From contig JBHPIO010000009.1 of the NCBI GenBank assembly GCA_042568575.1, positions 1-55,225 on the forward strand: a stretch of 55,225 nucleotides of DNA, in the 5' to 3' direction. A program made the translations under genes and the position numbers. Shown piece by piece: positions 1-55,225 of this stretch. This stretch comes from Patescibacteria group bacterium. Lineage in GTDB: Bacteria > Patescibacteriota > Gracilibacteria > UBA1369 > PNNO01. The notes beneath the pieces are model-generated. The model was given only the letters and a program-made list of their open reading frames with translations, did not search any database and was not told where the DNA came from. Numbering within the stretch: position 1 is the stretch's first letter; every line of letters starts with the position of its first letter.

Positions 1-88
1 GTTTGTGATCCTCCTCAAGTATTTCTAATACTAAAAGACGTGGTTTTGTTAATTTATAACCTGCTTTTTGGATTATTTTCCTATACAT
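1..88 (-). CDS. Fur-family transcriptional regulator, N-terminal part (runs off window start)
   Basis: Hand translation from ATG at 88 (minus): MYRKIIQKAGYKLTKPRLLVLEILEEDHK, matching the Fur/Zur/PerR N-terminus (xxAGLKxTxPRxxILExL). Not in ORF track. Confidence 0.85.
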   Translation of the reverse strand, partial: MYRKIIQKAGYKLTKPRLLVLEILEEDHK

Positions 89-121
89 GTATATATACTT
101 TAAAAGTAGTTCGACGATACA

Positions 122-146
122 CTAAATGCAAATGATTTGCAATTAG
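122..146. promoter_or_regulatory. 7-1-7 inverted repeat, candidate Fur-family operator
   Basis: TGCAAAT-G-ATTTGCA (127-141) perfect, flanked by CTAAA/ATTAG; about 40 bp upstream of the Fur-family gene. Confidence 0.65.
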
Positions 147-158
147 CCTTTGATTGGC

Positions 159-207
159 TTGATTTTTGTCAGATATATTTATACAATAGTAATGAAACAT
201 ATTTCAT
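159..207 (+). promoter_or_regulatory. Sigma70 promoter plus downstream inverted repeat for DUF134 gene
   Basis: TTGATT(159-164)-17bp-TACAAT(182-187); ATGAAA-CATA-TTTCAT at 192-207. Confidence 0.55.
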
Positions 208-218
208 AATTAACGAGT

Positions 219-671
219 ATGCCAAGACCAAGAAAATGCAGAAAAATAAGAGGGAATTTTGATGTTTATTATTACAAGCCAAAAGGAGTAGGGCTTTCTA
301 AGTTGGGACAAGTTGACTTAGAGCTTGATGAAATTGAAGCTATACGGCTTGTAGACTTAGAAGGTTTAAGTATGGAAGAAGCAGCAACTAGTATGAAAAT
401 ATCTAAACCAACGATATGCAGAATGGTAAATTCCGGGAGAAAAAAGTTAGCTGATGCCATATGTAATGGCAAGGCAATATCTATTCAAGATTATTATTTA
501 ACCAATTCTAACATGCCAAATTTTGACAAAACAGGTCCTGAAGGTGAGGGGCCAAAAACAGGCAGACAAATGGGTAAATGCGAAGGAGCTAAAAATGCTG
601 ATTCATCTTTCAGAAGAAGAGTAGATGAAAATAGGCGAGGAATGAGGCGAGGAAGACGAGGAAGAAATTAA
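219..671 (+). CDS. DUF134 (UPF0251) HTH protein with C-terminal DUF5320-like segment
   Basis: MPRPRKCRKI...YYKPKG...EIEAIRLVDLEGLSMEEAA..MKISKPT is DUF134-like; tail MPNFDKTGPEGEGPKTGRQMGKC is DUF5320-like. Confidence 0.8.
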   Translation: MPRPRKCRKIRGNFDVYYYKPKGVGLSKLGQVDLELDEIEAIRLVDLEGLSMEEAATSMKISKPTICRMVNSGRKKLADAICNGKAISIQDYYLTNSNMPNFDKTGPEGEGPKTGRQMGKCEGAKNADSSFRRRVDENRRGMRRGRRGRN

Positions 672-768
672 GTCCTACTTTATGCACCTCCGCGAGTACT
701 TAAAGTCCTTGGCTTATTTAAGGCATTTTGTTAAACATATGCTAAAATAAAAAAAATAATAAAACACT

Positions 769-1686
769 ATGTCTTACTTTCTCGCCCTCTTGTTGAAAAT
801 CATCCCTCTATACGTATTAATTGCGCTTGGTTACATTGCCAGCAAAAACAAATCTATTCGCAAAGAAACAATTTCTTCTCTGCTTATATATATTTTTGCA
901 CCAGTGGTTGTTTTTCATAGCGTTATACAAATGGAATTAAAGCCTGAGTTGTTAACGCTACCTTTTCTAATGTTTGGATTGTGTGCTATTGCTGCTGCCC
1001 TCTTTTATTTTATTGGGAAACTTTTTTGGAAAGATGCACATAAAAACATACTTGCTTTTGCAGCAAGTCAGGGAAATGCTGGGTATTTTGGTATTCCAGT
1101 TGCATTGATGCTTTTCGGACAGGATATTTTAGGGATCTATATATTATTATGGTTGGGAGCGTATATTTTCGGATATACAGGTGGTTATTTGGTTGTTGCT
1201 CATGGTAAGCATACTCTTAGCGAAAGTCTTCGGAAATTTGCAAAAGTACCAGTGATTTATGCTTTCATATTAGCTTTGATATTTAATTTTTTGGGAATAA
1301 ATTTAGGTGAAAGTATTTTAGGAATAACCGAAAAATTTACTGGAGCATACGCTATTCTGGGAATGATGATCCTTGGATTAAGTCTTTCAAATTTAAAGAA
1401 AACCTCTCTCGATTGGACTTTCACAATACTGGCATTTATTGCTCGTTTTGTTTTTTGGCCTATTTTAGCGTTTCTTGTAATCTACGTAGATCAAAACTTT
1501 TGGCATATTTACGATGATACTATTCATCAGCTCATTATACTTATCTCTATAGTTCCGATTGCTGCTGATACGGTGGCGTTTGCGACAGAATTTAACACTC
1601 ATCCGCAAAAAGTGGCATTAACTGTATTCCTCAGTACTCTCTTTGCGCTTGTTTACATTCCAGCAATTTTGTCTTTGGTGTTTTAA
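769..1686 (+). CDS. AEC (auxin efflux carrier) family transporter
   Basis: About 10 TM segments; GNAGYFGIPVALMLFG motif; C-terminal P-x-A and STL motifs. Confidence 0.85.
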   Translation: MSYFLALLLKIIPLYVLIALGYIASKNKSIRKETISSLLIYIFAPVVVFHSVIQMELKPELLTLPFLMFGLCAIAAALFYFIGKLFWKDAHKNILAFAASQGNAGYFGIPVALMLFGQDILGIYILLWLGAYIFGYTGGYLVVAHGKHTLSESLRKFAKVPVIYAFILALIFNFLGINLGESILGITEKFTGAYAILGMMILGLSLSNLKKTSLDWTFTILAFIARFVFWPILAFLVIYVDQNFWHIYDDTIHQLIILISIVPIAADTVAFATEFNTHPQKVALTVFLSTLFALVYIPAILSLVF

Positions 1687-1762
1687 GTAAACCTTTGAAA
1701 GCGGAGCTCCATGAACTTACTGCTTGCACAAACCACTTCTAGATATGCTATAATCCCATTCG

Positions 1763-3400
1763 ATGAATAATGAATTAAAACAATTCTTGGATCGTATTTC
1801 GCCATCTTTTGATGGCAGGAAGTTTGATATTCCTTACCCAGAACTGAATTCTGAAGAAAGGTTGAGGCTTAGGACTGCTCATAGAAATGAGAGGTTTATT
1901 TATAAGCGTAAATCTGACGTAGACGGTAAACAAATTGTTAGTATCTATTCTCCAGATAAGCCATACAAGATTTATCCACAAGATTATTGGTTTAGCGATA
2001 ATTGGGATTCTATTGATTACGGAAGAGATTTCGATTTCAATCGTGGATTTTTTGAGCAGTTTCAGGAACTTCAGATGGATGTTCCCAGAGCAAACATGAT
2101 GCAAATGCAAAATGAGAATTCGGAATACACCACAGGAACAGGTTTCTGTCGTAACTGTTATTTAATCAATTCTTCGGAACATTGTGAAGACTGTTATTAC
2201 GGTAAACTTTTTCAGAATTGCAAGGATTGCGTGGATAGTTCTTATGTTTATGATAGCGAACTTTGTTATGGATGTTTTAATGTTAGAGGTCTTTATAATT
2301 GTATGTTTGTTTATAATTCAACCAATTCAAGTGATTGTTCGTATTGTGATAATGTGACCAGATGCAAAAATTGTTTTTTATGCACCAATCTAAATGGCAA
2401 GGAATACTACTTTTTGAATGAAAAATGCTCAAAAGATGAGTATCAGGAAAAAATAAAAGATTTCACAGGTGGATATGAATCTCAAAAGAAAGCTTTATTA
2501 GAATTTAATAAAATACGTAAAGAAAGAATTAATAAATACGCAGAAATATTAAATTGTGAAAACTGCACCGGAGACTTTTTGAAAAACTCAAAAAATTGTC
2601 ATAACGCATTTGATGTAGTGGATAGCGAAGATTGTCTTAATTTACATGTTGGAGTTAAATGTAAAGATGTCTACGATTCTTCAAATATGTATGAAAAACC
2701 CGAGCTTTCTTACATGACTTTAGGTGTAATAGAAACTTTTAATTGCCACTTTTCTTTATATGTATTTAATTGCACTGACATGTGGTATTCAGATACCTGC
2801 TACAACTGTTTCGATTGTTTTGGATGTGTCGGTTTGAGGAATAAAAAATACTGTATTTTTAATAAGCAATATAGCAAAGAGGAGTATGAGCCATTAGTGG
2901 CTAGAATTATTTCTAAAATGCAGGAAGAAAGGGAATGGGGGCAATTCTTCCCAAAGGAACTTTCTCCATTTGGTTATAATGAAACTCTGGCTAATGAATA
3001 TTTGCCTTTAAGTAAGGAAGAAGCTTTGAAGAGAGGATTTAAATGGAGTGATTACGAAAAGCCTTTGGTAGATACTTCGCAGTCAATGGAAGCCAATGAA
3101 CTTCCAGATAAAATAGAAGACGTTTCCGACGACATCCTGAAAAAAGCAATTAAATGTGAAGTAAGCGGACGTCCTTTTGCTATTAATTCCCAGGAATTTA
3201 GATTTTATAAAAAGTTAGGGATACCCTTACCAAGAAAACATCCCGATATAAGATATGATGAACGTGTTGCACTAAGAAAGCCCCGTAAGTTGTGGGAAAG
3301 AAAATGTGATAAATGTAATGACTCTGTAAATAGTGTTTTCGATCAAGATTCGAAAGAAAAAGTATATTGTGAAAAATGTTATTTGGAAGAAGTTTATTAA
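1763..3400 (+). CDS. Cys-rich repeat / zinc-ribbon protein (CPR-expanded family), paralog 1
   Basis: RNER..Y.R, SIYSPDKPYK, Cys/Asn repeats, CFGCVGLRNKKYCIFNKQYSKEEY, EWGQFFP, C-terminal VYCEKCYLEEVY shared with 12735-14324. Confidence 0.8.
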   Translation: MNNELKQFLDRISPSFDGRKFDIPYPELNSEERLRLRTAHRNERFIYKRKSDVDGKQIVSIYSPDKPYKIYPQDYWFSDNWDSIDYGRDFDFNRGFFEQFQELQMDVPRANMMQMQNENSEYTTGTGFCRNCYLINSSEHCEDCYYGKLFQNCKDCVDSSYVYDSELCYGCFNVRGLYNCMFVYNSTNSSDCSYCDNVTRCKNCFLCTNLNGKEYYFLNEKCSKDEYQEKIKDFTGGYESQKKALLEFNKIRKERINKYAEILNCENCTGDFLKNSKNCHNAFDVVDSEDCLNLHVGVKCKDVYDSSNMYEKPELSYMTLGVIETFNCHFSLYVFNCTDMWYSDTCYNCFDCFGCVGLRNKKYCIFNKQYSKEEYEPLVARIISKMQEEREWGQFFPKELSPFGYNETLANEYLPLSKEEALKRGFKWSDYEKPLVDTSQSMEANELPDKIEDVSDDILKKAIKCEVSGRPFAINSQEFRFYKKLGIPLPRKHPDIRYDERVALRKPRKLWERKCDKCNDSVNSVFDQDSKEKVYCEKCYLEEVY

Positions 3401-3406
3401 TGGTTG

Positions 3407-3453
3407 GAAAGCCTAAACCTTCTGTAGGTGGAGCTTCAACAGATAAGGCTTTC
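3407..3453 (+). terminator. Hairpin after Cys-rich gene (terminator or REP-like remnant)
   Basis: GAAAGCCT...AGGCTTTC outer stem, TCTGT/ACAGA inner stem, central GGTGGAGCTTCAAC. Confidence 0.4.
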
Positions 3454-3521
3454 TTGTATATTAAGCTTTTACATTGAGAAGAAAAGGATTAAAGGCTATC
3501 ATTCAAAGGCTTATTTCTTGA

Positions 3522-5303
3522 ATGAATTTTATGGCGACCTTATTACGAATTAACGGTTTATCTAAATCTTACAATGCACAAACAGTTTTAGATGATGCTG
3601 GGTTAGTGGTTAACGATAGGCAAAAAATTGGTGTAATTGGAAGGAATGGTTGCGGTAAAACAACTTTGTTTAAAATAATTGTTGGAGATGAAGACTTTGA
3701 TCAAGGAGAAGTTGATTTACATGAAGGGACAAGAATTGGATATTTAACACAACATAGTGAATACGAAGAGAATGAGACCGTAATAGATTACTTAATGAGG
3801 TCTAGTGGCAGAGAAGACTTTGAATGCGGTAAAGTTGCGGGGAGTTTTCAGATTAAAAATGAGATTTTAAATACAAAAGTTGCTTCATTGCCAGGTGGAT
3901 ATCAAATGAGGGTAAAGTTGATTGCAACGCTTTTGAAAGAGCCAAATCTATTACTCCTGGACGAACCGACCAATTACTTGGATCTTTCAACGCAGATACT
4001 TTTGGAAAAGTTTTTGGAAAAATTTAGAGGGAGTGTTTTGTTGATATCTCATGATCGAGAATTTATTAAGAGAACTTGTAGTGAGACTTTGGAAATTGAG
4101 CATGGAAAGACAACTTTATTTCCACGGCCAATTGGAGAGTACCTGGCTTTTAAAGAGGAGCGACTAATGATGGCAGAAAAAATGAATTTAAAGGCCGATC
4201 AAAAGAAAAAACAACTACAAAAATTCGTAGATAGATTTGGAGCTAAGGCTAGTAAGGCGTCTCAGGCAAAATCAAAAATGAAACAAATTGAAAGGATAAA
4301 AACTATTGAAATTAATCATCCTTTGAGTACAACAAGAATAAATATTCCAAAAGTTGAAGATAGAAAGGGTATTGCTTTGAAGCTTGAAGATTTGGAAATC
4401 GGGTATAGCGATAAATCAGTAGCTCGGTGTACTAATTTGAATATTGAAAGAGGCCAGAAGATTGCAGTTCTTGGTGATAATGGTCAGGGAAAAACAACTC
4501 TACTCAAAACTATTGCCGGTGAAATTGATGAACTCTCAGGAAGTTACAAATGGGGGCATAACATTAAGATTGCTTATTATGCTCAGCATATACCTGCTAC
4601 TTTAAATTTCGATGAAAGTGTAAAAGAGCATCTTACAAGAATAGCTCCTGATGATGTTACCGAGGAGGAGATTTTTAAAATGGCGGGAAATTTTTTATTT
4701 AAAGGTGAAGCGTTGAAGAAAAAAATACCGGTACTTAGTGGTGGTGAGAAAGCCAGAGTTTGTTTAGCAAAAATTTTATTGCAGAAAAATCAGGTACTTT
4801 TACTTGATGAACCGACGAATCACTTGGATTTTGAGACAGTCGAGGCTTTGGCTCAAGCTTTAAGAGATTCCAATGTGATCGTGATATTTGTAAGTCATAA
4901 TCGTACATTTGTGGAAATTGTGGCTAATGGCATTATTGAAGTGAAAAATAGGAAGATTAAACCTTATCTTCATAATTATGAAGAGTATGTTTATCATCTT
5001 CAAAAAGATATTGAGGAAGACTTGGGTTTAACTAGTGATATGCATCTGAATTTAGGGGGAGATGAGAAAAGGAAATTAAAGATGCAAATTAAGAAGGCTA
5101 AAAAACAATTGAAGTTTTTGGAAAAGGATATGATTCGGTTGGAAAAAGAAAAAACAATTTTATTGGAATGGTTTGAGGCAAATTTTAAAGAATTTTCTGA
5201 GGATAAAACGAAACGTTTAGCTGAAATTGAGAAGGAGGTTACTGAAAAAGAGCAAGAATGGGTGGAGCTTGAAATGGAACTAGAAGTCTTGAATAACCAG
5301 TGA
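3522..5303 (+). CDS. ABC-F family ATPase
   Basis: Two ABC domains (GRNGCGKTT, GDNGQGKTT; LLLLDEPTN twice; LSGGEKAR), linker, C-terminal coiled coil, no TM. Confidence 0.93.
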   Translation: MNFMATLLRINGLSKSYNAQTVLDDAGLVVNDRQKIGVIGRNGCGKTTLFKIIVGDEDFDQGEVDLHEGTRIGYLTQHSEYEENETVIDYLMRSSGREDFECGKVAGSFQIKNEILNTKVASLPGGYQMRVKLIATLLKEPNLLLLDEPTNYLDLSTQILLEKFLEKFRGSVLLISHDREFIKRTCSETLEIEHGKTTLFPRPIGEYLAFKEERLMMAEKMNLKADQKKKQLQKFVDRFGAKASKASQAKSKMKQIERIKTIEINHPLSTTRINIPKVEDRKGIALKLEDLEIGYSDKSVARCTNLNIERGQKIAVLGDNGQGKTTLLKTIAGEIDELSGSYKWGHNIKIAYYAQHIPATLNFDESVKEHLTRIAPDDVTEEEIFKMAGNFLFKGEALKKKIPVLSGGEKARVCLAKILLQKNQVLLLDEPTNHLDFETVEALAQALRDSNVIVIFVSHNRTFVEIVANGIIEVKNRKIKPYLHNYEEYVYHLQKDIEEDLGLTSDMHLNLGGDEKRKLKMQIKKAKKQLKFLEKDMIRLEKEKTILLEWFEANFKEFSEDKTKRLAEIEKEVTEKEQEWVELEMELEVLNNQ

Positions 5304-5394
5304 TTATGGTCAAGTACGTTAAGCATGCGAAGTTTTTTCAGCTTTCCTTTTTTTGAAAATTAAGTTAAATTGAACTACTTTGCAAAAATTCACC

Positions 5395-6585
5395 ATGGTC
5401 AACAAAATCGACAAAATATTGCTCAACAAAGTTGTAGGGATACCTATATTCTTTCTTATAATATGGGTTATGTTTCAGGCTGTTTTCTCGATTGGACAAA
5501 TACCAATGGATCTTATTGATTTTGCTATTTTTAGCCTACAAAATTGGCTGACGGCAAAGTTACCAGATACTATTGGAAGTTCACTTTTGATTGATGGCGT
5601 GATTGGAGGCGTAGGTGCAATGATTGTATTTCTTCCATTAATAATATTGTTATTCTTCTTTATTTCGGTTTTTCGGCAAACCGGATATTTGAGTCGTATT
5701 TCTATTTTATTCGAAAAAGTTTTTAACAAAATTGGATTGAGTGGGAAGTCGATAGTTCCTTTGTCTATGGGATTTGGGTGTAATGTTCCGGCAATAATGG
5801 CGCTTAACACTTTAGAAACGAAAAGGGAAAAACTAATCACTGCAATGATGATTCCATTTCTAAGTTGTAGTGCAACTCTTCCTATTTACACCCTTCTTAT
5901 TGCAGCATTTTTTGAAGTTGAATGGAGGGGGACTGTATTGTTTGCACTATACGTTGGCGGAATTTTCCTTTCTTTCATTACGGGAATGATTTTTCATAAA
6001 GTCTTAAAAAAAGGAGAATTAAAAAAATCTTCTGATTTACCAAAATACAAAATCCCTAAATTAAAAAGCATTTTAAGTGCGATTTGGATTACTGCAAAAT
6101 CATTTTTGTTTAAGGCCGGGAAAATAATCCTGCCTTTTTCAATAATTATGTGGTTTTTATTCACATTCCCACTTACAGAAGGAAATCCTGCTCAAATAGA
6201 AGAATCATACGCGGCACAAATAGGAATGGCAGTAGAACCAATATTCGAACCAATTGGATTTGATTGGAGAATCAACACCGCTTTATTTGGAGCGCTTGGT
6301 GCAAAAGAAGTATTCATTTCTACACTTGGAATTTTTTATTCATTAGACGTAGGTACAGACGAAGGATTAATCCAAGCTATGCAAAATGATCCCAACATCA
6401 CACCTCTAACAGCTGTCCTCATCTTAATCTTCATTCTCGTATATTCCCCCTGCGTACCAGTAATCGCAACAATGAAAGAGCAATTCAGCTCTAGATGGGC
6501 ATTCATAGCATTCATATATCCCACTGTCCTTGCGTGGGTAATATGTTTTATCATTTATCAAACGGTGATACGTATAATGTTTTAG
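5395..6585 (+). CDS. FeoB-like ferrous iron transporter, membrane domain only
   Basis: IDKILLNKVVGIPIF, GFGCNVPAIM, IPFLSCSATLPIY, AKEVFISTLG, YSPCVPVIA are FeoB gate/C-terminal motifs; no G-domain. ATG 5395 preferred over TTG 5380. Confidence 0.85.
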   Translation: MVNKIDKILLNKVVGIPIFFLIIWVMFQAVFSIGQIPMDLIDFAIFSLQNWLTAKLPDTIGSSLLIDGVIGGVGAMIVFLPLIILLFFFISVFRQTGYLSRISILFEKVFNKIGLSGKSIVPLSMGFGCNVPAIMALNTLETKREKLITAMMIPFLSCSATLPIYTLLIAAFFEVEWRGTVLFALYVGGIFLSFITGMIFHKVLKKGELKKSSDLPKYKIPKLKSILSAIWITAKSFLFKAGKIILPFSIIMWFLFTFPLTEGNPAQIEESYAAQIGMAVEPIFEPIGFDWRINTALFGALGAKEVFISTLGIFYSLDVGTDEGLIQAMQNDPNITPLTAVLILIFILVYSPCVPVIATMKEQFSSRWAFIAFIYPTVLAWVICFIIYQTVIRIMF

Positions 6586-6609
6586 AAATGAATGCAGTGC
6601 GAACATAAG

Positions 6610-7335
6610 CTATTTCCAGCTTATTTTGAAAATTGTCCTCAATGTCTCTGCAACTTCCTTGTTATCTATGACGATGGCAAATGCATCTTGGAATAGGTTT
6701 AGTAACAACACCTTGTCTTCAAATATTGCTATTGAAGAATAAATCATCCCCTTATTTTTTGGGAAGTATTGTATTTCGCGCAATTCAGCTTTATTTAGTT
6801 TGCTTAACCTTTCGTGAATTTTGTCTTTTTTAGCAATTGCCTTTAAATTAATCTTCTTTTTTACTCTGGCTTTTATAAAATCGTTCATAAATTTTTCACC
6901 AAGTTTTTCCTCAAGATCTCCGTGTATACCAAATTCAAAAACGTCAGTTTTACTATCCAGAATCATCGAGTATGCTTTTCTGCAGCCTTCGGTGCCTTCA
7001 AAAAATGTTACCTTTGGCTCTGAAGTGTAAGGAGATTTAAATTCTTTAAGTAAAGGAATGGTTTTGTCTAAAGCGCTCTTGTCATCTTCTATCTCTTTAG
7101 TCTTGAGTTTTTCAAAGTCAGACGGATCAGCATAAAAGTACTGAACTCTTCCGCGTTGCGATTTCCTTACATATCCTTTCTTTAATAAACCATCAAAAAG
7201 AAATAAAATTGTTGATTTTGGATAACCGGTTTTCTTGGCTATAACTGAAGCTGGTTGTGTTCCAAATTCGAGTAGAGCCAAATAAACATCTGCTTCTTTT
7301 TCTGTAAATCCCAATTCTAATAATAATTTCTTCAT
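6610..7335 (-). CDS. TrmB-family transcriptional regulator
   Basis: LGFTEKEADVYLALLEFG..ASVIAKKTGYPKST wHTH; PKVTFFEG. Start reassigned to ATG 7335. Confidence 0.85.
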   Translation of the reverse strand: MKKLLLELGFTEKEADVYLALLEFGTQPASVIAKKTGYPKSTILFLFDGLLKKGYVRKSQRGRVQYFYADPSDFEKLKTKEIEDDKSALDKTIPLLKEFKSPYTSEPKVTFFEGTEGCRKAYSMILDSKTDVFEFGIHGDLEEKLGEKFMNDFIKARVKKKINLKAIAKKDKIHERLSKLNKAELREIQYFPKNKGMIYSSIAIFEDKVLLLNLFQDAFAIVIDNKEVAETLRTIFKISWK

Positions 7336-7340
7336 AAGGT

Positions 7341-7358
7341 CGTCAGTAAGTGTTGACG
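7341..7358. promoter_or_regulatory. Candidate autoregulatory operator of TrmB paralog 1
   Basis: CGTCAG-N6-TTGACG between minus-strand -10 (TATAAT 7364-7369) and ATG 7335. Confidence 0.5.
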
Positions 7359-7433
7359 TTAATATTATACTACAGATTGACGTAAAATCAAGCATGATAT
7401 ATGATCGAACACTGATTACTAACAATAATAGCG

Positions 7434-8144
7434 ATGACTAAACTTAACTACCTTAGCGACTCTTTTATTTTTGAGTCACAAGCAACGGTTAAAGAAATAA
7501 AACAGACTGAAGTAGGTATGGCAGTTGTACTCGATCAAACTATTTTTTATCCACAAGGAGGAGGTCAGCCTGCAGATAAAGGCATAATATATTCGGACGA
7601 TGCAGAATTTGAAGTAGTTGATGTTAGATTGGATAGAAGTGGTGATGTGTACCATTATGGGGGATATGATAAAGGAGAGTTTGTAGTAGGTGATACTGTT
7701 AACTTGAAAATTGATAAAGATAGGAGAGTTAAAAATACAAAACTACACTCTGCCGGGCACTTGCTGGATGCAGCTCTTGAAAAGCTTGGTATTGATGAGA
7801 TTAAGCCGGTAAAAGGATTCCATTTCTCGGATGGGCCATATGTTGAATATGAAGGTATGCTTGAGAACCCATGGGAATATGTTAAAAAGGTTGAAGAAAC
7901 TGCAAATGAAATGATCAAGGAAAAAGTTGAAGTCGAGAAAAAAGAATTATCAAATGAAGAGGCAGAAAAAAGAGGAGTCTGGGCGCCTCCAGGTAAATCT
8001 GCAAGAATTATTAATTTTAAAGGTTATAAGTCTTGTGGTTGTGGAGGAACTCACGTCAATAATGCTGGTGAAATTGGCAAAATCACAATACGCAAAATTT
8101 CTTCTAAAAAAGGGAAGACGAGGATTGCTTACATAGTAGAGTAA
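7434..8144 (+). CDS. alaX: Alanyl-tRNA editing protein AlaX
   Basis: LDQTIFYPQGGGQPADKG, HSAGH and CGGTHV zinc-binding motifs. Confidence 0.9.
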   Translation: MTKLNYLSDSFIFESQATVKEIKQTEVGMAVVLDQTIFYPQGGGQPADKGIIYSDDAEFEVVDVRLDRSGDVYHYGGYDKGEFVVGDTVNLKIDKDRRVKNTKLHSAGHLLDAALEKLGIDEIKPVKGFHFSDGPYVEYEGMLENPWEYVKKVEETANEMIKEKVEVEKKELSNEEAEKRGVWAPPGKSARIINFKGYKSCGCGGTHVNNAGEIGKITIRKISSKKGKTRIAYIVE

Positions 8145-8165
8145 AGCATGTGCTAAAATATCCAC

Positions 8166-8417
8166 ATGCAAAAATACTATACCTACTTAGCGCGCTGTAA
8201 CGACGATAGTTTGTATGCAGGATATACGACTGATTTAGAGGAGCGTGAAGCGAAACATAACGAGGGAAAAGGCGCTCGTTATACACGTATGCGCAGACCA
8301 GTAAAAATCGTGTATCACGAAGAATTTAAAACAAAATCAGAAGCGATGAAACGTGAGTATCAATTGAAACGACTTAAAAAACAGGAGAAGGAGAGCTTGA
8401 CATTGGCACAAACATGA
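8166..8417 (+). CDS. GIY-YIG nuclease (UPF0213/YazA-like)
   Basis: YTYLARCNDDSLYAGYTTDLEER..KHNEGKGARYTR..RPV; EAMKREYQLKRL. Confidence 0.9.
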   Translation: MQKYYTYLARCNDDSLYAGYTTDLEEREAKHNEGKGARYTRMRRPVKIVYHEEFKTKSEAMKREYQLKRLKKQEKESLTLAQT

Positions 8418-8494
8418 TGTATTAATTGCATCTCGACAAATTCCTTCTGCTAGATTTAAGGAGTTCATAGAGACTTACTTAAATAAGCATTAAT

Positions 8495-10150
8495 ATGACA
8501 ACATTTTCGCAATTCAACCTTTCTAACGATATTCAGCAAACCTTGAAAGAAAAGGATTTCTTGGAGCCAACTCCGGTTCAGGAGAAGGTGATACCTCAAA
8601 TTCTTGAAAGCGCGCAGGATCTTATTGCGCTCGCACAAACAGGAACAGGAAAAACGGCTGCTTACAGTCTTCCGGTTCTTACAAAAATGGATATAAATGA
8701 TCGTAATGTACAAACGGTTGTTTTAAGTCCAACAAGAGAACTTGCAATGCAGATTGCAAAAGATATGAGGAGTTTTTCAAAGAATATGAACGGTCTTCAA
8801 GTAGTCGCTGTGTATGGAGGATCTTCTATTCAGGATCAAATACGAGATATAAAGAGAGGCGCGCAAGTGGTGGTAGGAACACCGGGTCGCATGCTCGATT
8901 TATTAAATAGAAAAGTACTTAAACTTGGTAATGTGCAATGGGCGATTCTTGATGAAGCAGATGAAATGCTCAACATGGGGTTCGTGGAAGATATTTCAAG
9001 TATATTGAGTAATACGCCAGAAACTAAGCAAACACTTCTCTTTTCAGCAACGATGTCAAGAACTATTGAAAAGATTGCTCGAAAATATATGACCTCTCCA
9101 ATGCGTATTGAAGTTAAGGCTACACCAACTACGCAGCTGGCAATTTCTCATCAATACATGATGGTTCCGGCTCGGGACAAAGTGACTGCATTCCAAAGAT
9201 ACAGAGCGCTTCACCCGGAAATGTATGGGATTCTGTTTTGTCGGACTAAAAGAGAAACGCAAGAAATCGGAGATGCGCTACTTAAAAGTGGGTATCCAAC
9301 AGGAGTACTTCACGGAGATATAGAGCAACGTCATAGAACGCACATTATGGAAGCATTTAAAAGAAAAGACATCAGCCTATTGGTTGCAACAGACGTAGCA
9401 GCCAGAGGCATTGATGTAGCAAAACTCACACATGTTATTCATGTCGGAGTTCCTGAGAAAGTTGAAAGCTACACGCATAGAAGTGGTCGTACAGGTCGTG
9501 CGAATGAGAAGGGGATTTCGTTAGTGCTTGCACATTTAAGAGAGCATCGTGCTTTACAGAAAATTGAGAAAATGAAAGGGCTAACTTTTAAAGAGGTAAA
9601 GGTTCCAAAGAGGGAAGACATGATTAAAGTAGATATAGATAAGTATGCTAATCGAATTGGGGATGAAAAAGAGGCGTCTCCACTCGCAAATAAATATGTA
9701 GATGAAATGTTAAACGGTCTTTCTAAGGATGATATGGGGATAGTTGCAAGAAAGGCGCTTCTGCTTGCTGTAGAAGAAAGGATAAGCAAGTATCCGGAAG
9801 AGAATTTAGATCGATCACCGGCGAAACGTCGGGCAATGAAACGAAGCAGCAATGAACCAATGAAGACTTTGATTATTTCTATTGGAAGACGAAATATGCT
9901 TACAGTTCCTCATCTGCTCGGCATGATTAACGAAGTAACAAGAGGCGAAAGAGTTGATGTCGGACACATCCAATTAGGAACCAAAGAATCAAGCTTTGAA
10001 GTTCCATCTAATTTCGTAGAAAAGCTATGCAGGGCAATGTCTGAACGTAGGTTCAAAGGTCAAAATGTACTTGTTCGACAAGGTTCTCCGGTAAAGCGAA
10101 GCGCGCAGCCAAGAAGGCCTAGAGGAAAGAGAAGGGCTTCGAGGTACTAA
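8495..10150 (+). CDS. DEAD-box RNA helicase with DbpA-type C-terminal RNA-binding domain
   Basis: Q motif, AQTGTGKT, PTRELA, DEAD, SAT, ARGID, HRSGRTGR. Confidence 0.93.
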   Translation: MTTFSQFNLSNDIQQTLKEKDFLEPTPVQEKVIPQILESAQDLIALAQTGTGKTAAYSLPVLTKMDINDRNVQTVVLSPTRELAMQIAKDMRSFSKNMNGLQVVAVYGGSSIQDQIRDIKRGAQVVVGTPGRMLDLLNRKVLKLGNVQWAILDEADEMLNMGFVEDISSILSNTPETKQTLLFSATMSRTIEKIARKYMTSPMRIEVKATPTTQLAISHQYMMVPARDKVTAFQRYRALHPEMYGILFCRTKRETQEIGDALLKSGYPTGVLHGDIEQRHRTHIMEAFKRKDISLLVATDVAARGIDVAKLTHVIHVGVPEKVESYTHRSGRTGRANEKGISLVLAHLREHRALQKIEKMKGLTFKEVKVPKREDMIKVDIDKYANRIGDEKEASPLANKYVDEMLNGLSKDDMGIVARKALLLAVEERISKYPEENLDRSPAKRRAMKRSSNEPMKTLIISIGRRNMLTVPHLLGMINEVTRGERVDVGHIQLGTKESSFEVPSNFVEKLCRAMSERRFKGQNVLVRQGSPVKRSAQPRRPRGKRRASRY

Positions 10151-10221
10151 AAAAGTCGTGTATTGCCGAATTCGCTTTGATAATATAAATTATGATTAGT
10201 TAATTAACTATTTTAATTTTT

Positions 10222-10812
10222 ATGCAACACACTTCAAATGATTCAAAAAAACAGGTTTCTAGGTTTATTAGATCTTTTCTAGGTTTAGGAATATTTAGTT
10301 CTGCCTTGACAATCCTTTTTCTTGGAATGAGGGCTGTTATGATGGTTGGTGGATTTTGCGCTGAAGGTGGTCCCTATGAAATAGCTATTCCATGTCCACA
10401 AGGGATTGCAGCGTTAATGCCTCTATCCATTTTAGTGATGTTTATAGGTGGGGGTCTCTATTTCTCAGCTCCTCTCAAAAATGGACCAAGATGGGGATTC
10501 TTATTTTGGAGTGCTTTATTTGTTTCACTAGGATGGAATTTTTTTGAATTCGCAATTTATCCACCCATGGGTGAAGGGATTGCAATTGCATGGATAGTCT
10601 GCGGGGTGATTTTTGTGATTATGGGGCTTGCTCCAATATTACTTATATCAAGAGTAAATGCATTCAAAATAATGTTTGGATTAAAGGAAACAAATTCGTT
10701 TGTTTCATCAACTTCAATATTTACGTCTAAAAAAATAGCATTATTGATGCATTTTATCGCTGTAGCAAGCGGTGTATATTTTGGACTAAAACTATATGCT
10801 CTATTCACCTAG
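10222..10812 (+). CDS. Hypothetical membrane protein
   Basis: About 5 hydrophobic segments; GGFCAEGGPYEIAIPCP loop. Confidence 0.7.
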   Translation: MQHTSNDSKKQVSRFIRSFLGLGIFSSALTILFLGMRAVMMVGGFCAEGGPYEIAIPCPQGIAALMPLSILVMFIGGGLYFSAPLKNGPRWGFLFWSALFVSLGWNFFEFAIYPPMGEGIAIAWIVCGVIFVIMGLAPILLISRVNAFKIMFGLKETNSFVSSTSIFTSKKIALLMHFIAVASGVYFGLKLYALFT

Positions 10813-10822
10813 ATTGCATAAT

Positions 10823-11497
10823 ATGGAAAAATTCCTGGACAAATATAGGAATCACGCAATCATCGCCACTGTCATTGTTTATGCAATGGTTGTATGGCTA
10901 CATTTCCCGAACGCATTTTGGTTAGGCATTTTCCTTTTAGTCATGTGCTTGTTTGCATTAAAGAAAGAACATATCAAAAAGATAGTTTTTTTGGGATTAC
11001 CAATTGCAACAATACCTCTCTACTGGTTCTTAATTTTTTTAATTGCCAAATATATCAAAATCCCAATTTTATCTGACTTGGATAGCACAACGTCATTTTG
11101 GATATTGGCCATTATTTTCGCCCTGATACATTTAGTTTTATATAGGAATTTTTGGACATGGATACGAAAGAAATCAGTTATTGTTTTAATAGCCTCTTTT
11201 ATTCTGATAGCTATTATTGCCCTGGTTTTTTCACATTTTGCACAAGATTGCTATTACGGGAGTTTTGTTGAAATGGGCAAAGGAGCAGGAAAACAAGCTT
11301 ACGAACATTGTAAGATTTTTAATTTACCGTGGTTCTATCAATCTTCATGCAACAAATGTGAGATAGGATATATTTTTCTCCAGGCAGAAATTTTTGTATT
11401 CATAATTATTCCTCTATTGGTTGCCGAAGGATTAGTGATTATGAGATTTGGTCAGTCTGCTAGGAAAAAAGTTTCAAAACAAACTAAAAAAGAGTAG
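10823..11497 (+). CDS. Hypothetical membrane protein
   Basis: About 6 TM segments with a Cys-containing loop; start set at ATG 10823. Confidence 0.65.
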   Translation: MEKFLDKYRNHAIIATVIVYAMVVWLHFPNAFWLGIFLLVMCLFALKKEHIKKIVFLGLPIATIPLYWFLIFLIAKYIKIPILSDLDSTTSFWILAIIFALIHLVLYRNFWTWIRKKSVIVLIASFILIAIIALVFSHFAQDCYYGSFVEMGKGAGKQAYEHCKIFNLPWFYQSSCNKCEIGYIFLQAEIFVFIIIPLLVAEGLVIMRFGQSARKKVSKQTKKE

Positions 11498-11523
11498 AAT
11501 CAACCATATAAAAAGTTAGAACT

Positions 11524-12714
11524 ATGAAAAGAGTTTTTCTAGCAACTATGGCTTTATGTTTGATAGTATCGCTCCAAGGAGCGCAACTCGTTTTTGCGCA
11601 GGATTTTACAACCGCACCAGATTTGAGTGGGGCAGATTATGAAACGGAAATCGTTGAACACCCGGATGGAACCATTGAGGTAATAAGAAAGTATAAATTT
11701 TACGAGCAAATCAAAATTCCAAAAGAAATTTTTGTGAGAGAAATCGTAGGCTACGAAAATCCAATACTCGATGATGAGCACATAATGAGTCCTCAGGAAA
11801 TTTCACGCGATCTTTTTGTTATTGGAACAAACGCATTTCTTTCGATATTAATATTTCTTGTGGTTGGACTTGCGTGTTTTCTATTCAATAACGTTATTGA
11901 AGCGCACGGAGATGATATCAATAAGTTTACAAAAAAGATCCCGATACTCAGCCTTTTTCAAGGGGACAAACTGCATAAAAAATCCATACTTAAAAAACTG
12001 TTTCTTTTTGTGATCCTTTTGCTTTTTGGGCTTGTTGCAGCGCATATCAGTCCGGACTTCAATCTTCTTGAACAGGAGAATTTGGGGATAGTCGTAGTGA
12101 CGGTGGTTGCAATTATCATCGCAACATACGCAAAGGATATTTGGCGATTGGCTGTAGCAAGACGAAACGATTGGCCAGCTTTCTTCAAACCTAACATGCT
12201 TGGACTTTTCTTAGCGATAATTTGTGTAGCCTTGAGTCGAAAGTTAGAAATTCCGCCAGGCTACTTATTTGGAATCCCAATGGGTCTATTTATTTTCTCA
12301 AAACATTTTAATAAAAATGAAGGTAAGTTCGAGTTTTCCGCTTTAACCTGGATGTTCTTCATGGCAATAGTGGTTTGGTTTATTACGCCATATACTGCGG
12401 AATATGAAGTTGTTTTTGATCTATTCAATCTATTATATGTGATCCTTCTTGAAGGACTTTTCTTTGAACTTTTCCCAATTACATTTCTTCCAGGAAAGGC
12501 AATTTTCAAATGGAGCAAGGTCGCATGGGCTTTCCTCTTCGGCTCTGTTTCATTCCTTTTGCTTCACACACTCTTCAATCCAAACAGCACAGTAAGTGCT
12601 ATCGCGGATAGTCAACCAACTATGAATACTCTAATCATTCTTGGAATTTTTGTATTGTTCTGCTTTACTGTTTGGGGGATTGCGAGAGTGAGGTTAATGT
12701 TGCGTAAGGCTTAG
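11524..12714 (+). CDS. Polytopic membrane protein with signal peptide (FGLLP-motif-like)
   Basis: Signal peptide, many TM segments, PGYLFGIPMG and ELFPITFLPGKAIFKWS motifs. Confidence 0.6.
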   Translation: MKRVFLATMALCLIVSLQGAQLVFAQDFTTAPDLSGADYETEIVEHPDGTIEVIRKYKFYEQIKIPKEIFVREIVGYENPILDDEHIMSPQEISRDLFVIGTNAFLSILIFLVVGLACFLFNNVIEAHGDDINKFTKKIPILSLFQGDKLHKKSILKKLFLFVILLLFGLVAAHISPDFNLLEQENLGIVVVTVVAIIIATYAKDIWRLAVARRNDWPAFFKPNMLGLFLAIICVALSRKLEIPPGYLFGIPMGLFIFSKHFNKNEGKFEFSALTWMFFMAIVVWFITPYTAEYEVVFDLFNLLYVILLEGLFFELFPITFLPGKAIFKWSKVAWAFLFGSVSFLLLHTLFNPNSTVSAIADSQPTMNTLIILGIFVLFCFTVWGIARVRLMLRKA

Positions 12715-12734
12715 ATTAAAATTCAATAATTTAT

Positions 12735-14324
12735 ATGGAACAAACTTGCAAACAGTGTGATAAAAAGTTTGAAATCCCTCAGAAAGATTTAGATTTTTTG
12801 CATAAGATTTCACCGGTTTTTGCAGGTAAGAAACATGAAATTCCACCTCCAAAAATTTGCCCTATATGTCGTCAGCAAAGAAGATTAGCTAATAGAAATG
12901 AGCGTGTATTTTATAATAGGAAGTGTGATATGTCCGGCAAATCCATCATTTCCATATATTCTCCCGATAAACCCTACAAAGTTTATGATCAGGAAGAATG
13001 GTGGAGTGATAAATGGGATGCATCGGATTATGGCCGTGACTTTGATTTTGGGCCGAAGGTCAGAACATTTAGTGAACAACTAAGAGCTCTTTATATAGAT
13101 GTTCCTCACGTATCTCTATATAACATTAACGTTGAAAATAGCTATTATACAAATTATGCGCTTAATCAAAGAAATTGTTATTTGATCTTTGGAGCAGGTA
13201 ATAATGAGGATTGTTTGTTTGGGAAATTTATTGTTGAGTGTAAAGATGTTTTGGATAGTTTGTCTGTTTTTTCATGCGAGCTTTGTTATGAAGGGATTGC
13301 GTCCGAAAAATGTTATGGATGTATGTATTTTGTGAATTGCAGAAATTGTAGTAGTTGTTTGATGATTGAGGATTGCTCGGGATGCAAAGATTGCATCGCG
13401 TGTTTTGGACTTCGTGCTAAGCAGTATTGCATTGGGAATAAACAATTTTCTAAAGATGAATATGAGAGATTGGCAAAAGATTATAAAGAACTAACTGAAG
13501 AAAAAATACAATATCTACGTGAAATTTTAGATGATTTAAAATCTAAGCTACCACACATACAATCACACATATATGCAAGCGAAAATTGCACAGGAGATGG
13601 CTTGTATAACTGCAAAAATTGCACAGATGCATTTGATTGTAAAGACTGCGAAGATTGCAAAAACATCAATTTCTCTCCAAAGTGTGTTGAAACTCAGGAT
13701 TGTTGTTTTTGCGCTCCAGATGGGGTGAGATTTAGTTATAATGTTTGTTCTACTGTGGATTTGGAAAATTCAATGACGACTTTCTTTGTTTGGTATGGTA
13801 GTGATATCTACTACTCAATGGATTGTCACAGTTGTAATAATATTTTTGGATGTGTTGGATTGAGAAACAAGAAATATTGCATTTTGAACAAGCAGTATAC
13901 AAAGGAAGAATATGAAGAAATGGTTTCAAAAATTATTGATCATATGCAGAAAACGGGGGAGTGGGGCGAGTATTTTCCTTACAACATAATGCCATTTTCA
14001 TATAATGAAACGATTGCCCAGGAGTACTTTCCTTTAAACAAAGAGCAGGCAACTGCATTGGGTGCTACATGGAAAGATGATAAGAAAGAAAGCAAAGAAT
14101 TCAAATTAATCCCTCAGGAATTAAAGTTTTACGAAAAGATGGGGTTGCCGAAACCAACAAAACATCCGGACGAAAGACACTTTGATCGTCTTAAAAAACA
14201 CAATTTCATTAATCTGTTTAACAGGAGTTGTAATAAATGCGGAACTGAGATTAAAACGATTCATTCTCCTGACAACAACGAAAAGGTTTATTGCGAAAAA
14301 TGTTATTTAGAAGAGGTATATTAA
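12735..14324 (+). CDS. Cys-rich repeat / zinc-ribbon protein, paralog 2
   Basis: N-terminal CxxC..CPxCR..RNER module, Cys repeats, IFGCVGLRNKKYCILNKQY, C-terminal VYCEKCYLEEVY. Confidence 0.8.
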   Translation: MEQTCKQCDKKFEIPQKDLDFLHKISPVFAGKKHEIPPPKICPICRQQRRLANRNERVFYNRKCDMSGKSIISIYSPDKPYKVYDQEEWWSDKWDASDYGRDFDFGPKVRTFSEQLRALYIDVPHVSLYNINVENSYYTNYALNQRNCYLIFGAGNNEDCLFGKFIVECKDVLDSLSVFSCELCYEGIASEKCYGCMYFVNCRNCSSCLMIEDCSGCKDCIACFGLRAKQYCIGNKQFSKDEYERLAKDYKELTEEKIQYLREILDDLKSKLPHIQSHIYASENCTGDGLYNCKNCTDAFDCKDCEDCKNINFSPKCVETQDCCFCAPDGVRFSYNVCSTVDLENSMTTFFVWYGSDIYYSMDCHSCNNIFGCVGLRNKKYCILNKQYTKEEYEEMVSKIIDHMQKTGEWGEYFPYNIMPFSYNETIAQEYFPLNKEQATALGATWKDDKKESKEFKLIPQELKFYEKMGLPKPTKHPDERHFDRLKKHNFINLFNRSCNKCGTEIKTIHSPDNNEKVYCEKCYLEEVY

Positions 14325-14337
14325 TAACCCAAGAATC

Positions 14338-14877
14338 ATGAAAAAAACGCTTTTTATTACAGTTCTAATGTTGATGGCATTCGCTTTTGCTGGTTGCTCT
14401 CAAACTCAACCGGAAGAACAAGTGGCAGAAGAAATGGCGGCGCCTTTGGCAGAACCGGTTGTGCGAGATACAGAACCTGAAGATCTTCCAGAAGAAGCTA
14501 TTTCTGAACCAATCGAAAAAGTTCAAGTTGATCCATTAGAAGAATTTGATTACCAGGCTTTATTGGAAGACGTGAGTGGCGGAAGTGCCTCGGGGAAAGT
14601 TTCCGCAACATTTGAGGATGAATATATACTGTATGCGACTTTTGAGGATCTACCAGACCTAGAAGAAGATTTCTTTTATGAAGGATGGGTCGTTAGAAAT
14701 AATCCACTTTCAGTTTTAAGCACAGGTAAAGCTGAACTGGTAAACAAAAAATACGTAAATAGATTTTCAGCAGAAGGTGACCTCACAGATCACACATTTT
14801 ACGTTCTTACCTTAGAACCAAATGATGGAGATCCAGCTCCTGCAGGCCATATTTTAGAAGGGACTTTGGCTAAATAG
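14338..14877 (+). CDS. Lipoprotein with RskA-C-like domain
   Basis: Lipobox FAGC; FYEGWVV...LTLEPNDGDPAP..ILEG. Confidence 0.6.
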   Translation: MKKTLFITVLMLMAFAFAGCSQTQPEEQVAEEMAAPLAEPVVRDTEPEDLPEEAISEPIEKVQVDPLEEFDYQALLEDVSGGSASGKVSATFEDEYILYATFEDLPDLEEDFFYEGWVVRNNPLSVLSTGKAELVNKKYVNRFSAEGDLTDHTFYVLTLEPNDGDPAPAGHILEGTLAK

Positions 14878-14879
14878 TT

Positions 14880-16121
14880 ATGATCAATCCAGAAACATTT
14901 ATAGAGGATTTTAGAAAGTTGTACGTTGAATCTCCACAATGTGGGTCATGGACTCGCGCAAGTGAGAATTGCGATTATGGTGATATTACCACCACATCAA
15001 AGGATTGTTATATGTGTTTCAATTCCGGAGGATGTGAGGATGCATATTATTGTGAAGATTCAAGATCTCTAACTAATTGCACTGATTGTGCATTTTGTGA
15101 GAAATGCGAACTTTGTTTTGAATGTGTGGATTGTGATGGTTTGAATAACTCAAATTATTGTCAGGATTGCCACAATTCATTTGATATCCATTTTTGCTAC
15201 GACGTAAGGAGATGCAATAATTGTATCGGCTGCGTAGGTTTAAGAGATAAGCAATATTGCATTTTTAATGAACAATATTCTAAGGAAGAATACGAAAAAG
15301 CGCTAAAAGACATTTCAGATGAGCGAACGATAGAACAGATCAATAAAAAAGTAGAGGAACTCAAAAGGAAAATTCCAAGAATGTACGTTCACCAATTTGA
15401 TACAACGGATTGCACGGGTGATTATGTCTATCACAGCAAAAATTGTCACATGTGTTTTGACACAAGGCATTCTGAAGATAGCGGATATATAATTCAGGCA
15501 AATTTGGATATGGGAGCTCGAGATAGCTTTGATTGTGGCCCAATACCAACATCAATGGATTTATGTTATGACGTTTCTTATTCTCACTATATGTTTAACA
15601 GCAATCATATTTACTGGTGTGGAAATTCAAAAGACTGCGAGTATTGCACAAACTGTTTCGAATCTGAGAATTTGTTTGGTTGCCATTATCTAAAAACGAA
15701 ACAAGACGGCTTTTACATTTTGAATCAAAAAGTGGATGAGGATTACTATCGTGAAACAACAAAAAAGATTAAAAAACTTTTGGAAGAAAAGGGGATTTAT
15801 ACATTGCACGATTTGTTATATAAGGACTTGTCGTCCGAGAAAGTAAGTTGTCCTGATGATCAGCTAAATAGAAAATGCACTATTTGTTCAAAAGAATTTG
15901 AAATTGTCCCGCAAGAAATAGAGTTCTATAAAAAGAAAGGAATAAAGATACCAATTTATTGTCCGGATTGTAGAGCAAAACAAAGAGTAGATCTGAGAAA
16001 CGATCGTACTATGTATAAACGTTCGTGCGACTCATGTAAAAATAGTTTGATTTCAACATATCCACCTGAAAGCAAATACATCGTATATTGTTTAAAATGT
16101 TATTGGAAACATATTAACTAG
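14880..16121 (+). CDS. Cys-rich repeat / zinc-ribbon protein, paralog 3
   Basis: CIGCVGLRDKQYCIFNEQYSKEEY; zinc-ribbon module only at the C-terminus. Confidence 0.8.
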   Translation: MINPETFIEDFRKLYVESPQCGSWTRASENCDYGDITTTSKDCYMCFNSGGCEDAYYCEDSRSLTNCTDCAFCEKCELCFECVDCDGLNNSNYCQDCHNSFDIHFCYDVRRCNNCIGCVGLRDKQYCIFNEQYSKEEYEKALKDISDERTIEQINKKVEELKRKIPRMYVHQFDTTDCTGDYVYHSKNCHMCFDTRHSEDSGYIIQANLDMGARDSFDCGPIPTSMDLCYDVSYSHYMFNSNHIYWCGNSKDCEYCTNCFESENLFGCHYLKTKQDGFYILNQKVDEDYYRETTKKIKKLLEEKGIYTLHDLLYKDLSSEKVSCPDDQLNRKCTICSKEFEIVPQEIEFYKKKGIKIPIYCPDCRAKQRVDLRNDRTMYKRSCDSCKNSLISTYPPESKYIVYCLKCYWKHIN

Positions 16122-16129
16122 CATGTTTT

Positions 16130-16399
16130 ATGGAAAAAAGTGAGGTTAAAGACTGCGTAAAATGCACAAAGAAATTTCTTGTCATTCCTCAAGAAAAAAC
16201 CTTTTATGAGAGGAAAAAGTTGCCTCTTCCTAAGGTCTGCCCGACATGCAGAAGAGATAGAAGAAGAAGCCTTAGAAACGAAAGGACTCTATACAAACGA
16301 ACTTGCGACAAATGCAGTGCAGAAGTAATGAGTACTTACCCTAAAGATAGTCCTTACGTTGTTTATTGCGAGAAATGCTATCTCAACATGTTTGCCTAA
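16130..16399 (+). CDS. Stand-alone zinc-ribbon module of the same family
   Basis: CxxC..F...E..FY....P..CPxCR..R...RNER.LY.R.CDxC.....Y......VYCEKCY. Confidence 0.8.
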   Translation: MEKSEVKDCVKCTKKFLVIPQEKTFYERKKLPLPKVCPTCRRDRRRSLRNERTLYKRTCDKCSAEVMSTYPKDSPYVVYCEKCYLNMFA

Positions 16400-16731
16400 A
16401 AATCCAAAATAACCTCCAAGGTCCCGCTGCCACCTCTATCGAATCTCCCCTCATAAACCCTTGTAACAAAAGGTTTGTCCTGTAGATATTTTTTGACGAA
16501 CGGCTTTATTACCGGCATTCCTTTTCGTGAATGGAGCCCTTTACCAGTAATGATAAGCACCTTCGAAAGCCCTCGATCGCGGCATTCTTCGATAAACTCA
16601 TCAACCAACTCTCTAATGTGATCCTGAGTTAAAACTCCGCGATCATGAAAATCGAATTCAGCTTGAGGTTTGCTCAAGTTGTCGTATTTGTTGTTTTTCT
16701 CTTTGCGTTGTTTTTTGCGTTTCTTTCCCAT
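16396..16731 (-). CDS. Smr/MutS2 domain protein
   Basis: DFHD..., VLIITGKGLHS, GGSGTLEV. Confidence 0.88.
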   Translation of the reverse strand: MGKKRKKQRKEKNNKYDNLSKPQAEFDFHDRGVLTQDHIRELVDEFIEECRDRGLSKVLIITGKGLHSRKGMPVIKPFVKKYLQDKPFVTRVYEGRFDRGGSGTLEVILDF

Positions 16732-16756
16732 GTAAATATACTAGCACAAACTTAAA

Positions 16757-16821
16757 GGAGTACTAAGTACTCGAGGTGAATTGGCTTAAACTAGCGATTT
16801 TCATTGGAGTACTAAGTACTC
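16757..16821. repeat. Pair of identical palindromes GGAGTACTAAGTACTC (REP-doublet-like)
   Basis: Exact 16-mer at 16757-16772 and 16806-16821; inverted partial copy at 37737-37750. Confidence 0.75.
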
Positions 16822-16854
16822 AAAAAAGCCCCTCCAAGTGCTGAAGGGGCTTTT
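16822..16854. terminator. Intrinsic terminator after the large secreted protein
   Basis: AAAAGCCCCT...AGGGGCTTTT with A/T tails on both sides. Confidence 0.75.
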
Positions 16855-16873
16855 CTTGCAAAACTAATGGTTT

Positions 16874-19800
16874 TTAGGTGTTGTATTCACCATAAGTTCC
16901 TACATTAATATTTGCGTCTGTAGTTCCATAATCATCCATAATTCCATGATCAGTTGTTATACCATCGATTGTAATACCTCCATCTCCGCTTCCAACGGTA
17001 ATTTCTGCACCTGATGCATTGTTTGTATAACCTCTATAGATTTTAAATGCTTCTTCATCACTATTGCTTAGATTTATCGTTGCATCAATAATAGCTCCAT
17101 GGTTATATAGTTCCCCACCTGCTGCTGTAGATTCTGCATCTCCAACTGAGATCCATACTCCGTCAATATCTGCATAATTGTGCATTTCTCCATCATTATA
17201 AACAAACATTTCATCAAAAGTTGTGTCGTTAGAATTGTTCATCTCACCATCACCTGAAATCATTATGTCTTCAGCGGTAGTAGCTCCCGATGATCCCATT
17301 GTGAATGTTCCACCTGTTACCTCAATGGAATATCCAGATGTTGAATTATCCCAGGTTCTTAAATCATCAGAAATATCAACTGTTCCATTACTAATGATTC
17401 CTTCCAAGAAACTGAAATTAGAATCAGCATCTGAAGAAATTTCACCAGTAGCATTTACAGTGACTAGATCTCTTGATTCAAAAGCTCCAAGAGCGGATCC
17501 TGTAAGAGAATAAGTAGAATTGTTTTCTAAGTGTCCATAGTCTCCAATCGTAGTAAGTCCATCAACCAAAAGTCTTGCTGTGGGGGACACTCCATCAACT
17601 ATTTCTATTTTTCCTTCATTTGTTGCATCACCATAAATATATAAATTTGCGTCTTCTCCACCGGAATCATCTACCTCAACAGCTGATGCAATTGATATCA
17701 AGCCAAGTTGCCCTACAGTCACGTTTCCAAATTTTGTAAATCCGGCACCAGAACTAGTATTTAGAGTTGCTTGAGTAGAAATAGCATAAATATTTATTTG
17801 TCCTGCAACTTCAAAAGCATCAGAGCCACTGAGGATATTTATATCCCCTCCATCTCTTATCAAGGCAGCTCCACTTGTTGTATCAGTAACATAAAAATTG
17901 CCATCCTCCTCATTATCTAGTTGCCCTCCTGTTTGACTAGCGAGGCCCATCTGCAATTCATCTGTTGTTGACTCACCATAATTGTTGTAAACAGAATATC
18001 TCGTTAATATAATTTCATCTACATCTACAGTTGCATTTGTTTCTGAGCTTGATCCATTATTAAACTCACCAAAATATTGGAATTTTATAAATGAAGATTC
18101 TACTTCGCCATCATCATGATTTTGAAACAATGATGTTCCTGTACCATTTTGATCTTTAATCTCATCACCTCCTACAAGGGCGTAATTATCTACAGTGCCA
18201 CCTGGGTAAATGATTATGTCCGAAGCAGGTGTTGTTTGCCAATTCACTTCGGCGTTTGCATTTGCAAGAGTTCCTGTACGATTTGCTCCATTGTACAAAT
18301 TGCCACCATTATAAATGCTTATATCCCCTATAATCCCTTCATCTGCGGGATCAGCACCATCCAAAATTCCATCACCAGCCGTATTATATAATTCTCCTCC
18401 ATCATTAGTTGCATCACCAATATTAATATTGCCCTCAAGGTAACCCAAACTATAATTTAATAATTCATACTGGTCATCTTCTTCTCCTACGCCAGAATCT
18501 TCATATAAATAAATTGTTGACGAATCAAGGTTTCCATAATTAGCAAAGGTCCCAGGATCACTTGAAGATGTCCCGATATAAAGAGTTGTAGTTTCAAAAT
18601 CTGCTCCTGACCAATTTTCTATAAAACTGCCCTCATAAATTGTGGCACTCGTGTCAAATGACATTAGGCCGCCATGGTTGTCAATAAATGAGCCGTAGTT
18701 CATTACCAACACATCTGCTCCTTCAAAATTTCCATCGTTATCGATGTACGCATCGGTATACATTACTAGATCATCGCTAACTGTTAGTGTCCCATCGTTA
18801 TCAATGAAAGATTCATCATTCATTGTAATGTCTCCATTTGCAGCTGTGCCATTACCATCAACATAAAAAGTAGCTGCATTATTATCAAGAATACCATGAT
18901 CAATGATATATAAATTGCTGGCACGTGCGAGATTGTCAGAGTTAATCAATGTGCCATCTTCTGTTGCTGTCCCTTCGATTTGTATCTGACCGTCGATATC
19001 AAAATCATCAGCTCCTGATTTATTATTAATAGTCCCTTCATAAAGCAATATTGCATTAAATGATGTTCCTGTTTGATTTACGTCGAGATCACCAGAAATT
19101 TCATTATTAAATGTCCCTCCCGAAATATCCGAAACGCTATTTCCAACATGTAAACGATGCAAATCTGTATTCCCTTGATTCCTGAATTCACTAGAGTCAA
19201 ATAATTCAGCCCATCCATATGTTGAAGAGCCACTATCATAATTGTAATAATAACTAGTAGTATCCGCATTATGAAATAGGGCGGAATCTTCCATCTTAAG
19301 ATGAGTGCTTGTTGCGTCGACATTCCCATTATATCCTTGTCTTATCCAATAATAATTGGTTATTTGAGAATTGTTTTCCATCAAGATATCATCTTTTACA
19401 TCAATTGTTCCATTTGCTAAAACAGTCCCATTAGTAATATGGGAACTATCTGTCATGGTTATATCGTCGTTTACATCAAGAAGGCCTGTATTGCTCAAAG
19501 TTGGACTATCACCACTTCCTACATCATCCATCAATAAACTCCCATAAACGTATACGGTTCCACTGTTTGTTAAGGAAGAATCATCCTGCATAGATAAATC
19601 ATATGAGGCATTATCTTGATAAAAAGTTCCAGTATTAGTTACTTGTGCATCATCATTAATTTGCCACAATCTGCTAGCACAGGCACCATCACAATACAAA
19701 TCTGCACTATCATAAAGATGCGTGTTATAAATAACATCCAAAGTTCCATCTACATTTAAAATTCCTCCTACTGGGCTTCCGTCACTTTGCCCCATGTATA

Positions 19801-20614
19801 GGTAATTTGATTCAAGTTCTGTGCCTGAATCTATATTAATTCTCGATGTTGCATCATATATATATGTAGAATTTCCAACATCAAGTCGTCCACTAGAAAT
19901 GTCAACTATAGATCCATCTTCTACATATAATTTATTTGCATAATTGTAATTGTAATTATCCCACATATCTAAATCTGAATCGTTAGTGATATCGATGTCA
20001 CCACTAATGCTGAAGTAGTGATCAACCCCAGAGTATGTGTTGCTTCTTGTAAACACCCATCCACCATTCATAATTTTAAGGTCGTGATAAGTGCTTCCGG
20101 TGGTTCTAAGTAAAGCGTCTTTTCCATTAGATCCATTTGTATAGCCGATATAAATGCGTGCACCAGAACCAGTAACAGTGATGTCTCCATCATCTGCGGT
20201 TAATGTTGTTGAACTTGAAGTTCCTCCAACAACCAAGTATCCGCTAACCAAAATATAGTCGTATGTGTATGAACCATTTTGGACATAACAGGTTTGACCA
20301 TAAGGCACCCAAAGTGCTCCAGAAAGTGTTGTTGTGTCACAGCCTCCGGAAAGGCCACGTGTTGCAGCTCCACCGCCACCGCCACCAATAGATGCAGCGC
20401 TTAAACTTGTCTTTTCTTCTCCTGTTCCTTCACCATAAATGATCGCTTCTTCCTCAGGAGTAAGGATAGGACCGTCTGAAATATGTTCGTCGTTTGACAG
20501 GATTTCTGTCTCTGTTGGCTCGCTTTCTGCTTCTGCTTCGAGCGGATTTGCCAAAGCCGCCTGGCTAAATACTAAAATGAGTATCAGCCCAGAAATGATA
20601 GAGAGTTTCTTCAT
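16874..20614 (-). CDS. Large secreted beta-solenoid / adhesin-like protein
   Basis: Signal peptide (..QAALA), Asn/Gly/Asp/Thr-rich imperfect repeats (IDNDG, GGELYN), 1246 aa. Confidence 0.7.
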   Translation of the reverse strand: MKKLSIISGLILILVFSQAALANPLEAEAESEPTETEILSNDEHISDGPILTPEEEAIIYGEGTGEEKTSLSAASIGGGGGGAATRGLSGGCDTTTLSGALWVPYGQTCYVQNGSYTYDYILVSGYLVVGGTSSSTTLTADDGDITVTGSGARIYIGYTNGSNGKDALLRTTGSTYHDLKIMNGGWVFTRSNTYSGVDHYFSISGDIDITNDSDLDMWDNYNYNYANKLYVEDGSIVDISSGRLDVGNSTYIYDATSRINIDSGTELESNYLYMGQSDGSPVGGILNVDGTLDVIYNTHLYDSADLYCDGACASRLWQINDDAQVTNTGTFYQDNASYDLSMQDDSSLTNSGTVYVYGSLLMDDVGSGDSPTLSNTGLLDVNDDITMTDSSHITNGTVLANGTIDVKDDILMENNSQITNYYWIRQGYNGNVDATSTHLKMEDSALFHNADTTSYYYNYDSGSSTYGWAELFDSSEFRNQGNTDLHRLHVGNSVSDISGGTFNNEISGDLDVNQTGTSFNAILLYEGTINNKSGADDFDIDGQIQIEGTATEDGTLINSDNLARASNLYIIDHGILDNNAATFYVDGNGTAANGDITMNDESFIDNDGTLTVSDDLVMYTDAYIDNDGNFEGADVLVMNYGSFIDNHGGLMSFDTSATIYEGSFIENWSGADFETTTLYIGTSSSDPGTFANYGNLDSSTIYLYEDSGVGEEDDQYELLNYSLGYLEGNINIGDATNDGGELYNTAGDGILDGADPADEGIIGDISIYNGGNLYNGANRTGTLANANAEVNWQTTPASDIIIYPGGTVDNYALVGGDEIKDQNGTGTSLFQNHDDGEVESSFIKFQYFGEFNNGSSSETNATVDVDEIILTRYSVYNNYGESTTDELQMGLASQTGGQLDNEEDGNFYVTDTTSGAALIRDGGDINILSGSDAFEVAGQINIYAISTQATLNTSSGAGFTKFGNVTVGQLGLISIASAVEVDDSGGEDANLYIYGDATNEGKIEIVDGVSPTARLLVDGLTTIGDYGHLENNSTYSLTGSALGAFESRDLVTVNATGEISSDADSNFSFLEGIISNGTVDISDDLRTWDNSTSGYSIEVTGGTFTMGSSGATTAEDIMISGDGEMNNSNDTTFDEMFVYNDGEMHNYADIDGVWISVGDAESTAAGGELYNHGAIIDATINLSNSDEEAFKIYRGYTNNASGAEITVGSGDGGITIDGITTDHGIMDDYGTTDANINVGTYGEYNT

Positions 20615-20736
20615 TTTTGGATTTGTTAAAATGCTACCATGAGTATTTATATCATAATTTGTTTTAAAATCTTATTGCTTGAAAGTCAAAATGTTTACTG
20701 TCTTGAAAGCTAAAAAAAAATGACAAAGGCATGTTC

Positions 20737-20834
20737 ATTCTTTAACATCTGCCCGACTTTTATCAAGAATAGATAGAAATTCTGAAACGAAAAGTTGCGC
20801 TTGTTACGATCGTTGACAAAATGAACTACTTGAA
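20737..20834 (+). promoter_or_regulatory. Leader of GC-rich unit A: boxA-like motifs and 5' arm of long-range stem
   Basis: ATTCTTTAACA (20737-20747), GATCGTTGACA (20808-20818), then GAACTACTTGAA (20823-20834), complementary to 22000-22011. Confidence 0.55.
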
Positions 20835-20964
20835 ATAAACAACAACCATCCAATAAGGAGGTGAAACATGGACGGATGATTCAAAGTTGCAGAGCAATGA
20901 GTTTGGCAATGTACATGCATTTCGTTGAGCCATGGTGGCTTGGCGAAAAAGGAGAAAACGAAGA

Positions 20965-22008
20965 ATGTTACGTAAGACAACACTTATGGTGGCCGTGATC
21001 GGCCTATTTCTATTTGCCGGCACGGCGAAGGCGGATTTTCCGCCCGCACAGGGTCAAGCTGAAGATGTCGTGCTTTACGACTTTGGCTTGCAAATGCCCG
21101 AGAGCGTGACCACGGACTACTATGGCAACGTGTACGTGGGCCTGTTTATGTCAGGCATGTACGGCGAGATCATGGTGGTGGATCCGGATACGGGCACTTC
21201 ACAGGTTTATGAGCAATTCGACCTTGCTCTTCAGATGTGCGCGCCTGGTCAGGCTGCCGGAGTCGCAGGGATTTGGATTCATCCGTTTACACGGACGATG
21301 TATGCCAACGTGAACACATGCGATCCTGCGACCAAGGGAGTCTACAAGATCCCGAACGACGGAAGCGCACCAGTGTTGCTTTCGACGGCGCCGGTTCCCG
21401 CACTGTTCAACGGCATCGTGAAACGCGGCAACATGCTCTACAGTACGGACTCTTTCTCGATGACTGGAGCCGTGTATGCGACGCCCGTCGATGGGTTCGG
21501 CGCTCCCGCGGAAGTACTCGTAGAGCACCCGCTCATCGCGTTTGACCCGACGATTCTGCCTCCACCTGGTATTCCCTTTATGCCGGGAGCAAACGGCATC
21601 CAGAAGTACCATGGCGATTTGTACATCGGGCATTCCGGGAAGAACATCATCATCAAGGTTCCGCTTTCGGGATACTGCACAGGAATCACGGTTGGCGAGC
21701 CGGTTTGGCACGTGGACGCCCATGGCGTGGACGACTTCGCATTCGACTGGCGCGGCAACATCTATTTCACCAACGATCCCTTCAACGAGTTGATCAAAGT
21801 GACGCCGAACAACGTGTCCACGTTGCTCCTCGATGAGAATGATGGCATTAATGGCTCCACGGCGGCAGCGTTCGGTCGGCTTTGGGACAGAGAAGTTCTG
21901 TTCTTTACCAACGCGGCCTTCCCGTTCATGCCGCCGCCCTACAACAACGGCCAACCGCCGAGTCTGATGGCGTACGGCAACGATATAGGAGGTTATTGGT
22001 TCAGGTAG
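20965..22008 (+). CDS. Secreted SMP-30/gluconolactonase-like beta-propeller protein (GC-rich)
   Basis: Signal peptide (..GTAKA); PESV...GNVYV, FNGIV, GANGIQ, GVDDFAFD..GNIY, TAAAFG blades; SD AAGGAG upstream of ATG 20965. Confidence 0.75.
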   Translation: MLRKTTLMVAVIGLFLFAGTAKADFPPAQGQAEDVVLYDFGLQMPESVTTDYYGNVYVGLFMSGMYGEIMVVDPDTGTSQVYEQFDLALQMCAPGQAAGVAGIWIHPFTRTMYANVNTCDPATKGVYKIPNDGSAPVLLSTAPVPALFNGIVKRGNMLYSTDSFSMTGAVYATPVDGFGAPAEVLVEHPLIAFDPTILPPPGIPFMPGANGIQKYHGDLYIGHSGKNIIIKVPLSGYCTGITVGEPVWHVDAHGVDDFAFDWRGNIYFTNDPFNELIKVTPNNVSTLLLDENDGINGSTAAAFGRLWDREVLFFTNAAFPFMPPPYNNGQPPSLMAYGNDIGGYWFR

Positions 22009-22027
22009 TTCGAGTCCGAAGCAAGCA

Positions 22028-22141
22028 GCTTCCCTCTAGTTTGATCTTTGCACTTTAGGATCCTCGAGGATCTTAGGGTGATAAAGTCCTGGCCGGAAGC
22101 AGTCGTGCTGCGCATTTCATGTGTAGCACGACGTTATTTTT
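22028..22141 (+). terminator. Long 3' hairpin followed by intrinsic terminator
   Basis: GCTTCC/GGAAGC enclosing CACTTTAGGATCCT/AGGATCTTAGGGTG; then GTCGTGCTGCGCAT/ATGTGTAGCACGAC plus T-rich tail. Confidence 0.65.
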
Positions 22142-22152
22142 AAACGATTTAT

Positions 22153-23997
22153 CTATCGTGAAACAGTAAAGTAAGTAGGATCTTCGCCATGCAAGATTTG
22201 ACCTTTATAATAGGCATAATTCGCATCTTTTGCGTATAAGCCAGAAATGTATTCAAAGGACGCACTGTCCGCTTCTTCAATTATCACTTCATCATAATAG
22301 GCGTGATCTTTGTCTTTCGCATAATGGTTTATGTATTCCACAAATGAACCTGCGTCGAATTGTTCGGCGATTATGTGATTTTCATAGTTTTTATAAACAT
22401 GATCTTTGTCACGAGAATAATAACTTCCAAGATACTCAAATGTTTCTGGGTCGACTCCTTCAATTATGACGTCATCTTTCATCATTACTAAGCCATTATA
22501 AACATGATCTTTATCTTTATAGTAATATTTGCCAATCAATTCAAACGTTGCTATATCAACATCATCTATTATGCCTCCATGTAGATAAGCATGATTTTTG
22601 TCCCTGGCAAAACCATATTCAAGGTACATGAAACTTCCTAAATCAACATCTTCTATAGGGAAGGCTTCATAAAAAATACTGTTTGCATCTCTAGAGTATC
22701 CAAAACCAAGCACTTCAAAAGTATTTGGGTCAGCGCCAGCAATAAACACGTTTCCAAAATAGACATAGTTGTTATCTTTTGAGTAATGCCAAACTCCGTA
22801 TGTATCAACCACTTCGTAAGAATCCGGATCAGCTTCCTCCATTACTTCTCCCCACATAAATATATGATCTTTATCTTTCGCATATCTAATATAGGTATCC
22901 GATAATGCCTCGAAAGTTTCTGGATCTGCTTCTTCTATTACTGATGCCATTTTTTCAATCATCAGAACATTGTCTTTGTCTGCCACATAAGCTTCTGGAT
23001 AATAAGGAGGAGATGAATGATAAAGAACCTCGAAAGTGATCGGGTCTAGACCATATTCGTCGGTAAGATTGAAATAATCAGTTTCATACGCTTCTCGTTG
23101 AGCTTGGTAAACAGAATTTTTGTCTTTAAAAAACATGCCTTCTACATGCTCAAAAGTAGCTGCATCCACTTCTTCAGCAATTCCAGAAAATGGGTGATAA
23201 ACAGTGTCAGCATCTTTTACAAAAGGATCGCCAAGAACCTCAACGGTTGCAGGATCGATTTCTGGGAGAATAGCTCCGGTTACATTAAACACAGAATTTT
23301 TATCCTTTAAATAAAAGTTTTTCACATACTCAAGTGTATCAAGATCCATTTCGCTTCCAGAAGCAGCAATGCTTTGTTTTACATAATTGTATGTGAACGA
23401 TCTATAAAGAACCTCGGCAACGTATCCACGTGAAGTTGAAGTTCCGTAATCTGTTTCGTTAACAATATTATGCTGTCTTCCGTAGTTCATTGAAGGTCCA
23501 TACCAAGTTGAGTCTTCTTCTGTTTCCCATTCATAAATTCTTGAAAGAACGGTCGAAAGTTCACCTAATTTGATTGGCTCAGCCGGTCCGTAATTTCCTA
23601 CTAATTCTCCATCAGCATATCCACTTACGTAACCTTTCTCTTTTGCCCAACACACGTATGGTGCAAACCATTCGTCTGTTACATCAGGGAAACAATCGTG
23701 GTATTTCGATGATGCAAGATCTCTTTCATTAGAAGCAATTCTAAACATTAAAGTTGCAAACTCAGCTCTGTTAAGTTCATCGTCTGGGCGGTATGTCATC
23801 GAAAAATTGCCGTCTTCGTCTTTTTGATCCATGTCACCAAAAACAACTTCATGTGTTCGAAAATAGTCGATAGCAGTGAAATATTCGTGATCTTTCGGCA
23901 CGTCTTCGAATTTCCATCCACCACCTCCGGCGAGGGCTGCTTGTGGAATTAAGAGTAAAAGTGTGCTTGCAATTAATAAGCGGCTCAAAAATTTCAT
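22153..23997 (-). CDS. SLH-domain surface protein with DKNYY repeats
   Basis: Signal peptide; FEDVP, LNRAEF, FPDV..WFAPYV SLH motifs; many YxKDKxxVY / ADPxTFE repeats. Confidence 0.85.
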   Translation of the reverse strand: MKFLSRLLIASTLLLLIPQAALAGGGGWKFEDVPKDHEYFTAIDYFRTHEVVFGDMDQKDEDGNFSMTYRPDDELNRAEFATLMFRIASNERDLASSKYHDCFPDVTDEWFAPYVCWAKEKGYVSGYADGELVGNYGPAEPIKLGELSTVLSRIYEWETEEDSTWYGPSMNYGRQHNIVNETDYGTSTSRGYVAEVLYRSFTYNYVKQSIAASGSEMDLDTLEYVKNFYLKDKNSVFNVTGAILPEIDPATVEVLGDPFVKDADTVYHPFSGIAEEVDAATFEHVEGMFFKDKNSVYQAQREAYETDYFNLTDEYGLDPITFEVLYHSSPPYYPEAYVADKDNVLMIEKMASVIEEADPETFEALSDTYIRYAKDKDHIFMWGEVMEEADPDSYEVVDTYGVWHYSKDNNYVYFGNVFIAGADPNTFEVLGFGYSRDANSIFYEAFPIEDVDLGSFMYLEYGFARDKNHAYLHGGIIDDVDIATFELIGKYYYKDKDHVYNGLVMMKDDVIIEGVDPETFEYLGSYYSRDKDHVYKNYENHIIAEQFDAGSFVEYINHYAKDKDHAYYDEVIIEEADSASFEYISGLYAKDANYAYYKGQILHGEDPTYFTVSR

Positions 23998-24072
23998 AGT
24001 TTGAAAGTGAATTATATAGTGATCAGATTATAACATGAGTTAAATTTGTAACTATGGGGGAGCCAATTTTGA

Positions 24073-24196
24073 TTGACATTTGCCCGTATTCTGTCGTACG
24101 TTATGACCTCATGCATTGATTTAGCATGAGTTGTACTTTGACAACGCAAGCACCCGCTTTGGCGGGTATGCTTGTCAACGTGGATTTCAAAGTTTT
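24073..24196 (+). promoter_or_regulatory. Promoter and structured leader of GC-rich unit B
   Basis: TTGACA (24073-24078); hairpin CTCATGC/GCATGAG; boxA-like GTACTTTGACAA (24133-24144); hairpin GCAAGCACCCGC/GCGGGTATGCTTGT; 24179-24196 complementary to 27640-27658. Confidence 0.6.
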
Positions 24197-24318
24197 TTAC
24201 ATAATGTGTGATTTTTAAACCCGAGGATTCTGAAGGATTAGAAAGGAGTTTGGGAAAGGCTAGGTAGAGGAAAGAAGAGGATTCTGAACACAAACCCGAA
24301 CTGGAGAGGAAGTGACAC

Positions 24319-26301
24319 GTGCAGTTTGATCGAGACATTGGAATTATTGGTGCTGGCGTTATCGGACATGGCTTGGCCTACCCGATTGCGACGGCTATTG
24401 CGATGAGTGGTGGCAAGGTCATCATTCATGACACCAACCCGGAAGCGCTCGAGCGCGGCATCTCCGGCGCCCTGGGCTATGCGGCCAAGGGCTTGATGCG
24501 AGGCAAGATCTCGAAGAGGACGGCCGACGCCATCAAGCAGGCGATCGTGCCTGCGAAGAGCCTCGAGGACTTCCGCAGCTGTGGTTTGGTCATCGAGGCC
24601 GCCGTGGAGGATCTGAATATCAAAAAACAGATCCTGGCGGGCGTTGAGGAGGTAGTTACGCCGGATTGCCTGATCGGCTTTACGACTTCGGGCCTGTGTC
24701 GGAGCTGGATCGTCGAGGGGGCGAAGCATCCCGACCGGGGATGCGTCATCCACCCCTTCTTCCCGGCCTGGCGGAGCCCGCCGATCGAGGTCGTGGGCGT
24801 GGGCAAGTACTTCAAGCAGATGTACGATCTCATGATCCACCTGGGCAAAGTGCCCATCAAGGTCGCAGACGTTCCCTGTTTCGCGGCGGACCTCATCTTC
24901 TGCTCGTACGAGGCCGAAGCCATTCGGCTCGAGCAGGACGGAGTTGCGACGCGCTATCAGGTGGACCTCATCGCCAACAAGCACATCGGCGGTGGCGGGC
25001 CCTACCTGGTGCACGACCTGACCGGGGGCAACCCGCTCACCATCCACTGCCTGGAGCTCCTGCAGGAGCATCATCAGAGCGAGTGGTTCCAGACGCCCCA
25101 GCTCCTCATCGACCAAGGCACGGAGAAGTGGCTCGAGCATCAGCCTGATCCCGAAAAGGACGCCTACGACGCGGCCACGGAGAAGGCCGTCATGGACCGG
25201 CTACATGCGGTCCTGCTCGGCACCACCTTCCATGCTCTGGACAACGAGCTGTGCGCGCCCGGTGATCTCGACTGGCTCACCAGGATGGCCCTCGGTTTCA
25301 AGACCGGGCTTCTGGAGATGGGCAACAATATGGGTATGGGGCAGGTTCGAGACCTGTGTCAGGCCTACGCCAAGGACAACCCGGGTTTCCCCACGTCGAA
25401 GACGATCGATGGTGGCACGAGCTACCACTTCTTCAAGGACACGACCTGGGAAGTTTCGGAAGACAACGGTATCGCCGTGGTCACTGTTCGCCGTCCGGAG
25501 GCTGCCAACGCTCTGCGGAAGAACGTCATCCAGGAGCTGGATGCGATCTTCTTGGAGCTCGCGGCGGACGATGCCGTCAAGGGCATCATCTTCACCGGCT
25601 TCGGTGGCATGATCGCTGGGGCGGACATCATGGAGCTTGCCTCCCTGAAGACGCCCGCGGAGTGTGCCGAGTTCCCGAGGGAGGGGCAAATGCTCACCCT
25701 CGCCATGGAACAACTGAACAAGCCGATCGTGGCTGTGATCGACGGTGTCGCCTTTGGTGGTGGCGCTGAGATGGCCATGGCCTGCTGGGCACGAGTTCTC
25801 GGTCCCAAAGCTCTCATCGGACAACCCGAGGTGAAGCTCGGAATCGTTCCGGGCTATGGCGGGACCCAACGTCTGCCACGCCTGGTCGGTATGGAGCGCT
25901 CTCTCGAGATGCTTCGTCTCGGCAATCCCATCAAGGCAACGACTGCCGTCGAGTGGGGCTGGGCGAGCAAGTGCTCGCCCGATCCCATGAGGGAGGCCGA
26001 GTTGATGATCCGAAATCACTGTGATCCGGACAACGACTTCGTCCTCGAACCGCTATCCCACGATCCCATGAAGCAAGTTCCGATCGAGATCCCTGAGCTC
26101 GACATCGGGCATCTGAGCCTGGTGATCGATCGCATCCTGTTGGACACGGTGTTCGAAGGATTGGGGTTGACCATGGAGCATGGTCTCGAGTTTGAAGCCA
26201 ACGCCTGCGGCCGGTGCAAGGAAACCCAGGACATGGGTATCGGCATGGCCAACTTCATCCAGAACAAGGGCAAGGCGCCTGCCGTGTTCGTCAACAAATA
26301 G
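24319..26301 (+). CDS. 3-hydroxyacyl-CoA dehydrogenase / enoyl-CoA hydratase fusion (GC-rich)
   Basis: GIIGAGVIG Rossmann, VIEAAVEDL, HPFFP....IEVV; C-terminal crotonase GGGAE...GQPEVKLGIVPGYGGTQRLPRLVG; GTG start after GGAGAGGA. Confidence 0.9.
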   Translation: MQFDRDIGIIGAGVIGHGLAYPIATAIAMSGGKVIIHDTNPEALERGISGALGYAAKGLMRGKISKRTADAIKQAIVPAKSLEDFRSCGLVIEAAVEDLNIKKQILAGVEEVVTPDCLIGFTTSGLCRSWIVEGAKHPDRGCVIHPFFPAWRSPPIEVVGVGKYFKQMYDLMIHLGKVPIKVADVPCFAADLIFCSYEAEAIRLEQDGVATRYQVDLIANKHIGGGGPYLVHDLTGGNPLTIHCLELLQEHHQSEWFQTPQLLIDQGTEKWLEHQPDPEKDAYDAATEKAVMDRLHAVLLGTTFHALDNELCAPGDLDWLTRMALGFKTGLLEMGNNMGMGQVRDLCQAYAKDNPGFPTSKTIDGGTSYHFFKDTTWEVSEDNGIAVVTVRRPEAANALRKNVIQELDAIFLELAADDAVKGIIFTGFGGMIAGADIMELASLKTPAECAEFPREGQMLTLAMEQLNKPIVAVIDGVAFGGGAEMAMACWARVLGPKALIGQPEVKLGIVPGYGGTQRLPRLVGMERSLEMLRLGNPIKATTAVEWGWASKCSPDPMREAELMIRNHCDPDNDFVLEPLSHDPMKQVPIEIPELDIGHLSLVIDRILLDTVFEGLGLTMEHGLEFEANACGRCKETQDMGIGMANFIQNKGKAPAVFVNK

Positions 26302-26315
26302 ACAAGGGGGACATC

Positions 26316-27611
26316 ATGGAGAGACTACAGAAGCTCCTTCAAGAAGATCCGATCGTCATCGTCGGCGAACCCAAGCGCCTTCCGCGCGCCGACATCCTCG
26401 AGAACAACAAGGCCCCCGGCCTGTTCTCACACTTCACCACCAACCAGCTCGGTGGACTCGCACTCGCGGCCACTCTCAAGGCCACTCCTCAGATCGAGCC
26501 ATCCATGCTCGGCCATGTGGTGATGGGGAGAGCGGATCATGCCCACCGGGACTGCATCTACGGCGCCCGTGGCATGGCCCTGGAAGCCGGCATTCCGCAT
26601 GACGTGCCCGCTTGCACCGTGCAGCGCATCTGTGCAAGCGGTGTTCAAGGCATCATTACGGCTACAACCCAGGTGGTTGTTGGCGACCATCTTCCGGGAC
26701 GACCATATGTCGCGGCTGGCGGAGCCGAGTCCATGCAGTATCCGCACAAGCTGCCTGGTATGCGCGGACGCAAAGTGGGTGGTGCCACCGTCAAGTTCGG
26801 CCCGATTGACGCGAGCAAGCTCCCCAAGGGGACGTATCTCCAGGACGCGATGTTCATGGGGCTCTTCGATCCTCGCGCCGGCATGGCCATGGCCAACACG
26901 GCCGAAGAGCTGGCTCGCCGGTTCAACATCACACGGGAGCAGGCGGACGTGTTCGCCCATCGCTCTCACAAGCTGGCCATCACTGCCCGTGACAACGGAT
27001 ATTTCGACGACGAAATCGAGCCGGTCACCAACCTGCACGGCGACATCGTCGAGAACGACACTCACATCCTAGATGACATCTCCATGGGTGGGCTGGCCGG
27101 TCTACGCGTGGCCTTCGAAGAGGGCGGTATCATTACTCCCGGCAACGCCTCCGCAGTCGTGGACGGTGCGGCAGCAATGATCATGTGCCCGCTGTCCGCC
27201 GCCGACGAAGTCGGCGCCAAACCCATCGCTCGCATCGTGAGCTGGGGTATCGCCGGCTGTGATCCCAAGATAATGGGCTGGGGTCCGGTTCCCTCCACGC
27301 GCTTCGCGTTGGAAAACGCCGGACTCAAGGGCAACGACATCAGCACGGTGGAGCTCAACGAAGCCTTTGCACCGCAGGCCCTCGCCTGCATCATGGACTT
27401 CGAGAAGGAGTTCGGCATCGATCCCGAGAAGGTCAACCCGATGGGCAACGCTATCGCCATGGGCCATCCCCTCGGCGCCACCGGTGCCATCCTCACCGTC
27501 ACTGCCGCCCACCGCATGCGCAGACTCAATCAGCGCTACGGCCTCATCACCATGTGCGTCGGAGGAGGACAAGGTGTCTCGCTCATCATCGAGAACGCCG
27601 AGTTCATGTAG
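26316..27611 (+). CDS. Thiolase (acetyl-CoA C-acyltransferase) (GC-rich)
   Basis: RICASG, NEAFA, GHPLGATG, TMCVGGGQG; start set at ATG 26316 after AAGGGGG. Confidence 0.92.
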   Translation: MERLQKLLQEDPIVIVGEPKRLPRADILENNKAPGLFSHFTTNQLGGLALAATLKATPQIEPSMLGHVVMGRADHAHRDCIYGARGMALEAGIPHDVPACTVQRICASGVQGIITATTQVVVGDHLPGRPYVAAGGAESMQYPHKLPGMRGRKVGGATVKFGPIDASKLPKGTYLQDAMFMGLFDPRAGMAMANTAEELARRFNITREQADVFAHRSHKLAITARDNGYFDDEIEPVTNLHGDIVENDTHILDDISMGGLAGLRVAFEEGGIITPGNASAVVDGAAAMIMCPLSAADEVGAKPIARIVSWGIAGCDPKIMGWGPVPSTRFALENAGLKGNDISTVELNEAFAPQALACIMDFEKEFGIDPEKVNPMGNAIAMGHPLGATGAILTVTAAHRMRRLNQRYGLITMCVGGGQGVSLIIENAEFM

Positions 27612-27639
27612 GCGCATAAGCGCGCCGGGCTTCCCCCTC

Positions 27640-27778
27640 AAAACTTTGAACATCCACGGACATCAAAACGTGATTGATTACGTTTTCCACACCGCACTTC
27701 TAGAGACGTTCGTGGATGAACGCAGTTACACACACCTTTTAGGAGGCCTGGCGCACTGATTTTGCGCGAGGCCTCTTT
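27640..27778 (+). terminator. Structured trailer and terminator of unit B
   Basis: 27640-27658 pairs with the leader; local stems 27651-27661/27708-27718 and 27665-27674/27677-27686; terminal hairpin GAGGCCT..AGGCCTC-TTT (27743-27778). Confidence 0.6.
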
Positions 27779-27793
27779 CCCCTATCCAAAATT

Positions 27794-27837
27794 CCTCCCG
27801 GGAGGAGCTTGACAAATCCCTGCAATATGCGTAAATT
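27794..27837 (+). promoter_or_regulatory. Palindrome CCTCCCGGGAGG next to a sigma70 promoter
   Basis: CCTCCCGGGAGGAGCTTGAC (27794-27813) is identical to 53902-53921; TTGACA-17-TAAATT. Confidence 0.65.
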
Positions 27838-27975
27838 CTATATCCATGGCGTTGCGGGCATTTAGATTTGCTCAAGGTGTTCCGTAATGTCTGAAAATTG
27901 ACATTACGTTTTCGCTTTTAAACGCTAAACAACAAACGGGGCTTTAGTCCCTACAGATATGAAGGAGAACTTTCA

Positions 27976-29211
27976 ATGGCTGAACACACACACAAACAAC
28001 TGTTCCCATGGGGCTTTCTAGGTTCAATGGTTCTGATGTCGCTGCTTCTGATCGTTATGAGATATGGAAGCGACAAGTTCGCGTTTGTGGACTACTACGA
28101 CTACCACCACGCGGCAGAGCTGATTCGCAATGGCGAGAGCCCGTACGATGGTCCCAAGGCAGACGAACTCGCAAAGCGCGATAAAGTCCACGCGATCAAG
28201 GACAGCCACTACATCTACCCGCCTCCGCTTGCGATCGTCTTGGTGCCGCTCTCCTACCTGCATCCGAAAAACGGAGGCATGTTCTGGCATCTGTTGAGCG
28301 CAATTATGCTTCTGCTTGCCTTGGAACGCCTCACGAGATATTCGCAGACCAAGAGGCAGGAACTACTCATATTGCTATCCTTCTTTTTCGTTCCGACACT
28401 GTTCACTCTTTATGTCGGACAGGTGAACACCATCGTTCTTGCCTTAATTGTCTTGGCGATGGACGACTCACTGAGCAAAGAAAACCGTGATATTCGCGTT
28501 GGCGTATGGATCGGTCTTGCTGCGCTCATCAAGGTGAGTCCGATCCTGTTGCTCGCCGTATTTCTCTTTCGGGGAAAATGGCGGGTCATTCTGGTCTCCG
28601 TCGCGGTTGTTGCGGTTGGCTTTGCTATCAGCGAGCTGATCGTCCGAGGCAGCACTTCGCAGTTCTTCAACGACGTGATGCCCTCGTTGTGGCACAACCA
28701 GAACCACCACGCGCACCCGGCAAACCAGTCGTTCCGCGGCTGGATCCTTCGCCTCTTCACCCCAAACGATTGGACGAATCCGGTGCGGAATTACTCCGAG
28801 ACGATTTACATGTTCGTTGGCTCGATCAACGCCTTTATCGTTTGCATCACTATGTTGATGCTCTGGATTTCCAGGAAATCAGACTTCACAAGGAGGCAAG
28901 CCTATCTGGAAGCGGGCCTGGTCGTATCGTGCATCGTTCTGATCTCGCCCCTCGGGTGGGATCACACTTTCATCCTACTCCTCATTCCAGCAGCAGCGCT
29001 CTGGCGCATCGGCTACCACTGGCTGGTGATCGCCATGTATGGCCTCATGATCGTGCAGCGCGCGATCTTCATCCCGTTCGCCGACAATCCCTCAAGCTTC
29101 CCCTTCCTCGCGAAGCATCCAGTACTGTCCTGCAGCGGACTGCTGGGTGGTTGGTTCATCTTCTTCACCTGTGCCCATATTCTGGGTGACGTCAAAAAAA
29201 GCAAAACGTAA
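27976..29211 (+). CDS. GT87/DUF2029 (GT-C) membrane glycosyltransferase (GC-rich)
   Basis: DY..Y...A...G.SPY, YIYPP, GQVN, GLAALIKVSP, NQS, SPLGWDH; SD AAGGAG. Confidence 0.88.
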   Translation: MAEHTHKQLFPWGFLGSMVLMSLLLIVMRYGSDKFAFVDYYDYHHAAELIRNGESPYDGPKADELAKRDKVHAIKDSHYIYPPPLAIVLVPLSYLHPKNGGMFWHLLSAIMLLLALERLTRYSQTKRQELLILLSFFFVPTLFTLYVGQVNTIVLALIVLAMDDSLSKENRDIRVGVWIGLAALIKVSPILLLAVFLFRGKWRVILVSVAVVAVGFAISELIVRGSTSQFFNDVMPSLWHNQNHHAHPANQSFRGWILRLFTPNDWTNPVRNYSETIYMFVGSINAFIVCITMLMLWISRKSDFTRRQAYLEAGLVVSCIVLISPLGWDHTFILLLIPAAALWRIGYHWLVIAMYGLMIVQRAIFIPFADNPSSFPFLAKHPVLSCSGLLGGWFIFFTCAHILGDVKKSKT

Positions 29212-29219
29212 CGTCAACG

Positions 29220-29252
29220 GCGTCGTTCCCCTAAAAAAGGAGCGGCGCTTTT
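29220..29252 (+). terminator. Intrinsic terminator
   Basis: GCGTCGTTCC...GGAGCGGCGC-TTTT. Confidence 0.7.
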
Positions 29253-29260
29253 GACCCTAT

Positions 29261-30562
29261 CTACATTTCTGCCGCATACCATTCTGCAGAATCAACAATT
29301 ACATCTCCAATAAAATGTGTGAAGTGCAGATGCGATCCAGTTGCAATTCCTGTTGATCCCATCAACCCAATCAAGTCACCTTTATTAACAACTTGTCCTT
29401 CCTCAACTTTTAACGCGGACATATGAAGGTACATCGTGAACACGTTATGACCATGATCAATTATGATCGTATTACCATATGACATTGTTTCATCCGCCAA
29501 TGTCACAATTCCACTGTTGGAAGCGTAAATTTCAGTTCCTTCAACATTCCCATAATCAAGCCCAAAATGAGATCCTGAATATGCTCCGTTTATATATAAC
29601 TTGTCTCCAAATCCAAGAGTAATAACACCTTCTGTTGGAACAATAAATTCACCTTCCCAAAGCTGTTCCTCGCGTGGGTTACTTTTTGCAGCGTTAATCA
29701 TTGTCCAAGTATTGTCTTGTTGCGTCTGCCCAAATAGCTCAGTTTTTGTTTCCGGAAGCGTGAACGAAACAACCGTATAATTTTGTTCACCCACATCAAT
29801 CGTCACCTCAACCTGCTCAGACTCATCTTTGTTAAGCGTTAAACTCAGCGTTTTCGCGCCAGCATCTTTAGTCCGATGCAAGCCAACAAACGCTCGCAAA
29901 TAATCTTTTTCTCCAATTTGCGTAAACTCTTCAAGTTCCGCAGCTCTCGTAATCACAATCTGGGCTTCATCAAAATTAATATTTCGATCCGGTCTCATAA
30001 AACCATCTGGGTATCCTTTAAAAATCTCAGCCTTCATGGTTTGATTTATATATTCATAAAAACGATGATCTTCAGGGACGTCTTCAAACGAAGGGACGTC
30101 TTCTAATTTCTCCAAAGGATCGAATGCTCGCACAAGAATTTTCGCAATTTGACCTCTTGTTATTGGAGTGTATGGACGAAACTTGCCGTCCTCGTATCCA
30201 TGAATTATATCGAGCGCGGAAGCTTTGCTCACATATTGATAGAACGGATTCCCCGCTGGTACATCAGGGAATTGCGTAGCTTGAAAAGTATCAACATCTC
30301 CAAAATCTTCATTATCAAACATTAATTTTAAGAATTCTCCACGATTTATGGTCTCATCCCAATTCGGCGCATCAACGACTTCGTAAAATTTAACAATCTT
30401 TCCATTAAAAGAAGCATTCACCGATTCGATGTCGTCTTTGGCAATTTTAATCTCCAAGGTTTTGCCCTGCAAAATTTCATCCTCTACATAAACGCTCGCC
30501 GCATTCGCAGAAAACGGAATCAAAAATATCCCAATACCTACAATGATTTTTACGATTTTCAT
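29261..30562 (-). CDS. SLH-domain M23 peptidase
   Basis: SLH repeats (FPDVP, GYEDGKFRP, ITRGQ); HFGLD, YLHMS, TGSHLHF. Confidence 0.9.
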   Translation of the reverse strand: MKIVKIIVGIGIFLIPFSANAASVYVEDEILQGKTLEIKIAKDDIESVNASFNGKIVKFYEVVDAPNWDETINRGEFLKLMFDNEDFGDVDTFQATQFPDVPAGNPFYQYVSKASALDIIHGYEDGKFRPYTPITRGQIAKILVRAFDPLEKLEDVPSFEDVPEDHRFYEYINQTMKAEIFKGYPDGFMRPDRNINFDEAQIVITRAAELEEFTQIGEKDYLRAFVGLHRTKDAGAKTLSLTLNKDESEQVEVTIDVGEQNYTVVSFTLPETKTELFGQTQQDNTWTMINAAKSNPREEQLWEGEFIVPTEGVITLGFGDKLYINGAYSGSHFGLDYGNVEGTEIYASNSGIVTLADETMSYGNTIIIDHGHNVFTMYLHMSALKVEEGQVVNKGDLIGLMGSTGIATGSHLHFTHFIGDVIVDSAEWYAAEM

Positions 30563-30642
30563 GAAAAAAGTTTACCACGAACCGCAACTTTAAAATAGTT
30601 GTGTGTTATTGAAAGTGAAGGCATAATTAAAAATGACCTCTC

Positions 30643-32931
30643 ATGAGCACATTATTTAAATTCTTAACATATCAATCTATGAGAAAGTATCTCATTCTCG
30701 CGCTATTCTTAGTATTAGCCGTGAGTCAAATTTCGTTTGCGTCTTTTAACGATGTAAACTCAAACACTGATTATGAAACGGCTATCAGTTGGATGGCGGA
30801 TAACGGTGTTATTCAAGGGTATCCTGACGGGACATTTGGTCCTGATGTTTGTGTGAATAGAGTTGAAATGCTCAAAATGCTCTATTTAGCAACAGAAACA
30901 AATGTTAACGATCTAGCTGCTGGAGCTGGTTGGGCAGACTATTTTTCTGACGTTGATACCGATCAGTGGTATTGGCCATACCTCCGATTTGCTTTGCAGC
31001 AAGGCACTGTTGAAGGTTATCCGGATCAAACTTTTAAACCTAATCAGTGTGTGAATAGAGTTGAAGCTATTAAAATGGCAACTCTAGAATACAACGGTGG
31101 AAATCTACCTGTGGCTCAGGACCAACCTAATATGCCATACGATGCGTTGGCTGACCAATGGTATTATGGTTATCTCGAATATGTAATGTATGCGAATACT
31201 CTTGGGCAAAACCATACTGAAGTTACAGAAACTGGATATAACTTTTTCCCTGGCGATTCAATGACTCGTAAAGAAGTTGCCGAAATGCTTTACAGAATGA
31301 AAGCAATTCAAGATAGCAATGTATCTGTTTATGCGGACGGAATGGCTCCAGCTGCAATCGTAGACGCGGTTACATTCACAGGAATTACTTCTTTGTATAC
31401 TGATTCAATAATGGAAGATTACATTGATGATGTTGTTGCAGCTTACGGAGATGGAACAAGTGATTGGTCATACGTTCGAGGATTTTTTGAGTGGTACGAA
31501 GTTGGTGAAATTAACGTTGCGCCATACGAAGGATACAAGCTACTTGTTTTAGACAGCCTTTGTGATGGAATGTGTTTGTCATCGTACCTATATAGATTTG
31601 CATATAACGAAGATACTGGAGACCTTGTTATGTTAGATCGACATTCATCGTCTTCTTATACTCCAAGTTATGTAGAGCCACTTACAGTTGGTAAAGACAC
31701 AACAACATTACTTGCAGGGCTAAAATTACCTGAAACTATAGCTATTGCTGGAACTGATGCTTACATAACAAAGGTTACTGACGACGATTGGTATAACAAT
31801 GATGACAATTTAACTACTGTTGCATTTGTTGATCCTGTTGTGGGGAACGTTTACTATTATGGTGATGGAACATCTGCGGGATGTCTTTATGTTAAGAGTC
31901 CTGATGGTTCAGTAAGTACTTATGGATACGATCTTACATTATTGGAAGAAGCAGGTGTGACAATTGATTTTGAAGATGGAAGCGGGTCTGTTGTGGCTTC
32001 TGATAGTTATGGTTTAACTACCGGAGGATGCGGACTTGCAGGAAGTTGTTATTTTATTAGAGATATTGAGTTAGGCGATTTGGTACTAGCTGGAGTTTCT
32101 TCTAACGGAGTAAGTTTATACGAAGTGGCTGATCCTGTAGAAGGCATTTACGGAGAGGACACTGCCGGTTATAACGAAGCACAGGTTGAAGTAGATCAGG
32201 TTTATCAATTCTACGTTGGTCAATATAGTTATAGAGATGATTTAGAAGGATTAACTCCTCCAACTTTTGAAGAATTTCTAGACGATTATCCAGTTCTTTA
32301 CTGGCAAGATCCATTTGGAAGATGGAGCTCAATTACTGGTAGCACTTATAAAATCCCTGCAGAATGCGGAAAGCCGGTTGTTTATCTTTATCCAGAAGAA
32401 GCGACTGACGTTCATGTAGAAGTTGATATCGACGAGTTCACAGTTACTATTCCAGACTACGGAAAAGACGGATGGACTGTTAGAGCACAACCTGACGGAT
32501 CGCTTTACAACTATGCTGACGGAGAAGAATATCCATACCTTTTCTGGGAAGGTCACAAGAAAGATGGACTAACTACAGATCAAGGGTCCATGGTTGCAAA
32601 AGAAGATCTTGAAGAGTTCTTTACTAAGAACCTTGCTAAAATGGGACTAAATAAACAGGAAAGTGCAGACTTCATGGAATTCTGGGTTCCTGTAATGAAA
32701 GAAGATCCTGAAAATTATTTCTTTGTTAGCTTTATTGGAACACACGATTTTAATAAAGTTGCTCCACTAACTGTTGAGCCAAAACCGGATACAGTTATTA
32801 GAGTGTTCATGTATTATCATCCAACTTACAGACCGTTTGAGGTTCAGGAACAGAAATTATCAACAATCCCTAGAGATGGCTTCACAGTCATCGAATGGGG
32901 AGGAACATCATCAAGAACATGGAGAAGATAA
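30643..32931 (+). CDS. SLH-domain surface protein with C-terminal KPVVYLYP domain
   Basis: Three SLH repeats; CGKPVVYLYPE...YPYLFWEG...EWGG; start may be 30679. Confidence 0.8.
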   Translation: MSTLFKFLTYQSMRKYLILALFLVLAVSQISFASFNDVNSNTDYETAISWMADNGVIQGYPDGTFGPDVCVNRVEMLKMLYLATETNVNDLAAGAGWADYFSDVDTDQWYWPYLRFALQQGTVEGYPDQTFKPNQCVNRVEAIKMATLEYNGGNLPVAQDQPNMPYDALADQWYYGYLEYVMYANTLGQNHTEVTETGYNFFPGDSMTRKEVAEMLYRMKAIQDSNVSVYADGMAPAAIVDAVTFTGITSLYTDSIMEDYIDDVVAAYGDGTSDWSYVRGFFEWYEVGEINVAPYEGYKLLVLDSLCDGMCLSSYLYRFAYNEDTGDLVMLDRHSSSSYTPSYVEPLTVGKDTTTLLAGLKLPETIAIAGTDAYITKVTDDDWYNNDDNLTTVAFVDPVVGNVYYYGDGTSAGCLYVKSPDGSVSTYGYDLTLLEEAGVTIDFEDGSGSVVASDSYGLTTGGCGLAGSCYFIRDIELGDLVLAGVSSNGVSLYEVADPVEGIYGEDTAGYNEAQVEVDQVYQFYVGQYSYRDDLEGLTPPTFEEFLDDYPVLYWQDPFGRWSSITGSTYKIPAECGKPVVYLYPEEATDVHVEVDIDEFTVTIPDYGKDGWTVRAQPDGSLYNYADGEEYPYLFWEGHKKDGLTTDQGSMVAKEDLEEFFTKNLAKMGLNKQESADFMEFWVPVMKEDPENYFFVSFIGTHDFNKVAPLTVEPKPDTVIRVFMYYHPTYRPFEVQEQKLSTIPRDGFTVIEWGGTSSRTWRR

Positions 32932-33749
32932 CATCAATCATTCTGGGCGTGCTCTTTATGGGCACGCTCAGTTCCTGTTCATCGGAGTCGATAGAGCAGG
33001 CACAAACAGACAACTTAATAAAAGGCGCAGTTCTGCCTCACCATCTTATTGTGGATAATTATATGGATGACTTTTATTCAGAGATAGCTAGTGAGGTCGA
33101 TGTAGAAAGGGTTATCATCCTGGCTCCGAATCATTTCCATTATGGATTTAATTACGTTCAAACAACCAACTATATAGATGGGATGCCGCTTGATTTGGAT
33201 TTTGTGAATTATTTGTACAATGAGGAGGCGATTTATATTGAGCCAAAATATTTTGATAGAGAGCATGGGGTTTTTGTTCATCATGATTTCTTACAGCGTC
33301 ACTTTCCGGATGCAAAAATCGTTCCAATTATCATGAAAAAATACACACCAAAAGAAATTCTAGACGACTTGGTAGATACAATTGCAAAGCGCGATTTAGA
33401 AAATACTCTAATAATTTCGAGCATAGATTTTACTCATGTTACCTCAGAGGAAACTGCTTTAAAAAATGATGACAGAACAGTTAACTGGCTTAACGAATGG
33501 AGTGAAATGCAGCATAAGGAAGGTCAGTTTGATGATATTCACGAACTTGCAATAAGTTCAGAAATGGACACCGAAGAAGCTGTTGCAATAGACTCTCCAG
33601 AGAGTCTGTATGTTATGACTCAATTAATGGAAAACCAAAACGCATACAATTACACTCCATGGAAAAGAACTTCATCTGCTTCACTCACAGGAATAACTGA
33701 CCCGCTTCAAAACACGAGTCATATCTTTATGAAGTTTGAGAAGAGTTAG
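32919..33749 (+). CDS. MEMO1/AmmeMemoRadiSam-B-like lipoprotein
   Basis: Lipobox LSSC; LPHH, ILAPNH, EHG, SSIDFTH, DSP motifs. Confidence 0.7.
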   Translation: MEKITSIILGVLFMGTLSSCSSESIEQAQTDNLIKGAVLPHHLIVDNYMDDFYSEIASEVDVERVIILAPNHFHYGFNYVQTTNYIDGMPLDLDFVNYLYNEEAIYIEPKYFDREHGVFVHHDFLQRHFPDAKIVPIIMKKYTPKEILDDLVDTIAKRDLENTLIISSIDFTHVTSEETALKNDDRTVNWLNEWSEMQHKEGQFDDIHELAISSEMDTEEAVAIDSPESLYVMTQLMENQNAYNYTPWKRTSSASLTGITDPLQNTSHIFMKFEKS

Positions 33750-34659
33750 ATTCCAACTCTGCAAACATATCAGTGAATACTTGGCGAACTTGGTGAGCAA
33801 CAATATTGTTAATATCGACACAGCCCTGTTCACGTCCAAATTCCAATCCATTGTGGGCTACAAATTCAAGTCCAACAACGTGTCTACCCTCTTCAGGATC
33901 TGCATAAAGCACGGTTGAACCCTTGTCGCCTTTAAAAGGACCTGTCCCGTCCATAACAATAAGTCCAGCATCTTTAAAAGTTTTTCTGACAATATTTGAA
34001 ATTACAGAACTGCATGATTCTCCTTCATTAGTGATCAGAACTAGATCAGGCCATTCTTCAGGGAACTTTTCTCCACGTTTTGCAGGACCAGTATATGTAT
34101 ATGCTCCAGCAGGGGTTGCTTCTAGGTTGACTGCAGGCATTGTGTGACAATCGATCAGAATTGCGTAGCCATGTTTCTCTAATACTGTATCCATTGCTGC
34201 TCTAACTGCCTGCCTGTAGGGATTATAATGTCTCTCAAGGATTTCTTGATATTCTTTGTGCGTGTACGGTCTTTTTAAAAGTTCAAATGGGTCATCACCT
34301 TTTCGTTCAAGGGATTGATGCCAAATTAGTCCATGTGCACGACCTTCCTTTCCTTGGCCTTCGACAGAATTTTCATCAACATCTTCTATACCCCTATTCA
34401 CATCTACGAGTGCGCGTGGAAGTTTGGTCCAAACACGTGAATGTCTCAGTTGATTCTGGAATCCTGTGATTTTTGGTACAGATTGATCAGCTCCTGCTCT
34501 AATTGTACGCTCGGCGTCTTCGTCACCAAATTTAAATACATCAGCAATCGGTCCACTAAGATCTTTCGGAACCTGAATTGCACTATGCGGCATTGAGAGA
34601 ACTAAAGGTGATTCTCCTTCTTCATATCTTACGTAAGTATCTGAGTTTTCTGGAGTCAT
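33727..34659 (-). CDS. N-formylglutamate amidohydrolase family protein
   Basis: PLVLSMPHS, RALVDVNR, PYR, LIDCHTM. Confidence 0.8.
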   Translation of the reverse strand: MTPENSDTYVRYEEGESPLVLSMPHSAIQVPKDLSGPIADVFKFGDEDAERTIRAGADQSVPKITGFQNQLRHSRVWTKLPRALVDVNRGIEDVDENSVEGQGKEGRAHGLIWHQSLERKGDDPFELLKRPYTHKEYQEILERHYNPYRQAVRAAMDTVLEKHGYAILIDCHTMPAVNLEATPAGAYTYTGPAKRGEKFPEEWPDLVLITNEGESCSSVISNIVRKTFKDAGLIVMDGTGPFKGDKGSTVLYADPEEGRHVVGLEFVAHNGLEFGREQGCVDINNIVAHQVRQVFTDMFAELESNSSQTS

Positions 34660-34782
34660 GATTTAATGTTAAAAGTAGGTGATTTTTATACCAAATAACG
34701 TCAAGATATGCAAATAATTTTGAATCGAGGAAACTTCTGATATAATTTTTCCGAGGGCGCTTATTTATTAAAGCTTGAATTT

Positions 34783-35928
34783 ATGGAAGATTTTCGGAGT
34801 TTGCTGATATTAATGGTAGTCGTCTGGATAATGGGAAAAGTTTTCCGTTCCCTAAAGCTTCCCATTATTTTTGGTGAGCTTGTCGGAGGTATTATTGTCG
34901 GACCGCTTGTATTGGGTGTTGTTGATCCCGAAAGTCATACAATTAAACTGCTAGCCGAGTTAGGTGTGTTCTTTTTGATGTTGCACGCTGGGCTAGAGGC
35001 AGATCCTAGAGAATTAATAAAATCTTCCAAGAAGTCGGTTTTTGTTGCTGTTTGCGGAGTTGCACTCCCTTTTGCTGGAGGATACTTTGTTGCACAAGCA
35101 TTTGGGCAATCGTTTAACGAATCGATCTTTATTGCCATGTGTCTTTCGTGCACTGCAATTGCGATTTCCGCGCGCCTATTTAAAGATTACGGAATGTCAC
35201 GCACTACCACTGCGCACATCACCCTTGGAGCAGCCGTTTTAGATGACATTTTTGCATTGATACTTTTCTCCATGGTTTTGAGTCTTGTTGAAACTGGTGA
35301 AGTAGCATTGGTGCCGATAATCCTTATGCTTGTAAAAACTGTACTTTTCTTTGGAGTTGTAATTATTGGTGGGTTGAAACTTTCAAAATATATGAGAGGC
35401 ATTCTAAAAAACAAAGGTTTCACTTTTGCGTTAATAGTCGCTTTGTCACTTGGTTTAATAGCGGAATCAATTGGATTACACATGGTTATTGGGGCATTCC
35501 TGGCTGGATTATTTATACGTGAAGAGGTGTTAGATGAGAGAGTATTCAAAAAGATTGAAGACAGGATTTATGGCTTAAGTTACAGCTTTTTAGGCCCAAT
35601 ATTCTTTACGAGCTTGGCGTTCTCTTTAGATTTTACGGCGGTTACAACAAGGCCATGGTTTTTAATAGCCATTCTGGTTACAGCAATTTTAGGAAAAGTG
35701 ATTGGTGCTGGAGGAGCTGCATATCTTCAAAAAATAAAACCACGAAATTCGTTAATCATCGGACTAGCAATGAATAGTAGGGGAGCAGTTGAGCTCATTA
35801 TTGCTTCAATTGGTATTCAGCAGGGCATAATTACCAGAGATGTTTTTTCAATATTAGTTATGATGGCGTTTGTAACAACAATGTTTTCAATTTTCACTAT
35901 TCGGCCTCTTGTAGTCTCGAAAAAGTGA
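34783..35928 (+). CDS. Cation:proton antiporter (CPA2)
   Basis: GELVGGIIVGP, GAAVLDD, GAFLAGL, PIFF, RGAVELII. Confidence 0.9.
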   Translation: MEDFRSLLILMVVVWIMGKVFRSLKLPIIFGELVGGIIVGPLVLGVVDPESHTIKLLAELGVFFLMLHAGLEADPRELIKSSKKSVFVAVCGVALPFAGGYFVAQAFGQSFNESIFIAMCLSCTAIAISARLFKDYGMSRTTTAHITLGAAVLDDIFALILFSMVLSLVETGEVALVPIILMLVKTVLFFGVVIIGGLKLSKYMRGILKNKGFTFALIVALSLGLIAESIGLHMVIGAFLAGLFIREEVLDERVFKKIEDRIYGLSYSFLGPIFFTSLAFSLDFTAVTTRPWFLIAILVTAILGKVIGAGGAAYLQKIKPRNSLIIGLAMNSRGAVELIIASIGIQQGIITRDVFSILVMMAFVTTMFSIFTIRPLVVSKK

Positions 35929-35943
35929 TGCAATAATGCACGT

Positions 35944-36552
35944 ATGAAAAAATATCTTATTGCTATTTGCGCTTTACTGTTTTTAAGTGGTTGCCAAGAG
36001 GGAGCTGATTTTAAGCAGGACATGATTCAAAATATAACTAAACTGGTTGAGCCTCTTAGTTATCAAGAAATTCTTGAAACAGGAATTCAGCCGGCCTTGG
36101 ATCCTGAATTTGATTTCCCGATTTCGTATCAATATGAAAATGGATGTTTTGCATTTGCAGTAAACCATATCCTCGAATATAAGTTTGATGAAAAACTGGA
36201 TCTATATGAAGCCGAGAAGATTATAAAAAAGCCACGATATGTGCTTTGGGATGTCGAGTATATCTCGGCGTTTTTAACTGAATACGATGTTGAAATGACA
36301 TGGTACAAAGATGCAGAAACATTTTTTAAGTTACTTGAAGAAGGTGAGCCGATTGTTATGCAGTATCCTTATGAGGTTCCGGGCGATAGATACATCGGAC
36401 ACCTTGTATCAGTTTATTCTTTTGATGATGAGGGAGTCTTCGCATCAGATTCAATCAGCGGAAAACATATTCACATTGAATATTCATGGGTGTTTAATCA
36501 ATCAAACAAATACACAAGATATGGGTTTGCAACTGTGTGGCTTGATGAGTAA
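35944..36552 (+). CDS. Lipoprotein with C39/papain-like peptidase fold
   Basis: Lipobox LSGC; Q...GC, GHLVSV, SDS catalytic pattern. Confidence 0.55.
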   Translation: MKKYLIAICALLFLSGCQEGADFKQDMIQNITKLVEPLSYQEILETGIQPALDPEFDFPISYQYENGCFAFAVNHILEYKFDEKLDLYEAEKIIKKPRYVLWDVEYISAFLTEYDVEMTWYKDAETFFKLLEEGEPIVMQYPYEVPGDRYIGHLVSVYSFDDEGVFASDSISGKHIHIEYSWVFNQSNKYTRYGFATVWLDE

Positions 36553-36582
36553 AATCAATATTGCAACTTAACCAAAAATCTC

Positions 36583-37158
36583 ATGAAAAAAGTAGGAATT
36601 CTAATTTTATTAAGTTTATTTTTAACCGGATGTAACCAACCAGCCATGACAGATACAGATCAGGAAACTGCTAGCGTTCAAAAAAATACAGAGCCAAATA
36701 GAATTGTAGTAATAGAAACAAATTTAGGGACAATGGAAGTTGAATTGTTTGAAAAAAGAGCACCAATTACAACAAAGAATTTTATTGATTTGGCGGAGAA
36801 AGGATATTACGACGGACTTAAATTTCACCGAGTTATTGATGATTTTATGATTCAAGGTGGTGATCCGAAAGGTGATGGATCAGGTGGGCCTGGATATACA
36901 ATCAAGGACGAATTTCATTTACAGCTTAAGCACAGCAAAGCCGGGATTTTATCTATGGCAAACAGTGGGCCGGATTCAGGAGGAAGTCAGTTCTTTATAA
37001 CTTTAAGAGCAACTTCGCATTTGGATGGGAAACATGCTGTGTTTGGAGAAGTTGTTAAAGGAATAGATGTGCTTTTTGAAATTGGTAGTACCAAAACTGA
37101 TGCAGGGGATAGACCGATGGTGCCGGTTATTATGGAAAAAGTTACAATTAAGAACTAA
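36583..37158 (+). CDS. Cyclophilin-type peptidyl-prolyl isomerase (lipoprotein)
   Basis: [38 protein letters not shown]. Confidence 0.95.
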
Positions 37159-37176
37159 TTACTAACCACTTTAAAT

Positions 37177-37746
37177 ATGGATCTTGAATGGGATGACCGC
37201 AGGGCGCGGCAATATGTTGCTAATGTCGGTTTAATCACAAGTAATGGCCCAAATGGTAAAAATATTATGTCTGCCGAATGGACACATTATCTTTCATATA
37301 AGCCTGCATTGATGGCGGTTTGTGTTGCACCGTATCATGCATCACACAAGAATATTGAAGAGACAAAGGAATTTGGTTTGAATCTGGCTGCAGATAACCA
37401 GGCGTCTTTAACAAGTGTTGCTGGAGGAAATAGCGGCACAAGTGTTGATAAGATAAAAGTTCTTGAAGAGCTCGGATTCGAATTCTATGAAGCAAAGCAG
37501 ATTAATGTGGAAATGGTTAAATACGCTGCAATGAATGCGGAGTGCAAAGTTGTTCAACAAATTTCGCTTGGCGATCACACTATGTTTGTTGGAGAAGTTG
37601 TGGAAATAGATGCTGATCCTGAAATCAAGCCACTTGTTTATCATAACGGGCAATTCCGGAATTTGGGGGGGCATGTAGAAAAGCCACCTCAGGAGACAAT
37701 GGATAAAATTACTGAGCTTGTGGGGAAGTACAAGAAGAGTACTTAG
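37177..37746 (+). CDS. Flavin reductase family protein
   Basis: NIMSAEW..., EFGLN, ECKV, GDHTMFVGEV. Confidence 0.88.
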   Translation: MDLEWDDRRARQYVANVGLITSNGPNGKNIMSAEWTHYLSYKPALMAVCVAPYHASHKNIEETKEFGLNLAADNQASLTSVAGGNSGTSVDKIKVLEELGFEFYEAKQINVEMVKYAAMNAECKVVQQISLGDHTMFVGEVVEIDADPEIKPLVYHNGQFRNLGGHVEKPPQETMDKITELVGKYKKST

Positions 37747-37748
37747 TA

Positions 37749-38270
37749 CTATCTCTCGAAAAGTAGAAATTCGTAGGAGATGTTTTCGTCTTCACCTGTT
37801 CCTAGCTGCGTGACGGTTGAAAAATAATGAGGGACATCGGGGTAGAACGCATCGCAATCAAATGTTTTGCGGACTTTTGTTATGTAAAGTCCTGTGAGGT
37901 CTACGTTGTCTATTGTGCTTTTGTAAATCGAAGCACCACCGATAATATAGATAGTTTCGATATCTTCATCAGCTGATTCGAGTGCGTCTTCAAGGCTTTT
38001 AAAAACAGTTGCACCTTCCACTTTGTAATCCGGATTTCGGCTAAGGACAATATTTAGGCGACCTTTAAGCGGTCTATGTTTATCAGGGATCGATTCCCAT
38101 GTAGTGCGTCCCATAATCACCATATTCTTTTTGTCGAGATCTTCTGTTTCGGTTGTGGTTCGTTGGAAAAATTTCAAGTCACCAGGAAGATGCCATGGAA
38201 GTTTGCCATCTTTTCCAATGCCATTTTTCTCATCAGTTGCTACAACGTGGTAGATTTTATGTTCGATCAT
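37749..38270 (-). CDS. folA: Dihydrofolate reductase
   Basis: [46 protein letters not shown]. Confidence 0.95.
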
Positions 38271-39079
38271 ACTGCGATTTCAAATTTAATAAATGCATCG
38301 TGCTCATATCCGGTGAGCTCAAAGTCTTCAAGGGTGATTTCGTCAAAAGGTTTCTTTACCAGTTTGAGTTGTGGGAGTTTATGTGGAGTTCTTGTAAGTT
38401 GCTCCGTAAGCCCTTCAACATGATTTTTATAAATATGCGCATCTCCGAGTGTGTGAACAAAAATTCCAGGCTCCAAATTACATTCTTGAGCCATCATAAT
38501 AAGAAGCGCCGAATAACTTGCGATATTGTATGGAACGCCAAGAGCAATATCTGCAGAACGTTGATAAAGCTGACAATCAAGCCGTCCATTAACTACATAA
38601 AACTGGAAGAAAGCGTGACACGGAGGAAGAGCCATACGCGGAAGATCGGCAGGATTCCATGCGCTCACAATAATTCTTCGTGAAGTTGGATTGTTTTTTA
38701 TTAGATCGATAGCCTGAGCAATTTGATCTACGTGAGTTTTTTTACATGTGCCATCGTCGTCACAAGTGTACTTGTCCCATTTCCGCCATTGATAGCCGTA
38801 CACAGGTCCAAGTTCTCCGTTTTCGTCAGCCCACGGATTCCAGATTTTTGTGTGTGGCATCAATCCATCGTTGATATTAGTTGCACCTTTCAAAAACCAT
38901 AAAAGTTCACGGATTATATTATCTATGCTTACTTTTTTGGTTGTAACAAGTGGAAATCCGTCGCGAAGGTCGTATTTAGTTTGAGTTCCGAATACAGAAA
39001 GGATTCCGGTTCCGGTTCGATCCGGCTTCTCTTCGCCGTTTTCAAGGACATGTTTTACTAGGTCGAGGTATTGCTTCAT
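38267..39079 (-). CDS. thyA: Thymidylate synthase
   Basis: [24 protein letters not shown]. Confidence 0.97.
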
Positions 39080-39212
39080 TGGGTTTGTTTAGGGTTATGG
39101 TGCAGAGAAATTCTATCTACAATACCTAATGATGTAAAGAAATTTGATATAAAAATCTAAGGGGGAACGGGACGGTAGGGTGAAAGGAGTGTCCCAAAGG
39201 AGGTGGATATGG

Positions 39213-39917
39213 CTAGCCGCGCTGGAGGGCGAGTGTGATGCTCAAGACGGCGTTCTCGGCTGAGCGAACAGTGTCTCCCTTATGCTGAATTGTGCTGAAT
39301 GCTCCGAGGAATTCTGGGCATAAACGCATGTCTTCTATGGCTTCCCCTGTGAGGACTTCGATGAATGGCACGGGTTCGTTGAGTGCGCTGAGTACTCTTT
39401 CTACCTCTGAGGGGTGGTTGATGAGCAAAGCCGGCAGGAATTTGTATGCGGCTGGGTCAGCCTGCATTTTGGCTGCGAGCTTTGCCGTTGCTTTCCATAG
39501 ATTTGTTGTTCGACTTGTTGAGTCTATCCTCCCGGCGATGTAACCCATTTCGACTGCAAGGAGCATGAACGCATCCCACCATTCGCACAAATGCTTTCGC
39601 ATTGCTCCAGTGAATGGAATACCCATCTCTGTGAGCCAGGTTGTGAATGGGAATTTTTTTATCACTTCGAGAAGCTTTGGGAGTTGTTCTGCCCTCTCCT
39701 CAGAGAAGGCGGAATGTGTCATCCCAATCTCAAATCCATCAAGTATAAGCTTGAACTGCTCGCCACCGATGGTGACGAGCAGTCGCTCCATAGCTTTCAT
39801 GAGCTCCGGAACCTCCAGTCCTTGTAGGGCGGTTCCTATATCTTCAATCGTCAGAGATTTCCCTCCAACACTAATCTGGATTGCTTCGCGAATAAGACTC
39901 TTGGTATCGCTGGTCAT
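39213..39917 (-). CDS. Hypothetical protein (GC-richer unit D)
   Basis: Open frame; start set at ATG 39917 after AGAAAGGA; no family recognised. Confidence 0.65.
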   Translation of the reverse strand: MTSDTKSLIREAIQISVGGKSLTIEDIGTALQGLEVPELMKAMERLLVTIGGEQFKLILDGFEIGMTHSAFSEERAEQLPKLLEVIKKFPFTTWLTEMGIPFTGAMRKHLCEWWDAFMLLAVEMGYIAGRIDSTSRTTNLWKATAKLAAKMQADPAAYKFLPALLINHPSEVERVLSALNEPVPFIEVLTGEAIEDMRLCPEFLGAFSTIQHKGDTVRSAENAVLSITLALQRG

Positions 39918-39982
39918 TGTGTGGATCCTTTCTGTTTGGCACGCACAGCAACTATAACAAGTGCTATGTGTGACGTGTTTTA

Positions 39983-40021
39983 TACCGTCCCACCTCAAAT
40001 TTTTAAAATATGTCAAAGATC
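39983..40021 (-). promoter_or_regulatory. Leader of unit D: boxA-like motif and 5' arm of long-range stem
   Basis: GATCTTTGACA (40011-40021 minus), then GGTGGGACGGTA (39983-39994 minus), complementary to 39166-39177. Confidence 0.5.
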
Positions 40022-40056
40022 GTGAAAGACTATATTCTCCCACTATCTCAAGAATG

Positions 40057-40142
40057 TGTCAATGTATCTCGACAATGTATAAAGAGAGGTTGAAAATAGC
40101 ATGTAGATAAGTTAAAATATAACTGTCGACAAATCTTGACAG
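40057..40142 (+). promoter_or_regulatory. Promoter of TrmB paralog 2 bracketed by two inverted repeats
   Basis: TGTCAA-N6-TCGACA (40057-40074), TTGAAA-17-TAAAAT (40090-40118), TGTCGA-N6-TTGACA (40124-40141). Confidence 0.6.
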
Positions 40143-40148
40143 CAGAAC

Positions 40149-40886
40149 ATGAAAACATTTCTTAAAAAACTAGGGGCAAATGATAAGGAAGCGGATACAT
40201 ATCTGGTTTTGCTTGAGCTTGGACCTCAACCTGTTTCTGTGGTTGCGAGACGCATAGGGGTGCCTCGTTCAACAATGTATGTGATTGCAGATAATCTCAA
40301 AAAACTTCATCTTATTGAAAAGTTCCAAAGGGGTGGAGTGATGTTTGTAAAAGCTGTTTCGGCTAAAGATATTCGTAGTGTGATTCGTTTGCGTGAAAGG
40401 GAAATTGAGAATTTGAATGATATTTATAAATCAACTTTGCCAAATCTTGAGTCGATCGAGAACAAACTATCAATAACACCAGTAATAAAAATTTATGAAG
40501 GAGAAGATGAAGTTAAAAAAATGTATGAAATAGTTTTGAGTGAAAAAGATATTTGTTCTTTTTTTAATCCGCAGCGTGTTAAGCAAAAAATGCCGGAATA
40601 TCATTTTAAAATACCCGAAACATTAAAGGAAAACCAATGGAAGGCTCGGGAGCTATTGGTTGAATCCCCGGAAGCTGATGAGTATAAAAAACTTTATAAT
40701 TCAGACTTCCATCAAATAAAAATTTTACCAAAAAATGTTGACTTCCAGTCCGATACGATTATCGGTAAAGATCGATTTTTTCAGGTTGCATACGGAGAGC
40801 AGGATATAGTGGCAACAGAAATTGACAGTCAGTCTCTTACGCAAACTCAACAGGCTGTATTCGAAATTATGTGGAATAGCATTTAA
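40149..40886 (+). CDS. TrmB-family transcriptional regulator
   Basis: LGANDKEADTYLVLLELGPQPVSVVARRIGVPRSTMY; PVIKIYEG; paralog of 6610-7335. Confidence 0.85.
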   Translation: MKTFLKKLGANDKEADTYLVLLELGPQPVSVVARRIGVPRSTMYVIADNLKKLHLIEKFQRGGVMFVKAVSAKDIRSVIRLREREIENLNDIYKSTLPNLESIENKLSITPVIKIYEGEDEVKKMYEIVLSEKDICSFFNPQRVKQKMPEYHFKIPETLKENQWKARELLVESPEADEYKKLYNSDFHQIKILPKNVDFQSDTIIGKDRFFQVAYGEQDIVATEIDSQSLTQTQQAVFEIMWNSI

Positions 40887-40895
40887 TCATTTCTT

Positions 40896-41114
40896 ATGAA
40901 GAAAAAACTAAGGAAAAATCTTCCATCATCATATCGTTTTACGCGAACTGTTTTTGGGATCATTATGATTGCCGCACTCTTTTTCGATTGGGGTAAATAT
41001 GTGGTTGCCGTGCTTGGAGCGTTGTTTCTAATTTCTGCTACAACAGGATTTTGTATTACTTGCTGGTTGTATGAAAAAGTTACCGGGAAGTGCGAAGATT
41101 GTGAGAATATTTGA
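40896..41114 (+). CDS. DUF2892 (YgaP-like) small membrane protein
   Basis: R..R...G, two TM, TGFC...LY. Confidence 0.7.
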   Translation: MKKKLRKNLPSSYRFTRTVFGIIMIAALFFDWGKYVVAVLGALFLISATTGFCITCWLYEKVTGKCEDCENI

Positions 41115-41281
41115 CGGCTTTTCTATTTCATATATAATTTATAAGTCTTTTGTCGAATATAGCAATAAAAGGCTGTGTCGCGTTTGTACAAATTGTCATA
41201 CGTGGCATATTTGGTCTTTGAAAGGTAACAAGTTTATACAACGCAGCGTGGGTGTTTTCCCACAGAAAGCAGGCATCGATT

Positions 41282-41743
41282 ATGCAGACCGATTATCTTG
41301 AAGCTGTTAAGGTGCTAATTCCTCAAGACAAACTCGAGAGATGGTGCAAAGTGATGTGCCAGGCAGCGGAGCTCGAATGGGGAGATCTGACGGAGGATGA
41401 TCAGACTCTCGTGTTCCAGTTCGGGATAGCGCAGAAGGTTGAACGTGAGCTTTCCCAGGTCAGAGAGGAGAATCCAGGTATCGCTGCTAAGTTGGAGTCG
41501 CTTATGACGGCAGTGCTGAGCGATGAACCTGATCTCGAAGGAAATGAGCTCGTTAAGTTTGCGCAAGAGAAAGAAAAAGCGCAAGGAACTCTTTCACGGT
41601 GGTCAACCGGCAAGCATGCGATGTGGTATCTCGCAATCTTGGGTGAGTTGGTCGTCGACATATTTGGTCATCCCGACGCTGATGAGCGAAGAGAGCTCCT
41701 TGATAGGATTGATATGCTGATGCAAATGATTACGTCCTGCTAG
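41282..41743 (+). CDS. Hypothetical protein (GC-richer unit E)
   Basis: Open frame, helical acidic composition; start set at ATG 41282; leader GGTCTTTGAAA (41213-41223). Confidence 0.65.
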   Translation: MQTDYLEAVKVLIPQDKLERWCKVMCQAAELEWGDLTEDDQTLVFQFGIAQKVERELSQVREENPGIAAKLESLMTAVLSDEPDLEGNELVKFAQEKEKAQGTLSRWSTGKHAMWYLAILGELVVDIFGHPDADERRELLDRIDMLMQMITSC

Positions 41744-41879
41744 TTTTGTTATCCAGTCAAAGCCACACCTTCCACCGGGCTACACAATATATGTGCGTAA
41801 TAGCAAAATATTGTGAGCTCGGTTCCCAGAAATATTAAAATTTAATCTTGCCATTTTTTGCTCGCGTGATACACTCAAG

Positions 41880-41897
41880 GGTGAGTACGTACTCACC
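41880..41897. promoter_or_regulatory. Perfect 18-bp palindrome, candidate operator
   Basis: GGTGAGTACGTACTCACC between TTGCCA-16-TACACT (41848-41875) and ATG 41905. Confidence 0.55.
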
Positions 41898-41904
41898 ATA
41901 AAGT

Positions 41905-43098
41905 ATGCGCAGAGGAATTGCTACATTTACGCTTGATACAGGGAAATGTCCCAAATGGTTGTTCGAAAGAATGGTTAAGCTTGGGCGTGAAATGATGCAG
42001 GTTTTAATTGCAGAGTACGGGCCTGATGAATTTGTGAAACGCATTTCCGATCCTGTGTGGTTTCAGTCACTTGGAACTGTTCTTGCTTTTGATTGGAATG
42101 CGAGCGGACTCACCACTACTTTAACTGCTGCTTTAAAAGAAGCCATCAGAGGACAAGAGCGAGAGCTGGGAATTTTTATTTGCGGAGGAAAAGGGAAGAC
42201 TTCGCTAAAAACACCTGATCAAATTCAAAACTGGGGAGCGTGGCTGAGTTTGCCGGATCCACATGTGAAGAATCTTGTTTATAATTCGAAGATGAGCGCG
42301 AAGGTTGATACGGCTTTAATTCAGGATGGGTTCGACATCTACCATCATACATTTTTCTTTTCTAGAAAAGGTGCGTGGGCGGTTGTGCAGCAGGGGATGA
42401 ACAAGAAACAGAAAAGTGCGAGGCGGTATCATTGGTCGTCCGATGATGTTAATGATCTTATTGTTGAGCCGCATAGTGGGATTATTTCTGATCCACTTCA
42501 AAAGTCTGCGAGGACTTTAAACATGACCTCAAAGGATAGCGATGGAAACAGGAACCTTTCTGTGGAGATAGTTACGCATGGAAATTATTTTAGTCTGATG
42601 AAGGATATTCAGGTTCTAAGGAGACATTCGTCTGAGCTTTCGCGGATGGTTAGTATGAAGGTTAATGAGGATCAGCTGACGCTTTTGGAACTTGCACCGA
42701 GGGAGTTTAAAACACATCCGGTGATGTTTGAGAATTTTAATAGGAGCAAGTACTTGGAAAAGATTTTATGGAAGGTCTGTGATAGGCAGCCTGAGAAATA
42801 TGAATCTTTATTGTCGATGAAAGGTGTGGGGCCGAAAACAATTCGTGCCCTTTCCCTGGTTTCGGAGGTTATTTATGGGGCGCCGGCGTCCTACACCGAC
42901 CCAGCGCGCTACAGCTTCGCCCACGGCGGCAAAGACGGCACACCATACCCCGTTAACCGCCGGCGCTATGATCACACTATCGACACGCTTAAAAAAGCTG
43001 TCGAAAAAACGCACTTGAGCTATACTGATAAAAAGAGCGCAATTGGTCGCCTCACACGTCCTAAGAGGCCGAACCTGCCACCTCAATTACCTCTCTAA
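41905..43098 (+). CDS. DUF763 family protein
   Basis: P.WLF.RM, SDPVWFQSLG.VL..DW..SG.TT, GGKGK.S..TP, RRYHW, KGVGPKT.RAL, FAHGGKDG.PYPV. Confidence 0.9.
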   Translation: MRRGIATFTLDTGKCPKWLFERMVKLGREMMQVLIAEYGPDEFVKRISDPVWFQSLGTVLAFDWNASGLTTTLTAALKEAIRGQERELGIFICGGKGKTSLKTPDQIQNWGAWLSLPDPHVKNLVYNSKMSAKVDTALIQDGFDIYHHTFFFSRKGAWAVVQQGMNKKQKSARRYHWSSDDVNDLIVEPHSGIISDPLQKSARTLNMTSKDSDGNRNLSVEIVTHGNYFSLMKDIQVLRRHSSELSRMVSMKVNEDQLTLLELAPREFKTHPVMFENFNRSKYLEKILWKVCDRQPEKYESLLSMKGVGPKTIRALSLVSEVIYGAPASYTDPARYSFAHGGKDGTPYPVNRRRYDHTIDTLKKAVEKTHLSYTDKKSAIGRLTRPKRPNLPPQLPL

Positions 43099-43109
43099 CC
43101 TACTTCAAT

Positions 43110-43475
43110 ATGAATCCAGAACAAGAAATTATATTTGTATATAACGCCGACTCAAACGTTTTTTCAATGGTTACAGATTACCTTCACAAGAAGATATCAC
43201 CAGACACCTACAAGTGTAACTTATGCAAAATCACTTACGGCGTGACAATGGATAACGACTGGAAAGAATATGTGCAGTCGCTTCCCTATAAAGTGAGCTT
43301 TCTGCACAAAGACGAACTCTTAAAGCAATACCCTGAACTGGCAAACACCGAGCTCCCGTCTGTTTTTATAAGAGATGAATCAGGAATGAACGTTATCGTA
43401 AGTCGTGAAGAATTAAATCAGCCCAAAAACGTTGGGGAACTTATAGCTCTAATGAAAGAAAAATTTAAAATTTAA
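43110..43475 (+). CDS. Conserved hypothetical protein
   Basis: IFVYNADS....D..HK..SP.TY.CNLC.ITYG motif. Confidence 0.7.
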   Translation: MNPEQEIIFVYNADSNVFSMVTDYLHKKISPDTYKCNLCKITYGVTMDNDWKEYVQSLPYKVSFLHKDELLKQYPELANTELPSVFIRDESGMNVIVSREELNQPKNVGELIALMKEKFKI

Positions 43476-43487
43476 ACTCTAAACTCT

Positions 43488-43745
43488 ATGCCTAAAACAT
43501 TTGAGAGACAAATTTATAATGTCGTACGTAAAATCCCGGAAGGAAAAACCTTAACGTATAAGCAGGTTGCGAGAAAAGCGGGTCGTCCAAACGCATATCG
43601 TGCAGTTGGGAATATTTTAAATAAGAACTACGATCCGGCTATTCCATGCCACCGCGTGGTGTGCGCAGATGGAACTCCGGGCGGATACAACCGTGGCACT
43701 GCGCTTAAAATGAAACGCTTGGAACAGGAAGGTGCCAAAATTTAG
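43488..43745 (+). CDS. MGMT-family (O6-alkylguanine DNA alkyltransferase) single-domain protein
   Basis: IPEGKTLTYKQVA, RAVG, IPCHRVV with the active Cys. Confidence 0.9.
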   Translation: MPKTFERQIYNVVRKIPEGKTLTYKQVARKAGRPNAYRAVGNILNKNYDPAIPCHRVVCADGTPGGYNRGTALKMKRLEQEGAKI

Positions 43746-43749
43746 GCAC

Positions 43750-43777
43750 AAAAAAAAGGCAGTTTAATACCATGCCC
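43750..43777 (-). terminator. Terminator after the small peptide gene
   Basis: Minus strand GGCA...TGCC followed by a T run. Confidence 0.5.
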
Positions 43778-43804
43778 AGGGTTAAATCTTTTTTTAAAGA
43801 TGCC

Positions 43805-43900
43805 TTAGCAGCATCCATCGTCGTCTCCACCAAAAAAATCGCATCCGCAGCTTCCACCACAGCATCCTCCTGCTTCATCATCATCTCCAAAGAAAAACAT
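43805..43900 (-). CDS. 31-aa Cys/Asp/Gly-rich peptide MFFFGDDDEAGGCCGGSCGCDFFGGDDDGCC
   Basis: Hand translation ATG 43900 to TAA 43805; upstream TAGACT-16-TATAAT and native-type TTTAACC leader; downstream terminator. Confidence 0.7.
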   Translation of the reverse strand: MFFFGDDDEAGGCCGGSCGCDFFGGDDDGCC

Positions 43901-43977
43901 AGTAATTTGGGTTAAAGGAAATAATTATATATTCGGAATTCGATTATATCAAAATCTCTAAAAAAGTCTATGCCTCC

Positions 43978-44562
43978 TTATGAAAGTCCAAGAAGAACCG
44001 CAGCTGAAAAATAAGCAATATACACAAAAACAAATAATAGAATTTTCATTGATCGACTAACAAAAGGAATATTTCCTTGCGTTCCTTTTACAGTTTTTCC
44101 TACAAGCCGCTTAGTTTGTAAAAAGAAAATCGAAACCATATATCCTATGAATATAACAGCTAAACAAGCTACCCATACCCAAACATTTGAATAAACGTTT
44201 TCATAGAACCATGAATTTGGCAGCGAGAATTCCATTCGAGCAAGCAATCCGCCACCAATCAAAATACTAATAAAGTGAATCGCTTGATCGGCAATATAAG
44301 GCAAAGGGAAATTATCATATTTCAAAGCGATATTAATTTTAGCCAGATCAGTAATAAAATGAACAACACTAATCCCTCCGATAACAGCCCATGTTTCCCA
44401 TCTTCCTAAATATGGGAAAAGTAAAATTGCAGAAACACCCGCAAGAAGTAGCACATGCACAAGTACTCCAGTAAAGTTTTTCATCTTCCACTGAATCAAC
44501 TTGTAAGGTTGTAGCAAAAAGTCATTCAGCAGGTGGCCGATAATAAGATAAGTTGTGATCAT
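43978..44562 (-). CDS. DUF3307 membrane protein
   Basis: GHLLNDFLLQ, H, HFITD..K, DQAIH motifs. Confidence 0.85.
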   Translation of the reverse strand: MITTYLIIGHLLNDFLLQPYKLIQWKMKNFTGVLVHVLLLAGVSAILLFPYLGRWETWAVIGGISVVHFITDLAKINIALKYDNFPLPYIADQAIHFISILIGGGLLARMEFSLPNSWFYENVYSNVWVWVACLAVIFIGYMVSIFFLQTKRLVGKTVKGTQGNIPFVSRSMKILLFVFVYIAYFSAAVLLGLS

Positions 44563-45026
44563 AAATTTTCAGTAGGTTCTTGAAAGTCCTGGTTTCTGTC
44601 ATTTTCCTTAATTCGCTGAATAAATTCAGAACTTACTTGTTCAGCGAGTGAAGGATTTTCATTAATTAAATTCTTAAACTCGTCCTTTTTTAGTACAAAA
44701 ATTTCAGCTTCTTCTTCAACCATTGCGTTTGCATTTCTTGGCTTTTCCGAAACAAGAGCCATTTCTCCAAAAAATGTATCGTTTGATAAAGTAGCAATTT
44801 CAACTTGATCGTCTGGATTTTCATCGCTACCTTGATAAATCCTTACAACACCTCTTTTGATTATATACAAAGCGTCTCCAGGATCTCCTTCCGAGAAGAT
44901 TTTATGGTGTTTTGGATAATATTCGAGAGTAATATTGTTTGTAATCAGATTGTAAGATTCTTCAGTTAAATCTTTAAATAGAGGGATTTTTTCAAGGATA
45001 TTAAAGATTGGATTTGGATTGTCCAT
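44559..45026 (-). CDS. Stand-alone cyclic-nucleotide-binding domain protein
   Basis: IFSEGDPGDALYIIKRGVV, FFGEMALV...RNANA. Confidence 0.9.
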   Translation of the reverse strand: MDNPNPIFNILEKIPLFKDLTEESYNLITNNITLEYYPKHHKIFSEGDPGDALYIIKRGVVRIYQGSDENPDDQVEIATLSNDTFFGEMALVSEKPRNANAMVEEEAEIFVLKKDEFKNLINENPSLAEQVSSEFIQRIKENDRNQDFQEPTENL

Positions 45027-45038
45027 AGTTTTTAAATC

Positions 45039-45398
45039 TTAAAGATACAAAAAGTCGAAGAAGTCTTTCTTATTAAACACAAAAAGCTCACAATCTTCCA
45101 GGCATTTTACGGATGCATTTCTTGAATTGCTGTTTAAAAGAGCCATTTCACCAAAGAAATTATCTGGATAAAGAATAGCTATCGATTGCTCTTCATTATT
45201 CTCATCCTTACGAAGAATTTCTACTTTACCTGACTTAATAATGTAGAAAACCTCTCCTTTGTCGCCTTCATGAAAAACATAGGTGTCTTTGGCAAACTTA
45301 TGAAGTGAAACCTTCTTTACTACATCAGCCAAATCGTCCTCATCAGCATCGCTCAAAACAGGCATATTTTTGAGAATTTCGTACAGAGAAACGTCCAT
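45039..45398 (-). CDS. Stand-alone cyclic-nucleotide-binding domain protein
   Basis: VFHEGDKGEVFYIIKSGKV, FFGEMALL...RNASV; start set at ATG 45398. Confidence 0.9.
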   Translation of the reverse strand: MDVSLYEILKNMPVLSDADEDDLADVVKKVSLHKFAKDTYVFHEGDKGEVFYIIKSGKVEILRKDENNEEQSIAILYPDNFFGEMALLNSNSRNASVKCLEDCELFVFNKKDFFDFLYL

Positions 45399-45473
45399 GT
45401 TTTTGTTTTTAAGTGTACTCCAAGTATTATTATGCCACAAAAACGCATAAAAAGCAACGAGGAAAGCCAAAAA

Positions 45474-46412
45474 TTAAGATTCTATCTTCTCACGTGGAGA
45501 CAAATGCTCTTCTGAAGTAAAGTCGATAAATGTGAAAGTCCAGACGGTTACCGAAAACACATGGACCACTGCTGCTAGGTAAGCTGCGAAGATCAGGAAT
45601 ATAACGCTTACAATACCCAAAACGACAAATCCATAGCTTGGCAGAGACACTGTCGTATAAAAAGCTAATGCGGAAATAACAATTGCAGGCACAATAATAA
45701 CCAAAATAACTTGAATGATTATTCTAACAGCTATAATAAGCATTAAAATAACCAATATGAATGTCTTTTGAAGGTTCAGGATAACAAGCGTACAACTCTT
45801 AACAATTCCGCTCATCACACCTTCCTCGTCGATAATTATGAAATATTCAGCGAACGTAAAGAGTATATGGATTACTAAGGCAATCACTGCATAAATAATG
45901 AAAACCGGTATAAAAGACTGAAAAACTTCAGGACCTAGATTTCTTAATACAAACGCAGCTTCGGCAGCAATTGAAATGAAGCTGAATGTTCGCATAATAA
46001 GTGTAAATTCAAAGTACGTGAGAAATCTTAAAATTCCATATTTAACTCCATCAACAAGGTTTGTTTCTTGGCCATTTCTTCTGCGCGCAATCACTTGAAC
46101 CATGGATGCATCCAAAATAACAGGTAATAAAAAATAAACAATTACGAGTATTATTGCAGTTATAATAAGCGGAACCGTGAAAGACACATTATCTCGTATA
46201 AAATCGAAAATTGTTGTAAAAACAACATAAAAAAAGCTTCGCGGTGCATCATCAAATAATGGAGAAGACTTAAAAGACAGTATCTGATATGTCACATAAA
46301 AAATACCTACAAGTGTAGTTAATAATGCAGGTAAAAACCCGTACCACAGAATCATTTTTTTATTCTTCTGTGTGAACTGCCACGCCTCATATATGGTTTC
46401 CTTGTATTTCAT
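45474..46412 (-). CDS. Hypothetical polytopic membrane protein
   Basis: About 6 long hydrophobic segments. Confidence 0.7.
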   Translation of the reverse strand: MKYKETIYEAWQFTQKNKKMILWYGFLPALLTTLVGIFYVTYQILSFKSSPLFDDAPRSFFYVVFTTIFDFIRDNVSFTVPLIITAIILVIVYFLLPVILDASMVQVIARRRNGQETNLVDGVKYGILRFLTYFEFTLIMRTFSFISIAAEAAFVLRNLGPEVFQSFIPVFIIYAVIALVIHILFTFAEYFIIIDEEGVMSGIVKSCTLVILNLQKTFILVILMLIIAVRIIIQVILVIIVPAIVISALAFYTTVSLPSYGFVVLGIVSVIFLIFAAYLAAVVHVFSVTVWTFTFIDFTSEEHLSPREKIES

Positions 46413-46524
46413 ACATACCCATTGTAGGGCTTGGGATTATGGTGTCAAGAACCCTTTTTCTTTGACACATCATAAACAAAAACAGTATATTATGTAAGGT
46501 TTTTAGGTAATAACTGTTCTCCAC

Positions 46525-47445
46525 ATGCCTGATAAGTCACAATCAATCAAACACGGGTCTCTTAGATGGGAGAATATTACTAACCCAACTGAAAAGACAG
46601 TTGTAGATTTGAGCAAGAGGCATAAATTTCATCACTTGGATCTTGAAGATTGTCTTTCAAAAATACAGCGTCCAAAAATTGATGAATACGAAAAATACCT
46701 TTTCGTTGTATTGCATTTCCCATATTACGATAAGGCGACAGACAGCATTCTTCAGGATGAAATGAATATTTTCATTGGGCAGACATACATAATTACCCTT
46801 AGTCCTGGGAACAAAGTTCTTACTAATATTTTTAATAAAATTAAAAGACGCCCAACTCTTCGTAAAAAATATATGGGCTCTACTTCTGGTTATCTTCTTT
46901 ACAACATTCTTGATGAGATGTTCGGGGCATGTTTCCCCCTTCTAGATAACCTTTCAGCGGAAATAGACGAAATTGAAGATTCCGTATTTCAAACAGATAA
47001 GCCAAAGGACATGCTTAAAGATATCCTTACTTTCAAAAAAGATATCATTACATTTAGACGAATCATTATTCCTCAACGCACTCTAGTTGCCCAGTTAGAG
47101 CATAAAAATAAGAAATTCCTTCCTGAAACACTTGATGTTTATTTTGATGACGTTGTGGATAAAGTTGAAAAAATCTACAGCAATCTAGAGACTTTAAGGG
47201 ATATTGTTGGCTCACTTCAGGAAACAAATGAATCAATTCTTACGCACAATACAAATAACATAATCAAGATTCTTACGATATTCTCTGTGGTTATGTTACC
47301 TCTTACGTTTATCACTGGATTCTATGGAATGAATGTCGGGCTCCCATTTGCCGAACATGAAATGGCATATGGAATCGTGTCCGGATTCTTAATTCTTGTG
47401 GTAGCAACGATGCTTATATTCTTTCGCTACAAGAGGTGGATTTAA
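46525..47445 (+). CDS. corA: CorA-family Mg2+/Co2+ transporter
   Basis: QRPKID, LPLTFITGFYGMN, two C-terminal TMs. Confidence 0.93.
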   Translation: MPDKSQSIKHGSLRWENITNPTEKTVVDLSKRHKFHHLDLEDCLSKIQRPKIDEYEKYLFVVLHFPYYDKATDSILQDEMNIFIGQTYIITLSPGNKVLTNIFNKIKRRPTLRKKYMGSTSGYLLYNILDEMFGACFPLLDNLSAEIDEIEDSVFQTDKPKDMLKDILTFKKDIITFRRIIIPQRTLVAQLEHKNKKFLPETLDVYFDDVVDKVEKIYSNLETLRDIVGSLQETNESILTHNTNNIIKILTIFSVVMLPLTFITGFYGMNVGLPFAEHEMAYGIVSGFLILVVATMLIFFRYKRWI

Positions 47446-47792
47446 ATAATCTTCTTAACTTTGAACTTGCTCTTCTTTTTGCTTTGTTTCTTTTTGACTT
47501 TGGCGAGTTTAGCTTTCTCTTTTTCCCATAATTGAATTCTTTTTGCTTGAAGATTCGCGATTGTTCTTTGAAGATCCGTAATTAGATATGAAAGCTCTGA
47601 AAGTGAATACTTCCCTTCCTTCTGGATAAATCCTAGTAGCCTTCTGCTCACACTCTGAAAGAGTCTGTACGAAAGTTTGATAGGTTTTGCGTTCTTTTTA
47701 TAAACAGGGTGTTTTTGAAAACGCGGACTTACATGTGTTTTCCTTGTCTTGTCTTTTGCGGCAGTTTCTTGCGGGATTTCTTTCCAGTACAT
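47442..47792 (-). CDS. Hypothetical basic protein
   Basis: Lys-rich ORF directly downstream of the amidase gene. Confidence 0.5.
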   Translation of the reverse strand: MYWKEIPQETAAKDKTRKTHVSPRFQKHPVYKKNAKPIKLSYRLFQSVSRRLLGFIQKEGKYSLSELSYLITDLQRTIANLQAKRIQLWEKEKAKLAKVKKKQSKKKSKFKVKKII

Positions 47793-47815
47793 GTAGAGAG
47801 GAAGTTATAAATATA

Positions 47816-49828
47816 TTAAGATACGTCTAATTCAATTTTCATTGCGTTTCCATCTAGCCAAGTAACACGTTCGATTACAGGTGCAAAATATTCAGCGTAT
47901 TTCCCTTCGGATTTTGGAGCCTTTAGGTTAAAGATGAAGTGGCCAAGTTCTCCAGGATTTACTATTGATTCCTTCAAGTAACCCATTCTTGTCGACTTGG
48001 TGAAGGGGCTAACTCTATCACGAGGGTTTTCAGTTCCAAGTGATATGCGATTTTCTCCATAATTTTTCCATTTTACATTTCCAGTATTCTTAAGAGTCAC
48101 AACTCCGATAGTTTGTGATTCGCTTTTTACTTTTGATCTTGGAATGGAGATTTTAACAAGGTCGTATGCGAAGAAAGGTTTTTCAATAATTGTAGGAATG
48201 CTAAATGTTTCGGTTTTAGTTTCTGATCCATTGATTATTGGTTTGAACGAAAGATAATAGAACCCATCATAGAGTTTGCTGTACATCTTCACATTAAACG
48301 TAGCTGTTGATCCGGGTGTAACTAGCTTTTCCTTCATTCCGGATATTGAAATTGAGAATCCTTTATCAACTAAGATATCTGATTCTAAGGCTAAACGCGT
48401 ATTTTTTGTCCATGTCTTCGTTCCGACATTTTTGATTTTAATTGTGTATTCCATCTTTCTGTCCGGCAACATTACAATCTCATCAAGATTTGGAATGTAT
48501 TCAAATGCAAATTCAGTATTACGAGTATTAGGTGTGTTTTGATATTTTATTGCACCATTAATAGCTGCAACTTCTCTCCTTATCTTTGGAATAAGTTTTT
48601 TAAAGTTTGTTCCAGGGCATGAAGTAGCCATGATTTCCCCATGTCCGAAAATGTTTGGCATCTTTTCACCTCTAAAATAAGATTCTCCTGTTGGATCTAT
48701 CTTATGTAATTTAGTTTTATCTGAAATTAATGTCTTAAGCGCATGTGCTGCTTTTGGAGTTAGTTCGTCATCATTGAAATTTCCAAGTACTGCAATACCA
48801 ATTGATCCTCGATTTCCAGGACCTGCATGGGCTCCTACAACACCTTCGCCTCCGTATCTTCCCTCATAAATATTACCCTCTGGATCGATTATGTAGTTAT
48901 AACCAATGTCTCCCCATCCACGTGCAATCGCATGGTAGTAATAAATATCGCGAACTGCTTTTTTGGGATCATCAAGATCTTTAGATGAAGCAGTATGGTG
49001 AATAATAATCTTTGAAATCTTTTCAGGATATTGAATCGGCCAAGTTAATTCTTCTCCTTTTTTGTTTTCATCAACAACTTTATGAAGCTTTAGCTCTTTG
49101 GCAAATCTAATGTAAAAGTCCGAAGGAAGTTTAACGAGTTGCGCTTCCGGCCTATCATCTTTAAGTACTCTAAGATTCTCATTTGCTCCCCATTTAGACC
49201 TTGCGACATATCTAATTCCGCTTTGACTAAAATGAGTGGAAGCAAGCAAACTTCCTGGGTCATACATAAGTGAAGAAAGCACAGAAGTTTTTCTGCGAAC
49301 AGGGTCGTCGTTAGCGTTTATATAGGTGAAATGCACATCTCTAACTTCCGGAGAGGCATTGTCTCCAAGATTTAGAGTGTATCTATATTGGAAGGCTTTC
49401 GAAGGATTTGTTGTTATAAAGGAAGAGAATGGTTGAAAGGTTTCTTCAGTGAGATTCAAAGGAACTTGCTCATGTGTGTCTTCGTCGATCTTTATATGCT
49501 CCCAGCTGGTCCACTCCTTGTCTGTAAAAAAACGCACTTCCATATCTACCTGTGAGTTTTTTGGAGTACGTTGTTGCCACGACATACCAAGTCCAGAAAA
49601 AAGGAAGCTGGTGTACTTAATTTCAGAAGTGTATATGTTCTGTTTCTCGTTATAACTTGCGATATTCCCTTTGGTATCAGCAACAAGCCGTGCTGGAATA
49701 GAAATTGAGATGTCGTCTTCCACATAACCAAAAAGTTCATAGTTGTCCTTGTCTAACTTTGGGATGCTTATTACAGTTAAAGCTATAAGTGCCAGGCATA
49801 ACGATCCCCGCAGAAAATATTTCTTCAT
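47816..49828 (-). CDS. N-acetylmuramoyl-L-alanine amidase (Amidase_2/PGRP-like) with Ig-like C-terminal domains
   Basis: IIIHHTA, GWGDIGYNYII...G.IYEGR, GAHA, GH....TSCPG; two KNxGxxxW NBR1-Ig-like repeats. Confidence 0.88.
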   Translation of the reverse strand: MKKYFLRGSLCLALIALTVISIPKLDKDNYELFGYVEDDISISIPARLVADTKGNIASYNEKQNIYTSEIKYTSFLFSGLGMSWQQRTPKNSQVDMEVRFFTDKEWTSWEHIKIDEDTHEQVPLNLTEETFQPFSSFITTNPSKAFQYRYTLNLGDNASPEVRDVHFTYINANDDPVRRKTSVLSSLMYDPGSLLASTHFSQSGIRYVARSKWGANENLRVLKDDRPEAQLVKLPSDFYIRFAKELKLHKVVDENKKGEELTWPIQYPEKISKIIIHHTASSKDLDDPKKAVRDIYYYHAIARGWGDIGYNYIIDPEGNIYEGRYGGEGVVGAHAGPGNRGSIGIAVLGNFNDDELTPKAAHALKTLISDKTKLHKIDPTGESYFRGEKMPNIFGHGEIMATSCPGTNFKKLIPKIRREVAAINGAIKYQNTPNTRNTEFAFEYIPNLDEIVMLPDRKMEYTIKIKNVGTKTWTKNTRLALESDILVDKGFSISISGMKEKLVTPGSTATFNVKMYSKLYDGFYYLSFKPIINGSETKTETFSIPTIIEKPFFAYDLVKISIPRSKVKSESQTIGVVTLKNTGNVKWKNYGENRISLGTENPRDRVSPFTKSTRMGYLKESIVNPGELGHFIFNLKAPKSEGKYAEYFAPVIERVTWLDGNAMKIELDVS

Positions 49829-50027
49829 TTATTTATGTTTATTTTTTATTTTCCCCTTATTCTAGCAAATTTTCAGAGTTTTTTCAATGCTCTAAGGCAG
49901 CTAATCGCTTGACACTATATAATTTGTTGCCGTACACTAAACTTGCGTTCGAAAAGATATTTTTCCAACAAGGTCTGTTCCTTTATTATAATAAGCTTTT
50001 ATTCAAGGCCGATTGCGCCTGAAGGAT

Positions 50028-51299
50028 ATGATTTATAATCTGAAATACACAAAGTTTAGTCAATACCAAAAGGTTCTTCTCGAAAAGGAAGGCGAGATTG
50101 TCATAAGCAAAGATGGGTTCCAATTAAAAGGAAAGGGAGCCAGTGATATTGGCGAAACAATCAGCTTTGCTGACATTAAGGAGTGGAAATCAAAGGAAGG
50201 GCTTGTGACATTTTCAACAGTTTCAAAAGAGAGGTACATGTTGAGCAATTTTAGGAATCTTTTTAACGATTTTCTTCGTGATTTTGTTAAAGCTCGCAAT
50301 GAGTTCTTAATGAAAGCTCTTTTTATGACTGATGGAGAATTTGTAGCAGAGTACGAAGCGGATTTTGAAATTTTTAGTAAATATGAGAAAAGTTTGAGTA
50401 GGGGACATGGGAAGATTCACCTTTATGATAGGAGTGTTGTGATTGTCCCTGATGTTCGCGATGCTTTCAGTATCTCGCTTAACTTTTTAAAAAGAGTTGA
50501 TATAGATGAAGAGTTTTATGAAATTCACCTTACATTAGACCAAGGATTCGTTATTCACTTTAAGAAGCTTGGTAGTATTTTTGAGGAATTTAATGCGAAA
50601 TTGCAGGAAATTCAGCAAAAGATGTACCAAAAAACAGTTGATGATTTTAAAGACATATTTCTTGAGTTTGATTCAGCTACTTTAATTAAGATTGCTTATG
50701 AAATGAAGCGTGGTAAAGCCGTAAATACAAAGAAATTAAAGAAAATAGATGAAAAACTTCTCGAGGAAACAAAGAAGACGGTGCTTCACGATGAGCTTTC
50801 TCAGAAGCATTTTGATTATTTCTCGAAAATGGCTGATTCAGATTCGATTCATTTTGGAATAAATCCAGATCCTCCGAAGCATCAGGCGCAAGGCCAGGAT
50901 CTGACTTATTCAACATGGTTTTTTATGGGAATTCCGGACAAAAATCTTGTTGTTGCAGAGATTACTTCAGGTGGGTATCGTGGTGCTTATTTTTTCAAGA
51001 TTATTATGGAACAGGGAGATCCAGCTGAGAAGATAGAAGAGAAACTTCTTGAAATTAATCAGGCATTACTAAAACTTAAGTTTGTTACAACATCTTTTTA
51101 TAAAGATAAAAGAGAATTACGTAGAAGTGTTTATAGATTTGCTTTGCGCAAATTGCCATATCTGCGCTTGTTAAGGCGTTCGTACGTAGGTCGTTTAACT
51201 CCATTCAATGAGATAGATTGGGATAAACGTATAAATGATATTTTCAAAAAAGCTGACTTAAGTAATAATTCTTCAAATAATAGGGGGAGGAGGAATTAA
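50028..51299 (+). CDS. Hypothetical protein (possible PH-like N-terminal domains)
   Basis: Long ORF; start set at ATG 50028; fold call is tentative. Confidence 0.65.
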   Translation: MIYNLKYTKFSQYQKVLLEKEGEIVISKDGFQLKGKGASDIGETISFADIKEWKSKEGLVTFSTVSKERYMLSNFRNLFNDFLRDFVKARNEFLMKALFMTDGEFVAEYEADFEIFSKYEKSLSRGHGKIHLYDRSVVIVPDVRDAFSISLNFLKRVDIDEEFYEIHLTLDQGFVIHFKKLGSIFEEFNAKLQEIQQKMYQKTVDDFKDIFLEFDSATLIKIAYEMKRGKAVNTKKLKKIDEKLLEETKKTVLHDELSQKHFDYFSKMADSDSIHFGINPDPPKHQAQGQDLTYSTWFFMGIPDKNLVVAEITSGGYRGAYFFKIIMEQGDPAEKIEEKLLEINQALLKLKFVTTSFYKDKRELRRSVYRFALRKLPYLRLLRRSYVGRLTPFNEIDWDKRINDIFKKADLSNNSSNNRGRRN

Positions 51300-51380
51300 G
51301 GAGAAGTTTACATATACAACTTTAAATCTTTCATGTAGAATAAAACGCGCTTTTCAAAGTATTATTTAACCTTTTAAATT

Positions 51381-51698
51381 ATGGCTGAAGCTGCATTTAC
51401 AGACGCTAATTTTGCAGACGAAACTAAAGAAGGAGTTGTTCTTGTAGATTTTTTCGCTACTTGGTGTGGACCATGCAAAATGCTTGCACCAGTTATAGAA
51501 GAACTAGCAGGAGAATATGAGGGGAAAGTTAAAGTCGGGAAACTCGATGTAGACGAAAACCCTGAAACTGCTGGGAAATTTGGCGTTCAAAGTATTCCTA
51601 CTATCATTATTTTTAAAGATGGTCAGGAAGTAGATAAAATGATGGGATTTCAAAGTAAGGAAGTTCTAAAAGAGCATCTTGATAAGGCTCTATCATAA
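51381..51698 (+). CDS. trxA: Thioredoxin
   Basis: [16 protein letters not shown]. Confidence 0.96.
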
Positions 51699-51708
51699 AA
51701 ATGTTATC

Positions 51709-51745
51709 TGGGGACTTTTAGGAGCTAAGGGTCCCCATTTTTTTT
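51709..51745 (+). terminator. Intrinsic terminator after trxA
   Basis: TGGGGAC...GTCCCCA followed by a T run. Confidence 0.7.
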
Positions 51746-51762
51746 ATTTAACAATTCAAACT

Positions 51763-52635
51763 ATGGCAACAGTTGTTGAGCTAAGACAAAAATTTGCAAA
51801 TGGCAAATGGAAGGTTTTTATTCCTGCAATTATCGTCCTTTTTGTGGTACTTATTATCATGGATGGATTCGTTTCTGTTCCTGCCGGACACGTTGGTGTT
51901 ATCTTCGATCAAGGACGAGGTGTGCTTGAAAACGAACTTGATGAAGGTCTGCATTTAAAGGTTCCTTTTTGGCAGCAAGCAACAGTTATGGACGCACGAA
52001 CACAGGAATACACAATGAGTATTGCACCGGGGGAAGGTGCTGTTCACACCGATGACAGTATCGAGAGTCGTTCAAGTGACGGTCAGGTTATATGGGTAGA
52101 TGCAACAATTCTTTTCCACATTGATAAAACTGAAGCAGATAATATTAAGCGAGAACTTGGAACAGAAGATGATTATTATGCAAAAATTATTCGTCCAAGA
52201 TCACGTGAAATAATGCGACTTGTAATTGCACGCTACAACGCCTTGGATCTTGTTTCTGAAAAACGTACCGACATTGTTGCAGAAATGGCGGAAGGGCTAA
52301 CAGATGCTTATGGGAGTCACAATATCATTCTAGAAGAAATGGTACTTAGAAACGTAACTTATTCTGCAGAATTCGCGAACGTAATTGAAGAAAAAGAGAT
52401 TTCTCGCCAGAAAATTAAGATTTCCGAGTATCAGAAGGATCAAGCAACACAGTTAAAAGAGAAGAAGATTATCGAAGCAGAAGCTGAGGCGGAATCAATC
52501 AGATTGAAAGGTGAAGCGCTACGAAGCAATCCTGAAGTTATTCAGCTCGAGTTCGTAAACAAACTGAGCCCGAACGTTTCATGGGGTATTCTTCCAGATT
52601 CGATTACTCCATTCTTTAACGTGCCTGGCCTTTAA
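51763..52635 (+). CDS. Prohibitin/SPFH-domain membrane protein
   Basis: One TM, VPAGHVGV, EGLHLKVPF, coiled-coil EAEAEA; start at ATG 51763. Confidence 0.9.
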   Translation: MATVVELRQKFANGKWKVFIPAIIVLFVVLIIMDGFVSVPAGHVGVIFDQGRGVLENELDEGLHLKVPFWQQATVMDARTQEYTMSIAPGEGAVHTDDSIESRSSDGQVIWVDATILFHIDKTEADNIKRELGTEDDYYAKIIRPRSREIMRLVIARYNALDLVSEKRTDIVAEMAEGLTDAYGSHNIILEEMVLRNVTYSAEFANVIEEKEISRQKIKISEYQKDQATQLKEKKIIEAEAEAESIRLKGEALRSNPEVIQLEFVNKLSPNVSWGILPDSITPFFNVPGL

Positions 52636-53809
52636 AACGGAATAGCATCGCAACATAAAAGATCGTCGAAATGACGGTTAATGTTGCGCTATATCCAAAT
52701 GCCACGCTAGCATCCATCCAGTTCCAGAGAGATCCTACAATAAGGCTGGCCGGCAGTGCACATATCCCCATTATAAAATTATGTATTCCAATAGCAGTTG
52801 CTGTCTGTTCACGCGGCACGATATTGCTAATGTAAGCTTTTGAGACACCAACATTAAAAGCATAAAAAAGTCCGTAAAGGACAAATACAATCCACGAAAT
52901 AGACGCAGGAAGCGGCATTGCAAACAGAACGCATGCAAGTAAAAAGAATACGTTTCCTAAAATAATAGCTGGAATACGACCAATCTTGTCCGAAAGAGTT
53001 CCGGCAGGCAGGGCAGTAGCCGCATATGTCATCGTATAAACAAGATATACAAGAGGGATATAAACAATAGCCAGTCCAAGATTTTCGGCTCTCAGAATAA
53101 AAAATGCATAACTCATGTTCCCAATCGCAAAAATGAACGTTGGGATGAGGAAGAATTTATATGACGAAGGCATGTGAACGATCGATTTCAAACTAATCTT
53201 CTTTTTGCTTTCTTTGATTTTTTTGTCATCTTGAACCTTTGCGCCCGCAAGAATAAACGAAATAACCCCTGGAATAAACGCGATTAAGAAAATAGGCTTC
53301 AAGGTATTTGGCAAAAAATGAAGAATAATTGCCAGAGCTAACACACCAGTAACAGCCCCAAGAGTATCCATCATCCTATGAAATCCAAAAGCGCTGCCAT
53401 AGTTTTTTTCTTTCACAGAAGCCGCAATTAGGGCATCGCGCGGAGGGTCACGCAAACCTTTTCCACTTCGTTCAATAAAACGTAATATGAAAACACTCCA
53501 CCACGATGAAGCAAAAACATAGAGAGGTTTCATGAATGCCGGAATGGCATATCCAATCACAATAAAGATTTTCCTCTTTTTGATTTTATCCGAGATGTAG
53601 CCCGAAATTACTTTCATGAAGCTGGAAAAACTTTCAGCGGTTCCTTCAATAAGTCCAATAAGTGCTTTGTTCAAGCCAAGTGTGTCTTGAAAGAAAATAG
53701 GAAGGATCGGCATAAGCATCTCGCTCGAGAAGTCTGTAAAGTAGCTAATAAGTCCGAGCCAAAAGACATTTTTCTGTTTATCTTTTTTTCGTTTAAACAA
53801 TTTGAACAA
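52616..53809 (-). CDS. MFS transporter
   Basis: DFSSEM, GYISDKIKKRK, ERSGKGLRDPPRDALIA, GTLSDKIGR. Confidence 0.9.
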   Translation of the reverse strand: MFKLFKRKKDKQKNVFWLGLISYFTDFSSEMLMPILPIFFQDTLGLNKALIGLIEGTAESFSSFMKVISGYISDKIKKRKIFIVIGYAIPAFMKPLYVFASSWWSVFILRFIERSGKGLRDPPRDALIAASVKEKNYGSAFGFHRMMDTLGAVTGVLALAIILHFLPNTLKPIFLIAFIPGVISFILAGAKVQDDKKIKESKKKISLKSIVHMPSSYKFFLIPTFIFAIGNMSYAFFILRAENLGLAIVYIPLVYLVYTMTYAATALPAGTLSDKIGRIPAIILGNVFFLLACVLFAMPLPASISWIVFVLYGLFYAFNVGVSKAYISNIVPREQTATAIGIHNFIMGICALPASLIVGSLWNWMDASVAFGYSATLTVISTIFYVAMLFRFKGQAR

Positions 53810-53851
53810 GTCGAGTTAGAGTTAGATTGAAATTATTATATCATGAATTTG

Positions 53852-53945
53852 GCCTCCCCGGGGAGGCGTGATCTCAAAGCGCTTAATGAAGTTTTTATAT
53901 CCCTCCCGGGAGGAGCTTGACTAATTTGTAAAAACAGTTTATATT
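53852..53945. repeat. REP-like palindrome pair, second copy next to a promoter
   Basis: GCCTCCCCGGGGAGGC (53852-53867), CCTCCCGGGAGG (53902-53913), then TTGACT-17-TATATT. Confidence 0.65.
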
Positions 53946-53975
53946 CAAGCCCAGTTAAACTTTAACTAAATAATT

Positions 53976-54290
53976 ATGTCAGCTAAAAGTAAATTGCTTA
54001 AAACAGCACTTTTGGGAATGGGAGCATTAGAGGGAATGGCTGGTTGCGCTTATACAATTGATAGTCAAGCACGAACAGGAACTGTTGAAAACGGAAGAGC
54101 TGAAATGTGTGTACGTGGACCTAGAACAAACATGATGTCTGCTGAAGAGCGATTAGCTCTATTACAACAAAGATTCAATGAAATGAAAAGAGATGTTTGT
54201 ATTGGCACTGCGACAATACAAAGTCAGACTTCTGATAAAATCTGTTTTACATGTCTAGCAGATCCAAGAATTAAGGCGACATACAGGTAA
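53976..54290 (+). CDS. Hypothetical protein, possible lipoprotein
   Basis: N-terminal hydrophobic stretch ending MAGC; several Cys. Confidence 0.55.
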   Translation: MSAKSKLLKTALLGMGALEGMAGCAYTIDSQARTGTVENGRAEMCVRGPRTNMMSAEERLALLQQRFNEMKRDVCIGTATIQSQTSDKICFTCLADPRIKATYR

Positions 54291-54357
54291 GAATTCCATT
54301 AACGCTTGCCAAATAATAAATTATCTGGTAAATTTCGTTTGGTAAATACCATATAAG

Positions 54358-54396
54358 CCTGTCTCTCTGTAGCCGAACAGACTACAAAGGGATAGG
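54358..54396 (+). promoter_or_regulatory. Hairpin in rpsO leader, candidate S15 autoregulatory element
   Basis: CCTGTCTCTCTGTAG / CTACAAAGGGATAGG stem upstream of rpsO. Confidence 0.45.
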
Positions 54397-54419
54397 ACTC
54401 CTATTATTAACGACTTTAA

Positions 54420-54683
54420 ATGAAACGTAGTAATAAAAAGAAACTTATTTCAAAGCACGCACAGCATCCAAAAGATACTGGGTCTGCAAAAGTGCAAATA
54501 GCTATTCTGACTGAAAGAATTCAGGAAGTACAGGATCACTTGAAAGATCACCCTAAAGATAACCACTCTCGAAGAGGGCTCCTTATGATGGTTGGAAAAA
54601 GAAGAAAACTCCTAAACTATTTGAGACTTAATAATAAAGATAATTACGATGAGGTTCTCAAAACCTTAAAAATTCGTAAATAA
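54420..54683 (+). CDS. rpsO: 30S ribosomal protein S15
   Basis: DTGSAKVQIAILT..I.....HL..HPKD.HSRRGLL.MVGKRRKLL.YL. Confidence 0.97.
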   Translation: MKRSNKKKLISKHAQHPKDTGSAKVQIAILTERIQEVQDHLKDHPKDNHSRRGLLMMVGKRRKLLNYLRLNNKDNYDEVLKTLKIRK

Positions 54684-54692
54684 CTATATATT

Positions 54693-54794
54693 CTCTGTGG
54701 ATTCTAAGATACTTAAGTTGCAGGTTTCAGTAAAATACTCTCGGTAGTTATTTTATTGAAACTTGTTACTTGGGCTAGCAAAGTTTTCATAGAG
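54693..54794 (+). promoter_or_regulatory. Long rpsO-pnp intergenic hairpin, likely RNase III site
   Basis: AAGTTGCAGGTTTCAGTAAAATA pairs with TATTTTATTGAAACTTGTTACTT; outer CTCTGTGGA/TTCATAGAG. Confidence 0.6.
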
Positions 54795-54816
54795 GTAATC
54801 ATTAACCAAACACTCT

Positions 54817-55225
54817 ATGGGATCAAAAGATTTCAGCCACGACCTTGCGGGTCGAACTCTTACATTCGAAACAGGGGAAATTGCACGTCAGGCAAGCGGA
54901 TCAGTTCTTGTTAGTCTTGGGGATGTAAGAATCCTTGCGACAGTAACTATGAGTCCAAAAGGACGAGAAGGAGCAGATTTCTTTCCTCTAATGTGTGATT
55001 ATGAGGAACGTTTTTATGCAGCAGGGAAGATTAAAGGGAGTAGATTTATTAAACGTGAGGGGAGACCTTCTGACACAGCTATTTTAAATAGTCGTCTTAT
55101 TGATCGGCCTCTTCGTCCACTATTTCCAAAAGGAATGACAAATGAAGTTCAGGTGATGTGTACAATTTTATCAACAGATCTTGAAACAGATATGGGTCCA
55201 CTTGCGATTACAGCTGCATCTGCGG
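54817..55225 (+). CDS. pnp: Polyribonucleotide nucleotidyltransferase (partial, runs off window end)
   Basis: Hand translation: [30 protein letters not shown]...[31 protein letters not shown]; follows rpsO. Confidence 0.96.

What the first reader, a model, noticed from the sequence alone, without database searches (positions are those of the whole stretch)
20737..41822. Five GC-rich gene units each closed by a leader/trailer complementary stem, most with a boxA-like motif: rRNA-operon-like architecture around mRNAs
Seen: all five compositionally distinct units have a leader segment complementary to sequence at or just after their own stop. A: 20823-20834 / 22000-22011. B: 24179-24196 / 27640-27658. 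C: 27898-27919 / 29197-29217. D (minus): 39983-39994 / 39166-39177. E: 41213-41232 / 41745-41764. The arms differ in sequence between units, so structure rather than sequence is shared. Four of five have a boxA-like motif upstream of or within the 5' arm. I did not notice this around the few AT-rich genes I checked, but did not test them exhaustively. Established: in rrn operons boxA recruits NusB/NusE/NusA/NusG/SuhB, which tether the leader so it can pair with the trailer into the RNase III processing stem. Inference: this genome may package a class of mRNAs as end-paired (possibly processed, stabilised or circularised) RNAs. The alternative is DNA/ssDNA-level cassette ends. I know of no description of this for protein-coding genes.
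Basis: partly seen in the sequence, partly recalled or inferred. Interest (0 to 1): 0.92.

Follow-up and report, generated by a model that had tools for sequence, protein, structure and literature searches.

The report
Messenger RNAs built like ribosomal RNA operons
Some GC-rich accessory genes of this tiny AT-rich bacterium carry an rRNA-style leader and a stretch before the gene that can pair with one just after its stop; related genomes keep that pairing while its sequence changes, which suggests end-paired mRNAs.

Summary
All five leader/trailer complements exist at the stated coordinates. Taken singly, B (18 bp, 1 bulge) and C (20 of 21) exceed chance (p about 0.004). D is borderline (p 0.03-0.08 Watson-Crick only, 0.002 with G-U). 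A and E do not exceed chance.

Across the genome, 4 of 25 GC-rich units have strong arms against 1 of 87 AT-rich stand-alone genes. Most GC-rich units show none at this stringency.

The decisive evidence lies outside the window. A GC-rich unit on contig C1 shares B's arm motif and sits in a syntenic slot. In 8 of 10 related genomes with a GC island there, the unit keeps a boxA-like box, a covarying leader hairpin, then a 10-17 nt arm complementary to sequence 0-90 nt after the stop. The arm sequences differ between genera, with both sides changed. A second gene family shows the same in two genera.

NusB and RNase III genes are adjacent. Rho was not found.

The boxA claim holds well for A (11 nt identical to the organism's own 16S boxA core), moderately for D and E, weakly for B, and not for C.

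There is no RNA data. The reading is partly supported and looks like a new variant of the rrn leader-trailer architecture.

The parts
20738..20748 (+). Unit A boxA-like box, TTCTTTAACAT
   Evidence: Identical over 11 nt to the core of the genome's own 16S-leader boxA, GTTCTTTAACATTTAGAG. TTCTTTAACA occurs 21 times in the genome on both strands. Its core PWM score of 17.4 exceeds all 282 control leaders. It overlaps a weak promoter-like -10.
20823..20834 (+). Unit A 5' arm
   Evidence: GAACTACTTGAA. Not above chance on its own: p 0.11-0.29. It is part of the closing helix in both the MFE and centroid folds.
20932..22008 (+). Unit A coding sequence: 358 aa, GC 0.56, GC3 0.68. Function unknown, with a weak ScyD/ScyE-like match.
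   Evidence: No homologue in 150 genomes of the order.
22000..22011 (+). Unit A 3' arm, overlapping the stop codon
   Evidence: TTCAGGTAGTTC.
22102..22132 (+). Terminator-like hairpin after unit A
   Evidence: 14-pair stem followed by a T-run.
24138..24178 (+). Unit B leader hairpin. The weak boxA-like CTTTGACAA at 24136-24144 overlaps its foot.
   Evidence: Read. The layout (hairpin, then arm) is the same as in the C1 slot unit.
24179..24196 (+). Unit B 5' arm
   Evidence: CGTGGATTTCAAAGTTTT. p 0.001-0.0045. Shares the motif GTGGAT(G)TYYAAA with the arms of the unit at C1:11953-13770.
24319..27611 (+). Unit B coding region: FadB-like 3-hydroxyacyl-CoA dehydrogenase/enoyl-CoA hydratase (24319-26301) and thiolase (ORF 26214-27611). 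GC 0.61-0.62.
   Evidence: Pfam and NCBIfam matches. The closest proteins are about 51% identical. Not found in the same-genus genome G001.
27640..27658 (+). Unit B 3' arm
   Evidence: AAAACTTTGAACATCCACG. It can also pair locally with 27705-27727 (pair I25).
27809..27837 (+). Promoter-like site of unit C
   Evidence: TTGACA, 17 nt, TAAATT; 10 of 12.
27898..27919 (+). Unit C 5' arm. It overlaps the 3' strand of a local hairpin at 27883-27908.
   Evidence: (I17). p 0.002-0.004. The part GUUUUCGCUUUU pairs with the trailer in the MFE and centroid folds.
27976..29211 (+). Unit C coding sequence: GT87-family glycosyltransferase, 411 aa, GC 0.53, GC3 0.70.
   Evidence: Pfam PF09594, 2.2e-36. Closest proteins are 54% and 50% identical. 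No homologue in 150 genomes of the order.
29196..29217 (+). Unit C 3' arm. It covers the last codons and the stop, and a terminal hairpin follows it.
40009..40019 (-). Unit D boxA-like box, ATCTTTGACAT
   Evidence: TCTTTGACATAT (12 nt) is shared with the box of the G002 slot unit, GCTCTTTGACATAT. A promoter-like site lies upstream at 40062-40034.
39983..40005 (-). Unit D 5' arm
   Evidence: UAAAAAUUUGAGGUGGGACGGUA. In the 21-nt alignment, 3 of the 4 non-Watson-Crick positions are G-U in the sense RNA. p 0.033 WC-only, 0.002 G-C weighted with G-U. Forms the closing helix in the MFE and centroid folds, with transcript z -4.25.
39213..39917 (-). Unit D coding sequence: 234 aa, GC 0.49. No family found.
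   Evidence: About 50% identical homologues in 2 of 150 genomes of the order.
39150..39177 (-). Unit D 3' arm
41213..41232 (+). Unit E 5' arm, containing the boxA-like GTCTTTGAAAG
   Evidence: Not above chance on its own. Forms the closing helix in the MFE and centroid folds. A promoter-like site lies at 41111-41138, 11 of 12.
41282..41743 (+). Unit E coding sequence: 153 aa from the ATG (163 from GTG 41252), GC 0.50. No family found.
   Evidence: No homologue in 150 genomes of the order.
41745..41764 (+). Unit E 3' arm
39081..41831 (.). Block holding D, a TrmB-like gene, a small ORF and E. It is absent from the same-genus genome G001, which has 243 bp there.
   Evidence: blastn of the thyA-DUF763 spacers.

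Best explanation
A subset of the GC-rich accessory transcription units of this roughly 1.2-Mb, 38% GC genome is built like the organism's rRNA genes. The lineage is probably a Peregrinibacteria-type member of the candidate phyla radiation.

Proposed architecture: a sigma-70-like promoter, a boxA-like box, usually a leader hairpin, then a 10-23 nt 5' arm. After the coding region comes a complementary 3' arm at or within about 90 nt of the stop, then a terminal hairpin.

Proposed mechanism (inferred):
1. NusB/NusE bind the boxA RNA and keep the leader near the elongating polymerase.
2. The leader therefore pairs with the trailer as soon as the trailer is made, and the whole coding region is closed into a loop.
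3. The helix either shields both mRNA ends from exonucleases or is cut by RNase III to give defined ends.

Because Rho was not found in the family, protection from Rho is unlikely to be the purpose.

Shown here:
- The complementarity exists.
- It is enriched at GC-rich units.
- It is conserved with two-sided changes in two gene families.
- The boxA-like box and a covarying hairpin are conserved in one family's leader.
- nusB and rnc are present and adjacent.

Inferred: that pairing happens in RNA, that Nus factors bind, and what the helix does.

Within the window I rate B and C likely members, D probable, and A and E possible.
For: 1. Window arms. B p 0.001-0.0045, C 0.002-0.004, D 0.033 (WC only) and 0.002 (with G-U) against mismatched pairs.

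2. Enrichment. Score 26 or more: 4 of 25 GC-rich units against 1 of 87 AT-rich stand-alone genes, null 1.3%. Score 28 or more: 3 of 25 against 0 of 87, null 0.63%.

3. Syntenic slot. The unit at C1:11953-13770 has 14 of 14 arms. It lies between two conserved genes, and the slot is empty in G001.
- G002-G005 hold a GC-rich gene (0.49-0.77) there, in the same orientation.
- Each has a boxA-like box, a hairpin, then an arm complementary to the trailer: GTCTGTTTTCGA, TGTGTCTGTAAG, GGTGTCTGTA, TGTGACTGTTA, TGTGGATGTCTAAA.
- G006 has 10 of 10, G007 12 of 13, and G071, from another family, 16 of 17.
- In total, 8 of the 10 slot units with an island of 575 bp or more have arms. G013 is possible (14 of 16) and in G079 none was found.

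4. Leader hairpin. 20 predicted pairs, 9 with two-sided changes among 5 sequences.

5. Second family. C12:5905-6534 has GAAAGTTAGTAATTTT / AAAATTACTAACCTTC. Its G006 homologue has TTGAAAG-aaca-GCGAAC / GTTCGC-aac-CTTTCAA at the same places, read by eye.

6. 16S leaders of 17 genomes of the order (16 relatives plus G000) carry boxA joined to a leader-trailer stem.

7. The slot boxA of G000, TTGATCCTTGAAA, equals the genus-specific 23S-leader box.

8. NusB and RNase III lie side by side in 5 of 5 genomes.

9. The arms form the closing helix in the MFE and centroid folds of A, C, D and E.

10. All slot units found lie in one orientation.
Against: - With G-U-tolerant scoring there is no genome-wide excess: cognate mean 22.79 against mismatched 22.65 for 956 ORFs. 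The other 21 GC-rich rows score 21.4 against 21.2.
- 20 of 25 GC-rich units show no arm at score 24 or more.
- A and E are within chance.
- C lacks boxA.
- The boxA PWM enrichment (p 0.003 against 282 controls) falls to 0.09-0.25 when words containing TTGAC are removed.
- D's homologues in G116 and G120 do not consistently pair: scores 43 and 20.
- C's 5' arm and B's 3' arm each have a local pairing partner.
- Folding programs tend to close long RNAs with whatever best complement exists, so searches are partly circular.
- Slot arms of 10-14 bp are short for RNase III. This is my own knowledge, not tested here.
- B's arms share a sequence motif with the C1 unit's arms. Pure RNA pairing does not predict that.
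- No transcript data exist for this organism here.
Confidence: 0.55

Rival explanations
1. The arms are inverted repeats that act in DNA. They could be sites for inverting a gene relative to an outside promoter, or the ends of a plug-in cassette by which foreign reading frames are captured into an existing leader/trailer module. Exchange between the repeats, not RNA folding, keeps them alike.
For: - B and the unrelated C1 unit share GTGGATGTYYAAA in the same outside-to-inside orientation. That motif occurs only 3 times in the genome, all at these unit ends. In 40 relatives it occurs 9 times in total, against 11 for a reversed control.
- A, B, C and E have no homologue in 40-150 relatives, yet they already carry arms.
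- B and C have no G-U pairs.
- The genome does hold an integron-like recombination system elsewhere.
Against: - The slot unit stays at one syntenic place and in one orientation in all genomes where it was found.
- Arm sequences differ between units, so one site-specific recombinase is unlikely.
- 10-14 bp is too short for homologous exchange (my own knowledge).
- The segment missing in G001 extends 133 and 168 nt beyond the arms.
- No direct repeats flank the arms (read).
- The one mismatch in A's arm and 3 of 4 in D's are G-U in the sense RNA.
Confidence: 0.2
2. For the five window units the complementarity is chance plus selection by eye. Only unrelated features are real: promoters, terminators and local hairpins.
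For:
- There is no excess with G-U-tolerant scoring.
- Arms of 10-14 nt cannot be told from noise in a single sequence.
- The 5' arm of C overlaps a local terminator-like hairpin.
Against: - B and C each reach p of about 0.004 or better in two scoring schemes.
- Three of the five window units reach p 0.05 or better under WC-only scoring, and four of five with G-C weighting.
- B's arm motif recurs at another GC-rich unit whose pairing is conserved across genera.
Confidence: 0.15
3. Each unit was inserted into the loop of a pre-existing palindrome, such as a bidirectional terminator, so the arms are the split stem of an old hairpin.
For: The arms are AT-rich, like the host genome. The units sit between genes. 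C's 3' arm supplies the last codons of the gene.
Against: - The empty slot in G001 has only a few bases between the two flanking genes and no hairpin.
- No unsplit copy of the B/C1 motif exists in G000 or G001.
- In the slot family the 5' arm is part of a conserved leader.
Confidence: 0.05
4. The units are integron gene cassettes and the arms are halves of attC sites.
For: The genome has arrays of small genes separated by attC-like imperfect palindromes of about 120-130 nt, next to a tyrosine recombinase. These arrays account for most of the genome-wide excess of cognate inverted repeats.
Against: - Those arrays lie on contigs C12 and C1, not in the window.
- Their genes are AT-rich and lack promoters.
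- The window units have their own promoter-like sites and leaders of 100-270 nt.
- The arms flank the gene instead of forming a local palindrome after it.
- No integrase-like match lies in contig C31.
Confidence: 0.03

Closest known systems
rrn operon leader: boxA / Nus-factor complex with the leader-trailer helix that RNase III cuts
   Same: A boxA-like box sits in the leader, leader helices follow, and a leader strand pairs with a strand just past the 3' end of the enclosed product. The organism's own 16S gene shows this arrangement. NusB and RNase III are encoded. Tethering of boxA to NusB has been proposed to promote the leader-trailer helix (PMC10250234, passages read).
   Different: The enclosed product is a protein-coding mRNA with a Shine-Dalgarno site, not a stable RNA. 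The helices are shorter: 10-23 bp against roughly 28 bp in the 16S leader here. The boxes are looser variants (CTTTGAAA, CTTTGACA). Binding and cleavage are untested.
boxA in mRNA leaders: suhB, and a ParE-like toxin gene of Citrobacter koseri
   Same: A boxA sits upstream of a protein-coding gene and recruits Nus factors (PMC5725501, passages read).
   Different: Those boxes lie within about 50 bp of the start codon and repress translation. The passages read describe no trailer complement. Here the box lies 60-200 nt upstream and comes with a leader-trailer complement.
5'UTR-3'UTR pairing in icaR (Staphylococcus aureus) and hbs (Bacillus subtilis) mRNAs
   Same: The two ends of one bacterial mRNA pair with each other, with effects on RNase action and stability (PMC3868564 and PMC5737220; search listing and abstract starts only).
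   Different: By its title and abstract, the icaR pairing controls translation; that the 3'UTR pairs with the Shine-Dalgarno region is recalled. Here the arms lie 18-140 nt upstream of the start and do not cover the ribosome-binding site. No boxA is involved in those cases, as far as I recall.
Integron gene cassettes with attC sites
   Same: Units differ in sequence but share an inverted-repeat structure, and they carry accessory genes. Such arrays exist elsewhere in this genome.
   Different: An attC site is a local palindrome after the gene, and cassettes normally lack promoters. The window arms flank the whole gene and lie inside a promoter-bearing transcription unit.

Membership tests
rrn-type boxA plus leader-trailer architecture | boxA consensus in the transcribed leader | tested here: inconclusive
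   The PWM was built from the 16S leaders of 16 relatives. A's core is identical to the 16S core over 11 nt and exceeds all 282 controls. D and E carry TCTTTGA variants. B is weak and C has none. Enrichment over 25 GC-rich units is p 0.003, but 0.09-0.25 once TTGAC words are dropped.
rrn-type boxA plus leader-trailer architecture | A leader strand complementary to a strand just past the 3' end of the product | tested here: met
   B, C and D are met. A and E are present but within chance. The pairing is conserved with two-sided changes in two other GC-rich gene families.
rrn-type boxA plus leader-trailer architecture | NusB and RNase III are encoded | tested here: met
   nusB at G000:C3:29296-29697 and rnc at 28592-29251, adjacent, in 5 of 5 genomes searched.
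rrn-type boxA plus leader-trailer architecture | The enclosed product is a stable structured RNA | tested here: not met
   B and C encode proteins with strong family matches. The slot genes have Shine-Dalgarno sites before their ATG. Rfam finds no RNA family in the window.
rrn-type boxA plus leader-trailer architecture | Nus-factor binding and RNase III cleavage of the helix | not testable with these tools
   No sequencing run could be listed.
Integron gene cassette | A local attC palindrome after the gene, and an integron integrase next to the array | tested here: not met
   The recombinase matches to TIGR02249 lie on C12, C6 and C2, and none on C31. The window arms are 0.5-3.4 kb apart.
Insertion sequence or MITE-like element with terminal inverted repeats | Repeats at the very ends of the inserted DNA, target-site duplication, a transposase | tested here: not met
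   The DNA missing in G001 reaches 133 and 168 nt beyond the arms of the C1 unit. No direct repeats are seen next to the arms. There are no transposase domains in the units.
Invertible DNA segment (inverton) | Both orientations occur, and a recombinase lies nearby | tested here: inconclusive
   All slot units found lie in one orientation. No reads were available to look for the other form.
icaR/hbs-type 5'UTR-3'UTR pairing | The 3'UTR pairs with the 5'UTR of the same mRNA; in icaR, with the ribosome-binding site | tested here: inconclusive
   End pairing is predicted. The arms lie at -140 to -18 from the start and do not cover the ribosome-binding site.

The most novel reading that the evidence does not exclude
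This Peregrinibacteria-like lineage has a class of mRNAs that are made and matured like rRNA. A boxA-bound Nus complex tethers the leader. A leader-trailer helix closes the whole coding region, and RNase III, encoded next to nusB, trims it. The result is long-lived, end-paired, possibly even circularised messages for GC-rich surface and accessory genes. The leader/trailer module also serves as a ready-made expression socket into which foreign reading frames are captured, which would explain why B carries the arm motif of the C1 unit.
Probability: 0.25. Interest if true: 0.9.

Novelty: new variant of a known kind. Interest (0 to 1): 0.78.

Why it matters
If the pairing occurs in RNA, the boxA/Nus and leader-trailer machinery, usually regarded as mainly devoted to ribosome biogenesis, is also used for protein-coding genes in a Rho-less candidate-phyla bacterium with a minimal genome. 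That would give:
- a testable model for how such cells express or stabilise foreign GC-rich genes;
- a natural case of whole-mRNA end pairing conserved by covariation;
- a possible reason why nusB and rnc are neighbours in this lineage.

It also offers a sequence signature (box, hairpin, arm, gene, arm) for finding such units in other uncultured bacteria.

Tried and rejected
- RNAduplex on all genes was too slow (timed out). It also gave long, loop-rich duplexes. I replaced it with local-alignment scores.
- G-U-tolerant scoring showed no genome-wide signal. Watson-Crick-only scoring did, but most of that signal came from integron-like cassette arrays, which I excluded from the controls.
- A tRNA as insertion target between thyA and DUF763 in G001: none found.
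- Rfam on the window: no family.
- Close donors or orthologues for B and C: the best proteins are 51% and 54% identical. One distant locus in a Kerfeldbacteria MAG is 41% identical. No covariation test was therefore possible for them.
- A, C, E and C23:30224: no homologue in 150 genomes of the order.
- D's homologues in G116 and G120 gave inconsistent pairing.
- G005's thyA-DUF763 spacer holds ordinary AT-rich genes.
- The Atlas look-up gave no function for D or E.
- Sequencing runs: none was listed and no RNA holder was listed.
- Literature searches. 'Candidate Phyla Radiation' with boxA gave 4 irrelevant papers. leader-trailer + mRNA + antitermination + protein-coding gave 0. Peregrinibacteria + genomic island + GC content listed no paper containing the word Peregrinibacteria. 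The passages found in the Peribacter paper mention no islands or transfer, and give 58.5% GC for that genus. Supplements were not opened.
- I did not build a covariance model or run the count of structure pairs on the leader-trailer helix, because no tool alignment can hold both arms. The arm table is read.

Full report
**What is in the window.**
The window is contig C31 of a 1.2-Mb, 31-contig genome with about 38% GC. All relatives in its order have 0.9-1.9 Mb genomes. One member of a 24-protein ThyA cluster that includes two relatives is named Candidatus Peregrinibacteria.

Five blocks of raised GC stand out:
- A: 20932-22008, 358 aa, no clear family.
- B: 24319-27611, a FadB-like dehydrogenase/hydratase plus a thiolase.
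- C: 27976-29211, a GT87 glycosyltransferase.
- D: 39213-39917 on the minus strand. The real start is ATG 39917, behind an AAAGGA ribosome site, not the GTG at 40043.
- E: 41282-41743.

The annotation rests.

The units are accessory:
- B is missing from the same-genus genome G001.
- A, C and E have no homologue in 150 genomes of the order.
- D has homologues in two.
- The whole block 39081-41831 is replaced by 243 bp in G001.
- The closest known proteins to B and C are only about 51-54% identical.

Each unit has its own promoter-like site and a long leader.

**Checking the observation.**
I scored the best local complement between the 250-300 nt before each start and the region around each stop, and compared it with mismatched leader/trailer pairs from the same genome.

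| Unit | WC-only p | Wider windows p |
|---|---|---|
| A | 0.11 | 0.29 |
| B | 0.001 | 0.0045 |
| C | 0.002 | 0.0038 |
| D | 0.033 | 0.079 |
| E | 0.23 | 0.48 |

With G-U allowed and G-C weighted, D reaches 0.002 and E 0.03.

With G-U-tolerant scoring the genome as a whole shows nothing. Cognate pairs average 22.79 against 22.65 for mismatched pairs over 956 ORFs. The other 21 GC-rich rows score 21.4 against 21.2.

**A confound found on the way.**
Watson-Crick-only scoring gives a genome-wide excess: score 28 or more in 11 of 956 against 2.2 expected. Most of these are small AT-rich genes in two arrays, C12:62-70 kb and C1:51.8-55.3 kb. The genes there are separated by attC-like palindromes of about 120-130 nt. 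A tyrosine recombinase lies beside the C12 array, and its best model is the integron integrase, below cut-off.

These integron-like arrays are a separate phenomenon. Leaving them out, and using only AT-rich genes that stand alone, 1 of 87 controls reach score 26 against 4 of 25 GC-rich units. At score 28 the counts are 0 of 87 against 3 of 25, with null rates of 1.3% and 0.63%.

So strong arms are enriched at GC-rich units, but 20 of 25 such units show none at score 24 or more.

**The decisive comparison.**
One GC-rich unit outside the window, C1:11953-13770, has perfect 14-nt arms, TGTGGATGTCTAAA / TTTAGACATCCACA.

The motif GTGGATGTYYAAA occurs only three times in the genome. Two occurrences are these arms and the third is B's 3' arm. 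B's 5' arm lacks one G. In 40 relatives the motif is at background: 9 hits against 11 for a reversed control.

The unit lies between two conserved genes, and in G001 the slot is empty. In four other genera the same slot holds a GC-rich gene in the same orientation (G002 to G005, GC 0.49 to 0.77). The proteins are low-complexity membrane proteins that share only a Cys-containing motif by eye, with no BLAST match between them.

All five leaders share the same layout:
- a boxA-like box: GTTCTTTGAAAAC, GTTCTTTGAAAAT, GCTCTTTGAAATA, GCTCTTTGACATA, GATCCTTGAAATT;
- a long hairpin, with 20 predicted pairs of which 9 show two-sided changes;
- immediately after it, an arm that is perfectly complementary to sequence 0-90 nt past the stop.

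| Genome | 5' arm | Complementarity |
|---|---|---|
| G005 | GTCTGTTTTCGA | 12 of 12 |
| G004 | TGTGTCTGTAAG | 12 of 12 |
| G003 | GGTGTCTGTA | 10 of 10 |
| G002 | TGTGACTGTTA | 11 of 11 |
| G000 | TGTGGATGTCTAAA | 14 of 14 |
| G006 | GGTGTCTGTA | 10 of 10 |
| G007 | GTCTGTTTTCGAT | 12 of 13 |
| G071 (another family) | TCTGTTTTCGTCACTGC | 16 of 17 |

G013 is possible (14 of 16) and G079 shows nothing. That makes 8 of the 10 slot units with an island of 575 bp or more.

Around a shared TCTGT core the flanking arm positions differ between genera, and the trailer follows each time. A 10-mer finding its complement within about 100 nt by chance is of the order of 1 in 10,000 per genome (my estimate). 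The pairing is therefore under selection or some other homogenising force.

A second family points the same way. C12:5905-6534 has 15 of 16 arms. Its 49%-identical homologue in G006 has an interrupted 13-bp complement at the same leader and trailer positions. One half is kept (TTGAAAG) and the other replaced on both sides. I read this by eye; the automatic score missed it.

**The rRNA parallel.**
In 17 genomes of the order (16 relatives plus G000) the 16S leader carries boxA (consensus TGTTCTTTAACATTTAGGGTG) running into a strand that pairs with the trailer.
- Unit A's TTCTTTAACAT equals the 16S core of G000.
- The G000 slot box TTGATCCTTGAAA equals the genus-specific box of its own 23S leader.

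A PWM built from the relatives' 16S leaders scores GC-rich unit leaders higher than the 282 AT-rich leaders that have their own intergenic region (p 0.003). The signal falls to 0.09-0.25 if words containing TTGAC, which look like -35 boxes, are dropped. The G002 slot unit does carry CTTTGACAT at the boxA position, so that filter may be too harsh.

NusB and RNase III genes are adjacent in 5 of 5 genomes. Rho was not found in G000 or in 9 members of its family, including complete genomes.

From the passages I read:
- Tethering of boxA to NusB has been proposed to promote the leader-trailer helix (PMC10250234).
- boxA elements do regulate a few mRNAs (PMC5725501).

**Mechanism proposed.**
Transcription starts at a sigma-70-like promoter. 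NusB/NusE bind the box and hold the leader near the polymerase. When the 3' arm emerges just past the stop, the leader-trailer helix closes the message. The helix then protects both ends or is trimmed by RNase III.

This is weak support, because the arms were chosen as the best complement. All steps after "the complementarity exists and is conserved" are inference.

**What does not fit.**
- Pure RNA pairing does not explain why B shares the arm motif of the C1 unit.
- It does not explain how units without relatives (A, B, C, E) already have arms.
- Capture of foreign reading frames into a copied leader/trailer module, or a DNA-level role of the repeats, would explain both. I keep that as the main rival.
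- Against it: the slot unit has a fixed place and orientation, the arms are unit-specific, the G001 deletion reaches beyond the arms, and no target duplications are seen.

**Verdict.**
I found no description of boxA plus a leader-trailer helix around protein-coding genes in the searches listed. The nearest known things are the rrn leader, boxA-regulated mRNAs and the icaR and hbs end pairing. I class it as a new variant of a known kind, of high interest, still lacking any RNA-level evidence.

Noticed in passing
G000 contig C12:62146-71456 (L039 covers 69156-72689) and contig C1:51316-56055: Integron-like arrays. Small AT-rich genes are separated by imperfect palindromes of about 120-130 nt with a shared core and ATATAAC / GTTATAT-type ends. 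A divergent tyrosine recombinase lies beside the C12 array at C12:70602-71456. Its best model is the integron integrase (103 + 97 bits, below the cut-off of 265), and model positions 183-236 are unmatched.
   Followed up: partly
G000 contig C3:28592-29697, and G004, G005, G006, G013: nusB lies immediately upstream of rnc (RNase III), on the same strand, in 5 of 5 genomes searched. Rho was not found in G000 or in 9 members of its family, including complete genomes.
   Followed up: partly
L096-L099, L085, L101, L102, L113 (slot between a conserved 125-aa gene and a roughly 260-aa gene): The same syntenic slot holds a strongly GC-rich gene (0.49-0.77) in an AT-rich genome in at least eight genomes. 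The gene evolves fast and encodes a low-complexity membrane protein. Why GC richness persists at one gene across genera is unexplained. Possibilities are repeated replacement, biased gene conversion or selection on the RNA.
   Followed up: partly
window 16874-30562: Most of this stretch has no DNA match in the same-genus genome G001 (a few short matches lie at 16.4-17.4 kb). It holds large SLH-domain surface proteins and units A-C. G001 also lacks the 762-aa gene at 30643-32931. It appears to be a hypervariable surface and accessory region.
   Followed up: partly
window 40149-41114: Between D and E lie an AT-rich TrmB-like regulator gene (40149-40886) and a 72-aa ORF with a predicted membrane stretch and C-terminal cysteines (40896-41114). 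Both are inside the block that G001 lacks.
   Followed up: no
G000 contigs C10:5630 (+) and C15:1694 (-): These are the second and third best matches in the genome to the 16S-derived boxA matrix (scores 21.5 and 20.3, after the 16S leader at 30.3). What they precede was not examined. The C15 site overlaps a CGTGGATG word like the one in B's arms.
   Followed up: no
G000 contig C23:30167-31975 (L083, L132): A GC-rich 583-aa gene with no family and no homologue in 150 relatives has a near-perfect boxA core (ATCTTTAACATT) 57 nt before its start. No detectable leader/trailer arm was found.
   Followed up: partly

What the first reader, a model, noticed from the sequence alone, without database searches (positions are those of the whole stretch)
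24179..27658. Unit B: 18-bp stem closing a 3.4-kb two-gene operon, with a competing local helix
Seen: CGTGGATTTCAAAGTTTT (24179-24196) versus the reverse complement of 27640-27658, CGTGGATGTTCAAAGTTTT: 18 Watson-Crick pairs and one bulged base, enclosing both genes. Part of the 3' arm (27651-27661) can instead pair locally with 27708-27718. Inference: mutually exclusive folds, so closure may be switchable. This is the strongest single case.
Basis: seen in the sequence. Interest (0 to 1): 0.8.

Follow-up and report, generated by a model that had tools for sequence, protein, structure and literature searches.

The report
Inverted repeat around a foreign fatty-acid operon
An 18-base inverted repeat really does bracket a GC-rich, horizontally acquired two-gene fatty-acid-oxidation operon in a small AT-rich candidate-phyla-radiation genome, but it is about as likely to be a coincidence as a working RNA clasp.

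Summary
24179-24196 and 27640-27658 are complementary at 18 positions with one bulged base (27651). The 3' arm can instead pair locally with 27708-27718.

**Statistics.** The match is uncommon but not compelling.
- 3 of 5000 dinucleotide shuffles of the two flanks reach its score.
- It ranks 4th of 923 flank pairs in the 1.2-Mb genome. The three above it lie in real repeats or tRNA-like sequence.
- Shuffled genomes give 0.5 such pairs each.
- The repeat is not a family, has no copies elsewhere, and no relative carries the operon, so conservation cannot be tested.

**What it encloses.** The repeat brackets a 61% GC operon (3-hydroxyacyl-CoA dehydrogenase/enoyl-CoA hydratase fusion plus thiolase) in a 38% GC Peregrinibacteria-like genome. 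This is one of about 30 GC-rich foreign genes in that genome.

**Folding.** An equilibrium fold of a hypothetical full transcript contains the closing stem, favoured by 7.3 kcal/mol over the local fold. Neither state touches the ribosome-binding site or the terminator-like hairpin, so no output of a "switch" is visible.

**Enrichment.** A weak excess of flanking repeats around GC-rich genes (3 of 25 against 9 of 355) was not reproduced in a sister genome (0 of 15).

**Verdict.** Fortuitous, non-functional repeat, about 0.45. Insertion scar, 5'/3'-UTR helix and recombinase site remain open.

The parts
24179..24196 (+). 5' arm of the inverted repeat (CGTGGATTTCAAAGTTTT), 123 nt upstream of the GTG start. 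It is unpaired in the local fold of the leader.
27640..27658 (+). 3' arm (AAAACTTTGAACATCCACG, with 27651 bulged). It starts 29 nt after the stop codon, exactly where GC falls from 75% (27612-27639) to host level.
27705..27727 (+). Local competitor of the 3' arm. The core helix pairs 27708-27718 with 27651-27661; outer pairs join 27724-27727 with 27642-27645.
   Evidence: (I3)
24138..24178 (+). Stable hairpin that abuts the 5' arm (TTGACAA...TTGTCAA stem with an inner ACCCGC/GCGGGT stem).
24197..24318 (+). Purine-rich leader, 42% GC, with a 12-nt direct repeat GAGGATTCTGAA at 24223-24234 and 24277-24288, and a GGAGAGGAAG ribosome-binding region.
24319..26301 (+). Gene 1: 660-aa fusion of 3-hydroxyacyl-CoA dehydrogenase (N-terminal) and enoyl-CoA hydratase (C-terminal). 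GC 0.61, GC3 0.79.
26316..27611 (+). Gene 2: thiolase (acetyl-CoA C-acyltransferase). The ATG at 26316 is inferred to be the start, because the longest frame (from 26214) overlaps gene 1. GC 0.62.
27665..27686 (+). 9-bp hairpin nested inside the local 3' structure.
27741..27777 (+). Strong terminator-like hairpin (9+5 pairs) without a clear U tract. It is unchanged whether the long-range or the local helix forms.

Best explanation
**The real biological object** is a recently acquired, GC-rich beta-oxidation gene pair. It consists of a 3-hydroxyacyl-CoA dehydrogenase/enoyl-CoA hydratase fusion plus a thiolase, sitting in a small, AT-rich, Peregrinibacteria-like (candidate phyla radiation) genome. 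It is embedded between two unusually long, structure-rich, host-like intergenic regions.

**The inverted repeat** of 18 pairs plus one bulge that brackets the operon is most likely a fortuitous match between those two flanks, with no dedicated function.

**Structures that probably matter.** I infer, but have not shown, that these are the local ones:
- the hairpins in the 5' leader;
- a composite 3'-UTR structure (27642-27727), in which the 3' arm is one strand;
- a terminator-like hairpin (27741-27777).

**If both arms are on one RNA,** the stem would form at equilibrium, but that would be a by-product.

**Shown:** the repeat, its statistics, the foreign nature of the genes, and the predicted folds. 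**Inferred:** lack of function.
For: - **Chance level.** A score of 32 is reached by 3 of 5000 shuffles of this pair. Over all 923 flank pairs of the genome, shuffles give 0.5 such pairs, and 12 of 30 shuffled sets have at least one. One unexplained case per genome is therefore expected about a third of the time.
- **Heavier tails in real sequence.** Real intergenic DNA here has heavier tails than shuffles: 12 of 380 units have P<0.01 against 3.8 expected.
- **A non-RNA control.** Another repeat in the window (15 of 16 positions, P 0.0014) brackets six genes on both strands.
- **No family.** The arm has no further copy in the genome (control pattern similar). Among 70 metagenome matches, none has two arms and none is related to the window.
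- **No mobility or recombination partner.** No match in the genome (82% complete) to the Resolvase, Y1_Tnp, rve or DDE_Tnp_1 families. The four tyrosine recombinases all lie on other contigs.
- **Sharp edges.** There is no similarity beyond 25 nt.
- **Enrichment not replicated.** The excess of flanking repeats around GC-rich units in this genome (3 of 25 against 9 of 355, Fisher P 0.037) was not reproduced in the sister genome G006 (0 of 15 against 13 of 447).
- **Recent acquisition.** The genes are 61% GC against a genome mean of 38%. They were not found in 12 other genomes of the family, including the same genus. The best homologue among 5.8 billion proteins is 51% identical.
- **Strong local 3' fold.** MFE -66.5 kcal/mol, z -4.9, 0 of 200 shuffles as stable.
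Against: - The per-pair probability is low (about 7e-4). This is the best-scoring flank pair in the genome that is not explained by a repeat region or tRNA-like sequence.
- The 3' arm starts exactly where the GC-rich foreign block ends, which a random match need not do.
- A second GC-rich gene (contig C1, 11953-13770) is bracketed by a perfect 14-nt repeat, TGTGGATGTCTAAA. It shares GTGGATGT..AAA with these arms and has a similar layout: the 5' arm lies about 107 nt before the start, the 3' arm lies at the stop, and a long hairpin sits just 5' of the 5' arm. Only 6 of 379 other units share any 8-mer with these arms.
- In equilibrium folding the long-range stem is in the MFE and is favoured by 7.3 kcal/mol.
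Confidence: 0.45

Rival explanations
1. **Scar of the DNA insertion event.** The arms mark the boundaries of the inserted segment. Either they are short terminal inverted repeats of a non-autonomous carrier, or they are the two halves of a host palindrome into whose centre the foreign DNA was inserted. On this reading the repeat has a duplicative or structural DNA origin and no RNA role.
For: - The repeat is perfect Watson-Crick with no G-U pairs and has sharp edges.
- The 3' arm abuts the end of the 75% GC tail of the foreign block.
- The locus is lineage-specific and hence recent.
- A second GC-rich gene has a repeat with a shared core and a similar layout.
- Flanking repeats are weakly enriched around GC-rich units in this genome.
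Against: - There is no target-site duplication next to either arm (inspection).
- No match to any of the three transposase families searched, nor to the Resolvase (serine recombinase) family.
- The arms have no other copy.
- No unoccupied GTGGAT...ATCCAC palindrome lies in any intergenic region of the genome.
- The 5' arm lies 123 nt outside the GC-rich block, separated from it by a 42% GC leader.
- The leaders of the two units are unrelated (no shared flank motif).
- The enrichment was not replicated in G006.
Confidence: 0.2
2. **Functional long-range RNA helix.** The 5' and 3' UTRs of the operon mRNA pair into an 18- to 22-bp duplex. The duplex either protects the transcript or creates an RNase III substrate, and it competes with the local 3' helix.
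For: - The stem is in the MFE of the modelled full transcript and is favoured by 7.3 kcal/mol.
- Pair probabilities are 0.73-1.0 in a two-strand model of the UTRs.
- The 5' arm is free in the leader fold and stacks on a hairpin.
- No consensus promoter lies between the 5' arm and the start codon, and no consensus terminator lies before the 3' arm.
- RNase III is encoded at C3:28826-29221.
- There is a precedent: a 14-bp 5'/3'-UTR interaction in B. subtilis hbs mRNA (PMC5737220, abstract read).
Against: - There is no transcript, probing or covariation evidence.
- The helix overlaps neither the ribosome-binding site nor the terminator-like hairpin.
- It has no G-U pairs.
- It would span 3.4 kb of translated RNA, far longer than the hbs case.
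- The local partner is transcribed only about 50 nt after the 3' arm, and the local fold is itself highly significant (z -4.9).
- The operon is too recent for such a helix to have been built by selection.
- A comparable repeat in the window cannot be RNA.
Confidence: 0.15
3. **Protein-recognition sites on DNA.** The arms, together with the third CGTGGATG copy at 27710-27717, are sites for a site-specific recombinase that inverts the promoter-less operon segment (phase variation), or for a regulator that loops the DNA.
For: - Inverted sites bracket the leader plus both genes, while candidate promoters lie outside them.
- The CGTGGAT core occurs three times in the two flanks.
- A second unit has a repeat with the same core, as expected for one recombinase with several targets.
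- Four tyrosine recombinases are encoded in the genome.
Against: - No recombinase lies on this contig, and two of the four are probably XerC/D-like (inference).
- The contig assembled through both arms in one orientation.
- One arm carries an indel.
- The core motif GTGGATGT is not enriched in intergenic DNA: 5 of 42 copies are intergenic, where about 4.6 are expected.
- No read data were available.
Confidence: 0.1

Closest known systems
5'/3'-UTR long-range interaction in Bacillus subtilis hbs mRNA (Braun, Durand and Condon 2017, PMC5737220; abstract read)
   Same: [quoted passage not shown] It is of similar length: 14 bp there, 18 bp plus a bulge here.
   Different: - The hbs helix overlaps an RNase Y cleavage site and was shown by mutation.
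- Here nothing is shown experimentally, and the helix overlaps no recognisable site.
- The arms are 3.4 kb apart across two genes, against one short gene in hbs.
icaR 5'-3' UTR pairing in Staphylococcus aureus (PMC3868564; only the title and the start of the abstract were seen in the listing; the mechanistic details are recalled)
   Same: A 3'-UTR segment pairs with the 5' UTR of the same mRNA. RNase III is involved (recalled).
   Different: In icaR the 3' UTR masks the Shine-Dalgarno region (recalled). Here the 5' arm ends 108 nt upstream of the ribosome-binding region at 24304-24313.
RNase III processing stems that bracket rRNA genes in rRNA operons (recalled textbook knowledge, not tested)
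   Same: Sequences several kilobases apart, flanking the functional unit, pair into a long duplex that closes the unit.
   Different: Those stems are conserved, usually longer, and flank stable RNAs. Here the unit is a translated, foreign two-gene mRNA, and conservation cannot be tested.
Terminal inverted repeats of insertion sequences, and inverted repeats of invertible DNA segments (recalled general knowledge)
   Same: A short, sharply bounded, perfect inverted repeat brackets a discrete DNA segment of foreign composition.
   Different: There is no transposase, no target duplication, no further copies, no adjacent recombinase and no evidence of a second orientation.
Bacterial beta-oxidation operons encoding a bifunctional dehydrogenase/hydratase and a thiolase (FadB/FadA-type; the domain order matches the 3-hydroxyacyl-CoA dehydrogenase/enoyl-CoA hydratase family named by sources)
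   Same: The Pfam domains 3HCDH_N, 3HCDH and ECH_1 in gene 1, and Thiolase_N and Thiolase_C in gene 2, with the genes adjacent and 14 nt apart.
   Different: - The protein scores far below the NCBIfam FadB and FadJ equivalog cut-offs (229 bits against 870), and the domain order is reversed relative to FadB.
- The operon sits in a 1.2-Mb CPR genome.
- The best relatives are only about 50% identical.

Membership tests
5'/3'-UTR interaction within one bacterial mRNA (hbs / icaR type) | Extended complementarity between a 5'-UTR and a 3'-UTR segment | tested here: met
   There are 18 pairs plus one bulge, with a duplex energy of -25.0 kcal/mol. The helix is present in the modelled whole-transcript MFE.
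5'/3'-UTR interaction within one bacterial mRNA (hbs / icaR type) | Both arms lie on the same transcript | not testable with these tools
   No sequencing run was listed. The consensus scan finds no promoter between 24197 and 24318 and no terminator before 27640, which is only weak support.
5'/3'-UTR interaction within one bacterial mRNA (hbs / icaR type) | The helix overlaps a functional site (ribosome-binding site or nuclease cleavage site) | tested here: not met
   The 5' arm ends at 24196, while the ribosome-binding region is at 24304-24313. The terminator-like hairpin 27741-27777 is unaffected by closure. Nuclease sites are unknown.
5'/3'-UTR interaction within one bacterial mRNA (hbs / icaR type) | Conservation or covariation of the two arms in relatives | not testable with these tools
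   No relative carries the operon or the arms.
RNase III processing stem closing an operon | A double-stranded segment of about two helical turns, and the enzyme present | tested here: inconclusive
   The helix has 18 bp with one bulge, or 22 bp with two bulges. An RNase III gene is present at C3:28826-29221. Cleavage cannot be tested.
Insertion sequence or transposon with terminal inverted repeats | A transposase in the element or elsewhere in the genome | tested here: not met
   Only two metabolic genes lie between the arms. The genome, 82% complete, has no match to Y1_Tnp, rve or DDE_Tnp_1.
Insertion sequence or transposon with terminal inverted repeats | A target-site duplication, and further copies of the ends | tested here: not met
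   The bases outside the arms differ. The genome has no other copy of the arm at up to 3 mismatches beyond the control level, and none was found by blastn-short.
Invertible DNA segment (inverton) | A site-specific recombinase nearby, and both orientations present in the population | tested here: inconclusive
   There is no serine recombinase. The four tyrosine recombinases are all on other contigs. Orientation in reads is not testable.
REP / RAYT-type palindromic repeats | Many genomic copies and a Y1 transposase-like gene | tested here: not met
   The pair is single and G000 has no PF01797 match. A RAYT-like ORF with its own flanking repeats exists in the sister genome G006, but with an unrelated sequence.
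Beta-oxidation dehydrogenase/hydratase plus thiolase operon | The domain content of both proteins, and their adjacency | tested here: met
   - Gene 1 matches Pfam 3HCDH_N (1e-31) and ECH_1 (1e-39).
- Gene 2 matches Thiolase_N (1e-48) and Thiolase_C (5e-41).
- Gene 2 scores 338 bits against NCBIfam TIGR01930, above the 240.55-bit cut-off.
- No equivalog-level cut-off is met for FadB or FadJ.

The most novel reading that the evidence does not exclude
In this candidate-phyla-radiation lineage, individually acquired GC-rich foreign genes are bracketed by short inverted repeats with a shared GTGGATGT..AAA core. There are two cases in this genome: this operon, and C1:11953-13770. In each, the 5' arm lies about 110-120 nt before the start, next to a long hairpin, and the 3' arm lies at the end of the foreign block.

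The repeats would act in one of two ways. They could be the recognition or insertion sites of an unknown cassette-capture or inversion system. Or they could act as 5'-3' mRNA clasps that control the stability or RNase III processing of foreign transcripts.
Probability: 0.15. Interest if true: 0.65.

Novelty: not a real feature. Interest (0 to 1): 0.3.

Why it matters
**If the repeat were functional,** it would be either of two things:
- the first long-range 5'/3'-UTR clasp spanning a whole two-gene operon, and the first in the candidate phyla radiation;
- a mark of how these tiny genomes take in and control single foreign genes.

**As it stands,** the value of the work is mostly negative. The repeat is real, but it sits at the level that a 1.2-Mb genome yields by chance about one time in three, and the apparent enrichment around foreign genes did not replicate.

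**The solid result** is the context. A Peregrinibacteria-like genome carries a foreign, GC-rich beta-oxidation gene pair, together with about 30 other GC-rich genes. Each has a compositional boundary at or near the ends of its reading frame. That is unusual metabolism for this group and worth following up in its own right.

Tried and rejected
- **Repeat family.** The arm was searched in the window, in the genome at up to 3 mismatches and with blastn-short. There were no further copies, so this was rejected.
- **Known RNA family.** Rfam at gathering threshold over the window and at E<=1 on both flanks gave only one meaningless snoRNA hit at E 0.36. There are no tRNAs.
- **Conservation.**
  - DNA search in 40 relatives.
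  - Protein search in 13 genomes of the family.
  - Genome-contig scan: one 41% relative in a Kerfeldbacteria MAG, whose neighbouring gene is not a thiolase.
  - 5.8-billion-protein search: best hit 51% identical.
  - Metagenome scan for the arm pattern: 70 single chance hits, none related to the window.
  - No comparative test was therefore possible.
- **Empty site.** The neighbouring SLH-domain protein has 16-26 paralogous matches in each of the five family genomes searched and no clear orthologue, so this route was abandoned.
- **Shared motif among flanks of GC-rich genes.** There was no excess over the flanks of low-GC genes.
- **Unoccupied palindromes of the arm type.** None lies in intergenic DNA.
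- **Longer degraded inverted duplication.** None was found.
- **The 108-aa reverse-strand ORF 24012-24338 that covers the 5' arm.** I judged it spurious from its composition; it was not searched.
- **The C1 unit protein.** It is an orphan, found in 0 of 120 genomes of the order, with no Pfam match.
- **Sequencing runs.** No RNA holder and no DNA holder was listed for 23900-28000.
- **Literature.** Search for GC-rich transfers in Peregrinibacteria: six papers were listed and none was obviously relevant (listing only). I make no claim that the matter is unpublished.

Full report
**1.

- The window reads CGTGGATTTCAAAGTTTT at 24179-24196 and AAAACTTTGAACATCCACG at 27640-27658. That is 18 Watson-Crick pairs with base 27651 bulged.
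- A gapped alignment lengthens the match to 24173-24196 against 27640-27662, at the cost of a second, 2-nt bulge. Beyond that the complementarity falls to 8 to 14 of 40 positions, close to the roughly 10 of 40 expected by chance, both outward and inward.
27651-27661 pairs with 27708-27718 in 11 pairs, one of them G-U. Further outer pairs join 27642-27645 with 27724-27727.

**2. What lies between the arms**

- Gene 24319-26301 encodes a 660-aa fusion of 3-hydroxyacyl-CoA dehydrogenase and enoyl-CoA hydratase. The next frame encodes a thiolase (Pfam and NCBIfam).
- The thiolase's longest frame starts at 26214 and overlaps gene 1. The ATG at 26316, 14 nt after the stop of gene 1, is the likely start (inference).
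- Both genes are about 61% GC, with GC3 of 0.73-0.79. The genome's long ORFs average 38% GC with sd 4%.
- GC rises at the start codon and stays at 75% through a 28-nt tail after the stop. It falls to host level exactly where the 3' arm begins.
- The 122-nt leader between the 5' arm and the start is 42% GC and purine-rich. It holds a 12-nt direct repeat.

**3. The host and the foreign origin of the operon**

- The assembly holds 1.2 Mb in 31 contigs and is 82% complete.
- A housekeeping ABC-F protein in the window is 76-83% identical to proteins that sources name "Patescibacteria group" and "Candidatus Peregrinibacteria".
- The operon's DNA was not found in 40 relatives.
- Its first protein was not found in the 12 other genomes of the family, including the same genus at 97% completeness. 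The only exception is one weak, partial 26% match.
- Among 5.8 billion proteins the best match is 51% identical. The named matches come from Planctomycetota, Acidobacteria, Polyangium, Proteobacteria and Bacteroidales.
- The operon is therefore a lineage-specific acquisition from an unidentified GC-rich donor.
- It is not alone. 33 of 959 long ORFs in the genome have GC of at least 0.48, scattered over many contigs. They include an enoyl-CoA hydratase with a zinc dehydrogenase, an OPT transporter, three DUF4215 proteins, the GT87 glycosyltransferase next door at 27976-29211, and many orphans.
- The complete sister genome G006 shows the same bimodal GC pattern.

**4. Is the repeat more than chance?**

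- For this pair of flanks (321 and 364 nt), 3 of 5000 dinucleotide shuffles reach score 32. In a second run 0 of 400 did, giving a Gumbel P of 7e-4.
- I took every gap between ORFs of at least 120 aa and paired gaps up to three apart. 4 of 923 pairs reach 32.
- The other three are explained. One is a tRNA-like sequence beside two tyrosine recombinases on C2, and two lie in a repeat region on C12.
- Shuffling all 923 pairs gives 0.5 pairs of at least 32 per genome, and 12 of 30 shuffled sets have at least one.
- The repeat is thus the best unexplained one in the genome, yet one such case is not surprising at genome scale. At the scale of the window (51 pairs) it corresponds to roughly 0.03.
- Real intergenic DNA also has heavier tails than shuffles: 12 of 380 units have P<0.01 against 3.8 expected.
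- A repeat of similar rarity in the same window (34681-34696 / 39142-39157, 15 of 16 positions, P 0.0014) brackets six genes on both strands and so cannot be an RNA stem.

**5. A possible pattern that did not replicate**

- Among 25 GC-rich units of the genome, 3 have flanking repeats with P<0.01, against 9 of 355 low-GC units (Fisher one-sided P 0.037).
- The second of the three, C1:11953-13770, encodes an orphan proline-rich protein. It has a perfect 14-nt repeat, TGTGGATGTCTAAA, that shares GTGGATGT..AAA with the arms studied here.
- Its layout is similar too. The 5' arm lies 107 nt before the start and directly follows a long hairpin. The 3' arm lies directly after the stop.
- Only 6 of 379 other units share any 8-mer with these arms.
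- Against a real pattern:
  - the leaders of the two units are unrelated;
  - the flanks of GC-rich genes share no more motifs than other flanks;
  - GTGGATGT is not enriched in intergenic DNA, with 5 of 42 copies intergenic;
  - no unoccupied palindrome of this type exists;
  - in G006, analysed in the same way, 0 of 15 GC-rich units have P<0.01, against 13 of 447 others.
- I therefore treat the pattern as a lead, not a finding.

**6. Folding**

- The leader 24030-24330 folds no better than its shuffles (z -1.3). It leaves the 5' arm unpaired, directly 3' of a stable hairpin at 24138-24178.
- The 3' region 27600-27800 folds far better than its shuffles (-66.5 kcal/mol, z -4.9, 0 of 200). In that fold the 3' arm is paired locally, a 9-bp hairpin is nested inside, and a strong terminator-like hairpin lies at 27741-27777.
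- As isolated duplexes, the long-range helix scores -25.0 kcal/mol and the local one -22.9.
- Freeing the 3' arm from its local fold costs 11.6 kcal/mol. Freeing the 5' arm costs 2.8.
- Forbidding the 5' arm to pair gives -1589.2 and restores the local helix.
- In a two-strand model of the UTRs, the closing pairs have probabilities of 0.73-1.0.
- At equilibrium the closure would therefore win by about 7 kcal/mol. The model ignores ribosomes, co-transcriptional order and the entropy of a 3.4-kb loop.
- Neither state changes the ribosome-binding region or the terminator-like hairpin. A "switch" would have no read-out other than the presence of a duplex.
- An RNase III gene is present.

**7. DNA-level alternatives**

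- No match in the assembly to the Resolvase (serine recombinase) family or to the Y1_Tnp, rve and DDE_Tnp_1 transposase families.
- The four tyrosine recombinases lie on other contigs.
- There is no target-site duplication and no second copy of the ends.
- The sharp edges, the all-Watson-Crick pairing, the position of the 3' arm at the compositional boundary, and the youth of the locus all argue the same way. If the repeat is not chance, it arose by a DNA event rather than by selection on RNA (inference).

**8. Comparison with known systems**

- The nearest functional analogue is the 14-bp 5'/3'-UTR interaction of B. subtilis hbs mRNA, which modulates RNase Y cleavage (PMC5737220, abstract read).
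- A second analogue is the icaR 5'-3' UTR pairing in S. aureus (PMC3868564; only the listing was seen, and the details are recalled).
- The present case meets the complementarity criterion. It does not meet overlap with a ribosome-binding site. Co-transcription and conservation cannot be tested.
- As a transposon, an inverton or a REP element, it fails the partner-enzyme and copy-number criteria that I could test.

**9. Verdict**

- The sequence observation is confirmed, and the two folds are indeed mutually exclusive in silico.
- My best reading, at 0.45, is a fortuitous, non-functional inverted repeat between two long flanks of a recently acquired foreign operon.
- The rivals are an insertion scar (0.2), a functional 5'/3'-UTR helix (0.15) and recombinase or regulator sites (0.1).
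- Interest is modest at 0.3. The most novel reading not excluded is a shared-core repeat system around foreign genes in this lineage (probability about 0.15).

Noticed in passing
window 27794-27814 and 53902-53922; also G000 C12:91263, C12:95759, C23:57636, C23:112855, C29:48304, C1:131555, C1:140335, C3:15421: A palindrome fused to a -35 box, CCTCCCGGGAGGAG(C)TTGACA, recurs at about 10 places in the 1.2-Mb genome. Here it precedes a TTGACA-17-TAAATT promoter-like site upstream of the GT87 gene. It may be a regulator site, or a terminator/promoter module typical of this organism.
   Followed up: partly
whole genome G000 (e.g. window 20932-22008, 24319-27611, 27976-29211, 39213-40043, 41252-41743) and G006: About 3% of long ORFs (33 of 959) have GC of at least 0.48 in a 38% GC genome. 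For the operon studied here, the GC shift falls at the start codon and 28 nt after the stop. They are single genes or pairs scattered over many contigs: a beta-oxidation pair, ECH plus Zn-ADH, OPT, DUF4215 (three), GT87 and many orphans. The sister genome G006 shows the same pattern. This suggests repeated single-gene uptake from GC-rich donors by this CPR family.
   Followed up: partly
G000 C1:11939-11952 and 13877-13890 (locus L092): A perfect 14-nt inverted repeat, TGTGGATGTCTAAA, brackets an orphan 605-aa proline-rich GC-rich gene. It shares GTGGATGT..AAA with the arms studied here. Both of its UTRs fold far better than shuffles (z -4.7 and -5.1).
   Followed up: partly
window 34681-34696 and 39142-39157: A 15-of-16 inverted repeat (P about 0.0014) brackets six genes on both strands: a Na/H exchanger, a lipoprotein, a cyclophilin, a flavin reductase, DHFR and ThyA. 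It is possibly a pair of inward-facing promoter-like sequences.
   Followed up: partly
window 24223-24234 and 24277-24288: An exact 12-nt direct repeat, GAGGATTCTGAA, occurs twice in the purine-rich leader of the operon, 54 nt apart. 0 of 100 shuffles of the window give two copies.
   Followed up: no
G000 C2:13193-15370 and C2:15773-21478: Two adjacent tyrosine recombinase genes sit next to a 5-kb segment bracketed by a 25-nt inverted match. The match looks like a tRNA 3' end (AAATGGAGCC..GGGATTTGA). This is possibly an integrated element or two opposed tRNA genes.
   Followed up: no
G006 C1:1347421-1348004: A 140-aa ORF carries a PNHFHFLI motif, which from memory resembles a Y1 (IS200/RAYT-like) transposase; it was not scanned against Pfam. 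It is bracketed by 30-nt inverted repeats built from GTTACTTAGTA units. This looks like a REP/RAYT-like element in the sister genome. No PF01797 match was found in G000.
   Followed up: no
L008 6001-7968 (Kerfeldbacteria MAG contig): The only genome contigs relative of gene 1 (41% identity) is also in a CPR genome. It too is GC-elevated relative to its surroundings (65% against about 52%). This hints at independent uptake of this enzyme by CPR lineages.
   Followed up: no
window 16874-20614, 22153-23997, 29261-30562, 30643-32931: The GC-rich genes are interleaved with large host-composition genes for SLH-domain surface proteins (DKNYY, M23 peptidase). Each of the five family genomes searched gave 16-26 matches to the SLH-domain protein 22153-23997.
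   Followed up: partly

What the first reader, a model, noticed from the sequence alone, without database searches (positions are those of the whole stretch)
27883..29217. Unit C (GT87): leader pairs across its own stop codon
Seen: TTGACATTACGTTTTCGCTTTT (27898-27919) versus the reverse complement of 29197-29217, TTGACGTTACGTTTTGCTTTT: 20 matches, one mismatch, one bulge. The 3' arm covers the last codons and TAA. The 5' arm also has a local alternative, CGTAATGTC (27883-27891) / GACATTACG (27900-27908). No clear boxA here. The mismatch is A-C on the sense strand (G-T on the antisense), so it does not by itself favour sense-RNA pairing.
Basis: seen in the sequence. Interest (0 to 1): 0.7.

Follow-up and report, generated by a model that had tools for sequence, protein, structure and literature searches.

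The report
Inverted repeat bracketing a foreign glycosyltransferase gene
A 21-22-base inverted repeat really does join the leader of a horizontally acquired glycosyltransferase gene to its last codons and stop codon, but it looks more like a boundary mark of an imported gene cassette than a proven RNA switch, and orthologues needed to settle this could not be fetched.

Summary
The repeat is real: 27898-27919 matches the reverse complement of 29197-29217 with 20 matches, one mismatch and one bulge. The gene is a GT87 glycosyltransferase. It lies in a 53-62% GC island inside a 38% GC, 1.2 Mb genome. No orthologue was found in 40, 400 or 204 related genomes.

How significant the repeat looks depends on the scoring:
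- Strict scoring: 3 of 7049 permuted pairs reach it.
- Loose scoring: meaningless orientations reach it as often.
- Duplex energy: matched by 81 of 706 genes.
- Lying across the stop codon is what chance matches also do.

Context argues against pure chance. Outside an integron-like cassette array on another contig, the only leader/tail inverted repeats of this strength are in GC-rich foreign units: this gene, the neighbouring fadB-thiolase operon and one gene on contig C1.

My best reading (0.35) is a DNA-level cassette-boundary repeat resembling a split attC site. Rivals are mRNA 5'-3' closure (0.25) and chance (0.2). Compensatory change could not be tested.

The parts
27793..27837 (+). Promoter of the unit. 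It consists of a 14-bp perfect palindrome (27793-27806) abutting a -35 hexamer (27809-27814), a 17-nt spacer and a -10 hexamer (27832-27837).
   Evidence: The promoter scan gives 10 of 12 matches. The palindrome plus -35 module occurs 10 times in the genome with at most 3 substitutions, mostly in normal-GC surroundings, so it is a native promoter type.
27845..27893 (+). Upstream alternative hairpin of the leader. It sequesters the 5' half of the terminator-like stem, which makes it a candidate antiterminator.
   Evidence: It has -19.4 kcal/mol and is the minimum-energy fold of the nascent RNA up to 27908. It also appears in the full-length fold.
27883..27908 (+). Leader hairpin with a 9-bp stem and 8-nt loop, followed by a T tract (27909-27919). 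It looks like an intrinsic terminator.
   Evidence: Reported by the terminator scan. Energy is -11.2 kcal/mol, and pair probability is 0.98-1.0 when the leader is folded alone. The leader's z-score is -3.26, and 0 of 200 shuffles fold as well.
27898..27919 (+). 5' arm of the inverted repeat. It comprises the end of the loop, the 3' half of the leader hairpin and the T tract.
27961..27969 (+). Shine-Dalgarno region, 6 nt upstream of the ATG. The 5' arm does not overlap it.
   Evidence: Read from the sequence.
27976..29211 (+). GT87-family glycosyltransferase gene, 411 aa, 53% GC.
   Evidence: Pfam PF09594 at E 2.2e-36. A weak NCBIfam mannosyltransferase match scores 60 bits, below its cut-off of 413. 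GC content.
29197..29217 (+). 3' arm of the inverted repeat. It comprises the last codons, the TAA stop (29209-29211) and six further bases. Bases 29206-29212 end in AAC, like an attC R'' box.
   Evidence: The basic C-terminal tail is kept in the two 50-54% identical homologues.
29213..29255 (+). Terminator hairpin directly after the 3' arm. Its first five bases belong to the arm.
   Evidence: Energy is -24.5 kcal/mol. The z-score is -3.85 on the + strand and -1.20 on the - strand.
24179..24196 (+). Leader arm of the analogous inverted repeat of the neighbouring GC-rich operon (fadB-like plus thiolase, 24319-27611).
   Evidence: 18 matches plus one bulge against 27640-27658. Strict score is 15, against 9, 7 and 7 for the control orientations.
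27640..27658 (+). Tail arm of the neighbouring operon's inverted repeat, 29-47 nt after its stop. It lies inside an 86-nt local hairpin (27642-27727).
   Evidence: The local hairpin has z -3.55.

Best explanation
The inverted repeat is most likely a DNA-level boundary feature of a horizontally acquired gene cassette.

The GT87 unit, roughly 27904 to 29255, resembles the gene cassettes of this genome's own integron-like array. In those cassettes the first 18-26 bases are complementary to the stretch around the cassette's own stop codon. In an excised, circular or single-stranded form the two ends would therefore close the outer stem of the recombination hairpin (attC).

On this reading the parts map as follows:
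- The 3' arm (last codons, stop, and a 7-mer ending in AAC) is the R''-side of such a site.
- The hairpin at 29213-29255 is its inner stem, and it also serves as the transcription terminator.
- The 5' arm is the other half of the site, left at the cassette's start after insertion downstream of a native promoter.

What is shown: the repeat itself, the foreign composition, the integron-like array with its cassette-specific start/tail complementarity, and the restriction of such repeats to acquired units.

What is inferred: that this unit moved as a cassette, the position of the crossover, and any present-day activity.

In the integrated state the repeat may have no function beyond the local leader hairpin and the terminator.
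For: (1) The gene is foreign.
- GC is 53-62% across 24000-29250, against about 38% in all 31 contigs.
- No relative was found in 0 of 40 relatives, 0 of 400 genomes sampled from the phylum or 0 of 204 other genomes of the order.

(2) The same genome has an integron-like array on contig C12.
- At least 8 attC-like sites of 101-148 nt have AAC and GTT cores.
- They lie next to a tyrosine recombinase that reaches the NCBIfam 'site-specific tyrosine recombinase/integron integrase' cut-off, 220.8 against 220 bits.
- Four of its cassettes show start/tail inverted repeats with strict scores of 15-20. The one examined closely spans its own stop codon.

(3) Strong leader/tail repeats are confined to acquired units.
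- Across 460 transcription units, 5 reach a strict score of at least 15, against 0.6 expected. Four are those cassettes and the fifth is this gene.
- At a score of at least 14, 2 of 26 GC-rich units qualify, and so do 4 of 453 other units. The four top-scoring non-GC-rich units are all cassettes of the array.
- The permuted null within GC-rich units is 1 of 650.
- The neighbouring GC-rich operon also scores 15. The wide-geometry null is 6 of 4212 permuted pairs.

(4) Layout of the 3' arm.
- The 7-mer ending in AAC overlaps the stop codon and is followed at once by a stem-loop, as in the array's sites.

(5) Position of the discrepancies.
- In both this unit and the neighbouring operon, the arms disagree at the G of a GTT triplet. 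It is a G-to-A change here and a missing G in the operon. That is where an integron-type crossover junction would lie.

(6) The one mismatch is G-T on the bottom strand and A-C on the sense strand.
Against: - No GTT box follows the inner hairpin at the presumed right junction, and the left junction has A rather than G before TT.
- The inner hairpin is only 43 nt, and it folds far better on the + strand (z -3.85) than on the - strand (z -1.20), as expected of an RNA terminator.
- The arms share no sequence with the C12 family, and the 15-base core is unique in the genome.
- The unit is not in an array, and no recombinase lies in the window. All 4 PF00589 matches are on other contigs.
- 22 or more of the 26 GC-rich units have no such repeat.
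- The contig C1 case has no AAC or GTT core.
- Taken over the whole genome without conditioning on GC, 3 non-array units at a score of at least 14 against about 1.1 expected is not significant. I chose the GC-rich grouping after seeing the island.
- The basic C-terminal tail is shared with homologues of 50-54% identity. The coding part of the 3' arm is therefore old, not created by insertion.
Confidence: 0.35

Rival explanations
1. Functional mRNA closure. In the full-length GT87 mRNA, the last codons and stop pair with the leader segment 27904-27919. This displaces the terminator-like hairpin in favour of the 5'-terminal hairpin 27845-27893. The closed form would protect or regulate the transcript, and terminating ribosomes would open it. 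A variant is that the prematurely terminated leader RNA acts in trans on the stop-codon region.
For: - The long-range helix is present in the minimum-energy and centroid folds of the 1413-nt transcript.
- Its pair probabilities are 0.77-0.98, while the local hairpin falls to 0.03.
- Both arms lie between the promoter and the terminator, and the same holds for the contig C1 unit.
- The leader is unusually structured, with z -3.26, and has two mutually exclusive hairpins.
- Precedents exist. The icaR 3'-UTR pairs with its SD region (PMC3868564, abstract read). A 14-bp 5'/3'-UTR interaction occurs in hbs mRNA (PMC5737220, abstract read).
Against: - The duplex energy is ordinary: 81 of 706 true pairs and 53 of 705 permuted pairs are as good.
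- The mismatch is A-C in the sense RNA.
- 15 of 21 bases of the 3' arm are translated, so ribosomes would unwind the helix.
- The SD region (27961-27969) is not covered.
- There is no genome-wide excess of leader/tail pairing once the integron array is set aside.
- This reading gives no reason why only foreign GC-rich units should have such a repeat.
- Pairs of 1.4-kb folds are unreliable.
Confidence: 0.25
2. Coincidence between two elements that each have their own local explanation. The 5' arm is the 3' half plus T tract of a leader attenuator or terminator hairpin. The 3' arm is a lysine-rich C-terminal tail (AAA codons), the TAA stop and the foot of the terminator stem.
For: - Each part of each arm has a local role.
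- Loose-score matches of this size are as frequent in orientations that cannot pair: direct 10 and reverse-only 6, against 5 of 706.
- About 0.6 units per genome are expected to reach the strict score by chance.
- High-scoring chance matches usually fall on the stop codon, 47 of 67.
- The first stage scanned very many windows.
Against: - By strict score only 3 of 7049 permuted pairs and 0 of 706 reverse-only or complement-only controls reach it.
- The adjacent operon has an equally strong repeat, with a null of 6 of 4212.
- All non-array hits fall in the roughly 5% of units that are GC-rich.
Confidence: 0.2
3. Two binding sites for one DNA-binding protein. The leader carries a perfect 9-8-9 palindrome (27883-27908), and the 3' end carries one further half-site (29207-29215, 8 of 9 identical to 27883-27891). 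A regulator could bind both and loop the gene.
For: - The palindrome geometry is operator-like and lies at about +38 to +64.
- The half-site is repeated at the 3' end.
Against: - Only a half-site is present at the 3' end.
- The motif occurs nowhere else in the genome, so there is no regulon.
- The complementarity extends through the T tract, which an operator would not need.
Confidence: 0.07
4. Invertible segment. A recombinase flips 27920-29196 between the arms, turning the glycosyltransferase off behind its fixed promoter (phase variation).
For: - The arms lie between the promoter and the RBS and at the gene's end, so an inversion would uncouple the gene from its promoter.
- Surface glycosyltransferases are common phase-variable genes (recalled).
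- Four tyrosine recombinases are encoded in the genome.
Against: - No recombinase lies in the window.
- The neighbouring operon with a similar repeat is metabolic.
- The three repeats do not share one recognition sequence.
- No reads could be examined.
Confidence: 0.05

Closest known systems
Integron gene cassettes with attC sites
   Same: - A single acquired ORF.
- The stop codon lies in or next to a 7-mer ending in AAC, followed at once by an imperfect hairpin.
- The first bases of the unit are complementary to the region around its own stop.
- The same genome holds a real attC-like array with exactly this start/tail complementarity and an adjacent integrase-like gene.
   Different: - It is not in an array and has no adjacent integrase.
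- No GTT box lies at the right junction, and no G precedes TT at the left one.
- The inner hairpin is short (43 nt).
- There is no sequence likeness to the C12 family.
- It has its own native-type promoter and a 130-nt leader.
5'-UTR/3'-UTR pairing within one bacterial mRNA: icaR of Staphylococcus aureus (PMC3868564) and hbs of Bacillus subtilis (PMC5737220); abstracts read
   Same: A 14-20-bp helix between the leader and the 3' end of the same transcript is predicted here to be stable.
   Different: - In icaR the 3'-UTR masks the SD region and creates an RNase III site. In hbs the helix overlaps an RNase Y site in the 5'-UTR.
- Here the SD region is free.
- Most of the 3' arm is coding sequence and includes the stop codon.
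- Nothing is known of cleavage.
Transcription attenuators with alternative terminator and antiterminator hairpins
   Same: The leader has a hairpin plus U tract and a more stable upstream alternative that sequesters its 5' half.
   Different: - No known riboswitch, T-box or other Rfam family matches.
- The effector is unknown.
- The 3' arm is made too late to influence leader termination in cis.
Mobile insertion cassettes and MITE-like non-autonomous elements (passenger genes between terminal inverted repeats; recalled, not searched)
   Same: A foreign passenger gene lies between 21-22-bp inverted repeats with no transposase.
   Different: - No target-site duplication flanks the arms.
- The arms are single-copy in the genome.
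- The right arm lies inside the ORF.

Membership tests
Integron gene cassette / attC site | An R'' box of the form RYYYAAC at the 5' end of the site, often overlapping the stop codon (consensus recalled) | tested here: inconclusive
   Bases 29206-29212 end in AAC and match 6 of 7 consensus positions. They overlap the TAA stop.
Integron gene cassette / attC site | An R' box GTTRRRY at the 3' end of the site, with G|TT at both junctions of an inserted cassette | tested here: not met
   No GTT follows the hairpin ending at 29255. The left junction reads A before TT at 27903/27904.
Integron gene cassette / attC site | An imperfect inner stem (L''/L') directly after R'' | tested here: met
   The hairpin 29213-29255 starts one base after the AAC and has -24.5 kcal/mol.
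Integron gene cassette / attC site | Location in an array next to an integron integrase | tested here: not met
   The window has no recombinase. The array and the integrase-like gene are on contig C12.
Integron gene cassette / attC site | The cassette start is complementary to its own R''-proximal region, as seen in this genome's array | tested here: met
   The strict score is 15 here, against 15-20 in four C12 cassettes.
Intramolecular 5'-UTR/3'-UTR regulatory pairing (icaR / hbs type) | Both partners lie in untranslated regions | tested here: not met
   15 of the 21 bases of the 3' arm are the last codons and the stop.
Intramolecular 5'-UTR/3'-UTR regulatory pairing (icaR / hbs type) | The helix covers the SD region or a mapped RNase site | tested here: not met
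   The 5' arm ends at 27919 and the SD region is at 27961-27969. RNase sites cannot be tested.
Intramolecular 5'-UTR/3'-UTR regulatory pairing (icaR / hbs type) | The pairing is conserved or compensated among orthologues | not testable with these tools
Intrinsic terminator / attenuator in a leader | A stem-loop followed directly by a U tract, downstream of the promoter and upstream of the ORF | tested here: met
   The scan reports 27883-27908 plus its tail. The promoter is at 27809-27837.
Intrinsic terminator / attenuator in a leader | A mutually exclusive antiterminator structure | tested here: met
   The hairpin 27845-27893 (-19.4 kcal/mol) uses the terminator's 5' half. This is a prediction only.
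Glycosyltransferase family 87 | A match to Pfam PF09594 above the gathering score | tested here: met
   126.3 bits against a cut-off of 25, covering the whole profile.
Any Rfam RNA family | A covariance-model match | tested here: not met
   No match at E up to 1 in 27000-30000 on either strand.

The most novel reading that the evidence does not exclude
Reduced genomes of this lineage may import single foreign genes as hairpin-bounded cassettes. After insertion behind native promoters, the split recombination site would persist as a leader/stop-codon inverted repeat. That split site could then be reused at the RNA level: it would close the mRNA end to end and compete with a leader terminator, so that one element serves mobility, termination and expression control. 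Such a cassette type would lie outside canonical integron arrays and would not follow the canonical GTT/AAC junction rules.
Probability: 0.15. Interest if true: 0.75.

Novelty: new variant of a known kind. Interest (0 to 1): 0.42.

Why it matters
If the repeat marks a cassette boundary, it shows how a 1.2 Mb genome with almost no spare DNA takes up and expresses foreign envelope and metabolic genes. It would also extend integron-like cassette traffic beyond arrays and beyond canonical attC rules.

If instead the pairing acts in RNA, it would be a rare bacterial case of an mRNA closed across its own stop codon.

Either way there is a practical lesson for this kind of scan. In AT-rich genomes, leader/3'-end complementarity that covers the stop codon is the commonest form of chance match. 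Such a match needs permuted-pair and orientation controls before it is read as RNA structure.

Tried and rejected
**Orthologue search**
- The protein alone and a 3-sequence alignment found no confirmed relative in genome contigs or metagenome contigs.
- A degenerate DNA pattern for an invariant peptide found nothing in metagenome contigs.
- No relative was found in 40 relatives, 400 genomes of the phylum or 204 genomes of the order.
- Only two homologues (54% and 50% identity) exist in the protein collection.

**Synteny**
- The convergent M23/SLH gene has orthologues in two family members, but no neighbouring gene is shared.
- The same-genus genome breaks its contig at the point corresponding to 30555.
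- Insertion boundaries could therefore not be mapped.

**Sequencing runs**
- None was listed for 27600-29400, and no RNA holder was listed. Read laying was not used, so inversion and circular junctions were not tested.

**Plasmid collection**
- Only the conserved thiolase matched by DNA, and GT87 gave no protein match.

**Ideas rejected**
- A third copy of the arm motif near 27674: rejected, because 26 sites in the genome are as close.
- A shared GTTAAGT core as a genome-wide signal: rejected, with 73 sites against about 124 expected.
- A sequence family joining the neighbouring operon's arms and the C1 arms: only an 8-mer is shared, and it occurs 42 times in the genome. This is suggestive at best.
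- The promoter palindrome as an island marker: rejected, because most copies lie in normal-GC DNA.
- A second promoter inside either arm: rejected, no acceptable -10 (by eye).
- The 3' arm as part of a minus-strand terminator for the M23 gene: possible but weak, z -1.20.
- A classical transposon: rejected, no target duplication.

**Not done**
- I considered building a covariance model of the C12 attC-like sites but did not, because the family is sequence-specific.

**Tools unavailable**
- Supplements of the two papers were not needed.
Full report
**Observation**

The 5' arm is 27898-27919 and the 3' arm is 29197-29217. A gapped alignment gives 20 matches, one mismatch and one bulged C in the 5' arm. 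The mismatch is 27903 A against 29212 C.

The repeat finder reports the pair ungapped at 82%. The ORF runs from 27976 to 29211, so the 3' arm covers the last codons, the TAA stop and six further bases. The local alternative (27883-27891 with 27900-27908) is a perfect 9-bp hairpin followed by a T tract, and the terminator scan lists it.

**Anatomy of the unit**

- A sigma-70-type promoter lies at 27809-27837, matching 10 of 12 positions.
- A 14-bp palindrome directly precedes it. Together with the -35 hexamer it recurs 10 times in the genome, mostly in normal-GC DNA. The promoter is therefore of a native type.
- The leader of about 130 nt is strongly structured. Its z-score is -3.26, and 0 of 200 shuffles fold as well.
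- The leader has two exclusive folds. One is the terminator-like hairpin (-11.2 kcal/mol). The other is an upstream hairpin, 27845-27893 (-19.4 kcal/mol), which takes the terminator's 5' half and is the best fold of the nascent chain up to 27908.
- The gene is a GT87 glycosyltransferase (Pfam E 2.2e-36).
- A hairpin at 29213-29255 follows the 3' arm. It folds much better on the + strand (z -3.85) than on the - strand (z -1.20), as a terminator of this gene should.
- No Rfam family matches.

**Context**

The window is contig C31 of a 1.2 Mb, 31-contig assembly with about 38% GC throughout. Bases 24000-29250 have 53-62% GC, and 20932-22008 has 56%.

The island holds a fadB-like gene, a thiolase and the GT87 gene. 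No relative of GT87 was found in 40 relatives, 400 genomes of the phylum or 204 other genomes of the order. Only two homologues, of 54% and 50% identity, are in the protein collection. The gene is therefore a recent import.

The two homologues keep a short basic tail ending in Thr, so the coding part of the 3' arm is old.

**Is the repeat more than chance?**

Under loose scoring (+1/-1/-2) the repeat scores 17.
- 1 of 2000 dinucleotide shuffles reach this.
- 27 of 7057 permuted leader/tail pairs from this genome reach it, against 5 of 706 true pairs.
- Orientations that cannot pair reach it about as often. Direct gives 10 of 706, reverse-only 6 of 706 and complement-only 0 of 706.

Under strict scoring (+1/-2/-3) the repeat scores 15.
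- 2 of 706 true pairs reach this.
- 3 of 7049 permuted pairs reach it.
- None of the reverse-only or complement-only controls reach it (0 of 706 each). Four direct controls do.

By energy the repeat is ordinary. The best-tile duplex is -22.6 kcal/mol, and 81 of 706 true pairs and 53 of 705 permuted pairs are as good.

The position across the stop codon is not special either. Among permuted pairs scoring at least 16, 47 of 67 cover the stop, against 10 of 13 true pairs. The AT-rich region around stop codons is simply where chance matches fall.

**A pattern among acquired units**

The neighbouring GC-rich operon (24319-27611) has its own leader/tail repeat, 24179-24196 against 27640-27658. It has 18 matches and one bulge. 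Its strict score is 15, with control orientations at 9, 7 and 7. The null for that geometry is 6 of 4212 permuted pairs.

With crude gene calls grouped into 460 transcription units, 5 units reach a strict score of 15, against 0.6 expected. Four of these lie in one cluster on contig C12 and the fifth is GT87. At a score of at least 14 a GC-rich gene on contig C1 joins them.

Split by composition, 2 of 26 GC-rich units and 4 of 453 other units reach 14. The four non-GC-rich units that top the ranking are all cassettes of the C12 cluster. The permuted null within GC-rich units is 1 of 650. The operon was scored by hand, because spurious ORFs broke it in the automatic calls.

Without conditioning on GC, 3 non-cluster hits against about 1.1 expected is not significant. 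The argument rests on all of them falling in the roughly 5% of units that are foreign, and I made that grouping after seeing the island. Most GC-rich units (at least 22 of 26) have no repeat.

**The C12 cluster as a positive control**

The cluster is an integron-like array. Short ORFs are each followed by a site of 101-148 nt that begins with a 7-mer ending in AAC and ends with GTT. It lies beside a tyrosine recombinase that just reaches the NCBIfam cut-off for 'site-specific tyrosine recombinase/integron integrase'. The score is 220.8 against 220 bits, and the classical integron-integrase model stays below its cut-off at 195 against 265 bits.

In these cassettes the first 18-26 bases are complementary to the stretch around the cassette's own stop codon, with cassette-specific sequences. 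That is the same topology as in GT87.

GT87 shares several features with them:
- an AAC-ended 7-mer over the stop codon;
- an immediately following stem;
- a disagreement between the arms at the G of a GTT. The same is seen in the neighbouring operon, where that G is missing from the leader arm.

GT87 fails on several other features:
- the GTT at the right junction;
- the G at the left junction;
- the size of the site;
- array context;
- sequence likeness to the C12 family.

**The RNA reading**

The full-length fold contains the long-range helix. Pairs 27904-27919 with 29197-29211 have probability 0.77-0.98, and the local hairpin drops to 0.03.

Known cases of such pairing exist. In icaR the 3'-UTR masks the SD region and makes an RNase III substrate (PMC3868564). 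In hbs a 14-bp 5'/3'-UTR helix modulates RNase Y cleavage (PMC5737220). I read the abstracts only.

This case differs from them. The SD region is free and most of the 3' arm is translated. The single mismatch is unfavourable in the sense RNA. The energy is unremarkable. The reading also gives no reason why only foreign units should carry such repeats.

**Verdict**

The interpretation as sense-RNA pairing is possible but unsupported.

| Reading | Confidence |
|---|---|
| DNA-level cassette-boundary repeat related to, but not a member of, the integron attC kind | 0.35 |
| Functional mRNA closure | 0.25 |
| Coincidence of a leader terminator with a lysine-rich tail and terminator foot | 0.20 |
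| Two sites for one DNA-binding protein | 0.07 |
| Invertible segment | 0.05 |

The decisive data are the loci of the two homologues and reads across possible circular or inverted junctions.

Noticed in passing
G000 contig C12, about 63500-71460 (loci L023 and L024): An integron-like gene-cassette array. At least 8 attC-like sites of 101-148 nt, with AAC and GTT cores, separate short minus-strand ORFs. A divergent tyrosine recombinase (L024 303-1157) reaches the NCBIfam 'tyrosine recombinase/integron integrase' cut-off (220.8 against 220 bits) but not the classical integron-integrase cut-off. The start of each cassette is complementary to its own stop-codon region. This is notable in a 1.2 Mb genome.
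   Followed up: partly
window 24179-24196 and 27640-27658: The neighbouring GC-rich fadB-like/thiolase operon has its own leader/tail inverted repeat, with 18 matches and one bulge. The tail arm lies in an 86-nt hairpin (27642-27727) that begins with AAC and ends with GTT.
   Followed up: partly
G000 contig C1, 11939-11952 and 13876-13889 (locus L022): A perfect 14-nt inverted repeat brackets a 54% GC gene of 605 aa with no Pfam match. One arm lies directly after the stop and the other in a long structured leader downstream of a good promoter. It shares an 8-mer with the repeat of the window's neighbouring operon.
   Followed up: partly
window 27793-27814 and 53901-53922, plus 8 further sites on C1, C3, C12, C23 and C29: A conserved promoter module: a 14-bp GC-rich perfect palindrome directly abutting the -35 hexamer. 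There are 10 copies with at most 3 substitutions. It may be the operator of a regulon, and several downstream genes start without a visible Shine-Dalgarno sequence.
   Followed up: partly
window 20932-22008 and 24000-29250, and about 30 further segments in the genome: Many short islands of 50-62% GC lie in a 38% GC genome. Some may be rRNA, but several are single protein genes, which suggests repeated import from GC-rich donors.
   Followed up: partly
window 27846-27887: A 13-codon ORF starts with ATG at about the predicted transcription start, so it would be leaderless. It ends with a TAA inside the 5' half of the terminator-like stem. It could be a leader peptide for attenuation, or chance.
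   Followed up: no
window 27665-27686: A 7-8-7 palindrome flanked by A and T tracts lies in the 3' region of the thiolase operon. Its 3' half resembles the 5' arm of the finding, but 26 sites in the genome are as similar.
   Followed up: yes
window 30555-34000 against G001 contig C11: In the same-genus genome, the intergenic stretch 30555-30633 (95% identical) is followed within about 90 nt by the counterpart of 32932-34000 (77% identical). The 762-aa SLH protein gene (30643-32931) is therefore missing there.
   Followed up: no
whole genome, transcription-unit scan: Direct repeats between the leader and tail of the same unit are strongly enriched, with 11 of 460 units at a strict score of at least 15 against about 0.6 expected. 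Part of this is the C12 array. One search lists four high-scoring direct repeats on other contigs (C4, C3, C1 and C23), which I did not examine.
   Followed up: no
window 27925-27953 and 29231-29259: A weak direct repeat (22 of 29 bases) links the leader just after the 5' arm with the loop and 3' half of the terminator hairpin. Its significance is unclear.
   Followed up: no
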